NCBI GenBank assembly: GCA_038999725.1
Contig: JAWBWS010000004.1
Span: 717 to 64,716 of the forward strand
DNA length: 64,000 nucleotides
Source: Candidatus Aenigmatarchaeota archaeon
GTDB lineage: Archaea; Aenigmatarchaeota; Aenigmatarchaeia; CG10238-14; SCSR01
Direction: 5' to 3'
In this document: positions 1 through 64,000 of the stretch, piece after piece
Numbering within the stretch: the stretch's first letter is position 1
Layout of the letters: each line of letters begins with the position of its first letter
Notes under the pieces: generated by a model
Database searches by the model: none
Seen by the model: only the letters and a program-made list of their open reading frames with translations
Told to the model about the DNA's origin: nothing
Made by a program: the position numbers and the translations under genes

Positions 1-1660
1 CAGTAATGTTTAAAGTGTAGTTTCCACATTCGCTTGATTTTAATAGCCAAGATATCATCGAGCTTTCATTCTCTCCAATCTCGGCTAAAGTTTTCTGCAG
101 GCCTTCGGCTGCAAATTCTTGTGGGGCTTGCAAGCTAACAAAAACATCAGAAGAGTTTCCATTCATCGAAGTGATAAAAGCTTTAACTTCAAATTCTTCG
201 GAAACATTAACAGAAGAAGGAACTTCTATTTTTTCTATCTTAATTTCAGGTTTTAGCTGAACATTTTCTTCTGAAATTTCAGACAAAACTTCCAAGCTTC
301 CCTCTTCTGTTTCAACCCAATTTCCAGCCAAATCAGAAGCATAGAACTTGAAAGATACAATTCCAGCTGAGTTAACAGTTTTTGTTACATTGCTCCATGC
401 CTCCAAAACATTAAGGTTTGAAGACCAAACAGCCTTTCCAAACCTCTTGACCAAAATCACATGGCTAGGGACAGTTAAATCATAAATCATACCCTTATAA
501 CTTTCTAGATTTATTTGCTTGACATAAATCGGCTTGAGATTTTCATCAAGAAAAGTTATACCATAGCCAGCTTTGGCAAGCTCATAAGCTTTTTCTACTT
601 CAATGAACTTAAATTCACTTAAATCCACACCAAATAAAAAGTCTTTAATTCTTCTAACAAAATCCAAGGGATAATCTATTCTTGCAAAGACTTTGTGGTT
701 TGGCGTCACATGAATGTCAATTTCTCCGTTTATCTTGTAAATCCCGTCATCATAAGGAAGAGCAACTATTCTCAAGGGCTTCTCCCATCTTATTTCACCA
801 GCAGAAAGAACTGCAATTTCATCCTCATAGCTCAAATCTTTGAAATACTTCCACCCATGCCTAGTAAAAACTTTAGTTTCCCCATCATAACTTGAAATGA
901 AAGTATAACTTTCATTTTCCCAAGAACCAGAAGAATTCCAGCTGAAGATCCACCTATCCAAACCGAAATCATCTTGCCAAAAAGCAAAGAACTCTACTTC
1001 TTCCCCAACTTTTGCTTTTTCTCTGCTTGCCCCAAAGAAAGAATAAGAAGGGGCTTTTGAATCTTCCTGAGAGGTTGAGTTGTCGATTTCGACTGTATTA
1101 TTCCACCCTTCAACTAGAGGCATGCTAGTTGTTGTTGATGTGGTTGTTACAGGTTCGACAATTTCCTCTTCAGAAAGCAGAGAAGTAGTTGTTGTCGAAA
1201 TAGGTGTGCTTTCGTCAGTTTCTAAGCTTGAACTTTCATTGTTTTCCCCTTCTACCATCACAAACTGGCCTGAAATGTCTTGTGGATTGCTTACATTGGG
1301 AATATTTAGAAAGCCGGAGAAATTCTGGGCCACTATACCTGCTTGTAAAAGAAGGAGAAAGGCTATTGTGAGAATTACTGCAATCTTTAAACCTTTTTCT
1401 CCCTTTTTTGAAGGACAATCTCCTTCCTCTTGATTCGACACTTTCCTCAAATAGCAAAGCTTTGCCGATCCAATCCTTCTTTCAAAAACTACTTTTTTTC
1501 TAATCAATTCCTTGACATACTTTGCAGAAGTATGTCTATGCAAACCAGAGAGCTTTGCTATAGAACCAATAGTAAGGCCTTCTGGATGCTTCCTAAGCGT
1601 TTCTATAATCTTCTCTCTAGGATCTTCAGCCATCATCCCATGTACACCGGTGTACAACAT
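1..1660 (-). CDS. Membrane-anchored winged-helix regulator-like protein with an extracellular Hint (intein/hedgehog-like) domain; C-terminus runs off the window start
   Basis: The minus-strand frame is open from the window start up to a stop near 1802, with ATG at 1660 (ML YTGVHGMMAEDPREKIIETLRKHPEGLTIGSIAKLSGLHRHTSAKYVKELIRKKVVFERRIG = wHTH). A hydrophobic segment follows (LKIAVILTIAFLLLLQAGIVA), then a Thr/Ser-rich linker (TTTTSLLSEEEIVEPVTTTSTTTS). Hint blocks are present: SYDGETKVF... (N-terminal block), IHVTPNHKVF (TxxH block) and MIYDLTVPSHVILV (C-terminal block). The ORF track missed it because there is no stop inside the window. Confidence 0.6.
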   Translation of the reverse strand, partial: MLYTGVHGMMAEDPREKIIETLRKHPEGLTIGSIAKLSGLHRHTSAKYVKELIRKKVVFERRIGSAKLCYLRKVSNQEEGDCPSKKGEKGLKIAVILTIAFLLLLQAGIVAQNFSGFLNIPNVSNPQDISGQFVMVEGENNESSSLETDESTPISTTTTSLLSEEEIVEPVTTTSTTTSMPLVEGWNNTVEIDNSTSQEDSKAPSYSFFGASREKAKVGEEVEFFAFWQDDFGLDRWIFSWNSSGSWENESYTFISSYDGETKVFTRHGWKYFKDLSYEDEIAVLSAGEIRWEKPLRIVALPYDDGIYKINGEIDIHVTPNHKVFARIDYPLDFVRRIKDFLFGVDLSEFKFIEVEKAYELAKAGYGITFLDENLKPIYVKQINLESYKGMIYDLTVPSHVILVKRFGKAVWSSNLNVLEAWSNVTKTVNSAGIVSFKFYASDLAGNWVETEEGSLEVLSEISEENVQLKPEIKIEKIEVPSSVNVSEEFEVKAFITSMNGNSSDVFVSLQAPQEFAAEGLQKTLAEIGENESSMISWLLKSSECGNYTLNIT

Positions 1661-1785
1661 AGAAAATGTTTGTCGAACCCCATATTTCCTTAAAGAATCT
1701 TTAAAGACATCTTTTTCGACACTTCTTTTTCTTAACTCCAAAAAAGAAGTTAAATCTTTTATATTGTCGAAACTAAAAATTATAT

Positions 1786-2184
1786 GTGGACCTATTAATT
1801 CTCAAAAGAAAAAACAACAATGAAGCACAATTGGAAGAGCTTTTAAGGCAAATGGATACCCAAAGGGCTCAAATGGCAATTGAAATTGAAAAATTAAAGA
1901 ATTTGGGGGAGAAAATCAAAGAAATCGACACTAGATTGAAAGAAATAGAGAAAGTAATTTCTGTAGGTGGCTTTAGGCTTAGAACAAATTCAGTGAGTTC
2001 AAAAACAAAAGAGGCAATAAAAATGATTCTTCAGAAGTACGGTGAACTGACACCCTCCCAACTCAGCAGACTCATCAAACTGTCGAGAACCAGATGTAAC
2101 GAATATCTTAAAGAAATGGAGCACGAAGGTATAACAACCTCAAGAATAGAGAGTCGAAAAAAATACTATAGACTTCGACAATAA
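1786..2184 (+). CDS. Small coiled-coil plus C-terminal wHTH-like DNA-binding protein (hypothetical)
   Basis: 132-aa ORF with GTG start, transcribed divergently from the Hint-domain gene. It has an E/K-rich coiled-coil N-terminus and a C-terminal TPSQLSRLIKLSRTRCNEYLKEMEHEGI segment with a helix-turn-helix look. Confidence 0.4.
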   Translation: MDLLILKRKNNNEAQLEELLRQMDTQRAQMAIEIEKLKNLGEKIKEIDTRLKEIEKVISVGGFRLRTNSVSSKTKEAIKMILQKYGELTPSQLSRLIKLSRTRCNEYLKEMEHEGITTSRIESRKKYYRLRQ

Positions 2185-2222
2185 CCAAATTCCGTTTCGA
2201 CTTCTGTCTGTTTTCATCTCGA

Positions 2223-2774
2223 CTAAATAACCTTTCCCAACAAAATCAAAGATAAAATTCCAATTAAGTTAAGAAAATAAGAGAAATACAAGAATCTTTT
2301 TGTTTCAAATTCACTCAACCCAAATAGAGCAGAACCAATCTCATCTGGTAAGGGAGAAGCTATGATAAAACCGGCTATAACAGGAACTATTTTTCTAAAC
2401 TTTCCGGATAGCCTAATTTCTTTCAGTTTTATTCCACCTTTGCTCATAAGGTCGTCTATTTCTTTCACTAAATTAAATTTAACAAACCTGAATATGAGAT
2501 AGTCACCAAGGACTGCTCCAAAAGCCCCTAAAATTGAAGCCACAAAAGGATTGACAGTTTTAGAGAGAAGGATGAAAACACTTGCCGCCACAGGTGCAGT
2601 TAAACCATAGGTGAAAAAAATTCCAGCAACAAAAGTTCCAAAATAACCTAAACTACTTAAATAGCTTGTGAGCATTTCCCTAGCAAAAACATTCCTCAAA
2701 CTAAAAACAGCTATGAAAGTACTCAAGCCTAAGAAAAACAGATTTTTATACTTGTATCTTATTCTTCTCCTCAT
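2223..2774 (-). CDS. Polytopic membrane protein (possibly DedA/TVP38-like)
   Basis: 183 aa with multiple hydrophobic helices and Gly-rich intramembrane motifs. No closer assignment is possible by eye. Confidence 0.4.
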   Translation of the reverse strand: MRRRIRYKYKNLFFLGLSTFIAVFSLRNVFAREMLTSYLSSLGYFGTFVAGIFFTYGLTAPVAASVFILLSKTVNPFVASILGAFGAVLGDYLIFRFVKFNLVKEIDDLMSKGGIKLKEIRLSGKFRKIVPVIAGFIIASPLPDEIGSALFGLSEFETKRFLYFSYFLNLIGILSLILLGKVI

Positions 2775-2785
2775 TTTTACTTAAT

Positions 2786-4867
2786 TTATTTTTTATTATT
2801 TTTATTGTTCCAATCCTTTTTAGTTTCGCACTTTGGATCTAAACACATCCTAAAAGGTCTTTTCCCCTTTCTAAAAACTTGTATAATTGGGGTTCCACAC
2901 TTCTCACAAATTTTTCCTGTTGCTTGAATACTTGCACTATGAGGTAATGGATAGCCTGTCTCACACTTGGGATAATTGCTGCACCCAACAAAGAAAAAGC
3001 CACTTTTCTTAGACCTCAAAATCCTTAGCTCTCCTGTTTTACAGTTTGGACAATTACCAAGCTTTCTCTCGTCTTCTCTCTTTTCAATCAAAGCTTCCAA
3101 GAGCTTTTTACCAATCTTCTTTTCATTTGCTTTGAATTCTTCCAAAATTTCTTCCAAAGTTTTCTTTGCTTCTTCAACCACTTTTTCCCTTTTCTTCTTG
3201 CCTTGATAAACAAGCTCCATCTCCTCTTCAAATTTTCTAGTAAGCTCTTCAGACAAAATTTTTGGACAAAATTCTTTCAAAGCTTTGACAACAGCTTCTC
3301 CAAGCTTTGTAACTTGAATGCTTTTTCCGCTTATGTAGCCTCTGTCGTAAAGAGTTTGCAAAATTTCCGACCTGGTCGCCCTAGTTCCCAGATTTCTAGC
3401 CTCCATCTCTTTTATTATACTTCCTTGAGAATAGCGAGCAGGAGGTTGAGTTTCTTTTGCTAGCTCTTCTAGCTTTATGACTTTAATAATCTGGCCAACC
3501 TTAAGTTCAGGCAAAATCACCTCTTCCCTCTTCAAGTAAGGCTCATAAATTTTAGTCCATCCTGGCTCTAAAGTTCTTTTGCCAACAAGCAAGAAAGTAT
3601 GGCCAGCAACATCTAAGCTAACAGTGTTAGTTTCTCTTAAAGCCTCATCTCCAAAAGCAGCTAGAGTGCGCCTTGCTATCAAATCATAAATTTTTCTTTG
3701 TTGTGGTGTAAGTTTAGATAAATCAGGAACTTCGTGAGTAGCATACAATGCTGGATGCGCAACATCTTCCTTTTTTCCTTCCACAGGCACGAGTTTCTCT
3801 TTCTTCAAAAGCTCTTCAGCAAATTTCTTGTATTGCGGCAAAGAAGCTAAAGCTTTCAAAATTTTCTCATAATTTATACTCGGAGGCAATTTTTGGCTTG
3901 CTGTCCTGGGGTAGCTCACAAACCCCTGTTGATACAAGCTTTCAGCTATATTCATGGTTTGTTGAGGGGAGAATTTAAACTGCTGGTAAGCTTCAGCTTG
4001 CAAGTCTGTAGTGTTGAATGGAACAGGTGGCGCCTGTTTGTACTTTTTCTTTTTTATATCTTTTACTTTTGCATCTTTACCCTTGCATTCTTGCAATATC
4101 TTGTCAGCATCTTCCTTCTTCCAAATCCTTCCTTTTTCATAGCTAGCAACAGCTTCAGTCCCGTTTATCTTGACGTGAAGCTCAAGCTCCCAGAAAGGCT
4201 TAGGCTTGAATTTCCTGATTTCAAGTTCTCTTTCAAACAGAATTGCTAAAGTTGGCGACTGTACTCTTCCAGAAGACAAAATTGCAAATCCTTTTTCAGC
4301 TGCACTCTTTAAGGCAAGAGTTAAGGCTCTTGTGGTATTAATACCCCAGAGCCAATCAAGTTCATGCCTAGTCAAGCCAGCTTCAAGCTGACCGAAATCT
4401 ATATGGGGCAAAATCTTTTCATAAGCTTCTATCAATTCATCTTTAGTTAAGGTTGAGAACTTCATCCTTTTTGCATCATTTCTGTTAGCTAAAAATCTTA
4501 GCACATTATATCCAATCAATTCACCTTCAGTATCATAATCTGTTGCAACTATGAAATCAGAACCTCTCGATACTATTTTTTTCATAACATCGAAATATTT
4601 CTTGGAAAAGGCAGATTCTTTGCTCACTTCAAAACTTGGCTTCCAAACATAACTAAAAACAGGATACTTCCACGCTTTTTCAACAGGAGCAAGGCTGAAC
4701 AAATGTCCGACAGCACATGCCACTATATATTTTTTCCCTTCTCTTTCAAACTCATAATAAGTTACCTTATTCTCGTCTGTATAGGGCTTGAGACTCTTGT
4801 TTTCTGCTAAAGCTTCTGCTATCCTTCTGGCAGCATCCGGTTTTTCAGCTATTATTACTACAGGCAT
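2786..4867 (-). CDS. topA: DNA topoisomerase I (type IA) with C-terminal zinc ribbons
   Basis: Toprim N-terminus (VVIIAEKPDAARRIAEAL, TDYDTEGELIGYNVL), GRVQSPTL, and the active-site tyrosine context GFVSYPRTASQKL. The C-terminus carries CPNCKTGEL...CSNYPKCETGY and CEKCGTPI...CLDPKC zinc ribbons. Confidence 0.9.
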   Translation of the reverse strand: MPVVIIAEKPDAARRIAEALAENKSLKPYTDENKVTYYEFEREGKKYIVACAVGHLFSLAPVEKAWKYPVFSYVWKPSFEVSKESAFSKKYFDVMKKIVSRGSDFIVATDYDTEGELIGYNVLRFLANRNDAKRMKFSTLTKDELIEAYEKILPHIDFGQLEAGLTRHELDWLWGINTTRALTLALKSAAEKGFAILSSGRVQSPTLAILFERELEIRKFKPKPFWELELHVKINGTEAVASYEKGRIWKKEDADKILQECKGKDAKVKDIKKKKYKQAPPVPFNTTDLQAEAYQQFKFSPQQTMNIAESLYQQGFVSYPRTASQKLPPSINYEKILKALASLPQYKKFAEELLKKEKLVPVEGKKEDVAHPALYATHEVPDLSKLTPQQRKIYDLIARRTLAAFGDEALRETNTVSLDVAGHTFLLVGKRTLEPGWTKIYEPYLKREEVILPELKVGQIIKVIKLEELAKETQPPARYSQGSIIKEMEARNLGTRATRSEILQTLYDRGYISGKSIQVTKLGEAVVKALKEFCPKILSEELTRKFEEEMELVYQGKKKREKVVEEAKKTLEEILEEFKANEKKIGKKLLEALIEKREDERKLGNCPNCKTGELRILRSKKSGFFFVGCSNYPKCETGYPLPHSASIQATGKICEKCGTPIIQVFRKGKRPFRMCLDPKCETKKDWNNKNNKK

Positions 4868-4898
4868 TAAATCAAATTCTACTTGAAAATTTAAAAAC

Positions 4899-6497
4899 CT
4901 ACTTCATCAGAATATTTCTTCTGTCTTCTTCAAGTGATATAAGTTTACTTTCCAAATCAGATATCTTTTTAATCAATTTTTCTATCTCAACATTAATCTC
5001 AGAGCTCTTTAAATCTCGGAAGGTTTCTTTAGGTTCAGGTAACTTAGAAAAGCTCTCTCTAATACTGGCAAAAATTTCATTTGGCATGGCTTCCACCTTC
5101 TTTTCCAATTTTTCCAATTTCTCCTCAACTGAAGAAGATAATTCAGACCTGCTTGCCAATTCTTCCATCCTTTCAGCTAATTTAGCCAGAGCCTTTTGAA
5201 GGCTCTCCATTCTTAAATCAAATTCGGCTTTTCTATTCAAAAGATAGTCTACACTTTCTTTCAAAGAGTTGAGCCTAGAAGAGAGGAATTTTATATCTAT
5301 TTCCGATTTGGTCGATATAATTCCACTAATCTTATCTTTTATTTCTTTTATTTCTTTGCTTGTTTCTGTTCTTAGCTCAGATACCTCAGAAACAACCCTT
5401 TGAATAATTTGGGTTTCAAGTGGTTTTATTCTTTCTTCCAGTCTTTTGATTTCATTTTCTAGACTACCTATCTTTTCTGACTTCACATCAAAATTGGTAA
5501 TTTCATCCTTAAGTTTAGAGACTTCTTCTACAAGAGTTAAAACTTGCTCTGATAGCAATGGCAACACAGATATTTTTTCATCAACTTTTTTCATCATAGA
5601 GGCTTCAATCAATCTTGCTTTTTCTTTCGTTTCATAAATCTTTTCCTCAAGAGAACTTAGACTCTTTTTTATCTCTTCTATAGATTTTGACCTTTCTTCA
5701 GAAAATTCTACCATTGAAGATAGCTCTTCGATTTTCAAGGCAAGCTGAGATAATTTTTCTTTCATAGCATGAAATTCTTCCTCAATTTCCCCTATTTTCT
5801 CGGTTTGTAAAGAACTCTCAAGAAACTTGAGCCTCTCTCTCATCTTGATTATCTCAGTTTTAATTGGGCTCATGTCTTCTCTAGCTCTTTCGATAAGTTT
5901 GAATTTTTCTTCCAGAGCCAAAATTCTATCGCCGAGTTCAATTATCTGTTCGGTTGGCATCAAAATTGAAGATATTTTTTCATTTATTTTTTCAATACTT
6001 TTCTCAAGTCTATTGACGTCGTCTTTCAAAGCAGATTGAAGACTTTTATCTTTCAATTCAGAAATTTCCTCCTCAATTTTCTTGATGACAGAGCTTTCTA
6101 TGGGCTCAATTTTACTTGCTAAGGCTTTTATTTCATCTTCTAGTTTTTTTATCCCCTCTATTTTTGGTACAAAATTCTCAAAATTTTTCATTTTTTCTGA
6201 GATGGCTATAACTTGTTGTGAATTTTCCGTTGCTTTTGAGTTAAGATCTTCCAGGAGTTTTTTGAGTTCAAACCCACCCAAATTTTCAACCATTATCAAA
6301 TCTTCTAACTCATCCAACCTTTCTTTAATTGAGTTGACCGTTTCAACATCAATTGTTTGAAGCAGTTTGAGTTTCTCGTTTATTTCTCCTATGGCTACTT
6401 CTAAGTTAACAAGTCTCTTATCGACTTGAAGAAGAGCAAATTTAAATTTCTCTTCAACTTCTTTTTCCCCCTTTTCTATCCCTTCTGTAGAATCCAA
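4899..6497 (-). CDS. Long E/K-rich coiled-coil protein (structural; function unknown)
   Basis: 532 aa that is almost entirely heptad-like EK-rich sequence (LEEKIYETKEKARLIEASM..., IEELSSMVEFSEERSKSIEEIKK). No ATPase or other catalytic motifs are visible. Confidence 0.6.
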   Translation of the reverse strand: MDSTEGIEKGEKEVEEKFKFALLQVDKRLVNLEVAIGEINEKLKLLQTIDVETVNSIKERLDELEDLIMVENLGGFELKKLLEDLNSKATENSQQVIAISEKMKNFENFVPKIEGIKKLEDEIKALASKIEPIESSVIKKIEEEISELKDKSLQSALKDDVNRLEKSIEKINEKISSILMPTEQIIELGDRILALEEKFKLIERAREDMSPIKTEIIKMRERLKFLESSLQTEKIGEIEEEFHAMKEKLSQLALKIEELSSMVEFSEERSKSIEEIKKSLSSLEEKIYETKEKARLIEASMMKKVDEKISVLPLLSEQVLTLVEEVSKLKDEITNFDVKSEKIGSLENEIKRLEERIKPLETQIIQRVVSEVSELRTETSKEIKEIKDKISGIISTKSEIDIKFLSSRLNSLKESVDYLLNRKAEFDLRMESLQKALAKLAERMEELASRSELSSSVEEKLEKLEKKVEAMPNEIFASIRESFSKLPEPKETFRDLKSSEINVEIEKLIKKISDLESKLISLEEDRRNILMK

Positions 6498-6532
6498 TGT
6501 ATCTCACCTATTTATAATTTTAATTTTTCAAG

Positions 6533-7042
6533 TTATATTCTTTTTTCATACTTGAGCCAAAGAATCCAAGAAGCTAAGATTGCAAAGATTAGGCCAAACT
6601 TCCATAAAAAATCATGGATAAACTCAAAAAGGCTAGATTCAACTAAATAAATATAAGCAGTTAGAGCAATCCTTACTATGTTAAAAAAGAAAATTGAAGG
6701 TAGAGCTACAAGAAGAAAAAATAACTTTTTCTTGAGTTTAATAAAAGGAGTTGCCATTGTTAGAGAAAAAAGAGCATAAAGTGATTTCCAGCCTGTACAA
6801 TCCATGTCTATCTCAACAAAAAATATGGTGAAGTTATTCACTACTTTTAAACTTGAGCCATCTAGGCTTGCTTTTGTTCCAAGAGCCAACAAAAGTTTGT
6901 AAGAAAGAAAAGCCACAAGATTCTGCAAAGGTTTATAGGAGAAATTCAAGTACAGTAAGAGGTAGAGTGGTATTGCAAGCAAATTGAATTTGACCAAAAA
7001 CCAAAAAACTTGTAAAAGTTGTTTTCTAGTTTTCCTTCTCAT
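6533..7042 (-). CDS. Small exosortase/archaeosortase-family-like membrane protein
   Basis: 169-aa polytopic membrane protein with an EIDMDCTGWKSL segment (resembling the Cys-containing CSG-x-x-S signature) and FFFNIVRIALTAY (resembling the N-x-x-R-I/V signature) of the exosortase/archaeosortase family. It is shorter than the ~300 aa of ArtA. Confidence 0.45.
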   Translation of the reverse strand: MRRKTRKQLLQVFWFLVKFNLLAIPLYLLLYLNFSYKPLQNLVAFLSYKLLLALGTKASLDGSSLKVVNNFTIFFVEIDMDCTGWKSLYALFSLTMATPFIKLKKKLFFLLVALPSIFFFNIVRIALTAYIYLVESSLFEFIHDFLWKFGLIFAILASWILWLKYEKRI

Positions 7043-7491
7043 TTTTTCTTCCTCATTATCGCCTTCACAGCATCAACTATACTTTCGCTCTTTCTTTCAA
7101 AAACCCTTTTTACAACATCTTCAAATATTTCCTCCCTTCCAAATTTTCTTAAAACTTCTTCAACCTTTATGAAGATGTTATGGTAATTTCTGAAAGCCCT
7201 CAATGCTGCAGCCAATGCATCTTTTTGGTGAGAATCTTTTACCAACCGTTTGAAATCATTTAAAAGCTTGGCTTTTTCCTTATAACTCATAGATACCTGA
7301 GGATAAAAGGTATCACACCCCAAAACACTTGCAAGCTTCTCCACACCTTTTGGCAAAGGGTTTACATCAGTAGCTATTACCAAAACTTCACCAAATTTCA
7401 AAATATGCTTGATGATTTCTGCACGAGTTGCTTCTTTCTTGCTTGAAAGGTCTAGGATGTTACCTTTCGTGTCCAAAATGGCTATCCCCAC
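7039..7491 (-). CDS. RNase H-fold protein (YqgF/RuvC-like, DUF460-like) putative nuclease
   Basis: MGIAILDTKGNIL...VLVIATDVNP resembles the N-terminal strand–acidic motif of RuvC/YqgF-like resolvases. It overlaps the upstream gene by 4 nt and lies in an operon with the XPF nuclease and Hef helicase. Confidence 0.4.
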   Translation of the reverse strand: MGIAILDTKGNILDLSSKKEATRAEIIKHILKFGEVLVIATDVNPLPKGVEKLASVLGCDTFYPQVSMSYKEKAKLLNDFKRLVKDSHQKDALAAALRAFRNYHNIFIKVEEVLRKFGREEIFEDVVKRVFERKSESIVDAVKAIMRKKK

Positions 7492-7529
7492 AGTTGTACC
7501 TAAGTCAATCCCAACTATTAAATTCCTCT

Positions 7530-8198
7530 TCAGGATTTCACCTCATATTTTTCAGTTAAAATCTTCCTAATTTTTTTGGCAAGCTTTTCTCCAATTCCTT
7601 TCACAGACCTTAACTCATCTTCACCAGCAGAAAAAACTTTTTCCACAGAGCCAAATTTCTCCAGTAGCCTTTTTGACAGAACTGTAGAAATGCCTGGAAT
7701 GCTTGAAACAATAAATTCTTTAATCTTCTCTTTGTCTTCAGGTTTTTTCCCAACTTTAAATGCTAAAGCAAATTTTTTTTCTTCTTGCTCTTTCTTTGCT
7801 ATCCAGTATATTATCTTTGCTGTATCTAGCTCATTCCTCGTGCTTATCAAGCTAATCCCAAAATCTATTACTAAGCTTGCTATTGCTGCCTTCAAAGAAT
7901 TTTCATTTATTTTTCTTGTCGAATAACCTTCCATTAAGATTATTGGCTTTTCAAAATTTTTCTTAAGCTCACTAGCTTGCTCGAAAATTCTACCATCAAT
8001 TATGGAAGAAATGAAATCATCATAAGATTTTCTTTCAATTACAACTCTCTTGCTACAAACAAAATCGCCACACTCGAGGTCCATTTCATTCACTGTAGCT
8101 CCAATTTTCTTCAGGATTTCACCAACCTCACTTTCCCTGTAATCACAAATAACCATAACTTTATCTCTTGAGCTCAAAACCATTTGTTTTTCACCCAC
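7530..8198 (-). CDS. xpf: XPF/ERCC4-family nuclease with C-terminal HhH2 (stand-alone Hef nuclease module)
   Basis: ERCC4 motif ECGDFVCSKRVVIERKSYDDFISS (GDxn-ERKx3-D). C-terminal helix-hairpin-helix: SIPGISTVLSKRLLEKFGSVEKVFSAGEDELRSVKGIGEKLAKKI. Confidence 0.8.
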   Translation of the reverse strand: MGEKQMVLSSRDKVMVICDYRESEVGEILKKIGATVNEMDLECGDFVCSKRVVIERKSYDDFISSIIDGRIFEQASELKKNFEKPIILMEGYSTRKINENSLKAAIASLVIDFGISLISTRNELDTAKIIYWIAKKEQEEKKFALAFKVGKKPEDKEKIKEFIVSSIPGISTVLSKRLLEKFGSVEKVFSAGEDELRSVKGIGEKLAKKIRKILTEKYEVKS

Positions 8199-8255
8199 AT
8201 CATCACTTTCTTCAAATTTCGAATTATTAATTTATAACTCCTAAAGTGGTTAAAT

Positions 8256-9797
8256 TCATGTCAACCAATCTTTTAAACTCACTTTCTTTTTGCTCCTTTT
8301 CTTCATATCATACAAAATTCCCTTCATCTTCTTTTCTTTCTGGAAAGCAGCCCAGTAATATGATTCATCTCTTGTGTCCTTTGTCAAGAGAAAAATTACT
8401 TTCCCCTCACTTTGTCTTCCAACTCTTCCTTTTCTTTGTATATTTCTAATTTCACTTGGCACACTCTCGTAAAAAATGGCATAATCAGTAGCGACTATAT
8501 CCAAACCTTCCTCTCCTATGCTTGTTGTGACCAAAACATTAAATTCACCATCTCTAAACCTTCTTAAGACTTCAATTTGTTCTTGCTGCGTCATCCCTTT
8601 CTCTTCTTTGTTTGCCTGTCCTATTAATATCTCGGATTTTATTCCCTCCTTCTTCAGAGTTTCATTTATTTTTTCCACAGTAGCTCTGTAATTTGCGAAA
8701 ACTATAATTTTCGCCTTGGAATTTTCCCTCAATAAATCATTAATCAAAAATCTGAGTTTTGTAAGTTTAGGATGTTCTACTCCATTTTTTCTTATTTTTT
8801 CTATAAGTCTCAAAACCTCTTTCATTCTCACATCATTTGCAATCTTCTTGTCAACCCTTTTTTTACTTTTCATAAACTTTTGTAGGTAATCATAAAGAGA
8901 TGAAATTTCCTGTGTTTCAAGAAGTTCCATAGCATGCTCAATTTTTATCGCTTCAGCTAGCTTCATCATCGCCCAAGCAAGCGTGTAATTTTTCGAGCCT
9001 TGCATGTATTTAGCCGCAATAACATTCTGTAAATTGAGCAAGAGCTTTTTTGGTGGCCTGCTCGTGTTGAGGAAGCCGTGATCTTTAAGCCAAGCTATTG
9101 GCTCTTTCAGCATTTGCTCAAGCAAACCTTTAATCATTTTCATCTCTTCTGGCAAATCAACATAAATCCAGTCTTTGAATATAGGTTTCACATACACCTT
9201 AACATCTTCATCAGCTTCTGTTCTTATTTCAACAGCTTCTATGAAAAGATTTTCTTTTATTTCTTCAATTCTTTCAAAGCTACCGCCAGGAGAGGCTGTC
9301 AAGCCAAGAATTAAAGGGCGCTTTGCCTGTTCTTTATATTTCTTTGCAACAAAAGTGTAAGAATACTCTTTCACACAACGGTGGCATTCGTCGAAAACTG
9401 CCAAAGAAAAATTTTCCAAATTAATTCTTCCAGCCTCCAAATCATTCTCAATTGTTTGTGGTGTTGCAATTATCACCTTGCTTTTTTGGTAAATTTCACT
9501 CCTCTTTTCAGGTTTTATTTTTCCTGTAACGAGGGCAATTTCCTCTTCTTTCAAATCTGTAAACTTTTCAAAGCTTTTTTTATGTTGAGCATTTAAAGGT
9601 CTAGTTGGTGCCATCACCAATACCTTGCTTTCAGGAAAATCGTTAAGCCTTTTTATTGCAACAATCATAGCTATTAGAGTTTTCCCCATCCCAGTTGGTA
9701 ACACAACTAAAGTGTTTTTCTTACTTGCAGTTTCTGCTATATTTTTTTGATATTCTCTTGGTTCGATATCCTTTAAGCTTGTCATACTATTCTCCAA
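8256..9797 (-). CDS. hef: Hef/FANCM-family DEAH-box helicase (helicase module only)
   Basis: Walker A PTGMGKT, DECH box (AVFDECHRC), TASPG motif, inserted helical domain, and helicase C motifs (VTTSIGEEGLDI, QRKGRVGR). It lies immediately upstream of the separate ERCC4 nuclease gene. Confidence 0.8.
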   Translation of the reverse strand: MENSMTSLKDIEPREYQKNIAETASKKNTLVVLPTGMGKTLIAMIVAIKRLNDFPESKVLVMAPTRPLNAQHKKSFEKFTDLKEEEIALVTGKIKPEKRSEIYQKSKVIIATPQTIENDLEAGRINLENFSLAVFDECHRCVKEYSYTFVAKKYKEQAKRPLILGLTASPGGSFERIEEIKENLFIEAVEIRTEADEDVKVYVKPIFKDWIYVDLPEEMKMIKGLLEQMLKEPIAWLKDHGFLNTSRPPKKLLLNLQNVIAAKYMQGSKNYTLAWAMMKLAEAIKIEHAMELLETQEISSLYDYLQKFMKSKKRVDKKIANDVRMKEVLRLIEKIRKNGVEHPKLTKLRFLINDLLRENSKAKIIVFANYRATVEKINETLKKEGIKSEILIGQANKEEKGMTQQEQIEVLRRFRDGEFNVLVTTSIGEEGLDIVATDYAIFYESVPSEIRNIQRKGRVGRQSEGKVIFLLTKDTRDESYYWAAFQKEKKMKGILYDMKKRSKKKVSLKDWLT

Positions 9798-10200
9798 TTA
9801 CAGTTACAGAAACTTCTCTTTCTCTCGCTTCAAACATTTCAACAAAAAAAATGTTTTGCCAAGTGCCGAGCAAAAGCTTCCCATCTTTTAATGGAATGGT
9901 TAAGAAAGTTTTTAATAAATTTGATTTAATGTGAGCGGTTGCATTTATATTGCCTTCATAATCGTGAAAATACTTCTCTCTCAAAGGTAATATTTTCTCT
10001 AAAAATTTTATCAAGTCTTTTTGGATGGATTTATCATGCTCTTGAATTATAAGCGCTGCTGTATTGTGTAAAGCGTTGAGAAAAACCATACCATTTTTAA
10101 TTTTCGATTCCTTAACCGCTTTTTCAACTTCATCTGTTATCTTCACGAACTCATTTGTCCCTCTAGTTTTGATCTTTATATTCTTTTGGAAAATTTTCAT
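9787..10200 (-). CDS. YjbQ/UPF0047 family protein (secondary thiamine-phosphate synthase-like)
   Basis: 137 aa with the characteristic FLNALHNTAALIIQEHDKSIQKDL...HIKSNLL...LLLGTWQNIFFVEM pattern of the YjbQ family. Confidence 0.7.
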   Translation of the reverse strand: MKIFQKNIKIKTRGTNEFVKITDEVEKAVKESKIKNGMVFLNALHNTAALIIQEHDKSIQKDLIKFLEKILPLREKYFHDYEGNINATAHIKSNLLKTFLTIPLKDGKLLLGTWQNIFFVEMFEAREREVSVTVIGE

Positions 10201-10238
10201 AGTTAAATTTTAATTAGATTTAAATATAAGCAGTTACC

Positions 10239-10919
10239 ATGAGAGTTGCTGTGTTGTTCAGTGGAGGGAAAGACTCAACTTATGCTACTTACCTTGCTAA
10301 AAAACAGGGCTATGAAATCAAGTATTTGGTCACAATAATTCCTCAAAGAGAAGACTCTTGGATGTTTCATTATCCTTGCATAAATTTAACAAAATTGCAA
10401 GCCAAGGCCCTTGGTATTAGGCAAATAACACAAAAAACAAAGGGTGAAAGGGGAAAAGAGCTTGAAGATTTAAAGAGAATTTTGGAAAAAATAAAAAATG
10501 ATATTGATGCTGTAATCTCTGGTGCTATTGCTAGCAACTATCAAAAATCAAGAATCGATGAAGTTTGCAAGGAGTTGGACATTAAGCATTTAACTCCACT
10601 TTGGCAGAAAGATCAAGAAGAAGTTTTGAAGGAAGAGTTGAATGCCGGTTTTGAAATTATGATAACAGGAGTTTTCTCAGAAGGTTTTGACGAAAGTTGG
10701 TTGGGAAGAAGAATTGATGAAGAAGTAGTAAAAGAGCTCTTGAAGCTCAAGAGGAGATTTGGAATTTATGTTAGTGGCGAGGGCGGTGAATATGAGACTA
10801 TTGTTTTAAATTGCCCTTTGTTCAAGAAGAGAATTGAAATTTCTAGCTTCAAGAAAATTTGGGACGAGAAGACAAAAAGTGGATACATTGTTGTTAAAAG
10901 GGTTAAACTTAAGAGTTGA
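10239..10919 (+). CDS. Diphthine–ammonia ligase-like PP-loop ATPase (Dph6/MJ0570 family)
   Basis: N-terminal PP-loop VAVLFSGGKDSTYA; ~225 aa, as in archaeal Dph6 homologs. Confidence 0.7.
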   Translation: MRVAVLFSGGKDSTYATYLAKKQGYEIKYLVTIIPQREDSWMFHYPCINLTKLQAKALGIRQITQKTKGERGKELEDLKRILEKIKNDIDAVISGAIASNYQKSRIDEVCKELDIKHLTPLWQKDQEEVLKEELNAGFEIMITGVFSEGFDESWLGRRIDEEVVKELLKLKRRFGIYVSGEGGEYETIVLNCPLFKKRIEISSFKKIWDEKTKSGYIVVKRVKLKS

Positions 10920-10956
10920 TTCAACTTTTTATTCTTCTTCACCATATCTTTATTTG

Positions 10957-12372
10957 ATGGTTAAACTCGTTTTTTATGGTGGGGTTAATGAAATAGGCGG
11001 AAACAAAATTTTGATTGAAGATGAAGAAACGAGAATATTTCTCGATTTTGGCATGAGTTTTGCTCAATCTTCCAAATATTTTTCAGAATTTTTACAACCT
11101 AGAGTTTGTTCTGGCTTGAGCGACTTGATAGAACTTGGGATAATTCCAGACTTGAAAGGAATTTACAGGAATGATTTACTTGCTCACGAAGGCAAACCTT
11201 TGACAGAAAAGCCAATGATAGATGCGGTTTTTCTCTCACACGCTCATGCTGATCATAGCTGGAATATATCTTTACTTCATCCAGAAATTCCAATTTTTTG
11301 CGGCGAAACCACAAAGCTCATGCTCAAAGCAGCTCAAGAAACTTCTCGAGGTTTATATTATGAAGATTTTTACATTTATCGGGAATGTTTTGTGGATAGA
11401 AGGAAAAAACCTGAAAAAGAGAGAAATTTCAAGACTTTTAGAACTGGAGACAAGATAAAAATTAAAGACATAGAAGTTGAGCCTATTCATGTCGATCACA
11501 GCATTCCTGGAGCTTACGGGTTTTTAGTCCACACATCATCTGGAACAATAGCTTATTCTGGTGACATAAGAATGCATGGCCCAAAGAAAGAGATGAGTGA
11601 AGATTTCATACAAGCAGCAAGAAAAGAAAGATCAGAAGCCCTCATCTTGGAAGGCACAAACATAGATAATCGAATGGTAAGTTTAACCGAGAATCAAGTC
11701 TTTAAAACTGTTACCAAACTAATTTCACAAACTAAGAAGCTTGTGCTTTGTGATTTTCCAATAAGGGATGTAGATAGACTCAAAACTTTTTTTGAAGCTG
11801 GAAGGAAAAATGGTAGAAAATTTGTTACAAACATGAAGCAAGCTTATTTGATAGAGCTTCTGAATAAAGAAGATAAAAAACTAGAGCTTCCTAGTTTGGA
11901 TGAATTCCAAATATTCCTTCATAAGAGCAGTTGGGGAAATTACGAAAAGCAAGACTACTACAAATGGCAGCAAAAATTTTTAGATTACCCAAATGTGATA
12001 AAAGCCGAAGATTTAGCAAAACAACAGGAAAAATTTGTCCTCTACATGGAGTTTTTTGATTTGACCGAACTTCTGGATATAAAACCATCAAATGGAAGCT
12101 TGTTTATTCATTCTTTAACAGAGCCTTTCAATGAAGAAATGGCTTTAGATTTCAATAAGATGTTGAACTGGTTGAACAAGTTTAAAATCCCATTTAAACA
12201 CGTCCACGCTTCCGGACATGCGGACATATCTCAACTCAAAAAAATTGCTGAAGGAATATCTCCAAAGAAAATTTTTCCAATTCACACGGAGAGGCCAGAT
12301 CTTTTCATCAACCTCACTAAAAAGGCTAAGGTTATTATACCAGAAGTTGGAAGGGGTATTGAGGTTTTTTAA
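10957..12372 (+). CDS. rnj: Beta-CASP metallo-beta-lactamase ribonuclease (archaeal RNase J-like)
   Basis: MVKLVFYGGVNEIGGNKILIE...DFGMSF N-terminus and the HAHADHS zinc-binding motif, with a beta-CASP region. The ORF-track start at 10834 is a spurious upstream extension; the conserved N-terminus begins at ATG 10957. Confidence 0.8.
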   Translation: MVKLVFYGGVNEIGGNKILIEDEETRIFLDFGMSFAQSSKYFSEFLQPRVCSGLSDLIELGIIPDLKGIYRNDLLAHEGKPLTEKPMIDAVFLSHAHADHSWNISLLHPEIPIFCGETTKLMLKAAQETSRGLYYEDFYIYRECFVDRRKKPEKERNFKTFRTGDKIKIKDIEVEPIHVDHSIPGAYGFLVHTSSGTIAYSGDIRMHGPKKEMSEDFIQAARKERSEALILEGTNIDNRMVSLTENQVFKTVTKLISQTKKLVLCDFPIRDVDRLKTFFEAGRKNGRKFVTNMKQAYLIELLNKEDKKLELPSLDEFQIFLHKSSWGNYEKQDYYKWQQKFLDYPNVIKAEDLAKQQEKFVLYMEFFDLTELLDIKPSNGSLFIHSLTEPFNEEMALDFNKMLNWLNKFKIPFKHVHASGHADISQLKKIAEGISPKKIFPIHTERPDLFINLTKKAKVIIPEVGRGIEVF

Positions 12373-12752
12373 TGTCAAAAGGAGTTTATTCTTTGTTAAT
12401 AGAACTCGAGAAAGATCAAGAAATAAGAATAGGTAAGCTTGGCAAGTTCAAATTTCCAAAAGGCTTTTACATCTATACAGGCTCGGCTTTAAACAACCTA
12501 GAATCAAGATTGAATAGGCATTTCAGAAAACAAAAGAAAAAATTTTGGCACATTGATTATTTCCTTGCAAACAAATATGCTAAGATAGTAAGTGTATTAA
12601 AAATTAAAACAGGCTTAAGGCTGGAGTGTAAGCTCAACCAAACAATACAAAAGAATTTGAAAGCTTCAATTCTTGTGAAAAAATTTGGCTCTTCTGATTG
12701 TGATTGTGAAAGCCATTTTCTTTACTTACAGAATAATTATTCAAAAAGCTAA
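12372..12752 (+). CDS. GIY-YIG-like (DUF123/Slx1-like) small nuclease-domain protein
   Basis: GVYSLLIEL...IGKLGKFKFPKGFYIYTGSA...LESRLNRHF pattern typical of DUF123 GIY-YIG-fold proteins. Its start codon overlaps the RNase J stop (TAATG). Confidence 0.5.
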   Translation: MSKGVYSLLIELEKDQEIRIGKLGKFKFPKGFYIYTGSALNNLESRLNRHFRKQKKKFWHIDYFLANKYAKIVSVLKIKTGLRLECKLNQTIQKNLKASILVKKFGSSDCDCESHFLYLQNNYSKS

Positions 12753-12761
12753 ATTTTTGTT

Positions 12762-13136
12762 ATGGGGTTGATCAAAAATTTGGTAGGTTTTGGTTTAATT
12801 TTCTTGGCATGGTTTAATCCATTTGAGTTATTTTTCCCATTCAGGTTAACTTTTTTCATCATTGGCTTTGATTTAACTAGCTGGCAGGCAAAGCTCATCT
12901 TATTCCTAATTAATTTTTTCTTCCCCTTATTTGGTGAAGAAGGTTTGTTTTTGGTTTGGGTTCTTCTCTTCTTGCTGATTGTGGAATTCATTTTTTCTCA
13001 CTTCAAAATTTTAAAAATTTTGATCATAATTTCCAAGCCATTGATAATTTTCTTCTCCCTTTTATCGGCTTTGAGCGATTTTCAGCTAGCTTTGATAATA
13101 GCTGGAATAGATTTAATTTTAAATTTGAAACACTAG
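12762..13136 (+). CDS. Small hydrophobic membrane protein (hypothetical)
   Basis: 124-aa ORF with three or four hydrophobic helices. Weak support: the region also carries overlapping K-rich antisense ORFs. Confidence 0.3.
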   Translation: MGLIKNLVGFGLIFLAWFNPFELFFPFRLTFFIIGFDLTSWQAKLILFLINFFFPLFGEEGLFLVWVLLFLLIVEFIFSHFKILKILIIISKPLIIFFSLLSALSDFQLALIIAGIDLILNLKH

Positions 13137-13147
13137 CTTTTAATTAA

Positions 13148-13242
13148 GCCGAGGTCGCCTAACTGGTAGGGCACCGGTCTCGAAAACCGGCGGGCGCAAA
13201 ATTTTGCGTAAGCCCATGTGGGTTCAAATCCCACCCTCGGCG
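13148..13242 (+). tRNA. tRNA-Ser (anticodon CGA) with an unusually long (~27 nt) variable arm
   Basis: Acceptor GCCGAGG/CCTCGGC, 3-bp D-stem GCC/GGC, anticodon stem CCGGT/ACCGG, loop CTCGAAA, and T-arm GTGGG-TTCAAAT-CCCAC. The variable region CGGGCGCAAAATTTTGCGTAAGCCCAT forms a long hairpin. Confidence 0.8.
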
Positions 13243-13532
13243 CAATCAAATCTTTATATGCTTTTCGCTTTTTCTCCTTCTGACACCTTTTGGGATAAAG
13301 TTCAAAAAATAAGGAAGTTTTGTGAAAAGGAAAAATTGAATCAATACTGGCAAAAACTGAATGAAATTGCAGAAAAAGATAGGTTTTGTTGTTGATACAG
13401 CTAAAAACATCTTTGAACCCCAGAGATCTTACCATTTAATTTGTTGCCACAGCTTCTATTTCTACACCAGATTTAGTGGGATATGCAAAATCAAAGATAG
13501 AAGCATTGTATCAAATTAGTAAACGAAGCAAT

Positions 13533-14237
13533 TCAAACTACTTTCATCGCTTTATATAACATCTTTTCTAATTTCATTAAATTTTTTTGGTAAGGAGTGG
13601 TAGCAAGGTTGATGCTACTTTCTAGAACTTCTCTTGGAGTACAAGGTATGAGGTTAAATAAATCAGTACTCACAAAAAATAGATCTTTGTTAAACTCTTC
13701 CCCATATCCCAAATTAAGCAATATTCTATCTGAGATGGACTTAACCTTTTCCCATCTCTTATCCCTTTTAACTTCTTCTTCATTTCTAGGATCGTCTGCC
13801 GACAAGCATTCTATTCGATACTCTTCTCCCAAAATTTTTCTAGCATCATAACTTAACCTTGGAATGTGCCAATAGTTTGAAATAGGATATACTTTATCTA
13901 TGTGTTCTAGACGATTAAGAAGAGAAAGTAACATCTTGCAATAATATAAGTTAGATAATGTACTATAAGAAAATGGCTCTACCATAATTTTTTTTCTATC
14001 GACGCCTTTATTTGATATGTAAGAAGTAATTGGATCCGCCTCATTTTTTCCACAAACTATGAGCATATCTACTGTAGAATTGTCATATGCTTTAATTGCT
14101 ATGTCAGCTCTTGCCTTTGTATGAAGTTGTAAACTCCCGTCTGGATTAACACCAGCTCCATGAACTATTCCTACTTTCATGATATTGTATAAAATCATAA
14201 AAGATTTAAATCTTTCATCTACATTTCCAGTACACAA
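13533..14237 (-). CDS. DUF218 (YdcF/ElyC/SanA-like) domain protein
   Basis: MKVGIVHGAGVNPDGSLQLHTKARADIAIKAY...MLIVCGK is the typical DUF218 core. Confidence 0.55.
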   Translation of the reverse strand: MCTGNVDERFKSFMILYNIMKVGIVHGAGVNPDGSLQLHTKARADIAIKAYDNSTVDMLIVCGKNEADPITSYISNKGVDRKKIMVEPFSYSTLSNLYYCKMLLSLLNRLEHIDKVYPISNYWHIPRLSYDARKILGEEYRIECLSADDPRNEEEVKRDKRWEKVKSISDRILLNLGYGEEFNKDLFFVSTDLFNLIPCTPREVLESSINLATTPYQKNLMKLEKMLYKAMKVV

Positions 14238-14460
14238 TCACAAAGAAAAAGATTATAACGATAAAGGAAAATAATATTATCCAAACAGAAAATTCTGTAA
14301 CCGCTACTTGATATCCTGTGCTTGATGGCTGTGAAATCCAGATGAATTTACCTTGTAAAGAAGAAAAAAATATTAAAACAATAACTGATAATATGACTAA
14401 GATTGAAACTATTGTACTTCTCTTATGAAACTTCCATACTTCTTTTAATATCTCTTCCAT
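14215..14460 (-). CDS. Small two-helix membrane protein (hypothetical)
   Basis: 81 aa with two long hydrophobic helices. It overlaps the neighbouring gene ends. Confidence 0.35.
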   Translation of the reverse strand: MEEILKEVWKFHKRSTIVSILVILSVIVLIFFSSLQGKFIWISQPSSTGYQVAVTEFSVWIILFSFIVIIFFFVIVYWKCR

Positions 14461-14858
14461 TTAAACCATCTTAAATCTATATCACATATTTGGTGTGCTA
14501 ATAGATTAATTCCAACGATTAAAGAATATTGAGGAAAAAGATTTAAAGTTAACGAATACAATAGAAGTGAGATTATAGCATGGAAAATTGTTCTACTTCG
14601 AGATGGATAATGTAATTTCCCTCCTTCATAAAATTCGGCGAATAATTTGCTGGGCATATATTTTTCTCTTAAAATGATTTTCATTGCACTTTTCCCCTTT
14701 ACCATAACAGAATATAAAAGATGATCCAAGTCTATTAAAGTACCGAAAATCACACCCAAAAAAATCCAAAACATACCAGTTTGGATATCTAAACCAAGAT
14801 ATGCAACTACTACGTAAGAAATTACTAAACTTACGGCAGCATGTTGCCAAAGATACAT
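14445..14858 (-). CDS. YdjM/DUF457-like membrane-bound metal-dependent hydrolase
   Basis: Polytopic 137-aa protein with a DLDHLLYS motif, as in the YdjM family. Confidence 0.45.
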   Translation of the reverse strand: MYLWQHAAVSLVISYVVVAYLGLDIQTGMFWIFLGVIFGTLIDLDHLLYSVMVKGKSAMKIILREKYMPSKLFAEFYEGGKLHYPSRSRTIFHAIISLLLYSLTLNLFPQYSLIVGINLLAHQICDIDLRWFKWKRY

Positions 14859-14980
14859 TATTAGAAATTGAGAGTTATAGAATAAAATTTTTTAACTGTT
14901 GAATTTTTCGCTAGAATTTTTGTTATTTTGTGTGCTTTCTTATATTTTGCTTAGATTTTTTATTAAGGCTTTGTGGATGA

Positions 14981-15147
14981 TTTCTGTTATTCAGCTCAAA
15001 AGATCTAGAAGGTTTAGAAGAAGTAGCTGCTAAGAAAATGAATATATCTCAACCAACCTTTAACAGGCTAGTTACTTCCGCAAGAAAAAAATTGCTGATG
15101 CTATAGTTAATGGAAAAGCAATTAAAATTGAAGGGGGAATTTTGTAG
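14981..15147 (+). pseudogene. Decayed DUF134/UPF0251-family gene remnant (C-terminal HTH part only) with a frameshift in an A7 run
   Basis: Frame 1 reads ...SKDLEGLEEVAAKKMNISQPTFNRLVTSARKK and hits a stop. After the A7 run at 15085–15091 the next frame reads KKIADAIVNGKAIKIEGGIL*. Together these reproduce the conserved C-terminus of DUF134 proteins (EEAAxxMxVSRxTFxRxLxxARKKVAxAxVNGKAIxIEGG). The N-terminal half is missing and a TGA lies immediately upstream. Confidence 0.6.
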
Positions 15148-15398
15148 TAGCTAGGAGATTTAGAAGATGTGGAAAATGATGTAAAAAAGATAAAAGTTTG
15201 GATAAATATTTTAAGCGGAACACCAAGAGGAACATAAATAACATAAGCAACAAAGACACATAACATTCAATAAAATGTCAGGAAATGCTAATTCCAACAA
15301 AACAGTTCAAACTAGAGTTCATTCCCTATCCTAGGCGTCCTTGTGGCCAGAAAAAGATTTAAAACTCTAGCATCAGAGTTTAAAAAGTAGAAGTTATT

Positions 15399-15899
15399 CT
15401 AAATTTTTTTTAAAATATTCTTTTCTCGATTATAAATTTCTTCTAATTCTTCATCTGTCAAAACTTTTATACTTTCCCTTTTTAGCAGGGCTGTTGTTAC
15501 ACCATCGCCAGATATATATTTCTTGTAGTATTGGTTGCCACCAAGGGTTTTTCCACGACCACAAGAAGGGCTGTATTGATTTAGATAAGCCATTTTTATG
15601 TTATGTTTCTTAGCTATTTCCAAGACCTTATAGGCACCTTTAATAAAATTTTCTGTGACATCTTTTCCTTCTTCGTCTATAACTATAGTTTTTCCATCAA
15701 GGACAGCATTTCCATCAAATTCTTCATCTTTAGACAGAATTCTCGCCGCACTTCTGGGTGTTGGAAGACCACCCAAAACTTCTGGGCATATAGGATAGGC
15801 AATACCTTTCTTAACTAATTCCAATATTTTTTGATTAGTTCTGCTCCTTCCTCTATAATTACATTTGATGCCAGTCAAGCAGGCACTCACCAAAATCAT
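15399..15899 (-). CDS. DUF523 family protein (TudS-like Fe-S thiouracil desulfidase family)
   Basis: MILVSACLTGIKCNYRGRS... N-terminus and Cys residues characteristic of DUF523/YbbK. Confidence 0.65.
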   Translation of the reverse strand: MILVSACLTGIKCNYRGRSRTNQKILELVKKGIAYPICPEVLGGLPTPRSAARILSKDEEFDGNAVLDGKTIVIDEEGKDVTENFIKGAYKVLEIAKKHNIKMAYLNQYSPSCGRGKTLGGNQYYKKYISGDGVTTALLKRESIKVLTDEELEEIYNREKNILKKI

Positions 15900-16012
15900 C
15901 TCACACCAACTTTTCTCATAAATACTTTAAATCCAGGGTATAAAAATCCCGAAGAAAGCTTTGGTAAATTCCACAATAATTATAAATTTAGTTAAAGGCT
16001 GAATTATTTTTT

Positions 16013-16690
16013 ATGAAGCCTGTGATAGAATTAAGACAAGTTAGTAAAGTTTACAAAATGGACGAAGTTGAAGTAATAGCCTTAAAAGAAATAAATCTCA
16101 AAATAATGGAAAAAGAATTTGTAGCTATAATTGGGCCTTCTGGTTCTGGAAAATCCACACTTTTACATTTGATGGGCTTGCTTGATAAGCCAACAACAGG
16201 AAAAATTTTTTTGGATGGCATAGATGTTTCAAAACTAAATGACAAACAGCTTGCAAAGTTAAGAGGAGAAAAAATAGGTTTTGTATTTCAATTTTTTAAC
16301 CTATATCCAACTTTAACTGCCTTGGAAAATGTTAAGCTACCAATGACGATCGCTAAAAAAGATAAGAAGGAAAGTGAGAAACGTGCAATCGAGCTTTTGA
16401 AAAAAGTTGGTTTGGAAAAGAGAGCCAATCACCTACCTTCTCAATTGTCGGGAGGGGAAAGGCAAAGGGTAGCAATAGCAAGAGCTTTGGCAAATAACCC
16501 TTCTCTAATTTTAGCCGACGAACCTACAGGAAACCTTGATTCAAAAACTGGGGAAGAGATAATGAAAATATTCGATAAGCTACAGGAAGAGGGTAAAACT
16601 GTTGTGGTGGTAACACATGAAATTAATATAGCAAAATATGCTGAAAGACTAATTTATTTAAAAGATGGGAGAATAATTAAAGAGGGATGA
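16013..16690 (+). CDS. ABC transporter ATP-binding protein (MacB/LolD/FtsE-like)
   Basis: Walker A GPSGSGKST, Q-loop, signature LSGGERQRVAIARAL, and Walker B ILADEPTGNLD. Confidence 0.9.
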   Translation: MKPVIELRQVSKVYKMDEVEVIALKEINLKIMEKEFVAIIGPSGSGKSTLLHLMGLLDKPTTGKIFLDGIDVSKLNDKQLAKLRGEKIGFVFQFFNLYPTLTALENVKLPMTIAKKDKKESEKRAIELLKKVGLEKRANHLPSQLSGGERQRVAIARALANNPSLILADEPTGNLDSKTGEEIMKIFDKLQEEGKTVVVVTHEINIAKYAERLIYLKDGRIIKEG

Positions 16691-17916
16691 AAATGAAAAA
16701 GAAAATTTTCCTTATATTTTTGGTTTTAATTTGTATAATAAGCTTTGACAATGCTCAAGCTGATCCAATAATTCAGGCTACTTTTTCAGTTTACCCCCTT
16801 ACCATTTATCCAGGAAGTGATGGCTACATTCAAATGGTTTTGAAGAACACTGGAAATGCCATTGCCACCCAAGTTAAAATTTCAAGAGTTTCTTCTGATG
16901 CACCAATAAAAATTTCTGGAGATTGGATCTCTGGGTTAGGTGGTTTAGGCATAGGTGATACCGCCACACTACTTTTTAAATTTTCAGTTTTGAACACGGC
17001 TTCTCCAGGTTTGTACAATGTGAAATTTGATATAGATTACTGCCAAGATTCTGGTTGTAAAACAATAACACCAAATGCTATAATTAACATTCAATCTCCA
17101 CCAAATGTTCAATTAGTTTCCATCTCACCATCTTATCTTAAACCCAGAGAAAGAACAAATATAACTTTCACCATAGCAAACAAGGGTAATGTACCAATAA
17201 ACAATTTGATTTTCAGTTGGTCTGCATCCAGCTATATATTGCCAATTGGTTATGACAATAGGGTAATAATTCCATATTTGCCGCCAAATTCCATTCATGA
17301 GATTGAAAGAGAGGTTGCCGTCAGCTCAAGTGCAACTCCTGGTGTTTATCCTGTAACTATAATCTTCCAATACACAGACAAGTCTGGAACAAATCAAACA
17401 ATAACTTCAATAGCAGGGATTGAAATAACTGGTGAAACTGATTTTGAAGTAAGTGTTCAAGAAGCTTCTTCTTCATCTTTAACTTTAACTATAGCAAACA
17501 CGGGAATGAACCCAGCCTATTCAGTCCTCGTGAGAATTCCTAAACAAGAAAGTCTTTTCGTCATTGGTAGTTCTTCAAATATTATCGGCAATTTAAATCC
17601 AGGCGATTACACTTTCACAACTTTTCAGCTTATTAGCTTACCAAATGCTACAGATAAAAGGCATCTTTTGATTGAAATTCATTACACTGATGTTTTGGGT
17701 TTAAGAAGAATCCTGGAAAAAGAAATAAATACTTTCGAGCTAAGAACATTTTCCAATAGAACCATTCCAACCATCTCAAGATCTAGAACCATGAGCTCCC
17801 CTTTAACAAGCAACAGCACATTTTACATAATAATTGGAGTTGTGGGGATAATCCTAATCATAATTGTACTGAATTTTTTTGTTTTCAAAAGATTCAAAAC
17901 TTTTAAAAGGAAATGA
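16687..17916 (+). CDS. Secreted beta-rich cell-surface protein with C-terminal TM anchor and basic tail
   Basis: N-terminal signal peptide (KKKIFLIFLVLICIISF). Repeated beta-strand-like segments rich in T/S/N/V. C-terminal IIIGVVGIILIIIVLNFFVFKRFKTFKRK (TM plus Lys/Arg tail). The gene is embedded between the ABC ATPase and permease genes. Confidence 0.6.
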   Translation: MKMKKKIFLIFLVLICIISFDNAQADPIIQATFSVYPLTIYPGSDGYIQMVLKNTGNAIATQVKISRVSSDAPIKISGDWISGLGGLGIGDTATLLFKFSVLNTASPGLYNVKFDIDYCQDSGCKTITPNAIINIQSPPNVQLVSISPSYLKPRERTNITFTIANKGNVPINNLIFSWSASSYILPIGYDNRVIIPYLPPNSIHEIEREVAVSSSATPGVYPVTIIFQYTDKSGTNQTITSIAGIEITGETDFEVSVQEASSSSLTLTIANTGMNPAYSVLVRIPKQESLFVIGSSSNIIGNLNPGDYTFTTFQLISLPNATDKRHLLIEIHYTDVLGLRRILEKEINTFELRTFSNRTIPTISRSRTMSSPLTSNSTFYIIIGVVGIILIIIVLNFFVFKRFKTFKRK

Positions 17917-19181
17917 GGATGAGGATAAGTGACGCCATAAGCCTTTCTCTGAGAAATCTTTCTCAAAGAGGTTTGAGGAGTTGGCTCACTATTTTAGGGA
18001 TAGTTATAGGAATAGCTGCAGTTGTAAGCATACTTTCTGTTGGTGAGGGCATGAAGGAAAGCATCTCTTCTCAACTCAGTAGTTTGGGTGGAGATTTGGT
18101 AACAATTTCACCTGGTGCAACAAGGGCAAGAGGAGAATTTGCTGATGTGAGAACATTTTTTCAAGCAAGATTTGGAAGGGTTGATGTGAAGCTTAATGAT
18201 AAAGATATTCAAGTAATCAAATCAATCCCTGAAGTGAAATATGTTTCTGGAGTAGTTTCTGGAAGAGCTGAATTGAGCTACTTGGGAGAAAAAGTTTATG
18301 TTATGGTTCAGGCTGTGGATGAAAAAGTTTGGAAAGATATGATTAATCTTGAGGTTGAAGATGGAAGAAATTTGATGTCAGGGGATGTTGATGTTGTTGT
18401 GATTGGAAATTATGTTGCCAATAGAATGTTTAAAAATCCAATTTCACTAAACTCTCAAATAAATGTTGCAGGAAAATCTTTCAGAGTTGTTGGAATTTTG
18501 AAAGCTTCTAGTGGTGTTGGTGGGATGATAGGAATCGATAATTCAATTTACATACCTTTGGCTTCAGCAAAAACTGTTTTAAATGTAACCTCAAGTGAGT
18601 ACAATTCAATTCTTGTTAAGGTCAGTAATGTTGAAATTGTGGATGAAATTGTAGAAAGAATTGACAAGCTTTTAATGCTTTCAAGGAAAGTCACAGAAGA
18701 TACAAAAGATTACACCATAACTTCAGTTAAAAGCATCCAAGAAAGAGTCTTGAGTGTGACAGGAACTTTGAATTTCTTCCTAGCTGGAATAGCGGCAATT
18801 TCCTTGATAGTTGGGGCTGTTGGTATTGCTAACACGATGTTTATGTCAGTGATGGAGAGAACAAGGCAAATTGGTACTCTAAAAGCTTTGGGGGCAACAG
18901 ATTATGAAGTTATGTTACTATTCTTGATAGAATCAGGATTTATAGGCTTGGTTGGGGGTTTGATAGGAATTTCTTCAGGCTTCATAGTTTCTGGAATAAT
19001 TTCTGAAATTGGAATTAGGATGCTGGGGATGGGTGGCATGGCTCAAACAGTTGTTTATATTTCACCTCAACTTATCCTCTTCACAATCAGCTTCTCAGTT
19101 TTGATAGGGGTTATTTCTGGTTTGTTGCCTGCAAGAAGGGCAGCAAAGCTACAGCCAGTTGAAGCTTTGAGATATGAGTAA
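17913..19181 (+). CDS. ABC transporter permease (MacB/FtsX-like, with large extracytoplasmic domain)
   Basis: N-terminal TM helix, a ~220-aa periplasmic-type domain, then three or four TM helices (FtsX-like C-terminus ...LPARRAAKLQPVEALRYE). Confidence 0.85.
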   Translation: MRMRISDAISLSLRNLSQRGLRSWLTILGIVIGIAAVVSILSVGEGMKESISSQLSSLGGDLVTISPGATRARGEFADVRTFFQARFGRVDVKLNDKDIQVIKSIPEVKYVSGVVSGRAELSYLGEKVYVMVQAVDEKVWKDMINLEVEDGRNLMSGDVDVVVIGNYVANRMFKNPISLNSQINVAGKSFRVVGILKASSGVGGMIGIDNSIYIPLASAKTVLNVTSSEYNSILVKVSNVEIVDEIVERIDKLLMLSRKVTEDTKDYTITSVKSIQERVLSVTGTLNFFLAGIAAISLIVGAVGIANTMFMSVMERTRQIGTLKALGATDYEVMLLFLIESGFIGLVGGLIGISSGFIVSGIISEIGIRMLGMGGMAQTVVYISPQLILFTISFSVLIGVISGLLPARRAAKLQPVEALRYE

Positions 19182-19212
19182 AATTATTCTTATCTTATGA
19201 GAAAAATTAATT

Positions 19213-19836
19213 ATGGCGTTTGAAGGTATTTTTGAAGCAATTTCCAGACTACCTTACTATTCTCAAATTTCTTCAATAATTGGAGAACCATTTTTTAAAA
19301 TTTTCACATTCACCTTTATTCTTTTCATTTTTGGTATGATAATGTGGGAATTTTATTCCACGCTAGGTGAAAGAGACTTGTTCAAGATAAAAATAGAGCC
19401 TCAAGCAGGCAAGTGGAAAAAGATTAAAGAAATCCTATTCTTCATCTTCAAATACACTATTGCCTTCCCATTTTACACCTTCTTCTGGTTTATTATATTT
19501 TCCATCTTCCTCATATTTCTCGCCAAATCAGTGAACGTGCAAGAAATTTTCTTAATTTCAATTGCCATGATATCCTTTGTTAGAATAACAGCTTATTACA
19601 AAGAAGAGCTTGCCGTATTTGTGGCCCAAGTGATACCTGCTACCTTTCTTGTTATTTTCTTGACAGATCCTACATTCTTTTCAATCGACCTTATACTTGC
19701 TAGATGGGAAGAGTTTCTCTCTTCCTTCCCAGGATTTTTGTACTATCTTCTTTTCACAATATGCCTTGAATGGTTGTTGAGAATTTTTTATTTGCTCAAA
19801 CTTGCAATTCTTAAAAAAATAAGGGAAAATTGGTAA
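19213..19836 (+). CDS. Polytopic membrane protein (hypothetical)
   Basis: 207 aa with five or six hydrophobic helices and no recognisable motif. Confidence 0.4.
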   Translation: MAFEGIFEAISRLPYYSQISSIIGEPFFKIFTFTFILFIFGMIMWEFYSTLGERDLFKIKIEPQAGKWKKIKEILFFIFKYTIAFPFYTFFWFIIFSIFLIFLAKSVNVQEIFLISIAMISFVRITAYYKEELAVFVAQVIPATFLVIFLTDPTFFSIDLILARWEEFLSSFPGFLYYLLFTICLEWLLRIFYLLKLAILKKIRENW

Positions 19837-19915
19837 AGGAAAATGATTTAACCACATCAGTGGCAATTTGTTATTCTGTTGGTGTGAATTAGCTACAAGA
19901 ACCATAGATTAAAAT

Positions 19916-20431
19916 TTAACCTTTCTCCAAGAGCTTTCTTTCCATTTCCACAAATTCTTTATGCTTGCCTTCAATTTCACTTAAAGTTTTCTTAATCCTC
20001 TCATGCTCTTTTTTCAGCTCTTCAGGAATTGGCAACTTCTTTTTTAAGTAATAGTTATAGAGAGCTTCATGCAAAGCATCTATAGCTAGAATTGAGCAAT
20101 GAATCTTGAAGGGTGGTAAAGGTTTGCCAAGTTTTTTTATCAAATCTTCTTTTTTGATTTTCATCACTTCTTCTAAAGTTTTTCCCTTCACCATTGTTGT
20201 AAGCATGCTACTGTTGGCAATGGCAACAATGCATCCAAAAGTCTCAAATTTTATATCTTTGATTATTTTTTTCCCTCTTTTTTCTTCAATTTTCAAATAG
20301 AGTCTCATCACATCCCCACAAACAAGATTCCCAGCCTCACCAATTGCATCAGGATTTTTAATTTTACCCATGTTTCTTGGTTCTTTGAAATGTCGGATTA
20401 TTTGCTTAGAGTAGGGGAAAAACTGTTTCAC
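19916..20431 (-). CDS. iscU: IscU/NifU-type Fe-S cluster scaffold with extended charged C-terminus
   Basis: GNLVCGDVMRLYLKI...FETFGCIVAIANSSMLTTMVKGKTLEE carries the conserved Cys residues of IscU. It is followed by a ~45-aa K/E-rich coiled extension not typical of IscU. Confidence 0.8.
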   Translation of the reverse strand: MKQFFPYSKQIIRHFKEPRNMGKIKNPDAIGEAGNLVCGDVMRLYLKIEEKRGKKIIKDIKFETFGCIVAIANSSMLTTMVKGKTLEEVMKIKKEDLIKKLGKPLPPFKIHCSILAIDALHEALYNYYLKKKLPIPEELKKEHERIKKTLSEIEGKHKEFVEMERKLLEKG

Positions 20432-20432
20432 A

Positions 20433-21596
20433 TCACCACTTTTTCTTGTAGGGGGAAATTTCCCTTAACTTTGCCACAATTCCTGGTAGAACTTTTAAAA
20501 CATAATCAACTTCCCTTTCACTAGACCATCTTCCCAAACTAAGCCTTAGGCTTCCATGGGCTTCATGAGGCTTCAATCCAATGGCAAGCAATACATGACT
20601 TGGTTCAAGAGATTCGGAAGAACAAGCAGAACCTGTTGAAGCTGCTATCCCTTTCATGTCCAAATAAGTTACTAAACTTTCACCTTCTATGAAATCAAAT
20701 CTAAAGTTAGCATTGTTTGGTAATCTTTTTTTCGGGTGACCGTTCAAGTAAGATTTTTCTATTTTTAATACCCCTTTTATCAACTTATCCCTAAGCTTGG
20801 TAAGCCTCTTGGCTTCAGACTTCATCTCTTTCCTTGCAATTTCGGCCGCAACACCAAAACCAACTATACCAGCAACATTAACTGTGCTGGAGCGCAACCC
20901 AAACTCATGGCCCCCACCATGAAGCAGTGGCTCAATTTTTACCCCATCGTTAAGATACAATGCCCCAACACCTTTCGGCCCATACATCTTGTGAGCACTA
21001 ACTGTTAACAAATCGACTTTCATCTTCTCTACATCAACTGGAATTTTTCCATAGCTTTGGGCAGCATCTGTGTGGAAGTAAACCCCTTTTCTTCTGCAAA
21101 TTTTTCCTATTTCTTCTATTGGCTCTATCGTTCCAATTTCATTGTTTGCATGCATGATTGAAACCAAAATTGTGTCTTTCCTTATAGCATTTTCCACATC
21201 TTCAGGATTCACAAGACCATATTTATCCACAGGTAGATAAGTGACTTGAAAACCCTGAGTTTCAAGCCAACGAGCAGCTTCTAGTATACAGTGATGCTCT
21301 ATTGCTGAAACTATTATGTGGTTTCCCTTGTCACGATTGGCAAAAGCTATTCCCTTCAAAGCAAAGTTGTTTGCTTCGGTTGCACTGCTGGTAAAAACTA
21401 CTTTACCGTTTTTAGCATTCATCAACTTCGCAACTTTTTCTCTGGAATCTTCTAAAGCTCTCTTGGCTTCTTGGCCGAAAGAGTGTAAACTCATGCTATT
21501 TCCAAATTTCTTTGAAAAGTATGGTAGCATAGCCTTCAAAACTCTTGGATCTACAGGCGTGGTTGCTGCATAGTCCATATAAACTCTCATTTTCAC
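20433..21596 (-). CDS. iscS: Cysteine desulfurase (IscS/NifS, class V aminotransferase)
   Basis: Lys-PLP motif SAHKMYGPKGVGALY, and HGGGHE...RSST with the active-site Cys region GSACSSES. Confidence 0.9.
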   Translation of the reverse strand: MKMRVYMDYAATTPVDPRVLKAMLPYFSKKFGNSMSLHSFGQEAKRALEDSREKVAKLMNAKNGKVVFTSSATEANNFALKGIAFANRDKGNHIIVSAIEHHCILEAARWLETQGFQVTYLPVDKYGLVNPEDVENAIRKDTILVSIMHANNEIGTIEPIEEIGKICRRKGVYFHTDAAQSYGKIPVDVEKMKVDLLTVSAHKMYGPKGVGALYLNDGVKIEPLLHGGGHEFGLRSSTVNVAGIVGFGVAAEIARKEMKSEAKRLTKLRDKLIKGVLKIEKSYLNGHPKKRLPNNANFRFDFIEGESLVTYLDMKGIAASTGSACSSESLEPSHVLLAIGLKPHEAHGSLRLSLGRWSSEREVDYVLKVLPGIVAKLREISPYKKKW

Positions 21597-21698
21597 AACC
21601 TCAAAACACTTTTTCTCCTAAAACCTTTCTTGTAAATTCTTTTATACCTCTTCTTTTTTTCAGGGAATTCTATTTTATCAACATCAAAGCCCATCAAA

Positions 21699-21995
21699 TC
21701 ATCCTTTCCTACAATATTCACAAACTATTTTCTGAAAGCTTGATCTCTTGAAAGTTTTGCTCTCAATTGCTTTAACGATTTCTTCAGAAATTTTTCTTGC
21801 AGCCTTACTTTTTTCCAGCTTTTTTATTTCCTTCGTGTATTTTCCAGACAAATACTTGCTTATTGCTGCTTGAGTTAAGCCAAGCTTTTTTGCTATTTCT
21901 TCCTGCTTTAGGCCTTTAGCATAGAGTAACTTTGCTGTTCTCACTCTAACAGCTGGAATTATTTGTCTTACCATGACTTCACAAAGCACAGACAT
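21699..21995 (-). CDS. Small HTH transcriptional regulator with C-terminal CxxC, upstream of iscS-iscU
   Basis: HTH segment QEEIAKKLGLTQAAISKYLSGK and a C-terminal ...IVCEYCRKG. It is co-directional with iscSU and lies immediately upstream. Confidence 0.5.
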   Translation of the reverse strand: MSVLCEVMVRQIIPAVRVRTAKLLYAKGLKQEEIAKKLGLTQAAISKYLSGKYTKEIKKLEKSKAARKISEEIVKAIESKTFKRSSFQKIVCEYCRKG

Positions 21996-22107
21996 GATAA
22001 TTTTTTACAACTTGGTTATATTTATGCTTTAAAGTCAGCTTTAAATCTTCTAGAAAAAAGATTTTTAAATGAAGTATTTAAGATTAATTTAAGGAGTTTG
22101 AAAGTGT

Positions 22108-22310
22108 GCGCCAGTAGTCTAGTCTGGTAGGACACGAGAAGTTTTTCGTGAACTTCCCAAGTTTGGAGAGAGCTTGGGACCCGGGTTCAAATTTGAGTGA
22201 GGATATGTTTAAAGTTTTGATAAGAATAGGTTTAAAATACAAATAGGTTTTACATCTTGAGAAAATGCTAAAATTGCTGTCCTCACTCAATGAAAATCCC
22301 GGCTGGCGCA
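22108..22310 (+). tRNA. Intron-containing tRNA (identity unresolved) with a ~110-nt insertion at the T-loop
   Basis: Acceptor GCGCCAG (22108–22114) pairs with CTGGCGC (22303–22309), followed by discriminator A. D-arm GTCT-AGTCTGGTA-GGAC. T-stem CCGGG plus loop TTCAAAT (22181–22192) is separated from its partner CCCGG (22298–22302) by an insertion bounded by the inverted repeats TTGAGTGAGGA ... TCCTCACTCAA. The anticodon region contains hairpins with 8–9-nt loops, so the anticodon cannot be assigned by eye. Confidence 0.6.
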
Positions 22311-22565
22311 CTTAATCCATGCTTCAATTCTCTTTTTCCTAAGACTAAGTCAAACCAAAAACTCTTCCCATAAATTCTCAAATTTTCTAAACATTTTATC
22401 TCTAAGTTTTTCGAATTCAGACTTAAACTACTTGATTCTGTTGAAAGACTCTATCTTTAGAAAATGGAAGATTAGAATAAATAAAATTAAGTTGAGTATA
22501 ATAATAATTATGAAAAAGAAGGAGGTTGACAAAATTGAAATTTTGTCCAAATTCCTGAAAAAGAG

Positions 22566-22955
22566 TTGAAAAGAGAGTTAAGAAAACTGATTAAAAATAT
22601 GAAATGGAGATATGCTAGTTTTTTCCATAGATATACTGTATTGCTTAGAAAAAAAGGCTTGAAGATAGATTTAAGGCACGAGTATGTTGCAAAAGACAAT
22701 CCTGAAAAATTCCATGCTACAAAAAGAGATTTGTCTAGACTTTACGATTTGATGAAGGAGTACATTAGGAGGCATGGTAAAGTAGAACTTTTCAGCCAAC
22801 AATTAAAGTTGACTCCATATGCTATTCTGGATGGATATAAATATTGGTTTCATCCAAGCAGCGGTACAGAATGTGACGACATATCTCCAGTTTTAAACAG
22901 AAAACCATTGAAGGGATATGGAAAAATCACAATTCGCAAGTCAAAAAAAGTTTAA
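22566..22955 (+). CDS. Hypothetical basic protein
   Basis: 129-aa ORF between the tRNA and rpl18e with no recognisable motifs. Coding potential seems reasonable. Confidence 0.4.
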   Translation: MKRELRKLIKNMKWRYASFFHRYTVLLRKKGLKIDLRHEYVAKDNPEKFHATKRDLSRLYDLMKEYIRRHGKVELFSQQLKLTPYAILDGYKYWFHPSSGTECDDISPVLNRKPLKGYGKITIRKSKKV

Positions 22956-22989
22956 AAACTATTAACCAAAAAATTAAGAGAGTGGTGAA

Positions 22990-23352
22990 ATGAAGCCAAC
23001 AGGACCAACAAACCCTTACTTGAAGCAGCTTGTAGAAGAGTTGAAGCAGAAATCTAGAGAGTTAAAAGCTCCAATTTGGAAAGCTGTGGCCAAAAATCTA
23101 GAGAGGCCTAGAAGAAGAAAGGTCGAAGTAAATGTTTACAAGATAGAGAGAAATGCAAAAGAAAATGAAACTGTAATTGTGCCAGGAGTAGTTTTAGGTA
23201 GTGGTGAGATAAAAAAACCAGTTAGAGTGGCAGCTTGGAGATTCTCACCGCAGGCAGAAGAAAAGATAAGAAAAGCTGGTGGCACCGTGATGAAAATTGA
23301 AGATGTTTTGAAAGAAAATCCTAAAGGTAGTAATGTGAAAATTTTGGTGTGA
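22990..23352 (+). CDS. rpl18e: 50S ribosomal protein L18e
   Basis: MKPTGPTNPYLKQLVEELKQKSRE...PIWKAVAKNLERPRRRKVEVNV is the characteristic L18e N-terminus; 120 aa. Confidence 0.85.
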   Translation: MKPTGPTNPYLKQLVEELKQKSRELKAPIWKAVAKNLERPRRRKVEVNVYKIERNAKENETVIVPGVVLGSGEIKKPVRVAAWRFSPQAEEKIRKAGGTVMKIEDVLKENPKGSNVKILV

Positions 23353-23355
23353 GTC

Positions 23356-23778
23356 ATGATAATCTATGATGCAGAGAATCAGATTCTGGGAAGAATTTGC
23401 TCAAAGATAGCAAAAGATTTGCTGAATGGAGAGAAGGTTTTTGTTGTGAATTGTGAAAAAGCTGTTGTTTCTGGAAACCCAAAGCACATTCAAAAAAGAT
23501 ACTTGGAGAAGATTTGGCGAGGAGATGTGAAGCATGGCCCCTTCTTTCCGAGAACTCCAGATGGAATTTTCAGGAGAACAGTTCGGGGCATGTTGCCATG
23601 GCATAAAGCCAAAGGCAGGAAAGCTTACAAGAACCTAAAGGTTTTTATTGGTCTTCCGGAAGAATTTAAGGGCAAGGAGCTGAAGAAAGTGAAAGAAGCG
23701 GATGCCTCCAAGCTTAAGACTAAATTCATGAGTTTGGGAGAGATATCCTTAGCTATAGGTGCGAAAAAGAGATGGTAA
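23356..23778 (+). CDS. rpl13: 50S ribosomal protein L13
   Basis: MIIYDAENQILGRICSKIAKDLLNGEKVFVVNCEKAVVSG... is the archaeal L13 pattern; 140 aa, directly after L18e as in the conserved cluster. Confidence 0.9.
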   Translation: MIIYDAENQILGRICSKIAKDLLNGEKVFVVNCEKAVVSGNPKHIQKRYLEKIWRGDVKHGPFFPRTPDGIFRRTVRGMLPWHKAKGRKAYKNLKVFIGLPEEFKGKELKKVKEADASKLKTKFMSLGEISLAIGAKKRW

Positions 23779-23811
23779 AAAGTTTTTCTTAGTATTTCTC
23801 AAAATAGAATT

Positions 23812-24492
23812 ATGAAGCTACCCTTGATTCTAATAAATTTCAAGTGTTATGTTTCTGGTAGGAAAGCTTACAGGCTTGCAAAAATTTGTGAAGAGGTAGT
23901 TGAAAAATTTGATGTTAACATAGCAGTTGCTCCCCAGTTCACGGACATAGCGACAATAACAAAAAATTTGAAAATAAGTGTTTTCGCTCAACACATGGAT
24001 GCAATAGAGGAAGGAGCTTTCACAGGCCACATAAGCGGGAAAGCTTTGAAGGAAGCTAAGGTAAATGGGGTTATCCTAAACCATTCTGAGAAAAAAATGG
24101 GCTTGGATGAAATTGAGAAATGTGTGAAAATTGCAAAAAGGTTAAGACTAATCACAGTTTGTTGCGCTAGCAACTTAGAAGAAGGAAAAGAAATAGCAAA
24201 TTTTAAGCCAGATTTCTTGGCTTATGAAGATCCTTTTTTGATTGGGACAGGAAGAGCAATTTCTAGAGTCAAGCCGGATAGTGTGAGAGAATTTGTTGAG
24301 GTTATGGGGAAAATTGAACCTGAAGTAAAGGTTTTGTGTGGAGCTGGAATTTCTTCTGGTGAAGATGTAAAAAAAGCTTTAGAGCTTGGTACTGTAGGCG
24401 TGCTTGTTTCTTCAGCTGTGGTTAAATCAAAAAACCCTAGAAAAGTGTTGGAAGAATTTTGTAAAATTTATAGAATAGAAAATAAAATCTAA
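23812..24492 (+). CDS. tpiA: Triosephosphate isomerase (archaeal short type)
   Basis: ~225 aa with LILINFKCY, the catalytic region GVILNHSEKK (His–Ser–Glu), and a GAGISSGEDV phosphate-binding loop. Confidence 0.85.
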   Translation: MKLPLILINFKCYVSGRKAYRLAKICEEVVEKFDVNIAVAPQFTDIATITKNLKISVFAQHMDAIEEGAFTGHISGKALKEAKVNGVILNHSEKKMGLDEIEKCVKIAKRLRLITVCCASNLEEGKEIANFKPDFLAYEDPFLIGTGRAISRVKPDSVREFVEVMGKIEPEVKVLCGAGISSGEDVKKALELGTVGVLVSSAVVKSKNPRKVLEEFCKIYRIENKI

Positions 24493-24497
24493 TAATT

Positions 24498-25241
24498 ATG
24501 AAGCTGAAAGACAAAGTTGCTGTTGTAACTGGTGCTGGTCAGGGTATAGGAAGAGAAATTGCTCTAGCTTTTGCTAGGGAAGGGGCAAAAGTTGTTGTCA
24601 CAGATATAAGTGGAAAGGAAGAAGAAGTGGCAAGAGAAATAGAAAGTCTGGGAAGGGAGGCTTTAGCTCTAAAGCTTGATGTTTCCAGCAATGAAGATGC
24701 AAAAAAAATGGCAGAAGAAGTCTTGAAGAAATTTGGAAGAATTGACATTCTTGTGAACAATGCTGGAATATTCCCATTCAAGCCTTTTCTCGAGATGGAG
24801 GAAAAAGATTGGGAAAAGGTTTTAAATGTAAACTTGAAGGGGACTTACAATTGCACTAAAGCTGTTGTTGGTGCAATGATTCAGCAAAGGTATGGTAAGA
24901 TAATCAACATTTCTTCAATAGCTGGTTCTGTTGTTGGCTTTCAGCATCTTGTCCACTATTCGGCAAGCAAAGCTGGCATAGTAGGTTTCACAAGAGCTTT
25001 GGCTTTAGAGCTAGCTCCCTTTGGAATAAACGTGAATGCCATAGCTCCTGGTCCAATAGAGACTCCCGGAACAAAAGCTTTAGGTACAGAGATGTACGAG
25101 CAGATAAAGAAAGCTATACCAATAGGAAGATGGGGGAAACCTGAGGATATAGCAAACTTAGCAGTTTTTCTTGCAAGCGATGAATCAAGCCTCATAACAG
25201 GGCAGTGTATAGTTGCAGATGGTGGCTACACACTTCAGTGA
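24498..25241 (+). CDS. Short-chain dehydrogenase/reductase (FabG/glucose dehydrogenase-like)
   Basis: TGAGQGIGREIA Rossmann motif, NNAG, and catalytic S...YSASKAG tetrad. Confidence 0.85.
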   Translation: MKLKDKVAVVTGAGQGIGREIALAFAREGAKVVVTDISGKEEEVAREIESLGREALALKLDVSSNEDAKKMAEEVLKKFGRIDILVNNAGIFPFKPFLEMEEKDWEKVLNVNLKGTYNCTKAVVGAMIQQRYGKIINISSIAGSVVGFQHLVHYSASKAGIVGFTRALALELAPFGINVNAIAPGPIETPGTKALGTEMYEQIKKAIPIGRWGKPEDIANLAVFLASDESSLITGQCIVADGGYTLQ

Positions 25242-25737
25242 TATTTTATAAGAAACTTGCGCTGAAGGTATTCGTAAGCTGAAAGAACAGCTTTGGCTCC
25301 TTCGCCAGCCACAATTATCTACTTCCATTTCACATCAGTCACATCACCAGCAGCAAACAAACCAGCTATGTTGGTCTTACAGTTTTGGTCTATATCTATT
25401 TCTCCCTTTTTGCTTAGCTTGGCTTAAGACAGATCATGATTATAACACCTTCTACATTCAATTTCAAAACTTCTTTTGTTTCAAATTCTAGGGTTGTTGA
25501 AGATTTTAACAAAACTAAGTTTTTTCACACTATCCCTTAAGATTTCCTCACTCTTAGGTCTTGGACCAATATGTTTTTCTTTTTGTTGAGATCTTGAAAA
25601 GTTCCTTCTCTTTACTCACTTCTTTCAACATCTGTAGACAAACTGACTTGGCCACCAACATCGAGAGTTACAAGCAGTTATTCCAGCAAGGCTAGCACCA
25701 ACTATGATGCAATCATAAGGCACGATGCTTTTTTTCC
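25234..25737 (-). pseudogene. Decayed thioredoxin-reductase-like flavoprotein gene (pyridine nucleotide-disulfide oxidoreductase remnant)
   Basis: Minus-strand fragments in different frames: an N-terminal FAD fold (ME)KKSIVPYDCIIVGASLAGITACNS with a frameshift inside an A7 run at the start codon; DVGGQVSLSTDVE (GGQ motif); a C-terminal GEIDIDQNCKTNIAGLFAAGDVTDVKW; then IVAGEGAKAVLSAYEYLQ. Stops lie between the fragments and the total length is about half that of an intact trxB. Its 3' end overlaps the SDR gene stop. Confidence 0.6.
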
Positions 25738-25780
25738 ATAAAATATATTTAGCCAATTAAACAAAATAATTAAGGATACT

Positions 25781-26818
25781 ATGCCGATAAAAGTTGTTGT
25801 CAATGGTGTTGGCACAATTGGAAAAAGAGTTGCCCAAGCAATTAAGCTTCAGGATGATATGAAGCTTGTTGGCATATCAGATGTTGCACCCACAAGCTGG
25901 CTGAGAACTGTACTTGAACCAAAAGGCCCTTTGTACAAAACTGACCTCTACGCTTCCAATCAAGATGGAATGAAGGCTTTGACTGAAGGTGGAATGTATG
26001 TCAAAGGTTTTCTCGAAGACTTGCTAGCCTCTGGTGAAGTTGATGTTGTATGTGATTGCACACCTGCAAAGATTGGAGAGAAGAACAAACCCTTGTACCA
26101 AAAATACAAGGTGAAAATGGTCTTCCAAGGTGGGGAAAAACCTGAGGTTGCTGATTTAAGTTTTGTGGCAATAGCAAATTACGAGAAGGCTTTGAACAAA
26201 GATTCTGTTAGGGTTGTAAGTTGCAACACAACCTCACTTGTAAGGACAATCTTCACCATAGATCAAAAATTTGGAGTAGAAGAGGTTTTTGCTGCTTTGG
26301 TGAGAAGGGCAACAGACCCTTGGGATGAAAGGTCTGGCCCAATAAATGCAATTGTTCCCGAGACTCACGTTCCCTCCCATCAAGGTCCTGATTTACAAAC
26401 AGTGTTGCCTCATATAAACATAAAAACTATGGCAGTGAAAGTTCCTTCAACTTTGGCTCATTTACACATGGTCATAGGCAAAATCAAGAAGCAAGCAAGC
26501 AAGGAAGAGTTCAAAAAAGCTTTTGAAGAGGGTTCAAGGATGATATTGCTCAAGGCTTCTCACGGCTATACTGCAACTTCTGAAATAATAGAGAGATATA
26601 GAGATCTTTGCAGGCCAAGGTATGACATGTATGAAGTTGCGATTTGGGACGAATCTGTAACAGTAGAAAAAAATAGATTCTACTGGATGCACGCCGTACA
26701 TTCAGAAGCCATAGTTATCCCTGAAACTATAGATGCGATAAGAGCAATAACAGGAATTGAAACCGATAAGTTTAAGTCGATAGAAAAAACAAACAAGAGC
26801 TTGGGAATTGAGAAGTGA
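25781..26818 (+). CDS. gap: Glyceraldehyde-3-phosphate dehydrogenase (archaeal type)
   Basis: VVNGVGTIGKRVAQAI N-terminus, catalytic region VSCNTTSL, ~345 aa. Confidence 0.9.
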   Translation: MPIKVVVNGVGTIGKRVAQAIKLQDDMKLVGISDVAPTSWLRTVLEPKGPLYKTDLYASNQDGMKALTEGGMYVKGFLEDLLASGEVDVVCDCTPAKIGEKNKPLYQKYKVKMVFQGGEKPEVADLSFVAIANYEKALNKDSVRVVSCNTTSLVRTIFTIDQKFGVEEVFAALVRRATDPWDERSGPINAIVPETHVPSHQGPDLQTVLPHINIKTMAVKVPSTLAHLHMVIGKIKKQASKEEFKKAFEEGSRMILLKASHGYTATSEIIERYRDLCRPRYDMYEVAIWDESVTVEKNRFYWMHAVHSEAIVIPETIDAIRAITGIETDKFKSIEKTNKSLGIEK

Positions 26819-28058
26819 ACTCATGAAAGAATATTTTACCTTAGAAGATTTTGAGTTAGAGGGAAAAACTGTTCTGTTGAGAGCAGATTTGAATGCACCT
26901 TACAACAAAAAAGAGAAAAGAATAGAAGATTGTGATAGGATAAGGGAGCATGCAAAGACCATAAAATTTTTAATTGAGAAAGGAGCAAAAGTTGTTGTTA
27001 TTGCTCACCAAGGAAGGAAAGGGGAGGAGGATTTCACAAGCTTAGAGCAACATGCGAAACTTTTGAGCAAACATTTGGGAAGAGAAGTAAAATTTGTTAA
27101 TGATGTTATTGGAGAAAAAGCTTTAAATGAAATAAAGAATTTAAAAGAGGGTGAAGTCCTGCTTCTGGAGAATGTAAGGTTTTTGGAAGAGGAAACTCAA
27201 GAGAAAAGTCCTGAGGAACATTCTAAGAGCAAGCTTGTACAAACTTTAGCTCCACTTGCTGATCTTTTCGTTCAAGATGCTTTTTCTGCATCTCACAGGT
27301 CTCATGCTTCTATTGTTGGTTTTGCACCCCTTTTGCCAACAGTTGCTGGTAAAATCATGGAAAAAGAAATAAGCTCAGTGGAAAAGGTTTTGCAGCCTGA
27401 AGCAAATGTTTTCATCCTAGGGGGAGCAAAACCTGATGATTGCTTGAATATAATGGAGCACTTTCTTGAGAAAAAGCTGGAATGTGTGGAAAAAGTTTTG
27501 ACTTGTGGCACTGTTGGTGAAGTCTTCTTGATGGCAAGGGGCTACAAGTTAGGTAAAGCTACAGAAAAATTTTTTGAAGAAAAAGGATTTTTAGACTTAA
27601 TACCTCAGGCAAAAAGGCTTTTGGATGAACATCAAGAAAAAATAGAAATTCCGAAAGATGTTGCTGTGGAAGAGGGAGGGAGAAGAAAAGAGGTTGATAT
27701 AGAAGAACTACCTTCAAGTTCAATGATTCTTGACATAGGAAGGAAAACCATTGAAAATTACGTTAAAATCATAAATAGGGCTAAAACAATAGTTGTGAAA
27801 GGTCCAGCAGGAGTTTATGAAAAAGAGGGGTTTGAAGTTGGAACCAGGGAAATTCTTGAAGCTATAGCCAATTCAAAAGCTTTCAGTTTGATTGGTGGTG
27901 GAGATACCGGGCTAGCAATAGAAAAGCTTGGTATAGGGGGAGAAAAATTCTCTTACATAAGCTTGGGTGGCGGAGCCTTGATAACCTACCTTTCAGGAAA
28001 GCCTATGCCTGGAATAGAAGCCTTGAAACTATCTTACCAGAAATTTAAGGAAAAATAA
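26808..28058 (+). CDS. pgk: Phosphoglycerate kinase
   Basis: GKTVLLRADLNAP, VIAHQGR, and C-terminal GGGDTG...SLGGGA motifs. Confidence 0.9.
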   Translation: MRSELMKEYFTLEDFELEGKTVLLRADLNAPYNKKEKRIEDCDRIREHAKTIKFLIEKGAKVVVIAHQGRKGEEDFTSLEQHAKLLSKHLGREVKFVNDVIGEKALNEIKNLKEGEVLLLENVRFLEEETQEKSPEEHSKSKLVQTLAPLADLFVQDAFSASHRSHASIVGFAPLLPTVAGKIMEKEISSVEKVLQPEANVFILGGAKPDDCLNIMEHFLEKKLECVEKVLTCGTVGEVFLMARGYKLGKATEKFFEEKGFLDLIPQAKRLLDEHQEKIEIPKDVAVEEGGRRKEVDIEELPSSSMILDIGRKTIENYVKIINRAKTIVVKGPAGVYEKEGFEVGTREILEAIANSKAFSLIGGGDTGLAIEKLGIGGEKFSYISLGGGALITYLSGKPMPGIEALKLSYQKFKEK

Positions 28059-28083
28059 AAAGGAAGAACTTCAAATAATTATT

Positions 28084-29028
28084 ATGTTTGATGTCGTTTG
28101 TATTGGCCATGTTCTTTATGATACAAGGTCTTTTGTTGAAGAATTCCCGAAGCCTGACAAAATGACATTCGTCAAGGGCACAATCACCCATAGCATAGGC
28201 GGTTCTGCCACAAATGTTGCTTGTAATCTTTCCAAGCTTGGGATGAAAACTGCCCTGATTGGGAAAATAGGATATGATGATCATGGCCAATACTTGCTCA
28301 GTCAATTGAAATTCTATGGCGTTGAATCAAAATACATTAAAATAACAACTGAAAAACCTACAGGAGTTTCGATGATAGTTATAGATAAAAGTGGAGAGCC
28401 TCTCTTATTTGAGATGGTTGGTGCAAATGAACCCCTACACAAAAGTGATATATCAAAGGAGGCTATAGAAAATTCTTCTCATGTACACATGAGTGGTACA
28501 ACCCTGGAAGCTTTGGCTCACGCTGCTAAACTTGCAAAAAAATTGAATAAAACTGTTTCTTTTGACCCAGGGAGAAGCAAATCTCAAGAAGGATTCAAGA
28601 AGCTTTACAAGATTTTAAAAAATGTAGACATTTTGATAACAACCAAAGTTGAAGCAATAAGGATTGTTGGCAACCCAAGTTACGACTTTCAAAAAGCCGT
28701 AGAATTTTTGAGGGAGAAAATGAAAGGAAAGATGATTATAGTTAAGAGTGGGAAGGATAAGACCCTTGTCTATTTAGATAAGAAGGCTTTTTCAGTTTCT
28801 ACCATTCCAGTAAAAGTTGTGGACACCATAGGAGCTGGTGATGCTTTTACTGCTGGCTTCTTGCATAAGTTTTTGCAAAAAGAAAAAATTGAAGAGTGTG
28901 TAAAGTTTGCAAATGCTTGTGGTGCTTTGAAAGTTACAAAAGAGGGGGCTGTTGGCTTGCCTTTCAAGGATGAAGTTTATGCTTTTTATAAAAAGGTTGA
29001 GAAAAAAATTGAAGTAGAGGGAATTTGA
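28084..29028 (+). CDS. PfkB-family carbohydrate kinase (candidate sugar-phosphate/6-phosphofructo- or tagatose-6-P kinase)
   Basis: Ribokinase-like fold with an N-terminal GG (IGGSATNVA) and a C-terminal anion hole DTIGAGDAFTAGF. Confidence 0.8.
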   Translation: MFDVVCIGHVLYDTRSFVEEFPKPDKMTFVKGTITHSIGGSATNVACNLSKLGMKTALIGKIGYDDHGQYLLSQLKFYGVESKYIKITTEKPTGVSMIVIDKSGEPLLFEMVGANEPLHKSDISKEAIENSSHVHMSGTTLEALAHAAKLAKKLNKTVSFDPGRSKSQEGFKKLYKILKNVDILITTKVEAIRIVGNPSYDFQKAVEFLREKMKGKMIIVKSGKDKTLVYLDKKAFSVSTIPVKVVDTIGAGDAFTAGFLHKFLQKEKIEECVKFANACGALKVTKEGAVGLPFKDEVYAFYKKVEKKIEVEGI

Positions 29029-29871
29029 TTGAGTTTGGAGAAAATTTCTTCCAAAGGTTTTTTCCACATCGTCGCTTTAGATCACAGACAATCTCTCAAA
29101 AAAATGATAAACCCAAGAAATCCTGAGTCTGTATCAAGAAAAATTTTGGAACAAGTGAAGCTTAAACTCTCTAAAGCTTTTTCTCCCCAAGCTTCTGGAA
29201 TTTTGCTAGACCCTATATACGGGATGACAGCTATTAAAGCGATAAGAGATAAGTGTGGCTTGATAGTCTCTCTTGAAGAGTCTGGCTACAAAGAAACTAG
29301 GGAAGGAAGAACAACATCTTTAATCAAAAATTTTGGGCCAGAAAAAGTTAAGAGGATTGGTGGGGATGCCGCCAAGCTTTTGATATATTTCAACCCAAAG
29401 GCAAAAAAAGCCAAACAGCAAAAAAAGCTTGTAGAATATGTTGCTACAAGATGTAAAGAAATAGAATTACCATTTGTTTGTGAGTTTCTCATTTACCCAT
29501 ACAAGGAAAGGGACTTTGAAAGGGAGAGGAGCAAACTGATAATTCAATCTGTAAAAGAGATTTCAAGGCTTGGCATAGATTTACTTAAAACAGAATTTCC
29601 GGGCAAGCTTGATGAAAAAGCAGAAGTTAACTGTAAAAAACTTGCAAAAGCTAGCAAAGTCCCTTGGGTCTTGTTGAGCAAAGGAATAAGCTTTGAAGAA
29701 TTCAAGGAACAATTGAAATTTTCCATGAAATTTGGATGCTCAGGTTTTGCTGTTGGTAGAGCATTGTGGCAAGAGTATTTTCAAGTAAAAAATAAAGAAG
29801 AATTTTTGAGAGAAGTTTGTTTGAAGAGATTGAAAGAATTGAAAGAAATAGTAAGCGAAAAATTCATTTGA
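29029..29871 (+). CDS. Class I aldolase of the LacD/DeoC-like family (tagatose/fructose-bisphosphate aldolase-like)
   Basis: GFFHIVALDHRQSLKKMI resembles the LacD AIDQRGSLRKML substrate-binding N-terminus. TIM-barrel length; alternative TTG start. Confidence 0.55.
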   Translation: MSLEKISSKGFFHIVALDHRQSLKKMINPRNPESVSRKILEQVKLKLSKAFSPQASGILLDPIYGMTAIKAIRDKCGLIVSLEESGYKETREGRTTSLIKNFGPEKVKRIGGDAAKLLIYFNPKAKKAKQQKKLVEYVATRCKEIELPFVCEFLIYPYKERDFERERSKLIIQSVKEISRLGIDLLKTEFPGKLDEKAEVNCKKLAKASKVPWVLLSKGISFEEFKEQLKFSMKFGCSGFAVGRALWQEYFQVKNKEEFLREVCLKRLKELKEIVSEKFI

Positions 29872-31111
29872 TTTTATCTTGAGAAAACAGGGAAGTGAAT
29901 ATCTTAGTCTTCAAATCGGCCACAATTCTCATGAAATTTGCAAAACTTTCCTCTGGGCTTGAGAAGCAGCTGAAATATTTGTGGACATCACCATCAGCCC
30001 ACATCTTGTTACACATGTAGTAATAATGATCGCTTGTTAGCAAGTACTTCCAAACCTTTTTCATCTCCCCATCGTTTACTTCCCTCAAAAGCTTTCCCAA
30101 ATTCTTTACTTCTTCAAAACAAGTTTGTTGCATCTTATTGCCTAGCCAAGCAGAAACATCCCTCTCCATGTCGGCCCAGGAGACTGTTGAAAACTCAAAA
30201 ACATCTATTTCACCTATGGGCTTAATTTTTTCCACAATTTCACTTGGTGTTGCAAACTCCAAATTCTCATATTTCAAAACTTCATAGGGCAAAGCTTTCA
30301 AGAACCAGAAAATTCCAGATTCTGCCCATTGATGCTCACCGAAAGTTTCAAAATCCATGAAAATATTTATGCATTCACCCGGAGTTGCATTAAGCCAGGC
30401 TGCAAATTTATCAGCGGTTAAAGGCCACTGGTCCCAATTCATTGCTGAAAATCTATAACCAATGTCGTCGCTAAGCCTATAATTCCTTAAGAGAATTCTT
30501 ATCCTTTTATCCCAATCTCTATCATCCGGAAAGCAAAACTTCCTCACATAAATGTAATTTGGTGATCTCCATCCAAGAATTCTTTCAGCACCTTCTGTGA
30601 AAATTGCCTTGAATCCCAAATCTTCAACTATTCTACCAATAACATTGTTATATATCATTTCAGTATTCACGAAGACCCTCGGCTTAACACCGAATAAATC
30701 TTTCATTGTTTGGGAGTGAAGATTTACCTCTTCCACAAATTCTTCTTTTGTATCAAAAAGGCTTGACAAAGAATGATGATAAGTTTCACCAATTATTTCA
30801 ACCTTCTTTGTTTTCACAAGTTGTTTGAAATTCTCGAGAACATCTTTGCCATATTTTTCACAAAGTTCGAGAAAAACCCCACTGATTGCAAAATTCACCT
30901 TGAACTGCTTCTTTTCATGCTTAAACTTATCTATCAGCTCAAGCAAGATGTTTGTTGTTGGTAGATAGCACCTATCTCTGACTTTTTCAAAGATCATTTT
31001 ATTCAAGCCTGAATTGAAATAGCTATTCATATCTTTAGAAATTCCATCTGTTTGAAAATTGGCCAATCTTATGGGCTGATGTACTTGGAAGCTTAAGGTA
31101 ATCAGAACCAT
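29864..31111 (-). CDS. Glycoside hydrolase family 57 protein (alpha-glucan acting)
   Basis: N-terminal LSFQVHQPIR (HQP signature of GH57); ~415 aa. Confidence 0.7.
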   Translation of the reverse strand: MVLITLSFQVHQPIRLANFQTDGISKDMNSYFNSGLNKMIFEKVRDRCYLPTTNILLELIDKFKHEKKQFKVNFAISGVFLELCEKYGKDVLENFKQLVKTKKVEIIGETYHHSLSSLFDTKEEFVEEVNLHSQTMKDLFGVKPRVFVNTEMIYNNVIGRIVEDLGFKAIFTEGAERILGWRSPNYIYVRKFCFPDDRDWDKRIRILLRNYRLSDDIGYRFSAMNWDQWPLTADKFAAWLNATPGECINIFMDFETFGEHQWAESGIFWFLKALPYEVLKYENLEFATPSEIVEKIKPIGEIDVFEFSTVSWADMERDVSAWLGNKMQQTCFEEVKNLGKLLREVNDGEMKKVWKYLLTSDHYYYMCNKMWADGDVHKYFSCFSSPEESFANFMRIVADLKTKIFTSLFSQDKIK

Positions 31112-31159
31112 AGTTATAATTATTTCTTATACCCCTTATAAATTTAACATTAGGGCAAC

Positions 31160-33130
31160 ATGAAAATTGAGGAAGTTAAGAACAAATGCTATTTGCTTTC
31201 CGGCAAAAAGGCTTTCTTCCACAGGTTTTGTGACTCAGGCTTTAAAACAAAATGGACAGGTTTTTGGTCTGAGTCAAGGAAATTTTTTGATTATTTTGCC
31301 TTTAGGGTGAATGAAAGTTGGTTGTCTCCAGAGAATTGTGTCGAGGTTGTTTTTGATGACTCAAGTTTCACACACATCTATTCTCTAGATGGAATAAAAG
31401 TAGTGGAAAAGCTATTTGTGCCGGAAGAAAGGAGGGCATTAGTTTGCAATCTGAGGATTGAAAGCAAAGAAATAAGGAGACTGAAAGTTTTCATGGAAGT
31501 TGGTGTAAACATAAGAGATAGGGAAGAAAATTGGCATGATAGAAAATATGTCGTGAAGAGGGAAGCTAACATGCTTATGGTGAATTCAGAGAAAGGTTGC
31601 CTTGCCATTGGATTTTCCAAACCTTTCGAAATTTCAGGAAAAGAAATTTACAAAGATCATTTCCCAGGTGAACTTGAAAGATGTTTCATTCCAGGTGCAA
31701 TTTCATTTGAAATTGAATGTGGAGATTCAAAAGAAGAGATCTCGATAATTTTTTCTTCTGGGAAAAACGAGACTGAAGCTATGGTTAATTTAGTTTCAAC
31801 TAAAAATTCTTTAGGCGAGGTTGAAATAGAAGAGTCAAAACCTTTCTTGGCTCTGGAATTTAAAACTGGTATTAAAGAACTAGACGATCTTTTCAGAAAG
31901 AGTGTTATTGGTTTAGAAAAACTTAAGGTGGAAGCCGAAGCCGGTTTTGGCTACATCGCAGGCTATCCCTGGTTCACACAATTTTGGGGGAGAGATTTGG
32001 GTTGGATGATCCCAGCTATTGTGGATTATGGGAATTTTGAAGATGCTAAAAAAGCTTTGATGACTTTGATGAAATTTCAGTCAAGGGAGGGGGAAATCCC
32101 AAACTTCATTTATTTGGATGGAAAACCTATTTATGGTTCAATAGATGCTACCCCACTTTGGATTATTGCCCTAAATCACTACATCCAAAACTCTGGAGAT
32201 TTGGAATTTTTGAAAGAAAGTAAGAAAAACATCATTAGAGCTTTTGGTTGGTGCATTAGCAAGAGTGATGACAAGCTAATGGAAGCTGAAAAAAGAGCAA
32301 CATGGATGGATAGTTTGGATAGAGATGGTAAACCGATTGAAGTTCAAGCAATTTGGTACGAATGTTTGCTTTCTCTCAAAAAACTTTCTGAGATTTTGGG
32401 AGAAAATTTGGTAGATTTTTCTTATGTGAAAGAGGTGGAGAGAAAAATAGAAGAAGATTTTTGGAATCCCTCCTCAAATTTTTACTTTGATAGGATTAAG
32501 TGGAAGTTTAAAGATGAAAAGAAAACCATAAACTCAATTTTCCCCCTTCTTTTTAAAATTTCAAAAAATCCGGTAGAAATTTTAAGAAGAATCGAGAGTG
32601 AAGAATTCACCTCGCCTTTTGGTGTGAGGAGCGTCTCGAAGAATGATCCAACATTCAATCCAATTGGTTATCATACCGGAAGCGTTTGGAGTTGGATAAC
32701 GGGTTTAGTGGCTTGTGTGGAATTTGGAGAAGATAGGGCAGAAAAAGGTCTTGAATACTTGAAGATATTATGGAAAATGTTTGACAGGAACTGTCTGGGA
32801 TCTTTAGATGAAGCTTGGAATTCGGAAAATGGTGATGCTGTGTTGCTGAAAGAAATTGGGTATGAACCTTCAGGCTTCTTCCAAGGTTGGGGGTTTGCCT
32901 CTGTGGTAAGGTGTTTAGATGAATTTATGCTTGGTCTTAAAGTTGATGCTCTCAACAAAACAATATTTGCTTCTCCTTCTCTAATAGATGGGATGAAAGT
33001 TTTGAGGGAAAAAAGGATTGGAAATGATATCGTCAAGATTTCAATGGAAAGAATAGGAGATGAATTAAAAGTGGTTCTTAAAAGTGGGAGAAAAAAAGGA
33101 TACAGGCTCATTAAAGTACCAAAGGCTTAA
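31160..33130 (+). CDS. Glycogen debranching enzyme (amylo-alpha-1,6-glucosidase, GDE C-terminal domain family)
   Basis: GYPWFTQFWGRDLGW motif plus an (alpha/alpha)6-barrel-like C-terminal half. Confidence 0.75.
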   Translation: MKIEEVKNKCYLLSGKKAFFHRFCDSGFKTKWTGFWSESRKFFDYFAFRVNESWLSPENCVEVVFDDSSFTHIYSLDGIKVVEKLFVPEERRALVCNLRIESKEIRRLKVFMEVGVNIRDREENWHDRKYVVKREANMLMVNSEKGCLAIGFSKPFEISGKEIYKDHFPGELERCFIPGAISFEIECGDSKEEISIIFSSGKNETEAMVNLVSTKNSLGEVEIEESKPFLALEFKTGIKELDDLFRKSVIGLEKLKVEAEAGFGYIAGYPWFTQFWGRDLGWMIPAIVDYGNFEDAKKALMTLMKFQSREGEIPNFIYLDGKPIYGSIDATPLWIIALNHYIQNSGDLEFLKESKKNIIRAFGWCISKSDDKLMEAEKRATWMDSLDRDGKPIEVQAIWYECLLSLKKLSEILGENLVDFSYVKEVERKIEEDFWNPSSNFYFDRIKWKFKDEKKTINSIFPLLFKISKNPVEILRRIESEEFTSPFGVRSVSKNDPTFNPIGYHTGSVWSWITGLVACVEFGEDRAEKGLEYLKILWKMFDRNCLGSLDEAWNSENGDAVLLKEIGYEPSGFFQGWGFASVVRCLDEFMLGLKVDALNKTIFASPSLIDGMKVLREKRIGNDIVKISMERIGDELKVVLKSGRKKGYRLIKVPKA

Positions 33131-33885
33131 TCAAACTCGTGGAAAATTTCGTCAAAAACTTCAGACTCTTTCCACGAGCTCAATATTTCTTTCAATTTTT
33201 CAGGTTCTTTTTTAGCAAGTTTTAAAACATCAAACTTTTTGATGTTTTTTATGAAAACAAGACCCACCTCTGGATATTTCTTGTTTTCTCTAAATTCTAG
33301 ATTTTTATTTTTATCGTAAAAAATGTGGAAGGGAAACCCTTTATTCTTCACCACGCTATAATCATGGCCAGCTATTTCATGAACAAAATTCAAGACCACA
33401 CAATCTTTTTTTCCTGAAATGAGCCTGTGTATGAAAAATGGGGGAATGAAAAAAGAATAACCTTCCTTAATTTCAATTAAGTAGCTGTTGAAGGTTTTTC
33501 TGTGGGAAAGAAGAAGATAGCAACCATTCTTCAGAGCCACATAAACTTCACCTAAATTCTCTTTATGGATATGACCATAAGTACAGAAGGCTTCACCTTC
33601 CTTTTTTAAAGAAAAAATTCCTTGCCTAAGTAGAGTTATGTCAACCATGACTCCAAAATTTTCGAGAAAATCTCTTGCAACATCTTGAAATTTCCATAAA
33701 TTGTAAACTTCATAAATTGTTAAATCTCCTTTTCTTTCCAAAAGTTCTTTTGCACTTTCCAAATCAAGTATAACCCTATCTTTCAAAAGTTCGGAAAGGT
33801 ATCTTTTCCGACACTCAACTTTCTTCCCGAAGTTCAAGCTCAATTTTTTTCCTTGTTTTTTTATTGAAAATCCAAAATCCATCAA
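33127..33885 (-). CDS. pgiA: Cupin-type glucose-6-phosphate isomerase (cPGI)
   Basis: Metal-binding cupin motif TYGHIHKENLGEVYVALKNG (TxGHxHxxxxxxExY), as in Thermococcales cPGI. It carries an N-terminal ~60-aa extension. Confidence 0.65.
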   Translation of the reverse strand: MMDFGFSIKKQGKKLSLNFGKKVECRKRYLSELLKDRVILDLESAKELLERKGDLTIYEVYNLWKFQDVARDFLENFGVMVDITLLRQGIFSLKKEGEAFCTYGHIHKENLGEVYVALKNGCYLLLSHRKTFNSYLIEIKEGYSFFIPPFFIHRLISGKKDCVVLNFVHEIAGHDYSVVKNKGFPFHIFYDKNKNLEFRENKKYPEVGLVFIKNIKKFDVLKLAKKEPEKLKEILSSWKESEVFDEIFHEFD

Positions 33886-33913
33886 AATAAATTTACCTTC
33901 TCAAATTAAAATT

Positions 33914-35146
33914 ATGGATGTTTGCTATATTCCTTGGCTTCATATGCATCAACCCCTCGTTTGGTTGAACAGCAAGATAGTCTCAAATTTGGAAAAAATG
34001 CTGAATTCAAAAAATGATAGGGAAAGTTGGGATGGTAAGTTGATTTTGAGAGCTTACAAGAATCCCGCCAAGTATGTGACAATGCTTGCCGAGGAAGGTT
34101 TTAAACCTAAAATAATGCTAGATTTTTCAGGAGTTCTTTTAGAGTCTCTTTTGGATTTGGATGAGAGGAAAATTTCTTCAGAAATTGAGGTTCATGGAGA
34201 GAAAATAGGCCCAATTTTAACCGCTTACAAAAAAGTTTTGAGGAAATTTCCAGAAAGCTTGGAATTTGTGGGCACAGCTTATTCCCACTGCTACTTCCCA
34301 GCAACTCCGGAAGAAGATTGGAAATTGCAAATAGAGAAATGGAGAGAAATTTTCAAAAAAATTTTCGGTTCAAGTGAATTGAAAAGGGTCGAAGGGTTTT
34401 GGCTCCCTGAGATGGGTGTACCAGGAAGAGAAGAAGTTTTAAGCAAGCTGATAAAATGTATGAGAGAATATTACGAGTGGATGATATTGCCTGTGCAGAG
34501 CATTCAAGGATATGAGAACTTGAGTTATGAAAAAATTGTGGAAATTTTTTGCAAACCTCATTTGTTGCAAGCTGGGAATGAGGAGATTGTAGTAGTATTT
34601 AGGGTACCTACTTACTTCATCGACCAACAAGCCGGATGTTCGCCAGATTTTTTGTACTCAAAGTGTTTAGAAGCTGAAAGGATATTTTCTAGGCTTAGCG
34701 GTAAGCCCGCATTACTTATTACTGCAAGTGATGGTGAGAATGGAAATGTGATGATGAATGAATTTTTCCCCCAAACCTTTGTTCCATTTTTTAGAGAGAA
34801 AATTGGAAAAAATGTTTTTTCCCTAACTGTGAGTGAATTTTTGGAAAAATTTTATGAAGAGGGAATAAAGGAGAAGATAAAGCTAAAAGATGTAGGTGCT
34901 TCGTGGGTAAATGGCCATGAAGCATGGATTGGAGGTGGGAGAAGAATTGAAGCGATTAAAAGAATATTTCAATTAAGCAAAAAATTTCATGAACTTAAAC
35001 CAGAACAAAAATCAAAGGTGGAAAAGTTGCTTTTGATTGCAGAGACAAGTTGCTATGTCTATTGGGGGATTGATTATTGGTTTGAACAAGGAAGAAAGTT
35101 TGCCTCTTATGCTGAAAGCATGATTAAAAGGTTAAAACCTGTCTAA
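33914..35146 (+). CDS. GH57-like alpha-glucan enzyme (second paralog)
   Basis: IPWLHMHQPLVW N-terminal HQP signature; ~410 aa. Confidence 0.6.
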   Translation: MDVCYIPWLHMHQPLVWLNSKIVSNLEKMLNSKNDRESWDGKLILRAYKNPAKYVTMLAEEGFKPKIMLDFSGVLLESLLDLDERKISSEIEVHGEKIGPILTAYKKVLRKFPESLEFVGTAYSHCYFPATPEEDWKLQIEKWREIFKKIFGSSELKRVEGFWLPEMGVPGREEVLSKLIKCMREYYEWMILPVQSIQGYENLSYEKIVEIFCKPHLLQAGNEEIVVVFRVPTYFIDQQAGCSPDFLYSKCLEAERIFSRLSGKPALLITASDGENGNVMMNEFFPQTFVPFFREKIGKNVFSLTVSEFLEKFYEEGIKEKIKLKDVGASWVNGHEAWIGGGRRIEAIKRIFQLSKKFHELKPEQKSKVEKLLLIAETSCYVYWGIDYWFEQGRKFASYAESMIKRLKPV

Positions 35147-35228
35147 ATTTATGTAGAAAAATTTTTTCTAAAGAATGATAAATTTATAAACAAGCGCCAC
35201 AAACAATTTAATAAGTGTTGGTGTAGTT

Positions 35229-36401
35229 ATGAGGATAGGCTTCTTTTGTTGGGAATCTCTCCACTCGATACCAGTAGGTGGGATGGGTGTTGCTGTAACC
35301 GAGCTTGCTGCTGCTCTTGAAAGAAAAGGAAATGAAGTTCATGTTTTCACAAGAATAGGACAAAATCAAAAGGTTTATGAAGTTGTCGATGGAGTACATT
35401 ATCACAGATGTCCATTTAACTTTTCTCCAAATTTTTTTTATGAGATGACAAATAACATGTGCAAGTCCATGGCTTACCATTTCTTTGAAACAGAAAATGT
35501 CTCTGGGGCCTTTGATATAATTCATGGACACGACTGGCATGTTGTGAATGCTCTGGATGAAATAAAAAAAGCAAGAAACAAAAGGGTTGTTTTCACTCTC
35601 CACTCAACCCAATTTGGGAGGGATGGAAATCATTTTCACGATGGTGTGGCAAAGGATATAACAAATCTTGAATGGTATGGAGCTTACATAGCTGAAAGAG
35701 TTGTAGTCTGTTCAAATACGATGAAGGAAGAAGTGCAAAGAATTTACAGAGTGCCTGAAGATAAAATTAGAATTGTACCAAATGGAGTATGGGCAAGAAA
35801 TTTTGATGGTTTTGTTGATGCATGGAAAGACGTGAAATCACATCTTGGAATTGGTGTTTATGATCCAATGATAACTTTTGTTGGAAGGATGACTATTCAG
35901 AAGGGTCCAGACTTGCTCGTTGAAGCCATTCCAGATGTTTTGAAAGATTTTCCAAATGTTAAGTTTGTTTTTGTTGGTGATGGTTACATGAAACCTCAAT
36001 TAGAAAGGAGGGTAAAAGAACTTGGCGTACAGCATGCTGTGAGATTTACAGGTTATGTTCCAGATGAATGGAAAACTAAAATAATGAAGGCCTCTGAGTG
36101 TATAGTTGTGCCAAGCAGGAATGAACCTTTTGGAATAGTTGTTCTGGAAGCTTGGTCATGCTACAAACCAGTGTTAGCCACCCATGGCACAGGATCTGGA
36201 GAACTTGTTTGGCATGATGTCACAGGTTACAGAGTTTACCAAGCTCCAAACTCTATAGCCTGGGGAATAAAAGAAATTTTGAGAAATCCTGAGCATGCGA
36301 GATGGATGGGAAAGAATGGAAGGTATGCTGCTGAAAACACCTTCACTTGGGACAAAGCTGCTGAAAAGCTTTTGTCTATTTATCAAGAAATAGTGAGGTG
36401 A
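35229..36401 (+). CDS. GT4-family glycosyltransferase (glycogen-synthase-like)
   Basis: N-terminal ESLHSIPVGGMGVAVTELAAALERKGNEVHV and a C-terminal E-x7-E-like region (PSRNEPFGIVVLEAWSC). Confidence 0.75.
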   Translation: MRIGFFCWESLHSIPVGGMGVAVTELAAALERKGNEVHVFTRIGQNQKVYEVVDGVHYHRCPFNFSPNFFYEMTNNMCKSMAYHFFETENVSGAFDIIHGHDWHVVNALDEIKKARNKRVVFTLHSTQFGRDGNHFHDGVAKDITNLEWYGAYIAERVVVCSNTMKEEVQRIYRVPEDKIRIVPNGVWARNFDGFVDAWKDVKSHLGIGVYDPMITFVGRMTIQKGPDLLVEAIPDVLKDFPNVKFVFVGDGYMKPQLERRVKELGVQHAVRFTGYVPDEWKTKIMKASECIVVPSRNEPFGIVVLEAWSCYKPVLATHGTGSGELVWHDVTGYRVYQAPNSIAWGIKEILRNPEHARWMGKNGRYAAENTFTWDKAAEKLLSIYQEIVR

Positions 36402-36405
36402 GAAG

Positions 36406-36627
36406 ATGAAGTGTTGGTTTTGTGAAAAGGAGGCTCGGGGCGTTTGCATAGTTTGCGGGAGAGCAGTTTGTCATGAGCATGCAGACAAACTCGATCAATT
36501 CACCCATGCAAAATCAGATACTTGCAGCGGTTTCGCAAGTTATGAAAAGGGATTTAATGTGTTGAAATGTAGAGAATGTAAGCTTGAGTGGGAGAGCTGG
36601 GAGCAGGGGAAGAGAGTAATCAGGTGA
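36406..36627 (+). CDS. Small Cys-rich zinc-ribbon protein
   Basis: CWFCEKEARGVCIVCGRAVCHEH...CRECK gives four CxxC pairs in 73 aa. Confidence 0.5.
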   Translation: MKCWFCEKEARGVCIVCGRAVCHEHADKLDQFTHAKSDTCSGFASYEKGFNVLKCRECKLEWESWEQGKRVIR

Positions 36628-37543
36628 TCTTGAGTAGTTTTTCAATTTCTTCCTTTTTTACAAATCTCTCTCTTCCAATTCTTGTTGTGTATAGAGCTCC
36701 ACACGCGTTTGCAAATTCAGCACACTTTTTCAGACTTAGATTTAGCAAAAAAGCTTTGATGAAGCCTGCATCAAAAGCGTCTCCCGCTCCCGTTGTTTGG
36801 ATAGGATCAACTTTAAACCCTTTCACATGAATTACCTCCCCACCTTCTCCAACATAGCTTCCATTTTCCCCATGTTTGAGGGCAACAATCTTTGGCCCAA
36901 ATTCAAGGAGCCTCTCAACAATCCTTTCTGGATCTTCAATCTTTGTTATAGCCTTACCCTCTTCATAATCGGGAAAGAAAAAATCTGTTGTTTTCAAGAT
37001 TTTAAGCAAGTCCCTTAGTCTTTTGTTTGTCCAACCTTTTGGATCCCAGTTTGGGTCTAAGCTAGTTTTCATTCCCTTCCTTCTAGCATAATTGAAAATC
37101 TCATAAACATCTTTTCTCAAACTATCGAGCAGATTAAAACCACCCACATGTAAAATTTTACCTTCTATCTCTTTCAAAGAAAAATCTTTTTTGGATAAAT
37201 TGGAATTGCTTCCTCTGAAGGATACCATAGCCCTTTTCATGTCTTCAAAAGTTAGAGAAATTGTTATTCCTGCTGTTTCTCCTTTAACTCTCCTTATTTT
37301 GGTCTTTACCCCAGCTTTTTGAATTTCTTCTATTAAAAAATCAGAAATGAAATCAAAGCCTAAGCGCCCTATGAATTTTGTTTTAAGACCGAGAGAAGAA
37401 CAGAAAGAAGCAAATATTGCAGAAGATCCACCAAGCTGAACTATAAATTTCGGCAAAATTGTTTGCCTATCTTTTTCAGGATAGTTTTTCAATGGCGAAG
37501 AAATTAAGTCAAGATTTATGTCACCTACCACACTTACATCCAT
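36620..37543 (-). CDS. PfkB-family carbohydrate kinase (second paralog)
   Basis: Ribokinase fold with IQTTGAGDAFDAGFI anion hole and an N-terminal GG motif. Confidence 0.8.
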   Translation of the reverse strand: MDVSVVGDINLDLISSPLKNYPEKDRQTILPKFIVQLGGSSAIFASFCSSLGLKTKFIGRLGFDFISDFLIEEIQKAGVKTKIRRVKGETAGITISLTFEDMKRAMVSFRGSNSNLSKKDFSLKEIEGKILHVGGFNLLDSLRKDVYEIFNYARRKGMKTSLDPNWDPKGWTNKRLRDLLKILKTTDFFFPDYEEGKAITKIEDPERIVERLLEFGPKIVALKHGENGSYVGEGGEVIHVKGFKVDPIQTTGAGDAFDAGFIKAFLLNLSLKKCAEFANACGALYTTRIGRERFVKKEEIEKLLKIT

Positions 37544-37579
37544 ATAATTTAATAGGGAATCAAAACTAAATTTAGTTTT

Positions 37580-39082
37580 ATGAATGAAGTTTTAAAGCCG
37601 AATGTTTTAATGGTTTCAGCTGAGCTTAAAAGTTTTAAATCAAGAGCTGGCGGTCTTGGTCCTGCTGTTGAAGAGCTTGCCTATTCTTTGGCAAAGCTAG
37701 GTTGCAAGGTTAGTGTGGTTAGCTTGCTATACAAGTACGGAAGAGACGAGAAAGATGAAATTAAAGAAATAGATTACAGTGATATAAAGCTTGAAGATTT
37801 TGCAGTTGTAAGCTTCTGGATTGCAAATGAAAAAGTAAGTGCCCAAATTAAAAAAGTTGAAAAAAATGGTGTAACATTTTATTTTTTAGAAAATGAAAAA
37901 TTTGCAAATCTTTTGTACGAAGGTGATGGTCTTCAAAGAGCAATTTTTTTGGCTAGAGGAACTTTAGAGTTGGCTAAGCTTTTGGACAAAGTTGATATAA
38001 TCCACTTGAATGATGCTCACACAGGCTTGATACCACTTTTCTTTAAAGCAGAATACAAATACCATAGCGATACAAAACTCAAAAACTTAAAATTTGCTTA
38101 CACTATTCACAATGCAGGAAAAGCTTACCAACAGATATTTGAAGGAGAAAGATTTTGGGAGCTTAGCATAGGAGAAGAATGGAGAGAAAAGGTTATATGG
38201 GAAGGTAAAATCAATCTAACTTATACTGCCACAATTCTTTCTGATATTTGTAACACAGTTAGCCCAGATTACGCGAAAACCTTAGAGGAAAATGGTGAAG
38301 GCTTGAGAGAAATTTTCAGGATAAAAAAAATTTTTGGAATTACCAATGGTATAGATATTGATTATTGGAGAATGCCTGAACTTAAAAGTGTGAAATCTGT
38401 AAAGGATTTGAAAGAAAAAAAGAAGATGGCAAAGATCGAGCTCTTGAAAGAAATAGAAAAGATAAAGGGGGACAAGCTTTCCGAAGAAAGGCTAACGATA
38501 GTAATTCCTAGGAGATTTGCAGATCAAAAGGGTTTTGAAATCTTCTTACCTCACTCTGGAATAATAGTGAAGAGTAGGGAAGAAGGTGGTTTGGGTGCAC
38601 AAATCATCATCCTTGGAAGAGCCGCCCTTGGAGATCCTGTTGGAAGGAAGTGGATAGAAATGTGTAAAAGGCTTGATGAAGAATTGGGGAACTACTTTGT
38701 TTTCATTCAAGGGTTTAATGAAGAACTTGCAAAGAAAATGTATTGGGGAGGAGATTTGCTCCTCTATCCTTCTCTACCAGGAAAAGAACCCTGTGGTACA
38801 GGCTACATGATGGCTGCAGTTAATGGTACTGTAACCTTGGGAACAGATACAGGAGGGATGAGTGATAAAATAATCGACTTCAAGAATGGATTTAAAATCA
38901 AAAAAGAGGAATATGGGTGGGAGGCCTTTTTAGAAAAATTAAAAATCATCTCAAACCTTTTCTATGAGGAAAGAGAGAAGTGGGATGAAATAATGTGGAA
39001 TGCCTTCAAAATGAAAGTTGACATGGATGAAACAGCAAAAGAATACCTAACAAAATTATACTTTCCAATCCTAAAAAAATAA
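37580..39082 (+). CDS. glgA: Glycogen/starch synthase-like glycosyltransferase (GlgA-like, GT5-type N-terminus)
   Basis: LMVSAELKSFKSRAGGLGPAVEELAYSLAKLGCKVSVV matches the K-x-GG-L ADP-glucose-binding N-terminus of GlgA; 500 aa. Confidence 0.7.
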   Translation: MNEVLKPNVLMVSAELKSFKSRAGGLGPAVEELAYSLAKLGCKVSVVSLLYKYGRDEKDEIKEIDYSDIKLEDFAVVSFWIANEKVSAQIKKVEKNGVTFYFLENEKFANLLYEGDGLQRAIFLARGTLELAKLLDKVDIIHLNDAHTGLIPLFFKAEYKYHSDTKLKNLKFAYTIHNAGKAYQQIFEGERFWELSIGEEWREKVIWEGKINLTYTATILSDICNTVSPDYAKTLEENGEGLREIFRIKKIFGITNGIDIDYWRMPELKSVKSVKDLKEKKKMAKIELLKEIEKIKGDKLSEERLTIVIPRRFADQKGFEIFLPHSGIIVKSREEGGLGAQIIILGRAALGDPVGRKWIEMCKRLDEELGNYFVFIQGFNEELAKKMYWGGDLLLYPSLPGKEPCGTGYMMAAVNGTVTLGTDTGGMSDKIIDFKNGFKIKKEEYGWEAFLEKLKIISNLFYEEREKWDEIMWNAFKMKVDMDETAKEYLTKLYFPILKK

Positions 39083-39083
39083 T

Positions 39084-40304
39084 ATGAAGATTGCTTTCAT
39101 CTCTTGGGAGTATACTCCTTTCTTGGTAGGTGGTCTTGGGATTTATTCTTTGAACATGACAAGAAAGTTTGTTGAGAAGGGAAATGAAGTTTCAGTTTTC
39201 ACCATGAATCCAAAAAATTCAAAGGAGTTTGAGGAAAAAAATGGGATAAAAATTTACAGGTTCTCTTTTCTTGACAGCTCAAAGACAATTTCAATTTTTG
39301 CAAATAGTGATATTTTAAGTTGGGGGAAAGGTCTAAAGCTTTTTTCTGACATTTTTAATTACAATTTCCTCTTGACAAAAAAGTTTACTGAGCTACAAAA
39401 AAGGGAAAAGTTTGATATCATAGCCGTTCATGATTGGATTTCTGCTTTTTCTGGTTTGATGCTCAAGCAAACAAAAGTTCCAATAGTTTTTCACTTACAT
39501 TCTGTTGAAGAAATTAGAAATTTCCCAGGATCGGAGACTTTGAAAAGATTGGAGAGAGAAATGGCAAAAGAAGCTAATAAAGTGATAACGGTCTCCGAAT
39601 CCATGAGAGATTTTGTTGGATCAATAGGTTATGATAAAGAAAAAATTTCTGTATGCTGGAATGGAACAGATCCTGAAGCTTTTGATCCCAAAAAAGTTGA
39701 TCTTGAACTTGTGGAAAAATTGAAAGAAAGATATAAAATAAGAGAAGAGAAAATTGTTTTTTTCATTGGCAGGCTTGTGTGGTTCAAGGGAATTTACAAT
39801 TTGGTTAAAGCCATGAGTTTTGTTTTAAAAGAATTTCCAAACACGAAGCTTATTATGGTGGGGATTGGTGAAAGTGAAAATCTTATGCAAGAGGTAAAAG
39901 CCTTAGGTTTAGAAAAAAATATCGTTTTGGTAAATAAGTGGTTAAGTGATGAAGAAAAGCTTGCCCACTTTTATTTGGCTGATGTTTGTGTTTTCCCAAG
40001 CATAAACGAGCCCTTTGGTATAGTTGCTTCTGAAGCTATGGCAATGGAAAAGCCTGTTGTTGTTGGTGCTTCCGGTGTTTCTGGCTTTAAAGAACAGGTT
40101 GTTCCTTCTGGTGAAAAAAGGACAGGAGTTCATGTGGATGGAAATAGCCCTCAAGATGTAGCCTGGGGAATAAAAGAGGTTTTGGGGAATTTAGAAGAAG
40201 CTAAGAAATGGGGGAAAAATGGGAGGGAGCTTGTGCTTGAAAAATTCAACTTTGAGTTAACTGCAACTAAGACATTATCAATTTATGAAAGCTTGCTGAA
40301 ATAA
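39084..40304 (+). CDS. GT4-family glycosyltransferase (paralog of 35229–36401)
   Basis: MKIAFISWEYTPFLVGGLGIYSLNMTRKFVEKGNEVSVFT and a C-terminal PSINEPFGIVASEAMAM. Confidence 0.75.
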   Translation: MKIAFISWEYTPFLVGGLGIYSLNMTRKFVEKGNEVSVFTMNPKNSKEFEEKNGIKIYRFSFLDSSKTISIFANSDILSWGKGLKLFSDIFNYNFLLTKKFTELQKREKFDIIAVHDWISAFSGLMLKQTKVPIVFHLHSVEEIRNFPGSETLKRLEREMAKEANKVITVSESMRDFVGSIGYDKEKISVCWNGTDPEAFDPKKVDLELVEKLKERYKIREEKIVFFIGRLVWFKGIYNLVKAMSFVLKEFPNTKLIMVGIGESENLMQEVKALGLEKNIVLVNKWLSDEEKLAHFYLADVCVFPSINEPFGIVASEAMAMEKPVVVGASGVSGFKEQVVPSGEKRTGVHVDGNSPQDVAWGIKEVLGNLEEAKKWGKNGRELVLEKFNFELTATKTLSIYESLLK

Positions 40305-40308
40305 TTAA

Positions 40309-41118
40309 TTGATGGTAAGGATAATAGGAATAGTTTCTGGTAAAGGGGGTGTGGGTAAAACAACAGTCACAGCTAATCTTGCTCTTGCTTTGGCTAAACT
40401 TGGAAAAGAGGTTAGGGTTATTGATTGTAACATCACAACTTCCCATTTAGGCTTTCTCTTTGATTTTCATTTTTACCCTAAGAGCTTGAATGATGTGTTA
40501 GCTGGAAGAACTTCAATAGAGGAAGTCACTTTCTTCAAAGAGGGAATAGGGATAATTCCCGCAAGCCTAAAAGTTGAAGATTTGGCTGGAGTTAATATTG
40601 AGAATCTGAAAGAGGTGATCAAAGGGATAGAAGCTGATTTTGTTTTACTCGATTCTGCCCCTGGTCTTGGTAAAGAAGCTTTAAGCGTTTTAACAGCAGC
40701 ACGAGAAGTTCTTTTTGTCACTGTTCCTTATTTAAACTCTGTTATTGATGTTGTTAAATGTGAAAAGGTGGCAAAAAGTCTTGGCTTAGCTCCTTTGGGA
40801 ATAGTTTTGAACATGGTTAAGGGCTATCCTCATGAGATGAGCAAAAAAGAAATAGAAGAAATCACAAATCTTCCAACCTTAGCAGAAATTCCATATGACG
40901 AGAACGTTAGCATAGCACTATCTTTTGGTAAGTCCGTCCTCCATTTCAACCCATACTCACCAGCAAGCTTAGAATTTAAAAAGCTTGCTGGCAAAATTTC
41001 AGGGATTGAAGTCGAGGAGAAAAAACCCAATGTTTTTTCTAGGCTTGTGTTGAACTTAAGGAACAAGCTTTTGCTAAGGAGACCCCTCAAGCCTGAGCTT
41101 CTGATAGAAAAGATTTAA
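40309..41118 (+). CDS. MinD/ParA-family P-loop ATPase
   Basis: Deviant Walker A GIVSGKGGVGKTT; ~270 aa. Confidence 0.85.
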   Translation: MMVRIIGIVSGKGGVGKTTVTANLALALAKLGKEVRVIDCNITTSHLGFLFDFHFYPKSLNDVLAGRTSIEEVTFFKEGIGIIPASLKVEDLAGVNIENLKEVIKGIEADFVLLDSAPGLGKEALSVLTAAREVLFVTVPYLNSVIDVVKCEKVAKSLGLAPLGIVLNMVKGYPHEMSKKEIEEITNLPTLAEIPYDENVSIALSFGKSVLHFNPYSPASLEFKKLAGKISGIEVEEKKPNVFSRLVLNLRNKLLLRRPLKPELLIEKI

Positions 41119-41150
41119 AAATGGAAAAGACAAATTGAGATTCTGAGAAG

Positions 41151-41579
41151 ATGAAAAGAGAAAAGGCAAAAGTTGTGTTCACCGTGGGAAAAAGAAAGAG
41201 GGCAATAGCTAGAGCAAAAGTTGTCCCTGGTACAGGAAGAGTTATAATTAACTCTAAACCTTTGGAAATTTGGGGGAATGAATACATGAGGCTTCGTGTC
41301 AAAGAACCTTTGCTTTTATCAGAAGATTTGGGTGGAAAGCTTGATTTTTATGTGAATGTTAAAGGTGGTGGTACAACAGGTCAGACAGAGGCTATAAGAA
41401 CAGCTATTGCAAGAGGTTTGGTAGAGTTTTCAAAAGACAAGAAGCTTGAAGAAAAGCTCTTGAATTATGATAGGAATCTGCTCGTCTTTGACTTCAGAAG
41501 AACAGAGCCTCACCATGGTAGCGGAAGGGGAGCAAGCAAGCGTGGCTCAAGACGTCATAAACAGAGGAGTAAGAGATAA
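41151..41579 (+). CDS. rps9: 30S ribosomal protein S9
   Basis: GGGTTGQTEAIRTAIARGL and a C-terminal RSKR tail. Confidence 0.9.
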   Translation: MKREKAKVVFTVGKRKRAIARAKVVPGTGRVIINSKPLEIWGNEYMRLRVKEPLLLSEDLGGKLDFYVNVKGGGTTGQTEAIRTAIARGLVEFSKDKKLEEKLLNYDRNLLVFDFRRTEPHHGSGRGASKRGSRRHKQRSKR

Positions 41580-41582
41580 AAG

Positions 41583-41855
41583 TTAGCTTTTAAGATAGAG
41601 TTCTAGCAATCTTTTTATGTCAGATATTGGAAGTTTTATTTCAGATTTGGGTAAGAAGAAAGTTAAGTATTTGTTCTCATCTATTTTTGTCAGGTTATCG
41701 ATTGGGATTTTTTCTATTTTATAAATCAGTTTTAGCTCATCTTTGGTCAGAATATGTAAATCAACAAAAAGGTAAGAAGATTTGCTAGATGGGAAAATCG
41801 TGACACAAAATTTCTCATACTCTAAATAAGGTAAAATGGCATCTCTCTTTAACAT
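41583..41855 (-). CDS. Hypothetical small protein
   Basis: 90-aa ORF on the opposite strand between rps9 and the PGM/PMM gene. No motifs; low-complexity K/L-rich. Confidence 0.3.
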   Translation of the reverse strand: MLKRDAILPYLEYEKFCVTIFPSSKSSYLFVDLHILTKDELKLIYKIEKIPIDNLTKIDENKYLTFFLPKSEIKLPISDIKRLLELYLKS

Positions 41856-41997
41856 TTTCTCAATTTTCCCTTAAACTTTAATCTATTTAATTCTTTCTAT
41901 TTCTCATGAAAACTGTAAAAAAGTAATATATTAATGTGCAAATTTTTCCTTTTAAACTATCAATCTTTTAGTTAAAATTCCAAATAATTTATTTTAG

Positions 41998-43374
41998 ATG
42001 GGATCTAAAAACAGTGAAAACATCTTCAGGCCAAATGACATCAGAGGTATATATGGTAGAGATTTAACGGAAGATGTAGCAGAAAAAATTGGCAAAGCTT
42101 TTGGAACTCTTTTGGGAGAGGGGAAAGTTGTGGCTGTGGGGAGAGATGTAAGACTAAGCAGTAAGAGCTTAAGAGATTCTCTAGTCAAGGGTTTAATTTC
42201 TACAGGCTGCAATGTTGTAGATATCGGTGTAGTAACCACACCCGCCTTTTACTTTTCCCTTTTTTTCTACAAGTTCGATGGTGGTATAATGATAACAGCT
42301 TCACACAATCCTCCAGAATGGAATGGTTTTCACATATACAGAGGAATAAACTCTTTGATTGTCGAAGAAGAAATCAACAAACTGAAAGAAATTATAGAGA
42401 AAGAAGAATTCAGAAAAGCCAAAAAGAAAGGTAAGGTTAGAAAGCATTATATTCTAAAAGATTACATAAGCTTCCTTTCTTCAAAAGTAAAGATTAAGAA
42501 AAAATTGAAGGTAGTTGTGGATTGCTCGAATGGTTGTGCAGCTTTGGTTATACCAAAGCTTCTCAAGAAGCTTGACCAAGAAGTTGTTGTGCTTAATGCT
42601 AAAATGGATGGTAAATTTCCTGCTCATGGACCAGATGTAAAGGAAGAAAACTTGAAAGAATTGAAAAAAATGGTTAAAGAAATTAAAGCAGATTTAGGGG
42701 TTTGTTATGATGGGGATGCTGATAGAGCAGCTTTTGTTGATGAAAGGGGTAGAGTTATACAAGGTGATAAGGCAGCTTTGATTATTTTGGAAGATGTGTT
42801 CAGGAGAAAGAAATCTCCAAGAATTTTAGATGATGTGAGTTGCTCTTCTGCTATAGAAGAATATATAAGAAGTAAAGGTGGTATCCTAAAAACAAGCAGG
42901 AGGGGTCACGCTTTTCTTCAACAAATAATGAGAAAAGAAAAAATTGATTTTGGTTTTGAAAAAAGTTCTCATTTTTATTTTTCAGAGCTAAGAGGTTTTG
43001 ACGACGCTGCTCTAGCAACTCTGAAAGTAGCCGAAGTCCTCTCAAGAAGCAAAAGAAGTTTTTCTCAAATCGTTAATTCTATTAACTGGCCTCCAAGCAA
43101 AGAAGAAACTTTGTATTGTGATGATGAAATTAAGCTTAAGGTCATTCAAAATGTGAAAAAAGAAATTCGCATACTTGGATTTAAAACTATTGAGCTAGAT
43201 GGGGTAAAAGCCTTCATGCAAGAAGGATGGTTTTTAGTAAGAGCTTCGATAACAGAGCCTGCCATAAGAATTACTGTTGAGGCAAAAGAAGAAAAAGCAT
43301 TAAAGGAAATTTTAAGCTTCACAAAGAAGCTTGTGAAGAAAGAAATAAATATATGTTCAGCTAAGGTAAAATGA
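41998..43374 (+). CDS. Phosphoglucomutase/phosphomannomutase (archaeal PGM/PMM family)
   Basis: Active-site Ser loop [12 protein letters not shown], metal-binding DGDADR, and sugar-binding GFEKSSH motifs. Confidence 0.85.
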
Positions 43375-43384
43375 AGGGAAGTTT

Positions 43385-43579
43385 ATGATAATCCCTGTTA
43401 GGTGCTTTACCTGTGGCAAGCCTATTGGACACTTATGGGAAGAATATAAAAAAAGGGTAGGGATGGGAGAGGATTCAGGAAAAGTATTGGATAGCCTAGG
43501 GTTAAAGCGTTACTGCTGCAGGCAGGTATTTTTGGGTACAGTAGAGCTACTTAGAGAGGTGGAGGAATTCAAACCATAA
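43385..43579 (+). CDS. rpoN: DNA-directed RNA polymerase subunit N (Rpb10)
   Basis: [15 protein letters not shown]...YCCRQ zinc bundle; 64 aa. Confidence 0.9.
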
Positions 43580-43630
43580 TATTTTTAACACTAAATTCAA
43601 AAAATATTTACATACTGGTGGTAAAAAATT

Positions 43631-43909
43631 TTGAAAGATGATGGGATGATATGGCCTGCTGACAGGTTGACGAGATTCGAGTTTGCAAGGATACTTGGCG
43701 CCAGAGCTTTGCAAATTTCTCTAGGTGCACCAATTTTGGTTAAAACTGATGCAACTGATCCAATTGAAATAGCAAAAATAGAATTTAAAGAAAAAATGAT
43801 TCCAATAACTGTGAAAAGAAGGTTGCCCAATGGGGAAGAAATGGTAATAAACATCAAAAAAGCAATGGAAAACTGGATTGCGGAGCATGGGGAAGAAGAT
43901 TTAATTTAG
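43631..43909 (+). CDS. rpoK: DNA-directed RNA polymerase subunit K (Rpb6)
   Basis: [25 protein letters not shown] is the conserved Rpb6/omega core. Confidence 0.85.
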
Positions 43910-45406
43910 ATACATCTTGTAAATTTTTTCTACCTGATTGTCTGAAATGAAAAAAGAAAAATCTTGTGAAAGGTTTGGGTCTTTTTTGCTAATATGAAGG
44001 AGAAGTACAATCTCCTTCTTCAAATCTTCTGACATTTTCTCAAATTTCTCTCTTTCTACAGGAGGTACAACCTCAGAGTAAATGTGGGGATACTTTTCAG
44101 CATGAATTGAGGCAAAATCTGGATCACACCATTTTTTGTAATTATCGTATTTCTTAAAGTAAGGGCTCAAGCCCCTAACAGAAGGTCTCATATATGATGA
44201 ACCTGAAGATGCGTGTAAGCTCAATGGACAACCAACAGCACATTTTTTGGAACTTAAAACATCAACCAATATTTTGTAATTCCTTCCCCACTCATTTTCT
44301 CTTTCAATTGAGAACCTTTTCCTAATTTTTTCTTCCATTTCTCTTACAACATGCACAACTATAGCTTTTCCCAATATTCTGAGATTTCCATAAGCATTTA
44401 TTAGCTTTTCATCTTCTATATCCATCGAATTCAAGATTTTTTCATAAGTTTCTGTTGGCTTTTTTAAACCACCTGTCCATATGTGAAGGCTTCTGTTTCC
44501 AGAAAAATGAACATAACCTTTTATCCCATAGCTATTTAAGAAATTTAAAATTTGAGAAATTACTTCAAAAGAAAGAGCATATGCCTTTTGTAGGTCTATT
44601 ATTTTTAACATATCTCCAATATCAGTCTCTATAACAAAAATTGAAGGAAAATCGTCTTCCTTCTTGTCAACTGAAGTATAAATTTGTATCATGTTATATT
44701 CTCTCACATATTTTTCAAAATCTTCAGGGCTTTCTGGCGGTGGCAAAAGTTCCTTTCTATATTTAAGCCACATCCTCATTTTTGGCTTTTCACATCCTTT
44801 GGCCCATTTTATCCTCACATATCTATCCCTACAAAAATTTTTTATGACTTCTTGGACTATGGGCTTAGAGTAATATTTCAATAACTTTTCTTTGTCGACC
44901 CTCATGTCAAAAGCTGAAAATCTTTCAGTTTCTGGTAGTGGTGAATCGTAAACCACTTTTCTTGTACCATCTGTATCAAAAACAATTCTCAATCTATTCT
45001 CAACATTCCAGCCCCAGTCTTCTGGAAGTAAAATAGCGAAAATTTCAGTCATTATGTTTTTCTTGAATCTATCTAAACCTCCTCTGTAAGAACTTGTGAA
45101 AGAAACTGGTAAAAATGAATAGTTCTCATCTGCTTCGAATGAAACTTTCAGTGGAATCTCTTGTCTTCCAGGCTTGTTTTTTCTACCAAAGAAATAAGGT
45201 ATAAAAATTTTATACAAGCTCTCCCTTATTTTGTTCATATTCTCTATATTTTTTCTCTCAAAAGCTGCACAAAATTCAATCGTGTAATTAACTTTATTCC
45301 TGAATTTTTTCTCCTGCCAAAACTCGTCAATTTTGTTGTAGAGGAGAGAAGTTAATTCTTGTAAGTTAAAACATTTTCCAGGCTCTTTTTTAAACCTTGG
45401 TCTCAA
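43901..45406 (-). CDS. Divergent archaeo-eukaryotic primase (AEP) superfamily protein (PrimPol/PriS-like) with long N-terminal extension
   Basis: Motif I hhhDhD: [11 protein letters not shown]. Motif II: [13 protein letters not shown] (S-G-x-R-x-x-H). Candidate motif III: [18 protein letters not shown] (compare R-h-P-G-S-x-H-x-K-S-G). 501 aa, with the first ~250 aa unassignable. Confidence 0.55.
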
Positions 45407-45420
45407 CCTTGTCTTCCCCT

Positions 45421-47712
45421 TTATTTTTGCATGTATTTAGTCAGTTTGTTATCTTTGGATGAATACTCTAACCTTAAGAGAGGTGAGAGAGGTTTAAGCC
45501 TCTCCATCAAATATTCTATGTAAACGTTTATATCAATTTTACCTTTAGGTTTTTCTGAGAAATCTATTCCACTGGTAGTTACAAAAAATTCAATGAAATT
45601 GCCTGGCTTCTTACCCGATTCCTCATATGCCCTTCTCAACAAATCTAGTCTGAAACTTCTTTTTTCATACTTATCTAAACTTTTGCTCAACCTTCCCACT
45701 ATTTTGTAGTCCTCCAGGTTTTCTAAACTTTCTATTCTTTTTAGCTGTTTTTGTAACTCTCTTCTTGCTTCATTCAAACCATATTTCACAAACTTTTCTA
45801 CAATTTCATTTACCGCCTCTCTTACAATTTTTGGATCCATCCTGCTTGTTCCTCTCCATCCTATTTTAACTATTTTTCCACTTTCTGTTGCTATAGCTTG
45901 TTTTTTATTCAAAGGAATGAAAACATCTTCGTGCTTATTATAATCTGTTATTAAGAAAGGATATTCCCTCTTTAACTTTTCAATAGCATTTATTGTTTTT
46001 TCAGCTTCACCTGAAATAAAACCCCTACATCTTAATGGAGACAAATAAACAATTTCACATTCTCCCAGCTTCTTTGTTTCAGTAAGCCTCTTGTAAATTT
46101 CAGAAAATTTTTTATAAATTTTTTCTGAAATTTCTTCATTTGTGAAAATTTTTCTCCCAAAAAGTAAGTGTGAGCTTATAGAGTTTATCGCAAAAGAATA
46201 AACATCAAAAACTCTGTTCCTACCTTTTTCATCAACACCAAAAGCATCTGGGCCTCCCTTTATCCTAAAAATTTTTTCAAATAAATTTAAGTAAGGTCTA
46301 AACTCTTCTTCATCCTCTACTATCTGTGGTACAAAAGCAAAAGAAGGATAAATCCACCTTCCTTTAATTCTTTGGCCATATTTTTCTGTTAAAATTCTAT
46401 CATACTTATCAACAATTCTCTCTTTCTTTCTTGCTAATTTTGTGGACTCATTTCTCATTTTTGGAAAAATTTTACCTTGAACAAATTCTGAAGTTAAAAT
46501 AGCTTCACCTATTTCTTCCATAGTTTTTTTGAAAACAGTCTCAATATCGATTGAAAAAAACATGGGTAAAACCAATAGTTCTTGGTCAAACAATAGAAAC
46601 TCGGCAAGCTTCAAATGAGCGACAGCATCTTGAAAATTATGAGTTACTGTTTCTTCTACTTCTTTTTTGAGTTTATACAAATCTTCTGCATTTTTTATCT
46701 TGAGATAAATTTTAAACTTCCTGTAGTCAGTTTTCTTAAGTGTCTCTTTATCATTAAGAAAATGCCCTAAGAAATCTTCAAGACTTCTTATCGTGGGGCG
46801 CTCATGTTTAGAGATGTATAAAGAATCGGTAGAAGGTGTTATGCCTTCTGATGTTACAACTTGAATTGCTTGAACTGGTTTAAAATAAATTGGAATGTCA
46901 AATTTGTCCTCAGGCCTTTCTTTTGTTGAAGGAAACTCTTCATAATCTTTCTGTTTTTCAAGAAGAGAAGAGCCATGAACCATTTCTATATCTGCTCCTC
47001 TCCTGTACTCGTAAATTTTTTTTATCAAACTTTTTTCATCTGGCACAAGTTCAATCTCATATCCCCCCAAGATTTTCTTGAACTCTTCTAGAAGCCCAGA
47101 ATTTTCGTTAACTATCAAGACTTTTGAGAGCCCATCACTCCTCATTAAAGTAGCTAAAACTATTTGGTCGCCATAAGTTTCGTAATCAACTGTAAATAAA
47201 ACCAATTTCTTTCTCAATTTTTCAATTTGGTTTGTTGCTTCTTTTCTGGTTTTTGGTTTCTCTTGTTGAATAATTAATTTTCCTTCTTCCCCAACAAGCA
47301 CTCTTGTGTCCAAAAAATATCCAAACTCTGTAGAAAAGTTACTCTCTTCCAATTTAGAAAGCCAATACTCTTGTTTCCTTGAATTTGAAATATTTTCTTC
47401 AACCCCAATAACACCGTCTATTACTTTAAGCTTTAATTTTATCTCTTCATTTTCAGAAGGTAGAGAAATGAGGGAAGCTTTATAAACCTTGTCTCCAATG
47501 TATGTAACATCGTCTACAATATTAAATTGATTAACACCAAGCTTCCTTATTTCCTTCAGCACTTTCTCCTTTTTTTCAGGTCTTATAAAAACTCTTGTTC
47601 TTTTTTTCAGTTTTTCTTCTACCAAAACATCTTGCCCGTTTTTGTAATATTGGTAAACATTTCCCCCTCTTATTACAAGGCCAACCGGTCCAACAAGTTC
47701 TGAAATTTTCAT
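45421..47712 (-). CDS. Family-B DNA polymerase homolog with degenerate exonuclease and polymerase motifs (likely inactivated PolB paralog)
   Basis: PolB-like N-terminal region VIRGGNVYQYYKNGQDVLVEE...RVFI. Exo I: LVLFTVDYETYG (DxE kept). Exo II-like: KVLIVNENSGL. Motif A-like: RVFDVYSFAINSIS (D kept, SLYPS lost). Motif C region FLITDYNKHEDVF instead of YxDTDS. KxY/RRDW region KKQAIATESGKIVKIGWRGTS (compare [26 protein letters not shown]). 763 aa. Confidence 0.5.
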   Translation of the reverse strand: MKISELVGPVGLVIRGGNVYQYYKNGQDVLVEEKLKKRTRVFIRPEKKEKVLKEIRKLGVNQFNIVDDVTYIGDKVYKASLISLPSENEEIKLKLKVIDGVIGVEENISNSRKQEYWLSKLEESNFSTEFGYFLDTRVLVGEEGKLIIQQEKPKTRKEATNQIEKLRKKLVLFTVDYETYGDQIVLATLMRSDGLSKVLIVNENSGLLEEFKKILGGYEIELVPDEKSLIKKIYEYRRGADIEMVHGSSLLEKQKDYEEFPSTKERPEDKFDIPIYFKPVQAIQVVTSEGITPSTDSLYISKHERPTIRSLEDFLGHFLNDKETLKKTDYRKFKIYLKIKNAEDLYKLKKEVEETVTHNFQDAVAHLKLAEFLLFDQELLVLPMFFSIDIETVFKKTMEEIGEAILTSEFVQGKIFPKMRNESTKLARKKERIVDKYDRILTEKYGQRIKGRWIYPSFAFVPQIVEDEEEFRPYLNLFEKIFRIKGGPDAFGVDEKGRNRVFDVYSFAINSISSHLLFGRKIFTNEEISEKIYKKFSEIYKRLTETKKLGECEIVYLSPLRCRGFISGEAEKTINAIEKLKREYPFLITDYNKHEDVFIPLNKKQAIATESGKIVKIGWRGTSRMDPKIVREAVNEIVEKFVKYGLNEARRELQKQLKRIESLENLEDYKIVGRLSKSLDKYEKRSFRLDLLRRAYEESGKKPGNFIEFFVTTSGIDFSEKPKGKIDINVYIEYLMERLKPLSPLLRLEYSSKDNKLTKYMQK

Positions 47713-47758
47713 AAATTTATGAAAAAAGCTTAAATATTTAAGTTCTATCTGATTCTTT

Positions 47759-49771
47759 ATGTTTGTTCATAACTTCTTATCAAGCACAAGAGTTGTAAGA
47801 ACACTTCAAGAAATAGACCCAGAGTATGTGGAAATTATTCCATATGAAATTTTTAAAGAAGGTTATGAAAGAGAGTTAAGTTTAAGAATTTTAAGTTTTC
47901 TGAAAGAAAATCTTCAAGTGAGAAGCACAAAAGCCAATTTTCTTCGTAATTTAAGAGAAAATATGGTTGAATTTAAAGACGATGGTTCGAAATATTTTTT
48001 GTATGTGGAAAACTCTTTTCCTCAATCTTTATATTACGAAGAAATTAATGGTAGAGTTCAACCCAGAAAAAATATAGCTGGGTTTATCCCTAAAACAAAT
48101 AGGGATTTTGGCTCCTCTATTAACCCCGCCTTGAGTATTTTCCCAAAAATTCTGAATTCTTATAATGTGAATTGTTTATTGATTTCTGTTACCCCTCTCG
48201 GTCTAATACCATATGAAATTAAAACCTTAGAACCACTTGTAAAAGTAGAGCCTTTTTCCATACCAAATATATTTGATTACTCAGAAGTGGAAAGAAGCCT
48301 AAGGTATTCGAAACTCCGTGCAGAATTAATGGGTAAAACTCCACCTAAAGATTTTAACTTAGATGCCTTAGCCTTTTCTTTTCATTATAATAAAAAACTG
48401 AAACCAATATACTGGAGGGACATCGAGAAAAAATGTAGCAAAATTATGTTAAAAGATTTCACATATATTTCAAATGAATTTATAAAGAATAACACAAACC
48501 ACAAAGCAATACTTTGTTTGTCACAAAAACCTCACTTGAAAAACTTGAGAGAAATTCTCAAACGATTTGGGTTGTATGATGAAGAATTTGACTTGACAAA
48601 AAAACTCTTGGAAAGAAAGCCTGGTGATGAAGAGTATATGATGTGGGGGATATCATCACCTTATTTTACAGGCCAATATTCTCTGGACATCAACAATGTA
48701 AGAAGGTACCACATGGGAATGTTAGAAAGAATAATCAGGAAAAAAATAAACAGCGAGAAAATTGAAGTGGTTTATGGTACCACATTAACAGGTGAGAGGT
48801 TAAAAGACAAAAAGCTACTCAAATTCTTCGAAAATTGGCTTGACACGGATATAGACTCTATAACTACAGTTTATGCTACTCCAGTCCCATGTAAAAAAGG
48901 TAGCATCGTTCGAGAATATAATGACGAAGAGTTTTGCAGCAAGGAAGAATATATTAAATGGAGAGAAAGACAGAAAGAATCGGATATTTGGAGATTAGAA
49001 GAATATGTGGATGAAAGTGGAATACAGCCTTGGACTGGTATAATTCAATTAATTCAATCGAAAATTGAAGAAGAACTCTATCCACCCAAATTGATGATAA
49101 GAGAAATAAATTTAGAAAGTTCGGATTATCATTTTAGCTATTTAACCAGAACCCCCGTGGAAAATATTTTAAAAGATGATATAGATGAAGAAATAAAAAA
49201 TAAGAGAATAATCACAAAATCTGGAAAGGGGGGAACAATAGAAGAGTTTGGAAAAATTGGCAGCCTTATTCACGATTGTAGAAGATATTGTTCCATAAGC
49301 TGTCATGATTTTACAAAATTCACCGAAGTTCCTCTGGAGTTAAATGTCTCCTATGGGGGGTATAAATACAAAATTTCTGGAATAAGTGACATAATCCTGG
49401 AGACAGGAAAAGGCAAACTCCATGTATGTAACACAAAGTTAGAGGCAAGCTATTTCCCACCACGAGGCCAAAGAATGCAAGTTCTTGCAGAAGCTCTTGC
49501 CGCTATGCAATTGTTTAAAAAAGAGTTAGATAGTGTAAGTTTGTACTATCACACAAGTGTTTTAAGGGAGGGCATTCTTTTTGTGTTTTTCCCAACCCAA
49601 GAACAACAGCAAAAAATTCTCAATGAAATTGGAAAAGAGGTGTACGATTACTTTCAGATGAAGGAAAATCCCAAACTGATACCAGAATATTTTTCAAAAT
49701 ATAAAAGATGGATGAAAGATCCTGAGCTTGTTAAAAAAATTATAGAAAAAAGATTAAATATAACCTTTTAA
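47759..49771 (+). CDS. Large (670 aa) protein of unknown function, divergently transcribed from the PolB-like/AEP operon
   Basis: Clean 670-aa ORF with a Cys/His cluster (HDCRRYCSISCHDF...HVCNTK) and a Gly-rich KSGKGGTIEEFGKIG segment. No family recognisable by eye. Confidence 0.5.
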   Translation: MFVHNFLSSTRVVRTLQEIDPEYVEIIPYEIFKEGYERELSLRILSFLKENLQVRSTKANFLRNLRENMVEFKDDGSKYFLYVENSFPQSLYYEEINGRVQPRKNIAGFIPKTNRDFGSSINPALSIFPKILNSYNVNCLLISVTPLGLIPYEIKTLEPLVKVEPFSIPNIFDYSEVERSLRYSKLRAELMGKTPPKDFNLDALAFSFHYNKKLKPIYWRDIEKKCSKIMLKDFTYISNEFIKNNTNHKAILCLSQKPHLKNLREILKRFGLYDEEFDLTKKLLERKPGDEEYMMWGISSPYFTGQYSLDINNVRRYHMGMLERIIRKKINSEKIEVVYGTTLTGERLKDKKLLKFFENWLDTDIDSITTVYATPVPCKKGSIVREYNDEEFCSKEEYIKWRERQKESDIWRLEEYVDESGIQPWTGIIQLIQSKIEEELYPPKLMIREINLESSDYHFSYLTRTPVENILKDDIDEEIKNKRIITKSGKGGTIEEFGKIGSLIHDCRRYCSISCHDFTKFTEVPLELNVSYGGYKYKISGISDIILETGKGKLHVCNTKLEASYFPPRGQRMQVLAEALAAMQLFKKELDSVSLYYHTSVLREGILFVFFPTQEQQQKILNEIGKEVYDYFQMKENPKLIPEYFSKYKRWMKDPELVKKIIEKRLNITF

Positions 49772-51445
49772 TCACATTTTTTCCAAAGCTTTTATTCCAA
49801 GAAGTTCAAGGACCTTATTCAAAACAATTTTTGTTGCCTTCACAAGAGTAAGCCTGAAGTTCCTCTTCTCTTTCGTCTCAGCCTTGAGAACAGGATTTGT
49901 CTCATAAAATCTTCCAAAAATCGTGGCAAGTTCGTAAGCGTAGTTGCAAATGTAGTGTGGTTTTAAATCTCTTCCAGCTTCTTCCACAACCTTCTTAAAT
50001 CTTGCTAATGTTCTTATCAGTTCTTTTTCTCCTTCTGTTAGTTCTTTTGTTTTGAACAGTAACTTAAACTTTCCAGCTCTTCTCAATATTCCCACACATC
50101 TTGTATGAGCATATTGCAAGTATGGTCCTGTATCGCCTTCTAGCCTAAGCATTTGGTTCCAATCAAAAGTTATGGTCTTTTCAGGCTCAATTCTTACAAT
50201 AGCATACTTCAAAGCTCCTATTCCCACAGCCTCGGCAATTTCCTTCTTTTCTTTTTCGGAGAGGTTGGTCCTCCTCTTCTCAATTTCCTTCAAGGCGGTT
50301 TCCACAAGCTTGTCTACAACTTCATCAAGCATTAAAGCTTTACCCTCTCTGGATGACATTTTTCCTTCAGGTAAGTGAACAAGCTCAAAAGCAAAATGTT
50401 TGCAACCACTAACCCACTTGTAGCCAAATAACTCCAAGAGCTTGAAAAGTTGTTTAAAATGAAGGTTTTGCTCGGTTGCAACAACCCATATGTGACTGTC
50501 AAGCTTGTACTTTTCAAACCTTTTAACAGTCATACCCAAATCACTTGTTATGTACAAGCCGGTGCCATCCGACCTTAACAAAACTGTATCAGGTAAGCCA
50601 AACTTCTCTAGCCTAGACAAGACTGCACCATCTTCCATTTTAGTCATAATTCCTCTCTTCAACCCTTCTTCAATTAGTTTCTTTCCAAGCTCTCTGAACT
50701 CACTCTCATAAAAATAAACGTCAAAGTTTATTCCCAACCGATGATAGGTTTCTTCAAACCCCTTAACACACCACCCAACTATTTTCTTCCATATTCTTCT
50801 TATCTTTTTGTCTTTTTCCAATTCAAACTTCCTCAAAATTTCTCTTGCCTTTTCTTCTAGACTGGGATTAGTTTTGGCTTCTTCATGAAACTTAACATAA
50901 AGTTTCCAAAGCCAAGCATCAGGCTTTCCTTCTGGTTCCTTTCCTTCTGCCCAAAGCAAGTAGGCTGTGACGAGTTTAGCAACTTGAAGGCCAATATCAT
51001 TCATCAAGTTAGCTCTTATCACTTTATACCCCAAAAACTCCAAAATCCTTGCAAGTGAATCACCAAGGAAAGTGCCTCTTGCATGCCCTATGTGCATGGA
51101 ATGCACAGGATTTGGCTGAGAAAACTCAATCATCACTTTCTTCCTTTTCCTTGAAATTCCTTTTTTCATCACTTCCTTCAAGACAAGTTCTGAAACTTTC
51201 TGGTAATCCAGAAAGAAATTTAAGTAGCCCGATCTTGCCTCAACCTTTGAAATTAAAGACCCTTTTGGGATTTTTATCTTTTTTACCAGATTTTCAGCTA
51301 TTTCATTTGGGTTTCTTTTTTCTTTTTTAGCTAGATCGAAACAAGGAAAAGCTATATCACCGAATTCTTTTACCTTTGGGACTTCCAGTTTTAATTCTTC
51401 TATTCCTGCTTTTTTCAAAATTGCTTCTATTTCTCTTTCAATCAT
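49772..51445 (-). CDS. argS: Arginyl-tRNA synthetase
   Basis: Class I HIGH motif (PNPVHSMHIGHARGTFLGD), a C-terminal DALR-like anticodon-binding domain, ~557 aa. Confidence 0.85.
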   Translation of the reverse strand: MIEREIEAILKKAGIEELKLEVPKVKEFGDIAFPCFDLAKKEKRNPNEIAENLVKKIKIPKGSLISKVEARSGYLNFFLDYQKVSELVLKEVMKKGISRKRKKVMIEFSQPNPVHSMHIGHARGTFLGDSLARILEFLGYKVIRANLMNDIGLQVAKLVTAYLLWAEGKEPEGKPDAWLWKLYVKFHEEAKTNPSLEEKAREILRKFELEKDKKIRRIWKKIVGWCVKGFEETYHRLGINFDVYFYESEFRELGKKLIEEGLKRGIMTKMEDGAVLSRLEKFGLPDTVLLRSDGTGLYITSDLGMTVKRFEKYKLDSHIWVVATEQNLHFKQLFKLLELFGYKWVSGCKHFAFELVHLPEGKMSSREGKALMLDEVVDKLVETALKEIEKRRTNLSEKEKKEIAEAVGIGALKYAIVRIEPEKTITFDWNQMLRLEGDTGPYLQYAHTRCVGILRRAGKFKLLFKTKELTEGEKELIRTLARFKKVVEEAGRDLKPHYICNYAYELATIFGRFYETNPVLKAETKEKRNFRLTLVKATKIVLNKVLELLGIKALEKM

Positions 51446-51700
51446 ATAATCAAATTGTTCAAATAAAAATAAAATTCTTCAAAAGGTTTAAAGCTCTGTC
51501 ATTCTGATATTTTACCCTGGTTTTATAAATCCGGTTTTTGTGCAAAAAAATATTTTTTAATGGTTAAGCCAATTCTCGCCATATTTTTTTCTTTCCTTTT
51601 TTACCAATAAAGTAGCTTTTTTAGATGGGCTTTTTAGGAGATTGTAAGAAAAATTTAAAAGAGAAGAAATGAACAATTGCAGTAAAACAGGAGTCAAAGT

Positions 51701-53476
51701 ATGTGTGGTATAATAGGCTACATAGGAAGAGAAAATGCACCACCAGCGATTTTAGATGGACTAAGACATTTGGAGTACAGAGGGTACGACTCTGTTGGAG
51801 TTGCTTTTGTTTCTCCCAAAGAAGTCATCATAAAAAAAGATAAAGGTATGGTGGAAGAAGTTCATAAGAAACTAAATTTTTTGGATCCAGCTGTAAATTT
51901 GGCTGTTGCACATACAAGATGGGCTACACATGGAAAAATTTCAAAAGAAAATGCTCACCCTCACACAGATTGCAAATCAAACATAGCAATAGTTCACAAT
52001 GGCATAATAGAGAATTATAAAGAGTTGAGAGAAAGATTGATACTTTCTGGTCATGTCTTCAAGAGTGAAACTGATAGTGAAGTTATAGCCCATTTAATAG
52101 AGGAAGAATTGAAAAATCGTGAAAATTTTGAAGAGGCTTGTTGTGCTGCATTCAACAAATTAGAAGGAAGCTTTGCGGTTTTAGTTGTTAAAAAAGGGGA
52201 GAATAAAATTGTTGCTATTAAGAAAGGTTCACCTTTAGTTATTGGAATTGCTGATCATGGTTATTTTGCTGCAAGTGATATACCAGCTTTTATCGAACAC
52301 ACTAACCAAGTTGTTTATCTTTCAGATTGGGATATGGCTGTTCTAGATTCTACTCCAATTTTCTTTAACATCAAAGATGGGATGCTAACAAGAGTTGAAA
52401 AACCCATACATATAATTGACTGGAATGCAGAGAAAACCAAAAAAGGTGGGTTTGAGCATTTCATGCTTAAAGAAATTTGTGAGCAAGCTGAAACTATAGA
52501 AAGAGTTGTTGCTCAAGAGAAAGAGGTTGTTAAAAAAATTGTGGATGAAATTGAAAAAGCATATGGTGTATTTTTTATTGGGTGTGGCTCAAGTTATCAT
52601 GCTTGTCTGGTAGCAAGTTATATATTCTCAAAAATTGCTAAAAAGCATGTGAATGTAGTTCTTGCATCAGAATTTCCAAATTATGAGCATTTTTTAACAA
52701 AAGATACTCTTGTCATTGCAGTTTCCCAATCTGGCGAAACTTACGATGTTCTAGAAGCTGTTAGAGCTGCTAAAAGGAAGGGAAGTAAAATAATTTCAAT
52801 AGTTAATGTGATGGGATCGAGTTTGACAAGGGAGTCTGACTCCTTCTTACTCATGCATGCTGGTCCTGAGATTGGTGTTGCGTCAACGAAAACTTATACT
52901 TCAGAAATAGCACTTTTAACACTTCTAGCTTACTCTTTGATTGGAAAATTTGAAGAAGGTAAGGAAAGGGTGAAAAGTCTTAGGAATGTTATCTCTTATT
53001 TCACTTCAGAAACTTCAAGAAATAAAATAAAAGAGTTAGCAGAAAAATTGAAAGATAAAGAACATATCTTTTGTATCGGGAGGGGAACACAATATGCCAC
53101 TGCTTTGGAAGCTGCATTGAAAATAAAGGAAGTTTCTTATATTCATGCTGAGGCCTTGGCCGGTGGAGAGTTGAAGCATGGAACTATTGCCCTAATTGAA
53201 AATAATACTCCATGTATAGTTTTTATTTCGGAAGAAAATGAAAAAGAGATTCTTTCAAATGCTATGGAAATAAAGTCTAGGGGTGGGTATATAATTGGCG
53301 TGTCTCCAAAAAATAATGAAATATTCGATTATTGGATAAAAGTTCCTGAAGCAAATACAGAAAATCCGATTGTTCAAATCATCCCAATGCAAATTTTGGC
53401 TTATTACTTGGCTGTTTTGAGAGGACACAACCCAGACCGTCCTAGAAATCTTGCGAAAAGTGTGACAGTAAAATGA
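51701..53476 (+). CDS. glmS: Glutamine–fructose-6-phosphate aminotransferase (isomerising)
   Basis: N-terminal nucleophile MCGIIGYIG and two SIS domains (SQSGETYD, C-terminal ...VSPKNN). Confidence 0.9.
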   Translation: MCGIIGYIGRENAPPAILDGLRHLEYRGYDSVGVAFVSPKEVIIKKDKGMVEEVHKKLNFLDPAVNLAVAHTRWATHGKISKENAHPHTDCKSNIAIVHNGIIENYKELRERLILSGHVFKSETDSEVIAHLIEEELKNRENFEEACCAAFNKLEGSFAVLVVKKGENKIVAIKKGSPLVIGIADHGYFAASDIPAFIEHTNQVVYLSDWDMAVLDSTPIFFNIKDGMLTRVEKPIHIIDWNAEKTKKGGFEHFMLKEICEQAETIERVVAQEKEVVKKIVDEIEKAYGVFFIGCGSSYHACLVASYIFSKIAKKHVNVVLASEFPNYEHFLTKDTLVIAVSQSGETYDVLEAVRAAKRKGSKIISIVNVMGSSLTRESDSFLLMHAGPEIGVASTKTYTSEIALLTLLAYSLIGKFEEGKERVKSLRNVISYFTSETSRNKIKELAEKLKDKEHIFCIGRGTQYATALEAALKIKEVSYIHAEALAGGELKHGTIALIENNTPCIVFISEENEKEILSNAMEIKSRGGYIIGVSPKNNEIFDYWIKVPEANTENPIVQIIPMQILAYYLAVLRGHNPDRPRNLAKSVTVK

Positions 53477-53525
53477 AGATTAATTCTTTTTCAATCTCCC
53501 TGCGAAATTAATAAGTTAATTTGAG

Positions 53526-54026
53526 GTGAGTGAGTTGAAGGAAATTTTGATAAAGCGAATGAAAGAGAAGCAAATAGAAGAAGTAGCAAAAGTTGCCTCA
53601 AAATGTTTTAGTGGCCTAAAAGACATAAAAAAAGCGAGAAGGTGGATAAAGTGCAATTTTAACGCTTTTCCAAGGATGCAATATTTTGTGGCTCAAAAAG
53701 GAAAAAAAGTTTTGGGATACATACTTTGGGTGGAAAAAGGGGGATTTAGAGAAGAAGCCGTGTTCGAATTAGAGCAAATTGGAGTTCACCCAAACTACAG
53801 AGGAATGGGGATTGGCACAAGACTTATTAAAGAGTCTTTGAGAGAATTAAAAAATTCTCTCAAAAAACGTGGCTCAAGGTTAAAGCTTGTTGAAGTCACA
53901 ACTGGAGTGAGCAATGAAGCACAAAAATTGTACAAAAAAACTCTAGGTGCAAAGCCAGAGTGTGTGATAAAAGATTTGTTTAGAGAAGATGAAGTGATAA
54001 TGATTGCAAGATTCAACAAAAAGTGA
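53526..54026 (+). CDS. GNAT-family N-acetyltransferase
   Basis: Acetyl-CoA binding motif QIGVHPNYRGMGIGTRLI. Confidence 0.75.
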   Translation: MSELKEILIKRMKEKQIEEVAKVASKCFSGLKDIKKARRWIKCNFNAFPRMQYFVAQKGKKVLGYILWVEKGGFREEAVFELEQIGVHPNYRGMGIGTRLIKESLRELKNSLKKRGSRLKLVEVTTGVSNEAQKLYKKTLGAKPECVIKDLFREDEVIMIARFNKK

Positions 54027-54028
54027 AA

Positions 54029-54937
54029 TCATTCAAGGAATTCCACATCGTCTATTATTCCATCAGCATCTCTATCTATGCCTTTAACAACTCTCGCGAA
54101 CCCTCCATTGAACTTATTCCCTTCTGCAACTTTTTTTGGATATTTCACAAGAGCAACTATAGCTGCCCTTGTTCCCTTAAACCTTTTTCCTGACAAAACT
54201 AAAATTTCCTTCCCTCTTGCAAATGGGTTTGAAGTTTTAACCACTATACCAATCTCATCTTCCACATAAACAGTTTTTGATAAAGATGAGACTATGTTGA
54301 AATCATGCTTGGTGTCAAAATAGATGGGAAGCCTATCATTTATCTTATCTATCAAAATATTTGCTTTTGGCCCTCCTATCAAGATTAGATTTTTCTGGAG
54401 ATCTTCTTCTCTAATTTGAGTGTCGAGTTTGTAATTTAAATTTGAGGATTCGAGGAATGTGCCTAAGAAAAGGGCCAAATCAATTGCAGCACTTCCATCA
54501 GAAGCCTGTGCCCCATATCTTCCATGTGGATCTGGAGAACCAACAACAATAATAGCATTTAGTTTACCTTTTTGAATGAAGGAACCCAAAAACTCCGATT
54601 CTTTAATTCTTGCCTTTATCTCGAGAGGTTTGGCATCAAAAAGTTTAACTGCAATGTAAGGAGAAGATACAGAATAAATTTTAGCCACGGCTCCGACCCT
54701 CTCAACCTTTTTCTCCAGTCTAATTATTCCTGCTTCTTCCAACCTTCTCAAGTGGTAATAGATTTTTTGCTCATGCTGCTTGAGCTTTCTGGCTATGTCC
54801 ATGGCACAGCTTGGCTGCTTTGAAAGTTCTTCCAAAATTCTCAAGGAAAGCTCACTGCTCAAGACTTTCAAATTCCTTGGTTCAATCACCAAACACTTAA
54901 AAGCTTTTTCTTCTCCATCTTCCACAAAATATGGCAT
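54029..54937 (-). CDS. ArsR/winged-helix HTH transcriptional regulator with large C-terminal (ligand-binding-like) domain
   Basis: N-terminal LSSELSLRILEELSKQPSCAMDIARKLKQHEQKIYYHLRRLEEAGII (HTH_20-like) plus a ~220-aa C-terminal alpha/beta domain. Confidence 0.55.
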   Translation of the reverse strand: MPYFVEDGEEKAFKCLVIEPRNLKVLSSELSLRILEELSKQPSCAMDIARKLKQHEQKIYYHLRRLEEAGIIRLEKKVERVGAVAKIYSVSSPYIAVKLFDAKPLEIKARIKESEFLGSFIQKGKLNAIIVVGSPDPHGRYGAQASDGSAAIDLALFLGTFLESSNLNYKLDTQIREEDLQKNLILIGGPKANILIDKINDRLPIYFDTKHDFNIVSSLSKTVYVEDEIGIVVKTSNPFARGKEILVLSGKRFKGTRAAIVALVKYPKKVAEGNKFNGGFARVVKGIDRDADGIIDDVEFLE

Positions 54938-55079
54938 AATTTTTAGAATAATTTTTGGATGTTATAAAGTTTTTTATAATGGTGAAGAAAAGAAGATTTT
55001 TCTTTTCTCTTTTGCAACCTAAACCTTCAATCAAACATTTTAGGTTTATTTTTTATACATTTGTTTTCAATTAATTTTT

Positions 55080-56438
55080 ATGGCATTTAATGAAAAAGGG
55101 ATACAGGAAATTTTTAAAAAATACGATATAAGAGGTTTGGTCCCCCGAGAAATCAACTCGAGAATTGCTTTCAAGCTTGGGGAAGCTTTCGGTATTTTTC
55201 TTGGAGGTGGAAAAAGAATTGTTGTTGGTAGAGATAACAGGAAGAGTAGCACATCACTGAAAAATTCTCTTGTTCGTGGCTTAATTTCAAGTGGTTGTGA
55301 TGTTATGGATGTGGGTTTCTCAACATCAGACATGGTCGCTTGGGCTGTAAAATATTTGAATATGGATGCTGGAGTTATGGTGACAGCTTCTCACTTGCCG
55401 GCAGAATGGAATGGAATCAAATTCTTTAACCGAGAGGGAAGAATTTACGGAATTGAGGAGCTAAAAAAGGCGCTACTCCCTCTTATTGATAAAAAATGTG
55501 AAAGTGGGAAGGAAGGTAAAATTGAAAGAATTGAAATCTTGGAAGAGTATATTAAAGCTGTGATTTCAAGTGCTAAAAAAATTACAAGGAATGATTCTTT
55601 AGAAAACATGAAAATAGTGTTTGACGGTATGAATGGTATGGCTTCTTTGGTTTTGCCAAAAATCTTGAAAGAGTTAAATGCCAACTTGATTGAAATAAAC
55701 ACGAACTTTGAAGAGGGTTTTAAAAAACCTCCTGAACCAACAGAAGAAACAGTAAAAGAGCTTTGTCAAAAAGTCTTGGAAACTAAAGCTGATTTGGGGA
55801 TAATTTGCGATGGAGATGCTGACAGAGTTTTGTTTGTTGATGACAGAGGGAATTTTGTTCCTGGTGACGAGTCTTTAATTCTCATAGCTATGGAATATTC
55901 TAAACCAGAAGAGCCAATTGTATTCTCTTTGGATACCTCCCAAATCCTCATCGACCATCTTAAGAATCAAAAGAAGTGTAAAGTGGTCTATTCAAAAATT
56001 GGAGACTTTTTTGTTACTGAAAAAATAATTGAGCATAAGGCAAATTTTGGTGGTCAGCCAAATGGACACATGAAAGATCCTTCTTTCATTCTCTATGATT
56101 CTGGCCCATTCTTCGCCACACTTTTTTCTTCCCTGTTGGCAAAAAATGGAAAAAACTTAAGCTCTACAAGGGAGGAATTACCAATCTATCACAAAATTAA
56201 CATTTCTATTCCTCATGAAAATCCATCAAATTTGATCCAAAACTTGATCAAGCAAATTGAAAAAAAAGAATGCGATATAATTTCTGATTTGGATGGTCTA
56301 AAATTCTCTTACAAAAATTCAGTTGTTCTTGTGAGACCATCTGGTTCAGAAAAAAAGCTGAGAATAAATGTTGAAAGTAACAATAAAACTGAAGCTTTGG
56401 CTTCTTTAGAAGAGGTGAAAATGTGGTTGAAATTATAG
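55080..56438 (+). CDS. Phosphohexomutase (GlmM/PMM-like second paralog)
   Basis: TASHLPAEWNGIKFF active-site loop, DGDADR metal site, and GGQPNGH sugar-binding loop. Confidence 0.8.
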   Translation: MAFNEKGIQEIFKKYDIRGLVPREINSRIAFKLGEAFGIFLGGGKRIVVGRDNRKSSTSLKNSLVRGLISSGCDVMDVGFSTSDMVAWAVKYLNMDAGVMVTASHLPAEWNGIKFFNREGRIYGIEELKKALLPLIDKKCESGKEGKIERIEILEEYIKAVISSAKKITRNDSLENMKIVFDGMNGMASLVLPKILKELNANLIEINTNFEEGFKKPPEPTEETVKELCQKVLETKADLGIICDGDADRVLFVDDRGNFVPGDESLILIAMEYSKPEEPIVFSLDTSQILIDHLKNQKKCKVVYSKIGDFFVTEKIIEHKANFGGQPNGHMKDPSFILYDSGPFFATLFSSLLAKNGKNLSSTREELPIYHKINISIPHENPSNLIQNLIKQIEKKECDIISDLDGLKFSYKNSVVLVRPSGSEKKLRINVESNNKTEALASLEEVKMWLKL

Positions 56439-57439
56439 ATACTGCAATCATTCTTGCTGCTGGGGAAGGCAAGAGAATGGCACCCCTCAGCAGGAAAATT
56501 CCAAAAGAGATGCTACCTGTTCTTGATAGACCCTTCATAAACTACAACTTAAACTATCTGGAAGAAGCTGGGATTAAAAATGTCGGGTTTGTGATTTCAC
56601 CAAAAAAAGAAATCATCAAAAGATTTTATGGAAGGAGGTATGGAAGCATGAGGCTCCTTTACTTTATCCAAAAAGAGCAACTTGGCCCAGCACATGCCAT
56701 CCTCTCGGCAGAAAATTTGGTAAAGAAGAAAAATTTTTTCTTGGTGCAATATGGTGACAGCCTAACTGAAATCAACCTAGCAAGAGAAACTATAAGCAGA
56801 TTTATGAGAGAAAAAGAGGTAGACGCTTTTCTGTCTCTTAGACCAGTTGAAGACCCTTCTAGGTATGGTGTTGTTAAGTTTGATGCAAAGGGGAAGATAG
56901 TTGATATAGTTGAGAAGCCAAGACCAGAAGAAGCTCCAAGTAAGATTGCAACTGTCGGCACATTCATTTTGAGAACAGAAGCCTATTTTGATTCTGTGAA
57001 AGAAGTTGATTTTAGTAAAGGGGAAGAATTTCCCGCCCGCTATGTTTTGAAGAATGGAACGGTAAAAGGCTGGGTTTTTCATGGTGAAAGAGTTGACCTT
57101 GGGTTTCCCAAAGATTTGATACAAGCTTCCAAACTTATAGTGAATTCTCATGGCGGTATTTTAATAAAAGAGAGTGCAATAATTGATAAAAGTGTAAAAA
57201 TAAGACCACCAATATATGTAGGTGAAATGTGTAGGATAGAAAGAAACTGTGTGATTGGGCCAAATGCTTTCATAGGAAGAAACAGTTTTGTTGGCGAGGA
57301 TTCCGAAATTCAAGAAAGTTATTTGATGAAAAATTGCAAGGTTGGGAAAGCGTGCTCAATAAATAGTTCTGTGATTGGAGAAAAATGCAAGATCCCAAAT
57401 TTTAGCAGAGTTAGGGATGAAGTTTTAACAAGATGGTGA
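56423..57439 (+). CDS. Sugar-1-phosphate nucleotidylyltransferase with C-terminal left-handed beta-helix (GlmU/RmlA-like)
   Basis: N-terminal AIILAAGEGKRMAPLSRKIPKEMLPV (G-x-G-T/K-R-x-x-P-L signature) and C-terminal hexapeptide repeats (IGPNAFIGRNSFVGEDSEI...). Confidence 0.8.
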   Translation: MVEIIDTAIILAAGEGKRMAPLSRKIPKEMLPVLDRPFINYNLNYLEEAGIKNVGFVISPKKEIIKRFYGRRYGSMRLLYFIQKEQLGPAHAILSAENLVKKKNFFLVQYGDSLTEINLARETISRFMREKEVDAFLSLRPVEDPSRYGVVKFDAKGKIVDIVEKPRPEEAPSKIATVGTFILRTEAYFDSVKEVDFSKGEEFPARYVLKNGTVKGWVFHGERVDLGFPKDLIQASKLIVNSHGGILIKESAIIDKSVKIRPPIYVGEMCRIERNCVIGPNAFIGRNSFVGEDSEIQESYLMKNCKVGKACSINSSVIGEKCKIPNFSRVRDEVLTRW

Positions 57440-58125
57440 ACATGATAAAGTGTTTGCTGTTTGATGCCGATAACACTTTGTATGAAAGTAGTAGTGCAGC
57501 AAAAGCTTCTGATCTTGAAGCAATGAAATTCCTCTCCAAGCTTTGTGGAAAGGATCCAGAAGAACTTTTGGAAGAATGGAAATCTATAGTTAATAAACTG
57601 AAAGAAAGTAGGGAACCTAAGCTTAGACATAGAAAGTACTCTTACTCCCTGCTCTTGAAGCAAAACGGATTTGAAGAAAAACTTGCGGAAAAAATCTATG
57701 AAATTTTCTTGGAAAATTTTTTAAATAAAATAAAACTTTTTGATGGTGTGAGAGAAACTCTAGAAGAACTAAAGGAAATGGGGATAAAACTTGTAATTGT
57801 GAGCGAGGATTTCAAAGAACAACTTGAAAAAAAGATCGAGAAATTAAACTTGAAAAAGTTTTTTGATTTCATCCTTACTTGTGATGATGTTGGTGTTATG
57901 AAACCAGAAAGAAAATATTATGAAATTGTGAAAGAGAAGTTGGGAATCCCTTATGAAGAGATGATGGCAATTGGTGACTCCTTTGAAAAAGACTTAGAAA
58001 TTCCAAAACTTTTGGGAATGAAATGTGTATTGGTTTATGGTGAAGATGGAAGAGCAAATTTTTCTACAAATGATTTTCGAGAGATTTTAAATCTATTAAA
58101 ATCGCTCAATAGAAAAAATAATTAA
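57433..58125 (+). CDS. HAD-superfamily hydrolase (phosphatase)
   Basis: Motif I LFDADNTLY (DxDxT), and motif III/IV ...KPE...IGDS. Confidence 0.75.
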   Translation: MVNMIKCLLFDADNTLYESSSAAKASDLEAMKFLSKLCGKDPEELLEEWKSIVNKLKESREPKLRHRKYSYSLLLKQNGFEEKLAEKIYEIFLENFLNKIKLFDGVRETLEELKEMGIKLVIVSEDFKEQLEKKIEKLNLKKFFDFILTCDDVGVMKPERKYYEIVKEKLGIPYEEMMAIGDSFEKDLEIPKLLGMKCVLVYGEDGRANFSTNDFREILNLLKSLNRKNN

Positions 58126-59061
58126 GTGGTGCAAATGAGGATTGTGAAAGATTTTTCACTTGATGAAAAATCTTCAGCAAATGAATTGATTAAACAAATG
58201 GGGAGTGCCGGTGGCTTTACTGCTAAAAATCTTGCAATTTCTGTTGAAATATTGGAAGAAATGATAAAAGAAAAAAAATGCCTAAAATTTCTCTCCTTTC
58301 CTGCTTGTATAGTAGCAACTGGCACAAGAGGTATAATAAGAGATTTTGTTAAGAGGAAATGGTTTGATGTTATAATAACAACTTGTGGGACTTTGGATCA
58401 CGATTTGGCGAGAAGTTTCAAAAACTATTACCATGGGACTTTTTTTGTTGATGATGCAGAACTCCATAAAAGAGGAGTTCATAGACTTGGGAACGTCTTT
58501 GTTCCTAAAGAATCTTATGGGATGATAATTGAAAAAAAGATGAAAGAATTCTTAAGAGAAATTTATTCCGAGAAAAAAGAACTCTCAACTCATGAACTGG
58601 TTTGGGAATTAGGTAAAAGGGTGAAAAATAAGGATTCTATTCTTTTCTGGTCCTGGAAAAACAGAATACCCATGATCGTGCCAGGAATAACAGATGGTGC
58701 AGTCGGCTATCAAATATGGCAATTTTGGCAAGACCACAAAGATTTAAAGATAAATGAACTCCAAGATGAACAACTTCTAAGCGATTTGGTTTGGAAGGCA
58801 GAAAAATCAGGGGCTTTGATTATCGGTGGAGGCGTCTCAAAGCATCATGTGATTTGGTGGAATCAATTCAAAGAAGGTTTGGATTATGCTGTTTACATAA
58901 CAACAGCAGTTGAGTGGGACGGGAGCTTAAGTGGAGCAAGAACAAGAGAAGCGATTTCTTGGGGGAAAATCAAGGAAAAAGCCAGACATGTTACTGTGGA
59001 TGGAGATGCAACAGTTTATTTGCCTTTGATTTATTCTGCCCTTTTGGAAAGAATAAAATGA
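58126..59061 (+). CDS. dys: Deoxyhypusine synthase
   Basis: GGFTAKNL, ITDGAVG, GGGVSKHHV and ISWGKI motifs characteristic of DHS. Confidence 0.85.
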   Translation: MVQMRIVKDFSLDEKSSANELIKQMGSAGGFTAKNLAISVEILEEMIKEKKCLKFLSFPACIVATGTRGIIRDFVKRKWFDVIITTCGTLDHDLARSFKNYYHGTFFVDDAELHKRGVHRLGNVFVPKESYGMIIEKKMKEFLREIYSEKKELSTHELVWELGKRVKNKDSILFWSWKNRIPMIVPGITDGAVGYQIWQFWQDHKDLKINELQDEQLLSDLVWKAEKSGALIIGGGVSKHHVIWWNQFKEGLDYAVYITTAVEWDGSLSGARTREAISWGKIKEKARHVTVDGDATVYLPLIYSALLERIK

Positions 59062-59161
59062 AGAAAAAATCTTCTAATAATTTTCTCAGGAACTTAGATT
59101 GTTTCAAACTTCAAGAGTGATTCTTATATTTCTCCATTGAAGCATCTTAAATACAAAACAA

Positions 59162-59845
59162 TCAAAGAAGACTCAACTTTTTCAAACCATCAACAATACT
59201 CTCCACAACTTTTTCAGGCGGCTTGTTCATCCAAACTTCAATGAAGGGAGTTTTCTTCTCTCTATAAAACTGAATCAAAGGCATGGTTTGTTTTTTATAA
59301 ATTTCAATCCTTTCTCTAACAATTTCAGGTTTGTCGTCAACCCTTTGAATTAAAGGTGAACCACATTTGTCACATATCATGTCTTTTTTCGGAAGAAGTG
59401 GTGGAAGCTCATACTCTATTCCTTCTATCACTCTTTTTATCTCGGCTATGTTATAATTTCCATCACATTTTGGATTAGAACAAATCCTTCTTGCACAAAC
59501 TTTCTCGATTAAAATTACATCATGGGCCTTTACCAATATTATAGCATCAATTTTAGCAATTTCCTCCAAAGCTTTAGCTTGTTCTATTGTTCTTGGAAAA
59601 CCATCAAGGATGAAATTCTCTTTTCCTTTCAATTCTTGTCTCACAACTTCTATCACAATATTGTCAGGAACCAATTCTCCTTTAGAGATATAACCTTCAA
59701 CCATTTTCCCCAATAAATTTCCCTCTTTCACAGCAGCTCTGAAAATATCACCAGTAGCTATTTTTTCGATTCCCAAAATTTCTTTGAGTCTAGAAGAGTA
59801 AGTTCCTTTGCCTGAGCCAGGAGGGCCAAAAATTATTAGCTTCAT
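59162..59845 (-). CDS. adk: Adenylate kinase, bacterial/long type with Cys4 zinc LID
   Basis: P-loop IIFGPPGSGKGT, NMP-binding GDIFR, and LID CSNPKCDGNY...CDKCGSPLIQR. Confidence 0.8.
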   Translation of the reverse strand: MKLIIFGPPGSGKGTYSSRLKEILGIEKIATGDIFRAAVKEGNLLGKMVEGYISKGELVPDNIVIEVVRQELKGKENFILDGFPRTIEQAKALEEIAKIDAIILVKAHDVILIEKVCARRICSNPKCDGNYNIAEIKRVIEGIEYELPPLLPKKDMICDKCGSPLIQRVDDKPEIVRERIEIYKKQTMPLIQFYREKKTPFIEVWMNKPPEKVVESIVDGLKKLSLL

Positions 59846-60426
59846 TTCATCATCTCTATTAATTTAATTATTTCTTCAGCCCCTCTTTTAGCTTGCTCAA
59901 AAGGTTCCTTTTCCCCGAACCTTAAATTTATTATTTTAACTGGGCACTCAAATTCACTTGCAACATCAATAGCCACTTGTCTATTCACAGTTTGATGCTC
60001 TTCAATTTCCTCCAAACTTTCTATATCTCTTTTCCTCGTTTTATCATCAATTCTTCTTTTCAAAACATCTTCGGGGTTAAACTCCAAAAGAACAATCAAG
60101 TCAGGCTTCATTATTCTCATCGTTTTTTCAGAAAGAGCATGAAAATAGCCATATGGTGTTTTGATTGTAACATGAGTGTTAATGAGCAAAATTTTATCCT
60201 TCATGTTTGAAATCTTTTTTGCCACAATTTCTTGAATCTCTCTTTGTTGTTTAAGGGTCAATTTTTTTCTCAATTCATCTCTGTCTTCAATTCCATATTT
60301 TTCTGAAGCAATTTCAAGGAATAAATCTCCCACTGTCACAACTTTGGCTTCGGGTAATTTTTCTTTCACAAATTGTAAAACTGTACTTTTCCCCCCACCA
60401 GGAACAGAAACCACAAGAATTTTCAT
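59842..60426 (-). CDS. adkA: Archaeal-type adenylate kinase (AdkA family)
   Basis: ILVVSVPGGGKSTV P-loop, THVTIKTPYGY, KPDLIVLLEFNPEDVLKRR and EEHQTVNRQVA follow the AdkA pattern (compare Methanococcus AdkA). Confidence 0.7.
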   Translation of the reverse strand: MKILVVSVPGGGKSTVLQFVKEKLPEAKVVTVGDLFLEIASEKYGIEDRDELRKKLTLKQQREIQEIVAKKISNMKDKILLINTHVTIKTPYGYFHALSEKTMRIMKPDLIVLLEFNPEDVLKRRIDDKTRKRDIESLEEIEEHQTVNRQVAIDVASEFECPVKIINLRFGEKEPFEQAKRGAEEIIKLIEMMK

Positions 60427-60469
60427 TTTCTCTTAAATATTTATTAAATAGGTTTAAATTAAAATTCAA

Positions 60470-60575
60470 GCTGGTGTAGATTAGTGGTTAAATCGCGGCG
60501 CTCATAGCATCTGTGAGCTTTGATAGAAAGATGAAAGAAACGCCGAGATCGCGGGTTCAAATCCCGCCACCAGCA
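60470..60575 (+). tRNA. tRNA-Met or tRNA-Ile2 (anticodon CAT) with a canonical 37/38 intron (~32 nt)
   Basis: Acceptor GCTGGTG/CACCAGC, D-arm GATT-AGTGGTTAA-AATC, anticodon stem CGGCG with CTCATA followed by the intron GCATCTGTGAGCTTTGATAGAAAGATGAAAGA, then A-CGCCG, and T-arm GCGGG-TTCAAAT-CCCGC. Confidence 0.8.
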
Positions 60576-60668
60576 TTTTTGAATTATTCCTAAAAGAATT
60601 ATGAAAATGGCCTTTCACCTTTAGGATTTAAAAGTTTTAAAACAAAAATAAATTAAACCGGTGTTGAT

Positions 60669-60884
60669 ATGGAATTGACGCCAGAAGAAGCAAAGGTTGT
60701 TGAGGCAATGAAATCTTTAAAAGCAGTGTCAGAAGATAAGATAAAAGATGCTGACCAAATCGCGAAAGCTGCCATGATGCCAAAGGGTAAAGTGGCTAAC
60801 CTTCTATTAAGTTTGATGAACAAGAAAGTTGTGAAAAGGGTTGCCAGAGAAAAAGCCGCAGGCTACTATTTACTCCAAGCTTAA
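60669..60884 (+). CDS. Small basic protein (hypothetical; possibly DNA-binding)
   Basis: 71-aa lysine- and alanine-rich ORF downstream of the tRNA, with no motif. Confidence 0.35.
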   Translation: MELTPEEAKVVEAMKSLKAVSEDKIKDADQIAKAAMMPKGKVANLLLSLMNKKVVKRVAREKAAGYYLLQA

Positions 60885-60995
60885 CAGAACCTGATTTTCA
60901 ATTGAATTTTGTTTACTGCTATTTATAACCAACTTTTAAAAGTTGAATAAAGTTAATTTTACTCTTTCCCTTCCTTAACCCAATAGCTTTCCAAC

Positions 60996-62231
60996 TTATA
61001 TCCTCAACTTTTGATTTTTTTCCCATTCCTCAACTCTTCTTCTGTATTCGCCCAACTCTTTTTCATAAATTTCTTGAGCGCGTTTTTCTTCTTCACCCAA
61101 CCTTTTCTTCTCAACCTCCCAGTCTTTTATACTATACACACCAATTTTTTTTACAACATCCTCAAAAGGTCTACCTAAAACTGCGGCTATGTGCTTCAAA
61201 GTTAGATCAATTTTTTCACCTTTTCTAGGAAGATAAATGGGATAGCTAGAGGTCATCTTTTGGATTCTCCAGTATATTACACACTCGTCTTCATTTGTTA
61301 GATTGTATTTCTTCTTAATATTTAACCAACTTTCATAATCTAAACAACCCTTGGCGATAGCAACAACAAAAAGCTCTTTTACAGGTTCCCTACACCCAGG
61401 CTTGTCAGAAAATACATTCTCAACCCTATTCTTTATCGCTACCGTAATTTCTTCCTTGATTGAATCCAAACTTTCTATTTTTTCTTTCATTTCCTTTTTC
61501 ACTCTCTCTTTAATTTCTTCAAAAGATGGTGGTGTGAATGGAGGTGGTAAAGGACTTTCAACATCTATCTCATCCTCTTTTTTGATTTCTTGTAACAAAT
61601 CTTCAATTTTTAAATTCAACTTTTTTGCCAATTTAACTGCAGGATCAATCACCTTATCTTTCAAGTAGGATTTTATCACCCATTTTTCTATAGGAAAACT
61701 TCTATCTTCGACTTTTTCTCCAATTAAAACATAAAATTTCTTCCTTCTTTTATCTTCTTCAAACTTAACAACCTGGCTTCTCCTCTGGATAAAATAGCCC
61801 ATGCTCCCCAAAAATTGCTCGATTTCTTTCACATCTTTCCCCCTTGATTCCGGTTCCACCACCACAATTTTACCACCAACCTTTAAGCTGTAATCTAAAC
61901 CAAGAAGGGTAGCGCCCTTTGCTTGTCGATGAAGGTTATGAAGAGTTAAGTTACAAAATATGTAGTCAAAAGCCTCCTTTCTCCATGGAATCGAGTAAGG
62001 GTAAACGCATACAACAAAATCGGTATTGTAAGTTTTCTTGGCCAATGAGCGAGCTTTAGCATAAGAATCTGTTGTGAGAACATGGGAAGAAATTTGCCTA
62101 TCTTCAATCATCTCCAAGAGAGCAGAACACTCTTCACATCCAACTTCCAATAACTTTTTTTCTTCCAATTCCATCTCTTCTATCAAGTTTGCCAATATCT
62201 GATGGGAAGCCACTTGAGAGGAAGAGCTCAT
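60996..62231 (-). CDS. Class I SAM-dependent methyltransferase fused to a C-terminal uncharacterised domain
   Basis: N-terminal motif I-like LEVGCEECSALLEM and post-I acidic VLTTD. A proline-rich linker PLPPPFTPPSF follows, then a ~170-aa C-terminal domain. Confidence 0.55.
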   Translation of the reverse strand: MSSSSQVASHQILANLIEEMELEEKKLLEVGCEECSALLEMIEDRQISSHVLTTDSYAKARSLAKKTYNTDFVVCVYPYSIPWRKEAFDYIFCNLTLHNLHRQAKGATLLGLDYSLKVGGKIVVVEPESRGKDVKEIEQFLGSMGYFIQRRSQVVKFEEDKRRKKFYVLIGEKVEDRSFPIEKWVIKSYLKDKVIDPAVKLAKKLNLKIEDLLQEIKKEDEIDVESPLPPPFTPPSFEEIKERVKKEMKEKIESLDSIKEEITVAIKNRVENVFSDKPGCREPVKELFVVAIAKGCLDYESWLNIKKKYNLTNEDECVIYWRIQKMTSSYPIYLPRKGEKIDLTLKHIAAVLGRPFEDVVKKIGVYSIKDWEVEKKRLGEEEKRAQEIYEKELGEYRRRVEEWEKNQKLRI

Positions 62232-62361
62232 AGTAGAAAAAGTTAACTTCCAACTTTTTAAACTTTTCTTCTCCTAAAATTAACATTTTTACAGAAGTGT
62301 AGAATGAATAAAATTAAAGAAAACTTATCACCATACATTAGAGTATGAAAAGAGACAATAT

Positions 62362-62487
62362 GGCCTAGCTGGCGTAGCCTGGTTAGCGCACAGGCCAAGT
62401 GAATTCCTGAATGTGGACTAACCGGGCAGCAAGCCTGAAAGTGTGAAAACACTGGGTAAGGGCGGGGTTCGAATCCCCGGCTAGGCC
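62362..62487 (+). tRNA. Probable tRNA-His (G-1 / C73 acceptor) with extra inserted segments; candidate anticodon loop ATGTGGA
   Basis: 8-bp acceptor G-GCCTAGC/GCTAGGC-C (extra 5' G pairing with discriminator C, as in tRNA-His). D-arm GCGT-AGCCTGGTTA-GCGC closely resembles archaeal tRNA-His. T-arm CGGGG-TTCGAAT-CCCCG. About 73 nt lie between the D-arm and T-arm where ~23 are expected. A GTG-centred loop ATGTGGA sits at 62411–62417, flanked by two ~15-nt segments, between CAGGC (62391) and GCCTG (62433). A further ~20-nt hairpin AAAGTGTGAAAACACT lies in the variable region. Confidence 0.55.
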
Positions 62488-62488
62488 A

Positions 62489-63637
62489 TCAATAGGATTT
62501 TATCTCAACATTTTCCAATACCTCTTCTATCATTTTCTCGATGTTTAATCTCTTCTCAAAACTTCTCACCAATTCTAAATTTCCGGCAGCACTTGCATGC
62601 TTTGGTGTGAAGAGTGTGCAACAATCTTCTTGCGGCTTTATCGAAATTTCAAAAGTTCCAATTTTTTTCGCCAGTTCAATTATCTCTTGCTTATCTAAAC
62701 CCACTAAAGGCCTCAGGATTGGTAATTTGGTTACTTCTTCTATTATTCTCAAATTTTTCAAAGTTTGTGAGCTAACTTGAGCTAAACTTTCCCCTGTAAC
62801 AATTCCATCACAACCTTCTTTTTCTGCAACTTTTTCAGCAATTCTAAGCATCATTCTTCTGTACAACAATATTCTGTACCTTGGCTCAACACAAGCTTTA
62901 ATCTTCATTTGAATTTTGTGAAAGGGGATGAAATAGACTTTGAGCTTTGGTTGATACCTTAAGAAAACTTGAGCAAGTTCTTTGACTTTTTGTATACTTG
63001 AATTTGAAACTAAGGGGAAGCTGTGAAAATGAACCCAAACATTTTCACTACCACGCTTAGCAATCAAGTAGCTTGCAACTGGTGAATCAATTCCACCAGA
63101 GATTAAGGCCAGTGCTTTGCCCCCACTTCCAACAGGCAAGCCCCCCTTACCTTCCTTTTTCTTGAAATAAATAAACCATCCATCTTTCCTTGCCTCTAAA
63201 AACAATTCAACATTTGGTTTTTCTAAATCAACCTTTCTTTCTATTTTACTTGCAACTTTCCTTATTATTTCTTCACTACTTTCTTTCAAGTTACCTTTCT
63301 TGAGCCTTATGGCAAAAGTTTGCCTTTTCTTCACCCACTTTTCATGATTTTCTTCTATAAACTTCAAAAGCTCTTCTAGATTACCTTCTAAAAAAATGAC
63401 ATCAGCAAACCAGGAAATTCCAAAAACATTTTTTATGATTTTCTCTGCTTTTTTTATTTCACCCGTTTCAATAAAAATTCTCTCTCTTGATGGGAATATT
63501 TTAAAGTTCACTCCAGCCTTTTTGAGAAAAACGGAAATATTACTGGTGAGTTTTTGTAAAAAAAGATTTCTAACTCTCTCAGACTTAAGAAAGAGTTCAC
63601 CAAAAGCTATCAAAATACCTCTCTTGATTTTCTCCAT
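62489..63637 (-). CDS. thiI: tRNA 4-thiouridine synthase ThiI (THUMP + PP-loop)
   Basis: N-terminal THUMP region and PP-loop LISGGIDSPVASYL. Confidence 0.85.
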   Translation of the reverse strand: MEKIKRGILIAFGELFLKSERVRNLFLQKLTSNISVFLKKAGVNFKIFPSRERIFIETGEIKKAEKIIKNVFGISWFADVIFLEGNLEELLKFIEENHEKWVKKRQTFAIRLKKGNLKESSEEIIRKVASKIERKVDLEKPNVELFLEARKDGWFIYFKKKEGKGGLPVGSGGKALALISGGIDSPVASYLIAKRGSENVWVHFHSFPLVSNSSIQKVKELAQVFLRYQPKLKVYFIPFHKIQMKIKACVEPRYRILLYRRMMLRIAEKVAEKEGCDGIVTGESLAQVSSQTLKNLRIIEEVTKLPILRPLVGLDKQEIIELAKKIGTFEISIKPQEDCCTLFTPKHASAAGNLELVRSFEKRLNIEKMIEEVLENVEIKSY

Positions 63638-63834
63638 ATTTTCACTTTAAAAAACAAAAACACTTAAATATACTTATTTCCATTAATTTATTTGACTCAT
63701 GAGCTTGGCGTTTAGGCTTTGATAACGTCAAGAGACAAAAGATGAAATGTCCTATTCTGGCTCATGAGAAATTGTCCTGAAGTGAAAGAGCTTCAGGTAG
63801 GTTGATTGGTGAAACCTAGAGGTAGGGCCCGCCA

Positions 63835-64000
63835 ATTCTGGTTGATCCCGCCAGAGGCCACTGCTATCCGGCTTCTACTAAGCCATGCGAGTCGAGAGGG
63901 GAAAGCCCTCGGCGCACTGCTCCGTAATATGCAGTCAACCTACCCTTAGCTGGGGGATAATCTCGGGAAACTGAGGCTAATACCCCATAGGTGCTTGGTA
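63835..64000 (+). rRNA. rrs: 16S rRNA, 5' end (partial; continues beyond window)
   Basis: ATTCTGGTTGATCCCGCCAGAGGCCACTGCTATCCGGCTTCTACTAAGCCATGCGAGTCGAGAGGG matches the universal archaeal 16S 5' terminus. Downstream, ...CTCCGTAATATGCAG... diverges from the usual CTCAGTAACACGTGG. Confidence 0.9.

Follow-up and report, generated by a model that had tools for sequence, protein, structure and literature searches.

The minus-strand gene at the start of the analysed DNA, a stretch of 64,000 nucleotides hereafter called the window, codes for the N-terminus of a giant surface protein from an archaeon of the Aenigmatarchaeota (DPANN). In this protein a Hint domain of the mini-intein type interrupts one loop of an Ig-like domain, which is the first folded extracellular unit behind a membrane anchor. 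Comparison with its relatives has shown that the Hint domain derives from a canonical intein lineage, and that along its own branch the homing endonuclease was lost, Cys1 was replaced by Ser1, and the Ser, Cys or Thr at position +1 gave way to an invariant Leu. The reading that we favor, with about even confidence, is a BIL-like autoprocessing (cleavage, perhaps ligation) beside the membrane anchor.

Reading frame and membrane anchor

The frame runs without a stop codon between positions 1 and 1660 of the window on the minus strand (553 codons) and continues off the window edge. The original prediction had placed the end of the gene at 1660; the open frame does reach this position, but translation does not start there, since homologs all begin at the same place (e.g., MKAEDP...), which corresponds to the ATG at 1636 (or 1633) and to a product beginning with MMAEDP.... 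The peptide MLYTGVHG, considered as the protein N-terminus, was ruled out, being the translation of a conserved promoter palindrome. The window holds the 5' part of the gene, 545 codons (1..1636, minus strand); residue numbers given below follow the 553-codon frame. Retrieval of the full gene led to an identical database protein, P0001 (819 aa), named by NCBI "Hint domain-containing protein, partial" and belonging to a Ca. Aenigmatarchaeota MAG. The protein thus extends beyond the window edge, as had been predicted, and even P0001 is cut off by the contig end. Neither the Hint nor the extein nor the wHTH at the N-terminus has a paralog elsewhere in the window.

The cytoplasmic N-terminus is an IclR/MarR-like winged helix-turn-helix (wHTH; about residues 14-72; 1445..1621, minus strand). 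Pfam HTH_IclR matched it in 10/10 family members and MarR_2 in 9/10 (best E-value 1.2e-5), each individual match scoring under the Pfam gathering score, and the wHTH profile matched the HTH of TtgV in the PDB (E-value 1.1e-3). The family alignment shows the invariant pattern HPEGLT...G.HRHT..KY...G.AKLCYL. Next comes a single transmembrane (TM) helix, LKIAVILTIAFLLLLQAGIVAQN (residues 91-113; 1322..1390, minus strand), with a maximum mean Kyte-Doolittle hydropathy of 2.67 over 19 residues and an N-in/C-out orientation according to charge bias (five K/R in the 20 residues before the helix, none after it). N-glycosylation sequons are abundant downstream of the helix, and the Thr/Ser/Asn-rich extracellular stalk (residues 114-202; 1055..1321, minus strand) is glycosylatable. 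The wHTH, the TM helix, the Thr/Ser-rich stalk and the extracellular Hint had all been proposed from the window itself, and all of them stood, encoded in one uninterrupted frame.

The same order of N-terminal cytoplasmic HTH, single TM helix and extracytoplasmic C-terminal part characterizes TTRs (Demey et al. 2023, PMC10269533), and here too a predicted DNA-binding domain, albeit with sub-threshold wHTH matches, and a TM helix share one polypeptide. Unlike in TTRs, the extracytoplasmic part is no small sensor; it is a giant Hint-bearing surface protein, thousands of residues long.

A Hint domain nested in an Ig-like domain

The Hint domain, a mini-intein derivative of 159 aa (residues 257-415; 416..892, minus strand), interrupts an Ig-like β-sandwich. 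The N-terminal half of the sandwich (N-extein) covers residues 203-256 (893..1054, minus strand), and the C-terminal half (C-extein), which begins with an invariant Leu-Asn, covers residues 416-455 (296..415, minus strand). AlphaFold2 modelled the spliced extein as a complete β-sandwich (pLDDT 94.5, pTM 0.85) with the junction in a loop. For the alignment of this extein the spliced window sequence was compared with unspliced homologs, and in a local profile search the spliced-extein profile matched a Hint-free domain without a break at the junction (P0065, residues 2268-2354, iE 7e-13). Pfam gave no match for the spliced extein and NCBIfam only a weak one of the OmpL47 type (E-value 6.7e-4), while Foldseek retrieved generic Ig-like/E-set sandwiches and no specific family. 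In view of the confident spliced model and of the Hint-free domain of P0065, the Hint is not the stand-alone or terminal autoprocessing module for which it had first been taken. Pattern scans of genomes and metagenomes found no empty (Hint-free) allele within the family. The C-extein is followed by a further extracellular β-domain (1..251, minus strand), located where unfused relatives have a NEW3/CARDB-like domain; Pfam gave no significant match for its product, and the name is taken from this position and from homology to P0002, P0005 and P0023.

A search of the PDB with the Hint segment yielded just spurious weak matches to TATA-binding proteins and was uninformative, so the Hint fold is shown by structure prediction and Foldseek. 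An AlphaFold2 model of the Hint-containing precursor, built from seven sequences and of moderate confidence (pLDDT 79.9), retrieved inteins and BIL domains at probability 1.0 (6zgq, E-value 1.1e-6; 6y75; 2lwy). Pfam Intein_splicing (PF14890) matched the domain with an E-value of 2e-5 (24.9 bits, under the gathering score of 35.8), and there was no PT-HINT or Hint_2 match for the window protein. The HMM and structure searches suggested with the original prediction therefore agree with its Hint assignment, and the three motifs it quoted are genuine intein blocks, namely SYDGETKVF (block A), VTPNH (TxxH, block B) and YDLTVPSH (block F). The domain as a whole runs from Ser1 through TPNH and YDLTVPSH to ...AVWSSN, after which Leu occupies position +1.

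Descent from canonical inteins

A HMMER search of 1.84e9 proteins returned 2,956 relatives of the Hint at E<=1e-3. The closest sequence relatives checked were inteins with Ser, Cys or Thr at +1, archaeal where the source was looked up, and canonical relatives with Cys1 and a +1 Ser occur in other DPANN giant surface proteins. Canonical class 1 inteins (P0042, P0021, P0022) have the same fold and the same blocks A, B, F and G, with identities of up to about 50% to the Hint at both ends. In the nearest class 1 lineage the N-termini read C-[YF]-D-x-x-T-E-[IV]-L-T...G-[WF]-K-x-F and the C-termini ...VRRNGKxxW[SC][GS]N/[SCT] (the slash marks the junction). At the N-terminal end, P0021 has CYDKETEILTKNGWKYFKDL where the window Hint has SYDGETKVFTRHGWKYFKDL; at the C-terminal end, the LAGLIDADG intein P0042 has ...VRRNGKAVWSSN followed by Cys, and the window protein ...VKRFGKAVWSSN followed by Leu. 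Also common to both are an N-terminal nucleophile (Ser257 falls in the Cys/Ser/Thr class), the terminal Asn, a penultimate Gly or Ser, the in-frame insertion in a loop of the host domain and the existence of insert-free homologs. The Hint departs from canonical inteins in having Leu, and never Ser, Cys or Thr, at +1, in Ser1 for Cys1, in the absence of a homing endonuclease, in its non-conserved extracellular host protein and in being fixed throughout the family.

On the one hand, the domain resembles type A BILs, which lack a +1 nucleophile and undergo cleavage or inefficient aminolysis splicing after Asn cyclisation (Amitai 2003; Dassa 2004; reviewed in PMC4031507). It shares with them the Hint fold (2lwy, a BIL of C. 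thermocellum, is among the best structural matches, at a similarity no greater than that to inteins), the terminal Asn without a +1 nucleophile and the location in a secreted, variable, non-conserved protein; by analogy, it would be expected to cleave at both its N- and C-terminal ends and to ligate inefficiently through aminolysis. On the other hand, it is archaeal, it has Ser-Asn rather than His-Asn at its end and Ser1 rather than Cys1 at its beginning, it is nested in an Ig-like domain, and among the relatives checked it is closest to canonical inteins. Its nesting by sequence among the latter suggests that the +1 nucleophile was lost independently of BILs.

PT-HINT and Hedgehog/Hog Hint domains (PMC3482391) likewise represent Hint-fold autoprocessing of secreted proteins. 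PT-HINT lies directly upstream of a C-terminal toxin, which it releases, whereas the Hint described here is N-proximal, with Ig-like arrays behind it. Hog-Hint forms the C-terminus of its protein, carries a sterol-recognition region and lacks the C-terminal Asn reaction; in contrast, the present domain sits inside its protein, ends at an Asn junction of the intein type and precedes the second half of its host domain. PT-HINT, Hedgehog-type and class 3 intein readings were ruled out by its position, its termini and the presence of Ser1.

Junction residues, selection and processing

Among ~240 C-terminal junctions from the 150 best proteins, the +1 residue was Ser in 167, Cys in 32, Thr in 29 and Leu in 12. 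All 12 Leu junctions belong to the family of the window protein, whereas the other relatives counted (~228) all have Ser, Cys or Thr, and Leu416 is present in every family member. The junction motifs SYD... and WSSN/L recur in 10 genome loci and also in 6 further metagenome loci, as far as the sequence of the latter extends to them. Canonical protein splicing, one form of the splicing option in the original prediction, is excluded on these alignments because an invariant Leu at +1 makes trans-esterification impossible. An alternative C-terminal boundary (e.g., ...SSNLN/V), considered because it might supply a +1 nucleophile, was rejected, as the position-by-position alignment with P0042, P0085 and ~200 other relatives places the junction at ...W[SC][GS]N/. 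The penultimate residue of the Hint is Ser and not His; related canonical inteins likewise have Gly or Ser there (GN or SN), so this Ser by itself is no argument against activity.

The catalytic residues, whose conservation had been singled out for checking, proved invariant among the homologs: Ser1 (Ser257), Thr and His in block B, Asp and His in block F and, at the C-terminal end, Asn415. Only 24.5% of the Hint alignment columns are invariant in the 16 sequences compared (44-98% identity). Such conservation statistics overstate independence, since these relatives, from MAGs of hot springs and sediments, represent few lineages. The dN/dS of the Hint was 0.055-0.111 at dS of 0.5-1.2, against 0.04-0.44 for the flanks; the domain is under strong purifying selection, with a dN/dS as low as or lower than that of its surroundings. 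From the invariant Ser1, blocks B and F and terminal Asn, together with the low dN/dS, we infer autoprocessing activity.

In the BIL-like reading, the exported Hint would fold outside the cell, where the two intein half-reactions that are independent of a +1 nucleophile could proceed. Cyclisation of Asn415 would cut the Asn415-Leu416 bond, and an N-to-O acyl shift at Ser257 would convert the Ser256-Ser257 peptide bond into an ester. Hydrolysis of this ester would complete the cleavage; by a less efficient route, as in type A BILs, the freed amino group of Leu416 could attack the ester and bring about ligation. The net effect would be a built-in, enzyme-independent processing that parts the stub of anchor and wHTH from the giant ectodomain, with the halves of the Ig domain remaining non-covalently associated, being re-ligated or being released. 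Ser1 yields an oxy-ester, less reactive than a thioester, which weighs against this reading, as does the fact that strong conservation may be purely structural.

If ligation rather than cleavage prevailed, the Hint could be a neutral, persistent mini-intein without host function, which joins the Ig halves efficiently by the type A BIL route and cannot be deleted precisely. We consider this unlikely. In its favor, each half of the extein is strongly conserved and the two together model confidently as a single domain, canonical relatives in DPANN giant surface proteins indicate that inteins do invade such genes, and splicing by type A BILs is possible even though they lack a +1 nucleophile (PMC4031507). 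However, cleavage products dominate in type A BILs, the oxy-ester of Ser1 is a poorer substrate for aminolysis, and a selfish element dependent on splicing would be expected to retain its +1 nucleophile, as the relatives counted above have done. The Leu at +1 is instead fixed across sequences down to 44% identity, and the constant position beside the membrane anchor in five architectures would be left unexplained.

A domain that cuts no bond at all, and serves as a permanent structural or binding module on the loop of the first Ig domain, appears somewhat less probable still. Its +1 nucleophile and penultimate His are both lost, position 1 is Ser and not Cys, and a low dN/dS suits any folded functional domain. 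The Hint of P0005 also tolerates a large insertion, of 345 aa, which carries an antisense PIN toxin cassette and keeps the frame open, suggesting that an intact Hint may not always be required. Yet the residues for ester formation and Asn cyclisation are all invariant while three quarters of the columns vary, and one would not expect a silent Hint-like domain to have retained them. N-x-S/T sequons number 1 in 2,547 aa of Hint as opposed to 4.34 per 100 aa in the ectodomains, an avoidance that suits a domain in need of precise folding and reaction; the same count supports the favored reading, in which the Hint is extracellular and unglycosylated.

Family architecture and promoter elements

The architecture of wHTH, TM helix, stalk and Hint recurs in at least 12 independent assemblies, and homologs range in length from over 2,295 to 6,185 aa. 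In the proteins examined the Hint starts at residue 103-329 (about residue 250 in fused wHTH forms), always N-proximal and soon after a signal peptide or anchor, whatever the N-terminus; the Hint-bearing proteins exceed 2,000 aa, and their Ig-like arrays come after the Hint. Comparison of loci indicates that the giant gene arose by fusion of a wHTH-TM-NEW3 gene with a downstream giant gene, and that a cassette of small HTH gene, wHTH-TM-NEW3 gene and giant protein gene is conserved across several archaeal lineages. The compact one-component sensor initially envisaged is in this respect replaced by the N-terminus of a giant fusion protein.

The small gene (1786..2184, plus strand; GTG start) encodes 132 aa with an N-terminal coiled coil and a C-terminal HTH_24 wHTH (E-value 8e-7, 29 bits, above the Pfam threshold). 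It is adjacent and divergent in 11 related loci (50-84% identity) and also in L015, L017 and L018, i.e., in at least 14 loci, which bears out its proposed role as a divergent partner. Directly upstream of the start codon of the giant gene lies the palindrome TTGTAC-ACCGGT-GTACA(T) (1640..1657), a candidate operator. It is unique in the window (0.10 matches expected, yet 10 of 100 shuffles also gave one). It is kept in nine aligned loci, where its center varies yet stays palindromic, and is present in L015, L017 and L018 as well. An invariant box, TTCGACAAACATTTTCT, at -41 to -25 of the start codon (1666..1682, minus strand) is likely a BRE/TATA core promoter, with a TCGACA site inside it. Ten TCGACA/TGTCGA sites in strictly alternating orientation form an array (1081..2180) that extends from the small HTH gene through the intergenic DNA into the giant gene, of which it takes in the first ~550 nt, with sites in the stalk-coding DNA at 1081, 1155 and 1193; the window contains 18 such sites against 8.0±2.5 expected, 10 of the 18 in the array. 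The array is found at syntenic positions in 10 loci, and also in L015 and L017. We take the wHTH and the small divergent HTH protein to be dedicated regulators of the surface-protein cassette, with the TGTACA palindrome and the TCGACA array at the shared promoter as their probable targets.

That Hint chemistry controls the activity of the DNA-binding domain is a hypothesis. In its direct form, cleavage by the Hint would be a trigger or a constitutive "site-1" step that frees or modulates the wHTH, e.g., via intramembrane proteolysis, and the protein would be a one-component receptor. Such control is suggested by the single frame that wHTH, TM helix and Hint share in most family members, by the conserved palindrome between the putative TATA box and the gene's own start codon, and by the lineage of P0003/P0004, in which the recognition helix of the wHTH is deleted and one palindrome half-site is mutated too. 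Precedents exist in bacteria for autoproteolysis before regulated intramembrane proteolysis (RsgI and SEAL; PMC10328401; 10.1101/2023.06.27.546760), and transmembrane transcription regulators are common in archaea (PMC10269533). Nevertheless, we judge it improbable. Ig(Hint) is also found away from the wHTH, behind a signal peptide alone or at loci that lack an HTH gene (L014, P0025/P0027, L013, L023); in L023 the Hint is in the downstream giant gene and the wHTH on a separate polypeptide. Conversely, wHTH-TM proteins without a Hint are found (P0009-P0020, L015, L017, L018), the last three loci encoding wHTH-TM-NEW3 in other phyla, and in P0003/P0004 the Hint is intact beside its decayed wHTH. 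Since each module is also found without the other, a coupling of the two is hypothetical. The separate wHTH gene of L003 was rejected as a natural split, because there a single gene of the P0005 type has fallen into three ORFs (wHTH, SP-Ig(Hint) and NEW3). No relative of site-2 proteases (M50) was detectable in the window or in loci other than L003, where the sole M50 neighbor adjoins that broken gene and was set aside as support for regulated intramembrane proteolysis. The palindrome and site array at its own promoter are circumstantial signs that the putative wHTH may control transcription from the membrane.

The SEAL of RsgI anti-sigma factors and microbial GAIN (MAIN) domains offer a functional likeness only (10.1101/2023.06.27.546760; PMC10328401; 10.64898/2026.05.12.724683). 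They too are enzyme-independent self-cleaving units, with a membrane anchor on one side and adhesion or other large surface domains on the other, as predicted for the Hint; cleavage within β-structure could leave the fragments associated, and in RsgI the unit is linked to a cytoplasmic transcription regulator. The folds are unrelated, with a generic Ig-like (E-set) host and its Hint insert in place of a SEA, SEAL, GAIN or MAIN domain, and a strained-loop N-O shift in SEA/GAIN corresponds here to an intein ester plus Asn cyclisation, after which the whole 159-aa Hint would be excised or stay attached. It is conceivable, at a still lower probability than the direct trigger, that the Hint within its Ig domain is an independent archaeal device of this kind, made from a domesticated intein. 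Constitutive self-excision or self-cleavage would nick the first Ig domain, leaving the adhesin held to the wHTH-TM anchor solely through β-sheet complementation. Contact with a host cell that pulls on the adhesin, or shedding, would then expose the stub and alter the tethered wHTH, which would act on the TGTACA palindrome of its own promoter while the small coiled-coil HTH protein coats the TCGACA array. If so, a giant DPANN surface protein would have its transcription coupled to its own contacts or shedding.

Implications

Literature searches found no paper describing the wHTH-TM-stalk-Hint architecture, in keeping with the original impression that it was new. They likewise found none on archaeal extracellular Hint/intein domains or on inteins in DPANN giant proteins, a weak sign of absence given that coverage of subscription journals was partial. 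Inteins are usually viewed as selfish elements of conserved cytoplasmic proteins that handle nucleic acids, and DPANN archaea, which are tiny, are believed to attach to host cells by means of their giant surface proteins. The branch described here has a fast-evolving giant extracellular host and has lost the endonuclease and the +1 nucleophile with its other catalytic residues intact. If its cleavage chemistry is confirmed, the module could become a self-cleaving tag for extracellular use. The cassette of small HTH protein, tethered wHTH and giant protein, with its shared cis-elements, provides testable handles on the regulation of giant proteins, and the Hint is a clear candidate for the domestication of an intein into an autoprocessing device that serves its host, in archaea and probably independently of the bacterial BILs.

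A giant surface-protein gene with a putative DNA-binding N-terminus

The minus-strand frame from position 1660 to position 1 of the window lacks a stop codon (553 codons), and the gene is missing from the ORF list only because this frame runs off the window. The database entry for its product, P0001 (819 aa, 100% identical, named 'Hint domain-containing protein, partial' at NCBI, from a Candidatus Aenigmatarchaeota MAG), is itself cut by the contig end. The original prediction of a minus-strand gene continuing past the window edge is confirmed, and the stop or frameshift that might have made the wHTH a separate gene does not occur in these 553 codons. The predicted limit at 1660 holds for the open frame but not for the start: all homologs begin with MKAEDP, and therefore the true start is the ATG at 1636 (MMAEDP). 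The eight residues formerly read as the N-terminus (MLYTGVHG) are a conserved promoter palindrome in translation.

Residues are numbered here in the 553-codon frame, and the family is that of the window protein. The N-terminal ~70 residues, predicted to be a wHTH, gave HTH matches that were sub-threshold (HTH_24, E 0.002-0.03) though consistent across the family (HTH_IclR in 10/10 and MarR_2 in 9/10 members, best E 1.2e-5), and the family wHTH profile matched the HTH of the IclR-type regulator TtgV in the PDB (E 1.1e-3). The single predicted TM helix was recovered as one strong hydrophobic helix at residues 91-113, preceded by five Lys/Arg and followed by none, and hence with an N-in topology; the Hint lies on the extracellular side. 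In the lineage of homologs P0003/P0004 (loci L004, L005, and L019) a deletion of ~45 residues has taken the recognition helix (HRHTSAKY...AKLCYL) out of the fused wHTH, whereas both the Hint and the small HTH gene remain intact, as does the TCGACA array described below.

Homologs of this protein are giants containing arrays of Ig-like domains, MG2-like among them, and most are cut by contig ends: L006/P0023 (over 2,295 aa; 2,517 aa), L012 (over 2,242 aa), L014 (over 2,109 aa), and P0027 (6,185 aa).

The Hint domain derives from inteins

An extracellular Hint module had been proposed from motifs, and both structure prediction and homology searches support it, although the Pfam Intein_splicing match to residues 257-415 (E 2e-5, 24.9 bits) falls below the threshold of 35.8. 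The AlphaFold2 model of residues 195-465 (pLDDT 79.9) matched inteins and bacterial intein-like (BIL) domains in Foldseek with probability 1.0, namely the AceL NrdHF intein (6zgq, E 1.1e-6), Tetrahymena BIL2 (6y75), the C. thermocellum BIL (2lwy), and the Prp8 and DnaB inteins. HMMER searches of 1.84 billion representative proteins returned 2,956 Hint relatives at E<=1e-3, 12 of them at E<=1e-30. Beyond the family, the nearest relatives are bona fide inteins that carry LAGLIDADG endonucleases and have nearly the same ends: CYDKETEILTKNGWKYFKDL in intein P0021 corresponds to SYDGETKVFTRHGWKYFKDL at the N-terminus of the window Hint, and ...VTVPNHVIFVRRNGKAVWSSN followed by Cys in intein P0042 corresponds to ...LTVPSHVILVKRFGKAVWSSN followed by Leu at its C-terminus. 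These matching ends set the boundaries at Ser257 and Asn415, so that the domain spans 159 aa (window 416-892). From sequence and model together, we conclude that the Hint is real and an intein derivative.

Junctions were located in the 150 best-scoring proteins, with ~240 C-terminal ends. The +1 residue was Ser in 167 of these, Cys in 32, Thr in 29, and Leu in 12; all 12 Leu belonged to family members, and none to the other relatives counted. The first residue was Cys in 188 cases and Ser in 15. Gly or Ser precedes the terminal Asn across the whole intein lineage, and the absence of a penultimate His is therefore ancestral and no defect.

Invariant positions make up only 24.5% of the columns in the alignment of 16 family sequences (44-98% identity); among them are Ser1-Tyr-Asp, the block B Thr and His, the block F Asp and His, and WSSN/LN, the slash marking the junction. 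The first residue and the terminal Asn had been singled out by the original prediction for a check of conservation. The Hint is under purifying selection, with dN/dS of 0.055-0.111 at dS 0.5-1.2, as low as or lower than in the flanking domain. Extein motifs retrieved 10 genome and 6 metagenome loci with no Hint-free allele among them, and the SYD... and WSSN/L junction motifs were the same in all 16 wherever the sequence reached them. Only one N-x-S/T sequon occurs in the 2,547 aa of Hint from the 16 members, against ~12 expected from their own composition and 4.34 per 100 aa in the surrounding ectodomains; this scarcity is suggestive, the sequences being related and the comparison therefore no strict test.

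Placement of the Hint within an Ig-like domain

Placed end to end, the sequences flanking the Hint (...WIFSWNSSGSWENESYTFIS and LNVLEAWSNVTKTVNSAGIVSFKFYASDLAGNW...) give 99 residues, in which a ligated junction would read ...ENESYTFIS-LNVLEAWSNVTK. In AlphaFold2 these joined exteins formed a complete β-sandwich with the junction in a loop (pLDDT 94.5, pTM 0.85), for which Foldseek returned a generic Ig-like/E-set fold. In addition, the spliced-extein profile matched a Hint-free domain of P0065, a giant LamG protein of Nanoarchaeota, contiguously over the junction (residues 2268-2354, iE 7e-13). The Hint is therefore arranged as an intein within a host domain and not as a terminal processing domain, so that the predicted autoprocessing module is retained as to fold and revised as to placement.

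Inteins are unusual in extracellular, non-conserved hosts. Canonical inteins (Cys1 ... SGN/Ser) were also observed within giant LamG-type surface proteins (P0028, P0033, P0040 with 7,293 aa, P0043, P0065, P0136, and P0120), which, where the source is named, come from Nanoarchaeota, Pacearchaeota, and Altiarchaeota MAGs. Most of these inteins are 340-430 aa long and so probably bear endonucleases, and some of the giants hold two or three copies at repeated sites.

Expected chemistry

With Leu416 at +1 in place of Ser, Cys, or Thr, splicing cannot proceed through trans-esterification. An ester could still form at Ser257 and Asn415 could still cyclise, and the conserved catalytic residues lead us to infer that the domain is active. 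Its expected chemistry resembles that of BIL domains, in which cleavage predominates and aminolysis yields ligation only as a minor route (PMC4031507); a Y+1C change restored canonical splicing to an M. magnetotacticum BIL (as cited in PMC4031507). The two possible reactions and the match to BIL domains favour autoprocessing that would part the ectodomain from its anchor stub and leave the Ig halves re-joined, non-covalently associated, or separated; we give this reading about an even chance. The closest functional analogues of such a Hint would be the juxtamembrane self-cleaving SEAL and microbial GAIN domains, which are unrelated in fold and chemistry.

Architectures across loci

An unfused cassette conserved in L015, L017, L018, and L023 (one Bathyarchaeota MAG, the others unclassified sediment metagenomes) holds the same elements as three separate genes: a small divergent coiled-coil HTH_24 gene, a gene for a wHTH-TM-stalk-NEW3 protein (315-370 aa), and, overlapping the stop of the latter, the gene of a secreted giant (1,512-4,921 aa) that has its own signal peptide. 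Over 1,158 aa, the giant protein of L017 shares 44% identity with residues 783-1905 of P0023, and the window gene is therefore the second and third genes fused, plus the Ig(Hint) module.

Five architectures were distinguished. The wHTH is fused to the giant in the window, L001, L004-L012, and L019-L022; among the unfused loci, the giant gene carries the Hint in L023 and L013, and the Hint is absent from L015, L017, and L018. A short form, wHTH-TM-Ig(Hint)-NEW3, occurs in L002 (P0005) and, as three ORFs, in L003, and a signal peptide-Ig(Hint)-giant arrangement with HTH genes absent nearby is found in L014 and P0025/P0027. The copies examined end at a contig or fetched-locus limit, except P0005, which is a complete short form, and P0008, a fragment of the three-ORF gene. 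The Hint begins at residue 103-329 in the proteins examined. The constant trait is that the Ig(Hint) sits close to the signal peptide or anchor at the N-terminus of a giant surface protein; the linkage to the wHTH varies.

In L003 (1580-4532) the consecutive ORFs encode an 87-aa wHTH, a 340-aa SP-Ig(Hint), and a 114-aa NEW3, and the broken gene may be either a pseudogene or an assembly error. Immediately upstream of it is a gene for a Peptidase_M50 (site-2 protease), a neighbour seen at none of the other loci examined. In P0005 (L002 5483-6229) ~345 codons interrupt the Hint after SYDEETKVLTRK; their opposite strand codes for a PIN_2 toxin (E 2.6e-14) together with a putative antitoxin of 105 aa, and no stop closes the sense frame anywhere in this antisense cassette.

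Putative regulators and cis-elements

The small divergent gene at 1786-2184, predicted as coiled-coil/HTH, indeed encodes a coiled-coil N-terminus followed by an above-threshold HTH_24. A palindrome, TTGTAC-N6-GTACAA, lies at 1640-1657 between the start codon and an invariant BRE/TATA-like box (TTCGACAAACATTTTCT, window 1666-1682). It is a single copy in the window and is conserved across phyla; its centre varies by locus yet stays palindromic (ACCGGT, GCTAGC, GAATTC), and loci of other phyla (L015, L017, L018) have TTGTACA-ATAT-TGTACAA just upstream of the wHTH-TM gene. It is a candidate operator.

The hexamer TCGACA/TGTCGA occurs 18 times in the window against 8.0±2.5 expected, with 10 sites inside 1.1 kb (1081-2180). 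These sites, at 1081, 1155, 1193, 1435, 1671, 1716, 1765, 1925, 2081, and 2175, strictly alternate in orientation, share the extended consensus tTCGACA[A/G]t, and stretch from the small HTH gene across the intergenic region into the 5' end of the big gene. The array occupies syntenic positions in 10 related loci, is found also in L015 and L017, and its sites are retained in distant loci even with different encoded residues; in L011/L012 the +199 site is retained, flipped, with other residues encoded. The stalk is variable, and its conserved peptide islands (ISTTTT, EEEIVE, VEIDN) coincide with these sites. The array thus looks like a protein-binding one.

In L014 both HTH genes are absent, and 12 kb of sequence contain no TCGACA site; L003, which is without the small HTH, has a single site but retains a TGTACA-like repeat; and in L004/L005, where the wHTH is decayed, one palindrome half-site is mutated (GTGCAA). 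From this small sample, the co-occurrence suggests the array as putative target of the small HTH and the palindrome as that of the wHTH.

Transmembrane transcription regulators are common in archaea (PMC10269533), and by its predicted domains the N-terminus of the window protein formally qualifies as one. The original prediction went further and tied Hint processing to wHTH activity in a one-component signalling protein. A regulator-type N-terminus with plausible cis-targets is in keeping with this model, but none of the cis-elements is linked to Hint chemistry and the two modules occur apart; we hold it as a minority hypothesis.

Genomic neighbourhood

DUF460, exosortase, coiled-coil protein, topoisomerase I, VTT-domain protein, small HTH, and giant gene are syntenic in L001, L004, and L006. 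In the window, an archaeosortase/exosortase-like gene (6533-7042, minus strand; Exosortase_EpsH E 3.5e-16) lies ~5 kb away from the giant gene. Next to the topoisomerase gene is one for a protein of 532 aa, nearly all coiled coil (4899-6497, minus strand); it is kept in the syntenic loci and is fast-evolving (27-53% identity). Topoisomerase I itself (2786-4867, minus strand, 693 aa) is intein-free in the window; its 1,236-aa ortholog from a related Aenigmatarchaeota MAG (L004 3132-6842) carries an Intein_splicing plus LAGLIDADG insert after residue ~496, and the match in L009 is likewise split, which looks like a presence/absence polymorphism.

Significance

The components are of known kinds (intein/BIL, TTR, DPANN giant surface protein), and the NCBI pipeline already flags the Hint. 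The architecture had not been recognised as described in the original prediction, and we likewise found no description of it in the literature searched. What is new is an archaeal BIL-like branch, independently derived from the canonical intein lineage and fixed in an extracellular Ig domain, together with the fusion of a Hint-bearing giant to a membrane-tethered wHTH and a conserved cassette with its cis-elements.

Follow-up and report, generated by a model that had tools for sequence, protein, structure and literature searches.

A tRNA-Gly(CCC) gene with three predicted bulge-helix-bulge introns, missed by standard detectors, in a Candidatus Aenigmatarchaeota genome

Known disrupted tRNA genes and the host of the locus

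Multiple-intron tRNA genes of the Thermoproteales were described by Sugahara et al. (2007/2008) and are reviewed in PMC4033280 and PMC4090602. Three introns per tRNA gene is the documented archaeal maximum (PMC4033280), and positions 29/30, 30/31 and 59/60 are among the documented non-canonical intron sites in archaea (PMC4090602). In DPANN lineages, L3-loop EndAs are found alongside more disruption of tRNA genes and incomplete predicted tRNA sets, and the L1 loop is not found in DPANN EndA (PMC5829648).

Here we describe a 203-nt locus at 22108-22310 on the plus strand of a 64-kb window, the window being the whole stretch of DNA analysed. The locus is very probably a functional tRNA-Gly(CCC) gene, presumably expressed, with four exons and three protein-spliced introns of the bulge-helix-bulge (BHB) type; its exon-intron boundaries, tRNA identity, motif geometry and conservation among relatives are established directly. 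Judged by its sequence, it is a multiple-intron BHB-type tRNA gene in which all testable defining features are present, and it represents a peculiarity already known from archaea, not a novel type of element. The initial annotation of this DNA had been correct in pointing to multi-intron archaeal tRNA genes as the context. The three intron positions, 30/31, 37/38 and 59/60, are all listed in PMC4090602. In the literature that we searched, no description of multi-intron tRNAs in Aenigmatarchaeota specifically was found.

As in the Thermoproteales, ordinary tRNA finders miss the gene and intron content varies among close relatives. In contrast, the Thermoproteales host is a crenarchaeon, while the present host belongs to the DPANN Aenigmatarchaeota, and its EndA is probably not the crenarchaeal (alpha-beta)2 type with an L1 loop, because L1 is absent from DPANN (PMC5829648). 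Moreover, Thermoproteales introns form families across tRNA genes, whereas no sequence sharing with other tRNA introns was detected here. The pre-tRNA-Cys(GCA) of ARMAN-2 (Candidatus Micrarchaeum), which has an epsilon2 EndA (PMC3239211, PMC5829648), likewise comes from a DPANN archaeon and carries a T-loop intron at 59/60, and a broad-specificity endonuclease would be needed in both cases; however, the ARMAN-2 intron has a relaxed hBH motif, whereas the motif of the T-loop intron described here is of the strict hBHBh' form, its inner helix being 13 bp long. The tRNA-Glu(UUC) of Methanopyrus kandleri combines a D-loop HBh' intron with a 37/38 intron (PMC5829648), and thus resembles our gene in having canonical and non-canonical introns together and a relaxed non-canonical motif, but it has two introns instead of three, at other positions and in another lineage.

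The host is a tiny hot-spring archaeon represented by a metagenome-assembled genome (MAG) of Candidatus Aenigmatarchaeota (DPANN). Its archaeal and DPANN affiliation follows from the archaeal-type SSU rRNA that begins at 63835 in the window (Rfam), from the NCBI name Candidatus Aenigmatarchaeota on the window's own L13 protein, and from the 54-66% identity between proteins of the window and those of two Aenigmatarchaeota loci (L002 and L005). The window also contains genes for the archaeal ribosomal proteins L18e, L13 and S9.

Exon-intron structure and splice motifs

The acceptor, D-arm and T-arm pieces of a tRNA can be read intact in the locus, as the initial annotation had stated. The acceptor strands GCGCCAG (22108-22114) and CTGGCGC (22303-22309) are followed by A73 at 22310, and the D arm, GTCT-AGTCTGGTA-GGAC, occupies 22117-22133. 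The T-stem strands, CCGGG (22181-22185) and CCCGG (22298-22302), lie exactly where they had been placed and are separated by an insert. CCA is not encoded at the gene end, CTT coming next after A73. The insert ends in an inverted repeat, in which TTGAGTGAGGA (22193-22203) pairs with TCCTCACTCAA (22280-22290), extending to 13 bp in the fold. The long T-loop insert with terminal inverted repeats thus stands as first described, but the removable segment is 105 nt, not about 110 nt. The anticodon region is too long, as had also been noted: the interval between the D and T arms is 46 nt versus 21 expected, an excess of 25 nt (about 24 nt in the earlier estimate) over a normal anticodon arm and variable loop.

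Standard detectors do not recognize the locus. ARAGORN called the tRNA-Ser at 13148 as the sole tRNA of the window, and it returned no tRNA for the raw sequence of 22108-22310, even with -i, -i0,200, lowered thresholds or -io. At gathering score, Rfam found the tRNA-Ser at 13148, an intron-bearing tRNA at 60470-60575 and the start of the archaeal SSU rRNA at 63835 in the window; the raw 22108-22310 sequence gave no tRNA at gathering score or at E<=10, the matches being to snoRNA and miRNA models by chance.

Enumeration of deletions in the 46-nt interval, taking a 5-bp stem and a U33/R37 loop as the criterion for a canonical anticodon arm, showed that no single deletion yields such an arm. Two deletions produce CGAG^C-TTCCCA^A-GCTTG (carets mark splice sites). 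An alternative two-intron parse, CGAAC-TTCCCAA-GTTTG, was rejected: no central helix forms at its junctions, and CGAGC...GCTTG is what the intron-less orthologs have. Together with the geometry described below, the enumeration gave the following structure and flanking elements.

22075-22082, plus strand: TATA-like box TATTTAAG, inferred from sequence, its centre about 29 nt 5' of the gene.
22108-22138, plus strand: exon 1, tRNA positions 1-30 (5' half of the acceptor stem, D arm, position 26 and CGAG, with which the anticodon stem starts).
22139-22152, plus strand: intron 1, 14 nt, AAGTTTTTCGTGAA, at position 30/31.
22153-22159, plus strand: exon 2, tRNA positions 31-37 (C31 and TTCCCA, containing the anticodon CCC).
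22160-22170, plus strand: intron 2, 11 nt, AGTTTGGAGAG, at the canonical position 37/38.
22171-22191, plus strand: exon 3, tRNA positions 38-59 (A38, GCTTG as 3' strand of the anticodon stem, the 4-nt variable loop GGAC, CCGGG and T-loop TTCAAA).
22192-22296, plus strand: intron 3, 105 nt, in the T loop at position 59/60.
22297-22310, plus strand: exon 4, tRNA positions 60-73 (T60, CCCGG, CTGGCGC and A73).
22334-22338, plus strand: T run TTTTT, about 25 nt 3' of the gene, likewise read from the sequence; this flank is kept in L023.

The TATA-like box is probably the archaeal promoter of the gene, and A/T-rich TATA-like boxes occur at comparable distances in the orthologous loci. The TTTTT run is possibly an archaeal transcription stop.

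Removal of the three introns gives a 73-nt product with a full cloverleaf, which ARAGORN calls tRNA-Gly(CCC), an identity that the initial annotation had not given. The product has G1-C72, C2-G71, G3-C70 and A73, which we take to fit the identity elements of glycine tRNA. When prokaryotic genomes, one per species, were scanned for the D arm with TTCCCAA after it, eight archaeal tRNA-Gly(CCC) genes were obtained, among them an intron-less gene in a MAG labelled Candidatus Nanoarchaeia (L006). The spliced product is identical to this gene at all 73 positions, and the L006 gene scores 67.2 bits over the full Rfam tRNA model RF00005 (gathering score, 29). The product is also 72/73 identical to the syntenic intron-less genes of L018 and L023, and exon 1 is colinear with the intron-less orthologs of L006, L018 and L023. 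A canonical tRNA fold is obtained once the three segments are removed and not before, which favours introns. A split or permuted gene of the Nanoarchaeum, Caldivirga or Cyanidioschyzon type was also considered and set aside, since the four exons are colinear, on one strand and inside 203 nt.

The initial annotation was right that the anticodon region is interrupted; however, it had proposed, besides the T-loop intron, either a second intron of the non-canonical kind or an atypical anticodon loop of 8-9 nt. When the T-loop insert alone is removed, ARAGORN does return an odd tRNA-like fold, which lends this proposal some support, but the fold is malformed ('tRNA-???/Glu', its anticodon undetermined or 'Glu(ttc)') and includes an 'intron' of 2 nt as well as a long extra arm. 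The proposal is almost certainly wrong, since single deletions fail as described above and two anticodon-region introns, at 30/31 and 37/38, give a perfect arm that matches the intron-less orthologs base by base. The two hairpins that had been named do exist; the real anticodon loop, TTCCCAA (22154-22159 plus 22171), lies between them. The first hairpin corresponds to the central helix of intron 1 with one extra pair. The second (CCCAAG/CTTGGG) is an alternative pairing that is not conserved, being lost in L016 and L021.

We modelled each splice motif as an outer helix, a 3-nt bulge, a 4-bp central helix, a 3-nt bulge and an inner helix, with the cut after the second bulge base and the central helix taken as bases -6 to -3 before each splice site; this arrangement is our own reconstruction of the standard BHB motif. 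Intron boundaries were fixed by the intron-less genes, and equivalent registers were then compared. For each intron, exactly one register gives 4/4 central pairs. When the introns were shuffled, the three junctions jointly reached 4/4 central pairs at a frequency of 5e-5 (20,000 trials).

Intron 1 pairs CACG (22133-22136) with CGTG (22147-22150), 4/4 in a unique register, and has bulges AG^A and AA^C, a 2-bp inner helix and a 3-bp outer helix; its motif is relaxed and nearly loop-closed. Intron 2 pairs TTCC (22154-22157) with GGAG (22165-22168), 4/4 in the 37/38 register only, and has bulges CA^A and AG^A. It is of the relaxed bulge-helix-loop form: its inner helix is 0 bp, its 5' splice site lies within a 7-nt loop, and its outer helix is 1 bp as counted in the unspliced gene and becomes the anticodon stem after intron 1 removal. 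The fit of introns 1 and 2 is to be read with the caveat that they have no real inner helix and that intron 2 is very short, at 11 nt. Relaxed loop-closed forms of this kind are termed BHL/hBH (PMC5829648).

Intron 3 has a strict hBHBh' motif. Its central helix pairs TTCA (22186-22189) with TGAA (22291-22294), 4/4 in a single register out of five equivalent ones. Each of its two bulges is AA^T; the 5-bp T stem serves as outer helix, and the inner helix has 13 bp (22193-22205 with 22278-22290). The inverted repeat, which the initial annotation had suspected of forming BHB helices, is thus the inner helix of the intron 3 motif. In the fold, intron 3 appears as the T stem, a 7x7 internal loop and the long inner helix (z = -4.65).

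The minimum-free-energy (MFE) fold of the whole precursor has z = -6.3, and the motifs of introns 1 and 2 are absent from it. This fold prefers the hairpins CACGAGA/UUUUCGUG and a 10-bp UCCCAAGUUU/GAGCUUGGGA helix that buries the anticodon. It forms the hairpins named in the initial annotation, and therefore the splice-competent shapes of introns 1 and 2 are not the thermodynamic optimum.

The same central-helix geometry is seen in the introns of L016, L022, L019, L020, L010, L007 and L008; in L021 the central pairs are 4/4 for intron 1 and 3/4 for intron 2. By manual parsing, the motif model also fits the accepted 37/38 intron of the tRNA at 60470-60575, with 2/4 pairs in the central helix. 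That gene, tRNA-Met(CAT) on the plus strand, carries a 33-nt intron whose inner helix, CATCT/AGATG, is correctly placed. The relaxed motif of this canonically placed intron again suggests a tolerant endonuclease.

From the motifs, we infer the cleavage by EndA, the ligase and the order of cuts as follows. The precursor would be transcribed as a single RNA, and archaeal EndA would cut the paired 3-nt bulges, or a bulge and a loop, that flank each 4-bp helix. An RtcB-type RNA ligase would join the exons, and CCA would be added after exon joining. The strict motif of intron 3 would stack on the T stem, while the relaxed loop-closed motifs of introns 1 and 2 would need an EndA of broad specificity. 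The precursor would also have to refold between cuts, because the central helix of intron 1 uses tRNA bases 25-28 and so excludes the full anticodon stem under the intron 2 motif. Among the approximately 57 ORFs of the window, no Pfam match to EndA (tRNA_int_endo) or RtcB was found.

Orthologous genes and intron turnover

Orthologous loci were fetched with two anchors, the L13 gene and the divergently transcribed HTH-regulator gene beside the tRNA gene. The closest L13 relatives (L011-L015) have a rearranged neighbourhood without tRNA-Gly, and the HTH anchor worked instead. The genomic neighbourhood of the window gene is common to L016-L022. The intron content of the genes compared was as follows.

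L018 and L023: no introns; 72/73 identical to the spliced window product.
L019: the T-loop intron only, 109 nt, a homolog of intron 3 at position 59/60; its ends are identical to those of intron 3, and its middle has diverged.
L016, L017, L022 and L021: intron 1 (13-14 nt) and intron 2 (10-12 nt), placed as in the window gene, and no others.
L020: a single intron, 13 nt, at 41/42 (CAAG/CTTG).
L010 (metagenome contig): a single intron, 15 nt, at 29/30 (ACCT/AGGT).
L007 and L008: short introns at 59/60, unrelated to intron 3, with the same TTCA/TGAA helix.

The near-invariant mature tRNA-Gly(CCC) is encoded with 0, 1, 2 or 3 introns at four positions across the relatives found, and among the orthologs found all three introns are combined only in the window gene. 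A metagenome scan that required intron 1 in its exact exon context gave no match, and a looser pattern returned one distant case, L010. On the same contig (Ga0066650_10146913), a tRNA-like gene (GGGCCGGTGGTCTAGTGG...CCGGCCCACCA) lies directly 3' of tRNA-Gly at 760-880 of L010; its anticodon region contains long inserts, and it probably represents a further tRNA with several introns.

Among the four relatives with introns 1 and 2, intron 1 keeps its central-helix and 3'-bulge bases, CGTG and AA, while its loop bases vary, the 5' part reading AAGTTTTT, AAGTTTT or AAAAATTT. For intron 2, GGAG is retained in L016 and L022, whereas L021 has GGAT, and the 5' part reads AGTTT, AGAAT, AGAA or AGGTTA. 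Between the L016 exons and those of the window, the differences are compensatory and fall in the acceptor stem (6-67 and 7-66) and the T stem (49-65). The motif bases of introns 1 and 2 kept in the four relatives, with the matching ends of intron 3 in L019, indirectly favour excision of the introns in vivo. Kept motif bases, free loops and compensatory exon changes form the pattern expected under selection for splicing and for a functional tRNA.

This pattern bears on the possibility that the locus is a decaying tRNA-Gly pseudogene, in which three unrelated insertions have ended the production of a working tRNA. Rejection by the standard detectors, the burial of the anticodon in the MFE fold and a possible second, intact tRNA-Gly(CCC) copy elsewhere in the genome would all accord with decay. 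However, all 73 exon bases are identical to those of an intact gene, all three insertions have the correct splice-motif geometry, four diverged relatives still carry introns 1 and 2, whose motif bases are kept and whose loops are free, and the same architecture is found in a second gene of the window, tRNA-His. We therefore consider a pseudogene very unlikely and favour a functional gene with three introns.

The 105-nt T-loop insert has been found in two loci, the window and L019, and is absent from L016, L017, L018 and L020-L023. This distribution, together with the 11-13-bp terminal inverted repeats and with flanks that are mosaic (upstream nearest to L019, downstream nearest to the intron-less L023), would suit a MITE-like inverted-repeat element instead of a spliced intron. 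That origin is nevertheless most improbable, because no target-site duplication abuts the repeats, there is no second copy in the 64-kb window or any fetched locus, and the repeat is placed where the inner helix must be, beginning exactly 1 nt past the 5' splice site and stopping exactly 6 nt short of the 3' site. The unrelated short introns at 59/60 in L007 and L008, with their identical TTCA/TGAA helix, also speak against it. We accordingly retain intron 3 as an intron. Between the window and L019, its helices are identical, and no covariation was found. Inspection of intron 3 by eye for a C/D box or K-turn revealed no RUGAUGA, a CUGA in L019 only, and nothing convincing. The middle of the intron (22224-22252) contains two copies of a 9-mer, ATAGGTTTA/ATAGGTTTT, separated by about 18 nt; as this part is not conserved in the L019 homolog, the repeat probably has no function.

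In the relatives found, introns 1 and 2 are never seen one without the other. A rough neighbour-joining tree built from the adjacent HTH protein (100 aa) places them in the deepest branch and in several others, and the two carriers of intron 3, the window and L019, are not sisters in it. The upstream flank of the window gene is closest to L019 (96/104 aligned bases), while the downstream flank is closest to the intron-less L023 (81/93 bases). These mosaic flanks suggest, speculatively, recombination or conversion around the gene.

L020 and L023 both come from assembly GCA_039000415.1, in which two contigs each have an HTH homolog beside tRNA-Gly(CCC), one copy with the 41/42 intron (L020) and the other intron-less (L023). 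Either two strains were binned together in this MAG or the locus is duplicated.

A short palindrome-like element, (A/T)(C/T)AACTTGGTTAT followed by ATTTAT(A/G), was observed at 22007-22019 and at equivalent sites in L016-L023. Located in the spacer that separates the tRNA gene from the divergent HTH-regulator gene (21699-21974, minus strand), it is kept in most orthologous loci, with substitutions in L022 and L023. It may possibly serve as operator and promoter of the HTH regulator itself.

A second hidden gene, the window and significance

A second hidden three-intron tRNA gene was observed at 62362-62487 on the plus strand, just 5' of the 16S rRNA gene; it was missed by ARAGORN and by Rfam at gathering score. 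The spliced sequence is tRNA-His(GTG) according to ARAGORN and has the His-specific G-1:C73 pair.

62362-62396, 62412-62416, 62432-62438 and 62460-62487, plus strand: exons of tRNA-His.
62397-62411, plus strand: intron A at 32/33, with central helix CAGG/CCTG.
62417-62431, plus strand: intron B at 37/38, with a CUGU/GCAG helix that is possible only once intron A has been removed.
62439-62459, plus strand: intron C at 44/45, with GCCU/GGGU, a 5-bp inner helix and a GAAA loop.

Several other features of the window were observed. The glycolysis genes TIM, GAPDH and PGK (23812-28058) precede a dense glycogen and sugar-metabolism cluster at about 29000-43400, which encodes two GH57 enzymes, an amylo-1,6-glucosidase, glycogen-synthase-like GT5/GT4 enzymes, PfkB kinases, a cupin-type glucose-6-phosphate isomerase and a phosphoglucomutase. 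Three large adjacent ORFs, of 501 aa and 763 aa on the minus strand and 670 aa on the plus strand, lie at 43901-49771 and have no Pfam match at E<=1e-5. The minus-strand region 7530-9797 holds two separate, adjacent ORFs, one (8256-9797) for a Hef-like helicase and the other (7530-8198) for an ERCC4 nuclease with HhH domains. A 693-aa type IA topoisomerase (2786-4867, minus strand) has Toprim, Topoisom_bac and zinc-ribbon parts with no helicase domain attached, unlike the full reverse gyrase that adjoins the tRNA-Gly locus in L019.

Our analysis also has consequences for annotation. Standard annotation of this DNA would lack two tRNA genes, tRNA-Gly(CCC) and tRNA-His, because neither is detected by ARAGORN or, at the curated threshold, by Rfam. 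Incomplete DPANN tRNA sets probably conceal disrupted genes (PMC5829648), and the present locus provides a worked example of disrupted DPANN tRNA genes hidden from annotation. The occurrence of two loop-closed relaxed motifs in one precursor predicts a broad-specificity EndA in Aenigmatarchaeota.

The syntenic orthologs with their differing intron content amount to a small natural experiment on the gain and loss of archaeal tRNA introns. It is conceivable, although on balance doubtful, that the locus is a snapshot of very recent, perhaps ongoing gain, loss and exchange of tRNA introns in Aenigmatarchaeota. If so, BHB introns would pass as whole units from one lineage to another, by movement or conversion, for instance through recombination involving spliced or unspliced copies, and the strongly conserved ends of intron 3 might have a role beyond splicing.

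Follow-up and report, generated by a model that had tools for sequence, protein, structure and literature searches.

A native carbohydrate-metabolism block probably relocated between the ribosomal protein genes L13 and S9 in a lineage of hot-spring Aenigmatarchaeota

The ribosomal protein genes L13 and S9 of one lineage of tiny archaea from hot springs have been split by a lineage-specific rearrangement that is real and inherited, and whose gene content, conservation, direction of change and breakpoint we document here. The best explanation, in which we place considerable confidence, is that a native block of carbohydrate-metabolism genes relocated once into L13/S9, that a PGM-family gene was already in place downstream, and that the resulting region is a mosaic rather than one operon. 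The window, the whole 64-kb stretch analysed, is a contig from a short-read metagenome-assembled genome (MAG) of a hot-spring Candidatus Aenigmatarchaeota (DPANN) with a genome GC of 35%, and all genomes compared with it are likewise MAGs or metagenome contigs. Genes were identified from ORF coordinates and Pfam/NCBIfam profile matches, and homologues and synteny were compared across related loci. We define the ingroup as the subclade with split L13/S9 (L13 sharing at least about 81% identity with that of the window), and use as outgroup for the state of the cluster the intact-cluster loci L105, L021, L018 and L023 (L13 identity 78%, 76%, 75% and 76%, respectively). From left to right, the region holds:

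22944..22958, +, BRE/TATA-like element AAAAAAGTTTAAAAA upstream of L18e, about -46..-32 from ATG, putative promoter; SD-like GAGTGGTGA follows before rpl18e
22990..23352, +, rpl18e, ribosomal protein L18e (PF17135/PF00828)
23356..23778, +, rpl13, ribosomal protein L13 (PF00572); ancestral 3' end ...AGATGGTAA retained relative to outgroups
23779..23811, +, left junction (33 bp) with a T5 run immediately behind the L13 stop, followed by conserved AAAATAGAATT ahead of the TIM ATG
23812..24492, +, triose-phosphate isomerase (TIM), archaeal type (PF00121; NF003302 271 bits, above cut-off)
24498..25241, +, short-chain dehydrogenase/reductase (SDR), FabG/glucose-1-dehydrogenase-like (PF13561/PF00106; NCBIfam subfamily matches)
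25238..25729, -, decayed thioredoxin-reductase-like (Pyr_redox_2) pseudogene (tblastn fragments, several frames)
25781..26818, +, type II (archaeal, phosphorylating) GAPDH (NF003251 445 bits, TIGR01546 387 bits, both above cut-off)
26808..28058, +, phosphoglycerate kinase (PGK; PF00162 405 bits); public gene call (L001) begins at 26823
28084..29028, +, PfkB-family sugar(-phosphate) kinase 1, candidate ATP-PFK (PF00294)
29029..29871, +, LacD/YihT-type class I aldolase (PF01791; NF009498 248 bits, cut-off 184)
29864..31111, -, GH57 glycoside hydrolase a (PF03065 278 bits)
31160..33130, +, GDE_C amylo-alpha-1,6-glucosidase-like (GDE; glycogen debranching/glucoamylase-like; PF06202), homologs across Aenigmatarchaeota
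33127..33885, -, cupin-type glucose-6-phosphate isomerase (PGI; PF06560)
33914..35146, +, GH57 glycoside hydrolase b, divergent (PF03065 58 bits)
35229..36401, +, GT4 glycosyltransferase a (PF00534/PF13439; top NCBIfam match glgA_Coryne, below cut-off)
36406..36627, +, DUF2180 small protein (PF09947), adjoining GT4a in all relatives by synteny
36620..37543, -, PfkB-family sugar kinase 2 (PF00294)
37580..39082, +, GT5 GlgA-like glycogen/starch synthase (PF08323; TIGR02095 205 bits, below cut-off 328)
39084..40304, +, GT4 glycosyltransferase b (PF00534/PF13439)
40309..41118, +, archaeal MinD/ParA-type ATPase (TIGR01969 220 bits, above cut-off)
41107..41121, +, BRE/TATA-like element GAAAAGATTTAAAAA across the MinD stop, at -44..-30 relative to the S9 ATG, putative promoter
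41151..41579, +, rps9, ribosomal protein S9 (PF00380); new start codon, MKREK for ancestral MVKKEK
41583..41855, -, orphan 90-aa ORF (hyp90), species-specific
41998..43374, +, PGM/PMM-family phosphohexomutase (PGM1) between S9 and RpoN (PF02878-80/PF00408; TIGR03990 402 bits, just under cut-off 439)
43385..43579, +, rpoN, RNA polymerase subunit N/Rpb10 (PF01194); conserved AATAAATATATG element upstream
43631..43909, +, rpoK, RNA polymerase subunit K/Rpb6 (PF01192)

The L13 stop and S9 start lie 17,372 bp apart, in exact agreement with the coordinates of an earlier note on this DNA (L18e-L13 at 22990-23778, S9 at 41151), and every carbohydrate enzyme named there is present, as is the PGM-family gene it placed between S9 and RpoN. 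It had also reported no enolase or S2 after RpoK; neither these genes nor RpoD, S11, S4 or S13 were found anywhere in the 64-kb window. The block is predicted to encode glycogen synthesis and breakdown and a route from hexose phosphate through triose phosphate to 3-phosphoglycerate, with enzyme specificities assigned by homology. PfkB kinase 1 is ribokinase-like, falling under every NCBIfam equivalog cut-off and matching ribokinases/MJ0406 in the PDB, and is followed with a 0-bp gap by the aldolase (PDB matches 8tnf, 5hjl and 7ag1). The 539-bp 'gap' between SDR and GAPDH is the thioredoxin-reductase-like pseudogene, which aligns with residues 182-314 of an intact 314-aa ortholog in L104 (tblastn E=1.7e-35). 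This pseudogene was absent from the earlier list of genes, as were the DUF2180 ORF, the orphan 90-aa ORF and a second PGM-family gene (PGM2, 55080-56438). The orphan ORF had no homolog in the loci compared except in copies of the same genome, and its position is occupied by other genes in relatives.

Because other species of the lineage and separately made assemblies show the arrangement as well, it is not an artefact. Logan assemblies of three runs recovered both L18e-L13-TIM and MinD-S9-hyp90-PGM at 100% amino acid identity, the L13-TIM junction was found in GCA_038999985.1, GCA_039000425.1, ENA ERZ27245617, JGI 3300022544 and Logan SRR24425229, the MinD-S9 junction occurs in six GTDB species representatives, and the complete arrangement lies on a single 87-kb contig (L017+L010). 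A chimera in which faulty assembly (a possibility raised in the earlier note) or binning had linked a ribosomal contig with one carrying carbohydrate metabolism might be suspected given a short-read MAG as source and distant relatives in which the cluster is intact and the carbohydrate genes lie elsewhere. However, such an error is refuted by the recurrence and is vanishingly improbable: both junctions are present in the separate Logan assemblies and in at least seven other species sampled from different springs, in different years and through different pipelines (NCBI, ENA, JGI, Logan), the junction sequences are diverged yet homologous between species, and the derived start codon of S9 suits its new context. 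The split is common to at least seven close relatives, while distant ones retain an intact cluster.

In the four outgroup loci, L13 and S9 overlap by 7 nt and share flanking genes with ingroup members (upstream NifU/IscS/HTH, Cyclophilin-like or AdoMet_dc/BpsA_C; downstream ArgRS), while the block lies elsewhere, so that the cluster has indeed been broken open, as the earlier note proposed. The outgroup contig Ga0453288_0014 (879,840 bp) carries an intact ribosomal cluster at 688.7-709.1 kb and, 517 kb away at 149.9-171.9 kb, a carbohydrate supercluster whose core gene order is identical to that of the window; given also the L13/S9 overlap kept in the outgroup, the block is best read as native and relocated once, precisely into that overlap. 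The core order also occurs in L024, L026, L027 and L106, and MinD forms its ancestral right end, lying 3' of GT4b in the outgroups L025-L027 and L106. We propose that the phylum ancestrally possessed a compact supercluster (GAPDH-PGK-TIM, GH57, GDE, cupin PGI, GH57, GT4, DUF2180, PfkB, GlgA-like, GT4, MinD) with variable extras (such as FBPase, GH15, a PGM, and a PfkB+aldolase pair), located far from ribosomal genes in the outgroups examined.

Acquisition of the block from another lineage, followed by insertion into the ribosomal cluster, is very improbable and already largely refuted. Its slightly higher GC (0.370 vs 0.350), a tRNA gene 0.7 kb upstream of L18e, and the next-closest homologs of the LacD-type aldolase (37-42%) in Chloroflexi/Dehalococcoidales-like bacteria could point that way; the aldolase family may be anciently bacterial. 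Against this, other Aenigmatarchaeota carry the same-order block at a non-ribosomal locus; GDE homologs are from Aenigmatarchaeota throughout the 45-100% identity range, and within that range the homologs of GDE and the aldolase alike come from Aenigmatarchaeota or from similar contigs that carry no label; the tRNA gene is not at the island border; and neither integrase, transposase or other mobility genes in the island (Pfam annotation) nor repeats at its borders were found. Codon usage falls inside the range of other contiguous blocks (10th of 61 by divergence; GC3 0.324 vs 0.303), and the composition check thus gave no signal of the foreign DNA that the term 'island' implied.

Under native relocation, a ~17 kb block would have moved once, in one subclade, into the 7-nt rpl13/rps9 overlap, L13 keeping its end AGATGGTAA and S9 losing its second codon, gaining a new ATG and acquiring a BRE/TATA-like element that does not vary and is similar to the putative L18e promoter. 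An ancestral 'empty site' was not located in ingroup genomes. Across the ingroup species, homology can be traced through the junction sequences (the left junction in L017, L104 and L016, shrunk to 3 bp in L019/L020), and across about 2,050 aa of island proteins all ingroup members are nearer one another than to the outgroup. A two-protein (260 aa) neighbor-joining bootstrap did not resolve ingroup monophyly (39%, against 54% for a competing split), so it is the homologous junctions and the distances between island proteins that support a single origin.

The PGM insertion is separate from, and older than, that of the block, since S9-PGM-RpoN occurs without the island in outgroups L021 and L105, and PGM1 is closer to the PGMs of those loci (44-52% identity, vs 37-42% to in-cluster PGMs and 33% to PGM2). 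A PGM-family gene thus lay between rps9 and rpoN before the block relocated. In relatives this slot also holds unrelated genes (NUDIX, HD, LAGLIDADG-like, a transporter, an orphan ORF), which points to a site that tolerates insertions and not to one under selection for sugar genes.

The earlier note placed the pathway inside a translation/transcription operon, a claim that is not supported: three opposite-strand genes and a pseudogene lie in the island, so that one mRNA could not link L13 to S9, and both S9 and RpoN have promoter-like elements of their own. Four minus-strand genes lie in the span (three inside the island), with compact, putative divergent promoter regions beside the island's opposite-strand genes, and at least six plus-strand units are predicted. 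Judged from sequence, the S9, RpoN and L18e elements are putative promoters in a 35% GC genome. The S9 element is invariant in six species while neighboring codons vary, although part of it also encodes MinD C-terminal codons, and it is absent from the MinD ends of outgroups. It resembles the L18e element, which is kept as GAAAAAGCTTAAAA in L016, L017, L019, L104 and L105 (pattern match 22950-22958), but upstream similarity of S9 and L18e ranks only in the top 2.7% of gene pairs, and RTTTAAAAA shows no overall excess (14 occurrences against 17 expected). The RpoN TATA-like element is conserved even in a relative without PGM. Gaps short enough for read-through occur only at L13-TIM-SDR (3-33 bp), MinD-S9 (about 32-40 bp) and PGM-RpoN (10-43 bp), and TIM-SDR are the sole genes plausibly on the L18e-L13 transcript. 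The region thus appears to be a physical mosaic, with predicted units L18e-L13(-TIM-SDR); GAPDH-PGK-kinase-aldolase; GDE alone; GH57b-GT4a-DUF2180; GlgA-GT4b-MinD(-S9), S9 being possibly transcribed also from its own promoter; PGM(-RpoN-RpoK) with an internal RpoN promoter; and, on the other strand, four putatively monocistronic genes.

The canonical archaeal cluster can extend to rpoK-eno-S2 and is associated with enolase, and the L13-S9 pair is among the most conserved gene pairs in prokaryotes. The core order of the canonical cluster is S13-S4-S11-rpoD-L18e-L13-S9-rpoN (PMC10833476), and RpoK, S2 and enolase are listed in conserved gene strings (PMC5817203). The window retains L18e, L13, S9, RpoN and RpoK in the same order and orientation, with L18e-L13 and RpoN-RpoK adjacent, but L13-S9 are 17.4 kb and S9-RpoN 1.8 kb apart, and all Aenigmatarchaeota loci examined lack RpoD/S11/S4/S13 before L18e and enolase/S2 after RpoK. 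Asgard archaea and the DPANN Micrarchaeum ARMAN-2 also have split or dispersed ribosomal protein clusters, a similarly lineage-specific break-up in archaea whose gene order is fluid, but there S13-S4-S11 is parted from rpoD-L18e-L13-S9 and L13-S9 stay together (PMC10833476), whereas here the break falls within that pair, is resolved to the nucleotide, and holds one native block whose ancestral locus is visible in relatives. As in the bacterial rplM-rpsI operon, the outgroup pair is tight, its 7-nt overlap making translational coupling likely; ingroup members have lost this pairing.

Could co-transcription, by linking carbohydrate storage and glycolysis with the growth machinery, be what has kept the block in the cluster? 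In that case TIM-SDR would ride on the L18e-L13 mRNA, S9 on that of glgA-GT4b-minD, and RpoN-RpoK on that of PGM. The three junctions have stayed tight over substantial divergence, sugar-phosphate genes have repeatedly been recruited to the cluster (in the ingroup, L021 and L105 it is PGM; L019, L020 and L104 have an alpha-glucan-phosphorylase-like gene just 5' of L18e), and enolase offers a precedent for a metabolic neighbor gene. Yet the conserved elements at S9 and RpoN, the opposite-strand genes and pseudogene, the T5 run after the L13 stop and the unrelated genes in the S9|RpoN slot make such coupling unlikely, and we regard it as mostly disfavoured; the sequence gives no sign that the block is one regulatory unit.

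Glycogen and EMP gene sets are known from other DPANN, including the Nanohaloarchaeota 'Ca. Nanohalobium constans' (PMC7443923) and Nanopusillus acidilobi (PMC4935971), which resemble the present case in being reduced-genome archaea that retain glycogen metabolism together with a glycolytic trunk through which ATP can be made by fermentation. A metabolic reconstruction of Aenigmarchaeota, which did not discuss gene order, found PFK missing from most MAGs (PMC8407114); in contrast, the window's clade has a PfkB kinase and LacD-type aldolase pair beside TIM/GAPDH/PGK, and, unlike in those other sets, the whole set lies inside the ribosomal cluster. For these organisms, the relocation itself may have been neutral or only mildly advantageous.

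Exact protein matches assign the window to contig JAWAZX010000004.1 of GCA_038997405.1, a MAG labelled Candidatus Aenigmatarchaeota (DPANN). Every gene listed in the earlier note was borne out by ORF coordinates and by Pfam and NCBIfam scans. L18e, L13, S9, RpoN and RpoK are all present, collinear and on one strand according to their Pfam matches and coordinates, and their contiguity is broken, with S9 lying 17,372 bp beyond L13 and RpoN 1,805 bp beyond S9. L13 and S9 are among the most stably paired genes of prokaryotes. The genes of the split cluster run as follows, with (-) marking the minus strand and a/b or 1/2 the first and second copies:

22990-23352, L18e
23356-23778, L13
Left part of the island, in order: TIM, SDR, type II GAPDH, PGK
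PfkB kinase (PfkB1) and LacD/YihT-type class I aldolase, 0 bp between them
Middle of the island, in order: GH57 (GH57a, -), GDE_C, cupin PGI (cPGI, -), second GH57 (GH57b)
Right part of the island, in order: GT4 (GT4a), DUF2180, PfkB (PfkB2, -), GT5 GlgA-like, GT4 (GT4b), archaeal MinD
41151-41579, S9, followed by an orphan 90-aa ORF (hyp90, -)
41998-43374, PGM/PMM-family gene (PGM1)
43385-43579, RpoN
43631-43909, RpoK

The canonical archaeal core order is S13-S4-S11-rpoD-L18e-L13-S9-rpoN (PMC10833476). As the earlier note had stated, no enolase or S2 gene follows RpoK; both families are absent from the entire 64-kb window, as are RpoD, S11, S4 and S13, and none of these was found in the outgroup loci either.

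Directly past RpoK (43901-49771) lie three large ORFs of 501 aa (-), 763 aa (-) and 670 aa (+) with no Pfam matches, which are kept in relatives at about 43 to 70% identity; the divergent pair among them has a common 46-bp palindromic-looking promoter region. Upstream of the ribosomal genes, a tRNA gene at 22108-22311 (+) carries a T-loop insertion of ~100 nt with an inverted repeat (TTGAGTGAGGA/TCCTCACTCAA) at its ends, and extra sequence near the anticodon. As it stands it was missed by both ARAGORN and Rfam; once the T-loop insert was cut out in silico, ARAGORN called a tRNA of nominal type Glu-TTC that contains another intron. A 106-nt tRNA at 60470-60575 (+) was matched by Rfam and, as ARAGORN missed it, probably contains an intron. 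At its far end the window runs into an archaeal 16S rRNA gene, of which the 5' 166 nt (63835-64000, +) are included.

The arrangement does not stem from an artefact. The Logan assemblies of SRR21619490, SRR21619491 and SRR21619492 each give L18e-L13-TIM and MinD-S9-hyp90-PGM at 100% amino acid identity, and six further Aenigmatarchaeota species, picked up by scanning one genome per GTDB species, share the right end of the island joined to S9, in the order GDE-cPGI-GH57b-GT4a-DUF2180-PfkB2-GlgA-GT4b-MinD-S9-...-RpoN-RpoK. Their S9 is 88 to 91% identical, and their source springs and years differ. At the left end, all L13 homologs at 81 to 95% identity are followed by TIM-SDR (GCA_038999985.1, GCA_039000425.1, ENA ERZ27245617, JGI 3300022544 and Logan SRR24425229), and the whole arrangement stands on one 87-kb contig, on which two of the island-bearing loci (L017 and L010) overlap. 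A metagenome scan with a GT4b alignment yielded 80 loci, none of them island-bearing, and was used solely for outgroup cluster structure.

The L13-S9 pair is intact in four more distant Aenigmatarchaeota, with a 7-nt overlap of the two genes (AGATGGTAA / ATGGTAAAG...) in L105, L021, L023 and L018 (L13 identity to the window 78%, 76%, 76% and 75%, respectively). Outgroup synteny recognisably matches that of the island-bearing loci (the ingroup), both upstream (NifU-IscS-HTH, and Cyclophilin-like or AdoMet_dc-BpsA_C) and downstream (ArgRS, deoxyhypusine synthase). Decisive for the direction of change is the contig Ga0453288_0014 (879,840 bp), which carries L18e-L13-S9-NUDIX-RpoN-RpoK at 688.7-709.1 kb and the carbohydrate supercluster at 149.9-171.9 kb, 517 kb from the ribosomal cluster. 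There the block reads GAPDH-PGK-...-TIM(-)-FBPase-GH57(-)-GDE-DUF2582(-)-cPGI(-)-GH57-GT4-DUF2180 and then ...-GH15(-)-PfkB(-)-PGM(-)-GlgA-GT4, and its core order is that of the window. Four further outgroup superclusters (L024, L026, L027 and L106) have the same core with MinD last and unrelated genes beyond, which identifies MinD as the right-hand boundary of the ancestral block. The earlier note had reasoned that an intact ribosomal cluster in relatives with these genes elsewhere would imply an assembly chimera; distant relatives do show exactly that layout, but a chimera does not follow, since the assemblies and related species repeat the junctions.

In one of these outgroup loci, L106 (Ga0453288_0283, 1-11265), the supercluster takes a variant form: the PfkB1-aldolase pair comes after MinD, the PGM (-) within the cluster is split into 282 and 106 aa, which makes it a likely pseudogene, and only 142 aa are present of the cupin PGI. 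AdoMet_dc-BpsA_C lies 3 kb downstream of this supercluster, and the same two genes lie just upstream of L18e in L016, L018 and L023, a hint that the ribosomal and carbohydrate clusters may once have been neighbours.

The junctions point to one relocation event, mapped to a few nucleotides. The ancestral L13 end is retained in the ingroup, and S9 begins ATG-AAG-AAA-GAA (MKKEK) there versus ATG-GTA-AAG-AAA-GAG (MVKKEK) in the outgroup, placing the break inside the 7-nt overlap or directly behind it, with recruitment of a new ATG. Among ingroup members both the left junction (TAA..TTTTTCTT..CAAAATAGAATTATG, reduced to TAAATTATG in L019 and L020) and the right junction (GRAAAGATTTAAAAA..AAATTGAGATTCTGAGAAnATG) are homologous. 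A neighbour-joining bootstrap of L18e plus L13 gave ingroup monophyly at 39%, this 260-aa alignment being too short to settle the clade, and distances of island proteins (~2,050 aa) were used in its place: all ingroup members are far nearer one another than any is to the outgroup, with GDE identity of 62-73% within the ingroup versus 45-48% to the outgroup, and GAPDH identity of 92-95% versus 76-78%.

In L016, an orphan 131-aa ORF (10417-10812) between L13 and TIM starts exactly where S9 started ancestrally (ATGGTAG, which overlaps the stop of L13), and is unrelated to S9 or any other fetched sequence; hyp129, hyp90 and this ORF have no homologs in the fetched loci except copies of the same genome. 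In the window, the 539-bp gap between SDR and GAPDH holds a decayed thioredoxin-reductase-like (Pyr_redox_2) pseudogene (25238-25729, -). At this site L104 has the gene intact (314 aa), whereas in L017 it has decayed further and from L019 and L016 it has almost disappeared; the same gene lies beside the supercluster in the outgroups L022, L026 and L027.

A horizontally acquired island was considered as the cause of the split. Compositional deviation, which the earlier note had proposed as a check, was not found: the Jensen-Shannon divergence of the island's codon usage is 0.0076 (rank 10 of 61 contiguous blocks), its GC3 is 0.324 versus 0.303, and GC stays at ~35% along the whole window with no step at the island borders. 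No integrase or transposase occurs among the island ORFs, no tRNA lies at an island border, and a repeat search found none joining the borders at 23.78 kb and 41.12 kb. GDE homologs, from 100% down to 45% identity, all lie within Aenigmatarchaeota, and for both GDE and the aldolase, the two of 16 island genes searched database-wide, the nearest homologs are from this phylum; the aldolase is common to other Aenigmatarchaeota, its next relatives being bacterial at 37-42% identity. Given the same gene order in outgroup Aenigmatarchaeota, these homologs, the plain composition and the lack of repeats or mobility genes, we conclude that a native supercluster, not foreign DNA, moved into the L13|S9 junction.

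The PGM gene next to S9 has a different history. S9-PGM-RpoN occurs without the island in L021 and L105, and PGM1 is 44-52% identical to these S9-adjacent PGMs, 37-42% to the PGM(-) inside outgroup superclusters and 33% to a second family member in the window (PGM2, 55080-56438); its insertion is older than that of the island and separate from it. The slot between S9 and RpoN is a variable site in the phylum, occupied by NUDIX or HD plus NUDIX in L023 and L018, by a LAGLIDADG-like ORF and a transporter in L007-L010 (PGM being lost in L007), and by an orphan ORF in the window. In the S9-PGM gap of relatives the LAGLIDADG-type ORF has 307 aa (214 aa, truncated, in L007) and the membrane transporter (-) 400 aa; another LAGLIDADG-type ORF lies between NifU and IscS in L021. 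Free-standing ORFs of this type (L009 10500-12622, L007 2562-4331, L021 5725-6861) possibly drive local insertions and deletions at their sites.

PGM2 belongs to a second sugar-nucleotide neighbourhood (51701-58125), ordered GlmS (51701-53476), GNAT, an HTH/S-layer-like protein (-), PGM2, a GlmU-like NTP-transferase/hexapeptide gene (56423-57439) that PGM2 overlaps, and a HAD hydrolase; together these genes probably form a route to UDP-GlcNAc. PGM1 was also considered as GlmM, but PGM2, which adjoins the GlmU-like gene and lies near GlmS, is the better candidate; with both PGM genes just below the TIGR03990 cut-off, it is a candidate only.

The earlier note had placed the carbohydrate pathway inside a translation/transcription operon. 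The stretch from L18e to RpoK cannot be one operon, given its four minus-strand genes (GH57a, cPGI, PfkB2 and hyp90), the SDR-GAPDH pseudogene, conserved promoter-like elements and these compact divergent pairs:

31112-31159, GH57a/GDE, 48 bp between
33886-33913, cPGI/GH57b, 28 bp between
37544-37579, PfkB2/GlgA, 36 bp between

Each start codon of these pairs has a TATA-like box about 24-31 nt away, and this distance, with the tight spacing, suggests overlapping bidirectional promoters and leaderless or short-leader mRNAs. S9 appears to have its own promoter. Upstream of it, GAAAGATTTAAAAA (within GRAAAGATTTAAAAA, -44..-30) is invariant in six species even though it contains three MinD codons and the MinD stop, synonymous sites never varying while nearby codons do, and it is not present at MinD ends of outgroups. 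It is like the conserved element upstream of L18e (GAAAAAGCTTAAAA), at equal distance from the start, and a TTTAAAAA box occurs in both upstream stretches (41080-41160 and 22930-22995). Compared as a possible copy of the L18e promoter, the S9 element is identical to it at 23/48 positions, its best partner among 60 genes; as this similarity is only in the top 2.7% of all gene pairs, a copy is not claimed. RpoN has a conserved AATAAATATATG box, still there in L007, which lost PGM. These upstream elements argue for independent promoters of L18e, S9 and RpoN, an argument from cross-species invariance only, since RTTTAAAAA is no commoner in the window than expected (14 found versus 17). Scans of 22.5-42.4 kb for bacterial sigma-70 promoters and intrinsic terminators yielded as many hits as shuffled sequence did, and such signals have no bearing on archaea. 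Read-through from L13 into TIM-SDR is plausible (the L13-TIM gap is just 3 bp in L019, although the window has a T5 run directly past its L13 stop), and from MinD into S9 and from PGM into RpoN it is possible. Regulatory coupling may operate at these three short junctions; as a global explanation it is disfavoured.

Within the block, cupin PGI, TIM, type II GAPDH, PGK and MinD are securely assigned, the first four being the secure steps of the EMP trunk from F6P to 3-PG, for which PFK and FBP aldolase have only the candidates described below. The glycogen cluster holds a glucan synthase (GT5/GT4), GH57 and a GDE-type enzyme (PF08323, PF00534, PF03065, PF06202); the assignments of GH57, GDE, GT4 and GT5 hold only at the level of the family, as does glycogen-cluster membership, since the GlgA-like and gde_arch scores fall below NCBIfam cut-offs, and neither GH57 protein had matches in PDB sequence searches. 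The island holds neither an NDP-glucose pyrophosphorylase nor a glucan phosphorylase; the GlmU-like NTP_transferase gene (56423-57439) lies outside it. An alpha-glucan-phosphorylase-like gene of 531-536 aa (TIGR02094 128 bits, below cut-off) lies immediately upstream of Cyclophilin-like-L18e in the basal island-bearing species (L019 763-2358, L020 110-1708 and L104 2172-3782, all -), which puts glycogen genes on both sides of the ribosomal genes there; it has no match in the window. PfkB1 is assignable as "PfkB family, ribokinase-like" only, and with its LacD/YihT-type aldolase resembles LacC/LacD, YihV/YihT or IolC/DUF2090 pairs. Its position beside TIM, GAPDH and PGK suggests a PFK/FBP-aldolase role, FBP specificity being read from this context, and the pair is of interest because most Aenigmarchaeota were found to lack PFK (PMC8407114).

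Taken together, we regard the finding as real: a native carbohydrate supercluster moved into the L13-S9 pair, an event that defines a clade and was accompanied by compensatory changes at S9. Split r-protein clusters are already known from Asgard archaea and ARMAN-2 (PMC10833476), as are metabolic genes next to RpoK/S2 (PMC5817203); our literature search found no published mention of the L13|S9 supercluster arrangement. The relocation by itself shows no new mechanism. That it was selected, as hard-wired coupling of growth and storage in an episymbiont with feast-and-famine host sugars, we consider improbable. TIM-SDR would then follow the L18e-L13 promoter, S9 would follow glgA-GT4b-minD and RpoN-RpoK would follow PGM; if true, a ribosomal protein and two subunits of RNA polymerase would have their stoichiometric synthesis wired to storage-carbohydrate gene expression, and the repeated capture of PGM, a glucan phosphorylase-like gene and the supercluster near this cluster would be convergent, not accidental.

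With a split visible at nucleotide resolution, a visible ancestral locus and the "repair" of S9 (start codon, promoter-like element), the locus is a natural experiment, and a clean one, in how a ribosomal gene under translational coupling outlives the loss of its promoter. DPANN biology gains from it in three ways: a carbohydrate supercluster is defined across the phylum, the PfkB kinase and LacD-type aldolase become candidates for the "missing PFK" step of Aenigmarchaeota, and the L13|S9 relocation is a rare genomic change that can serve as a clade marker.
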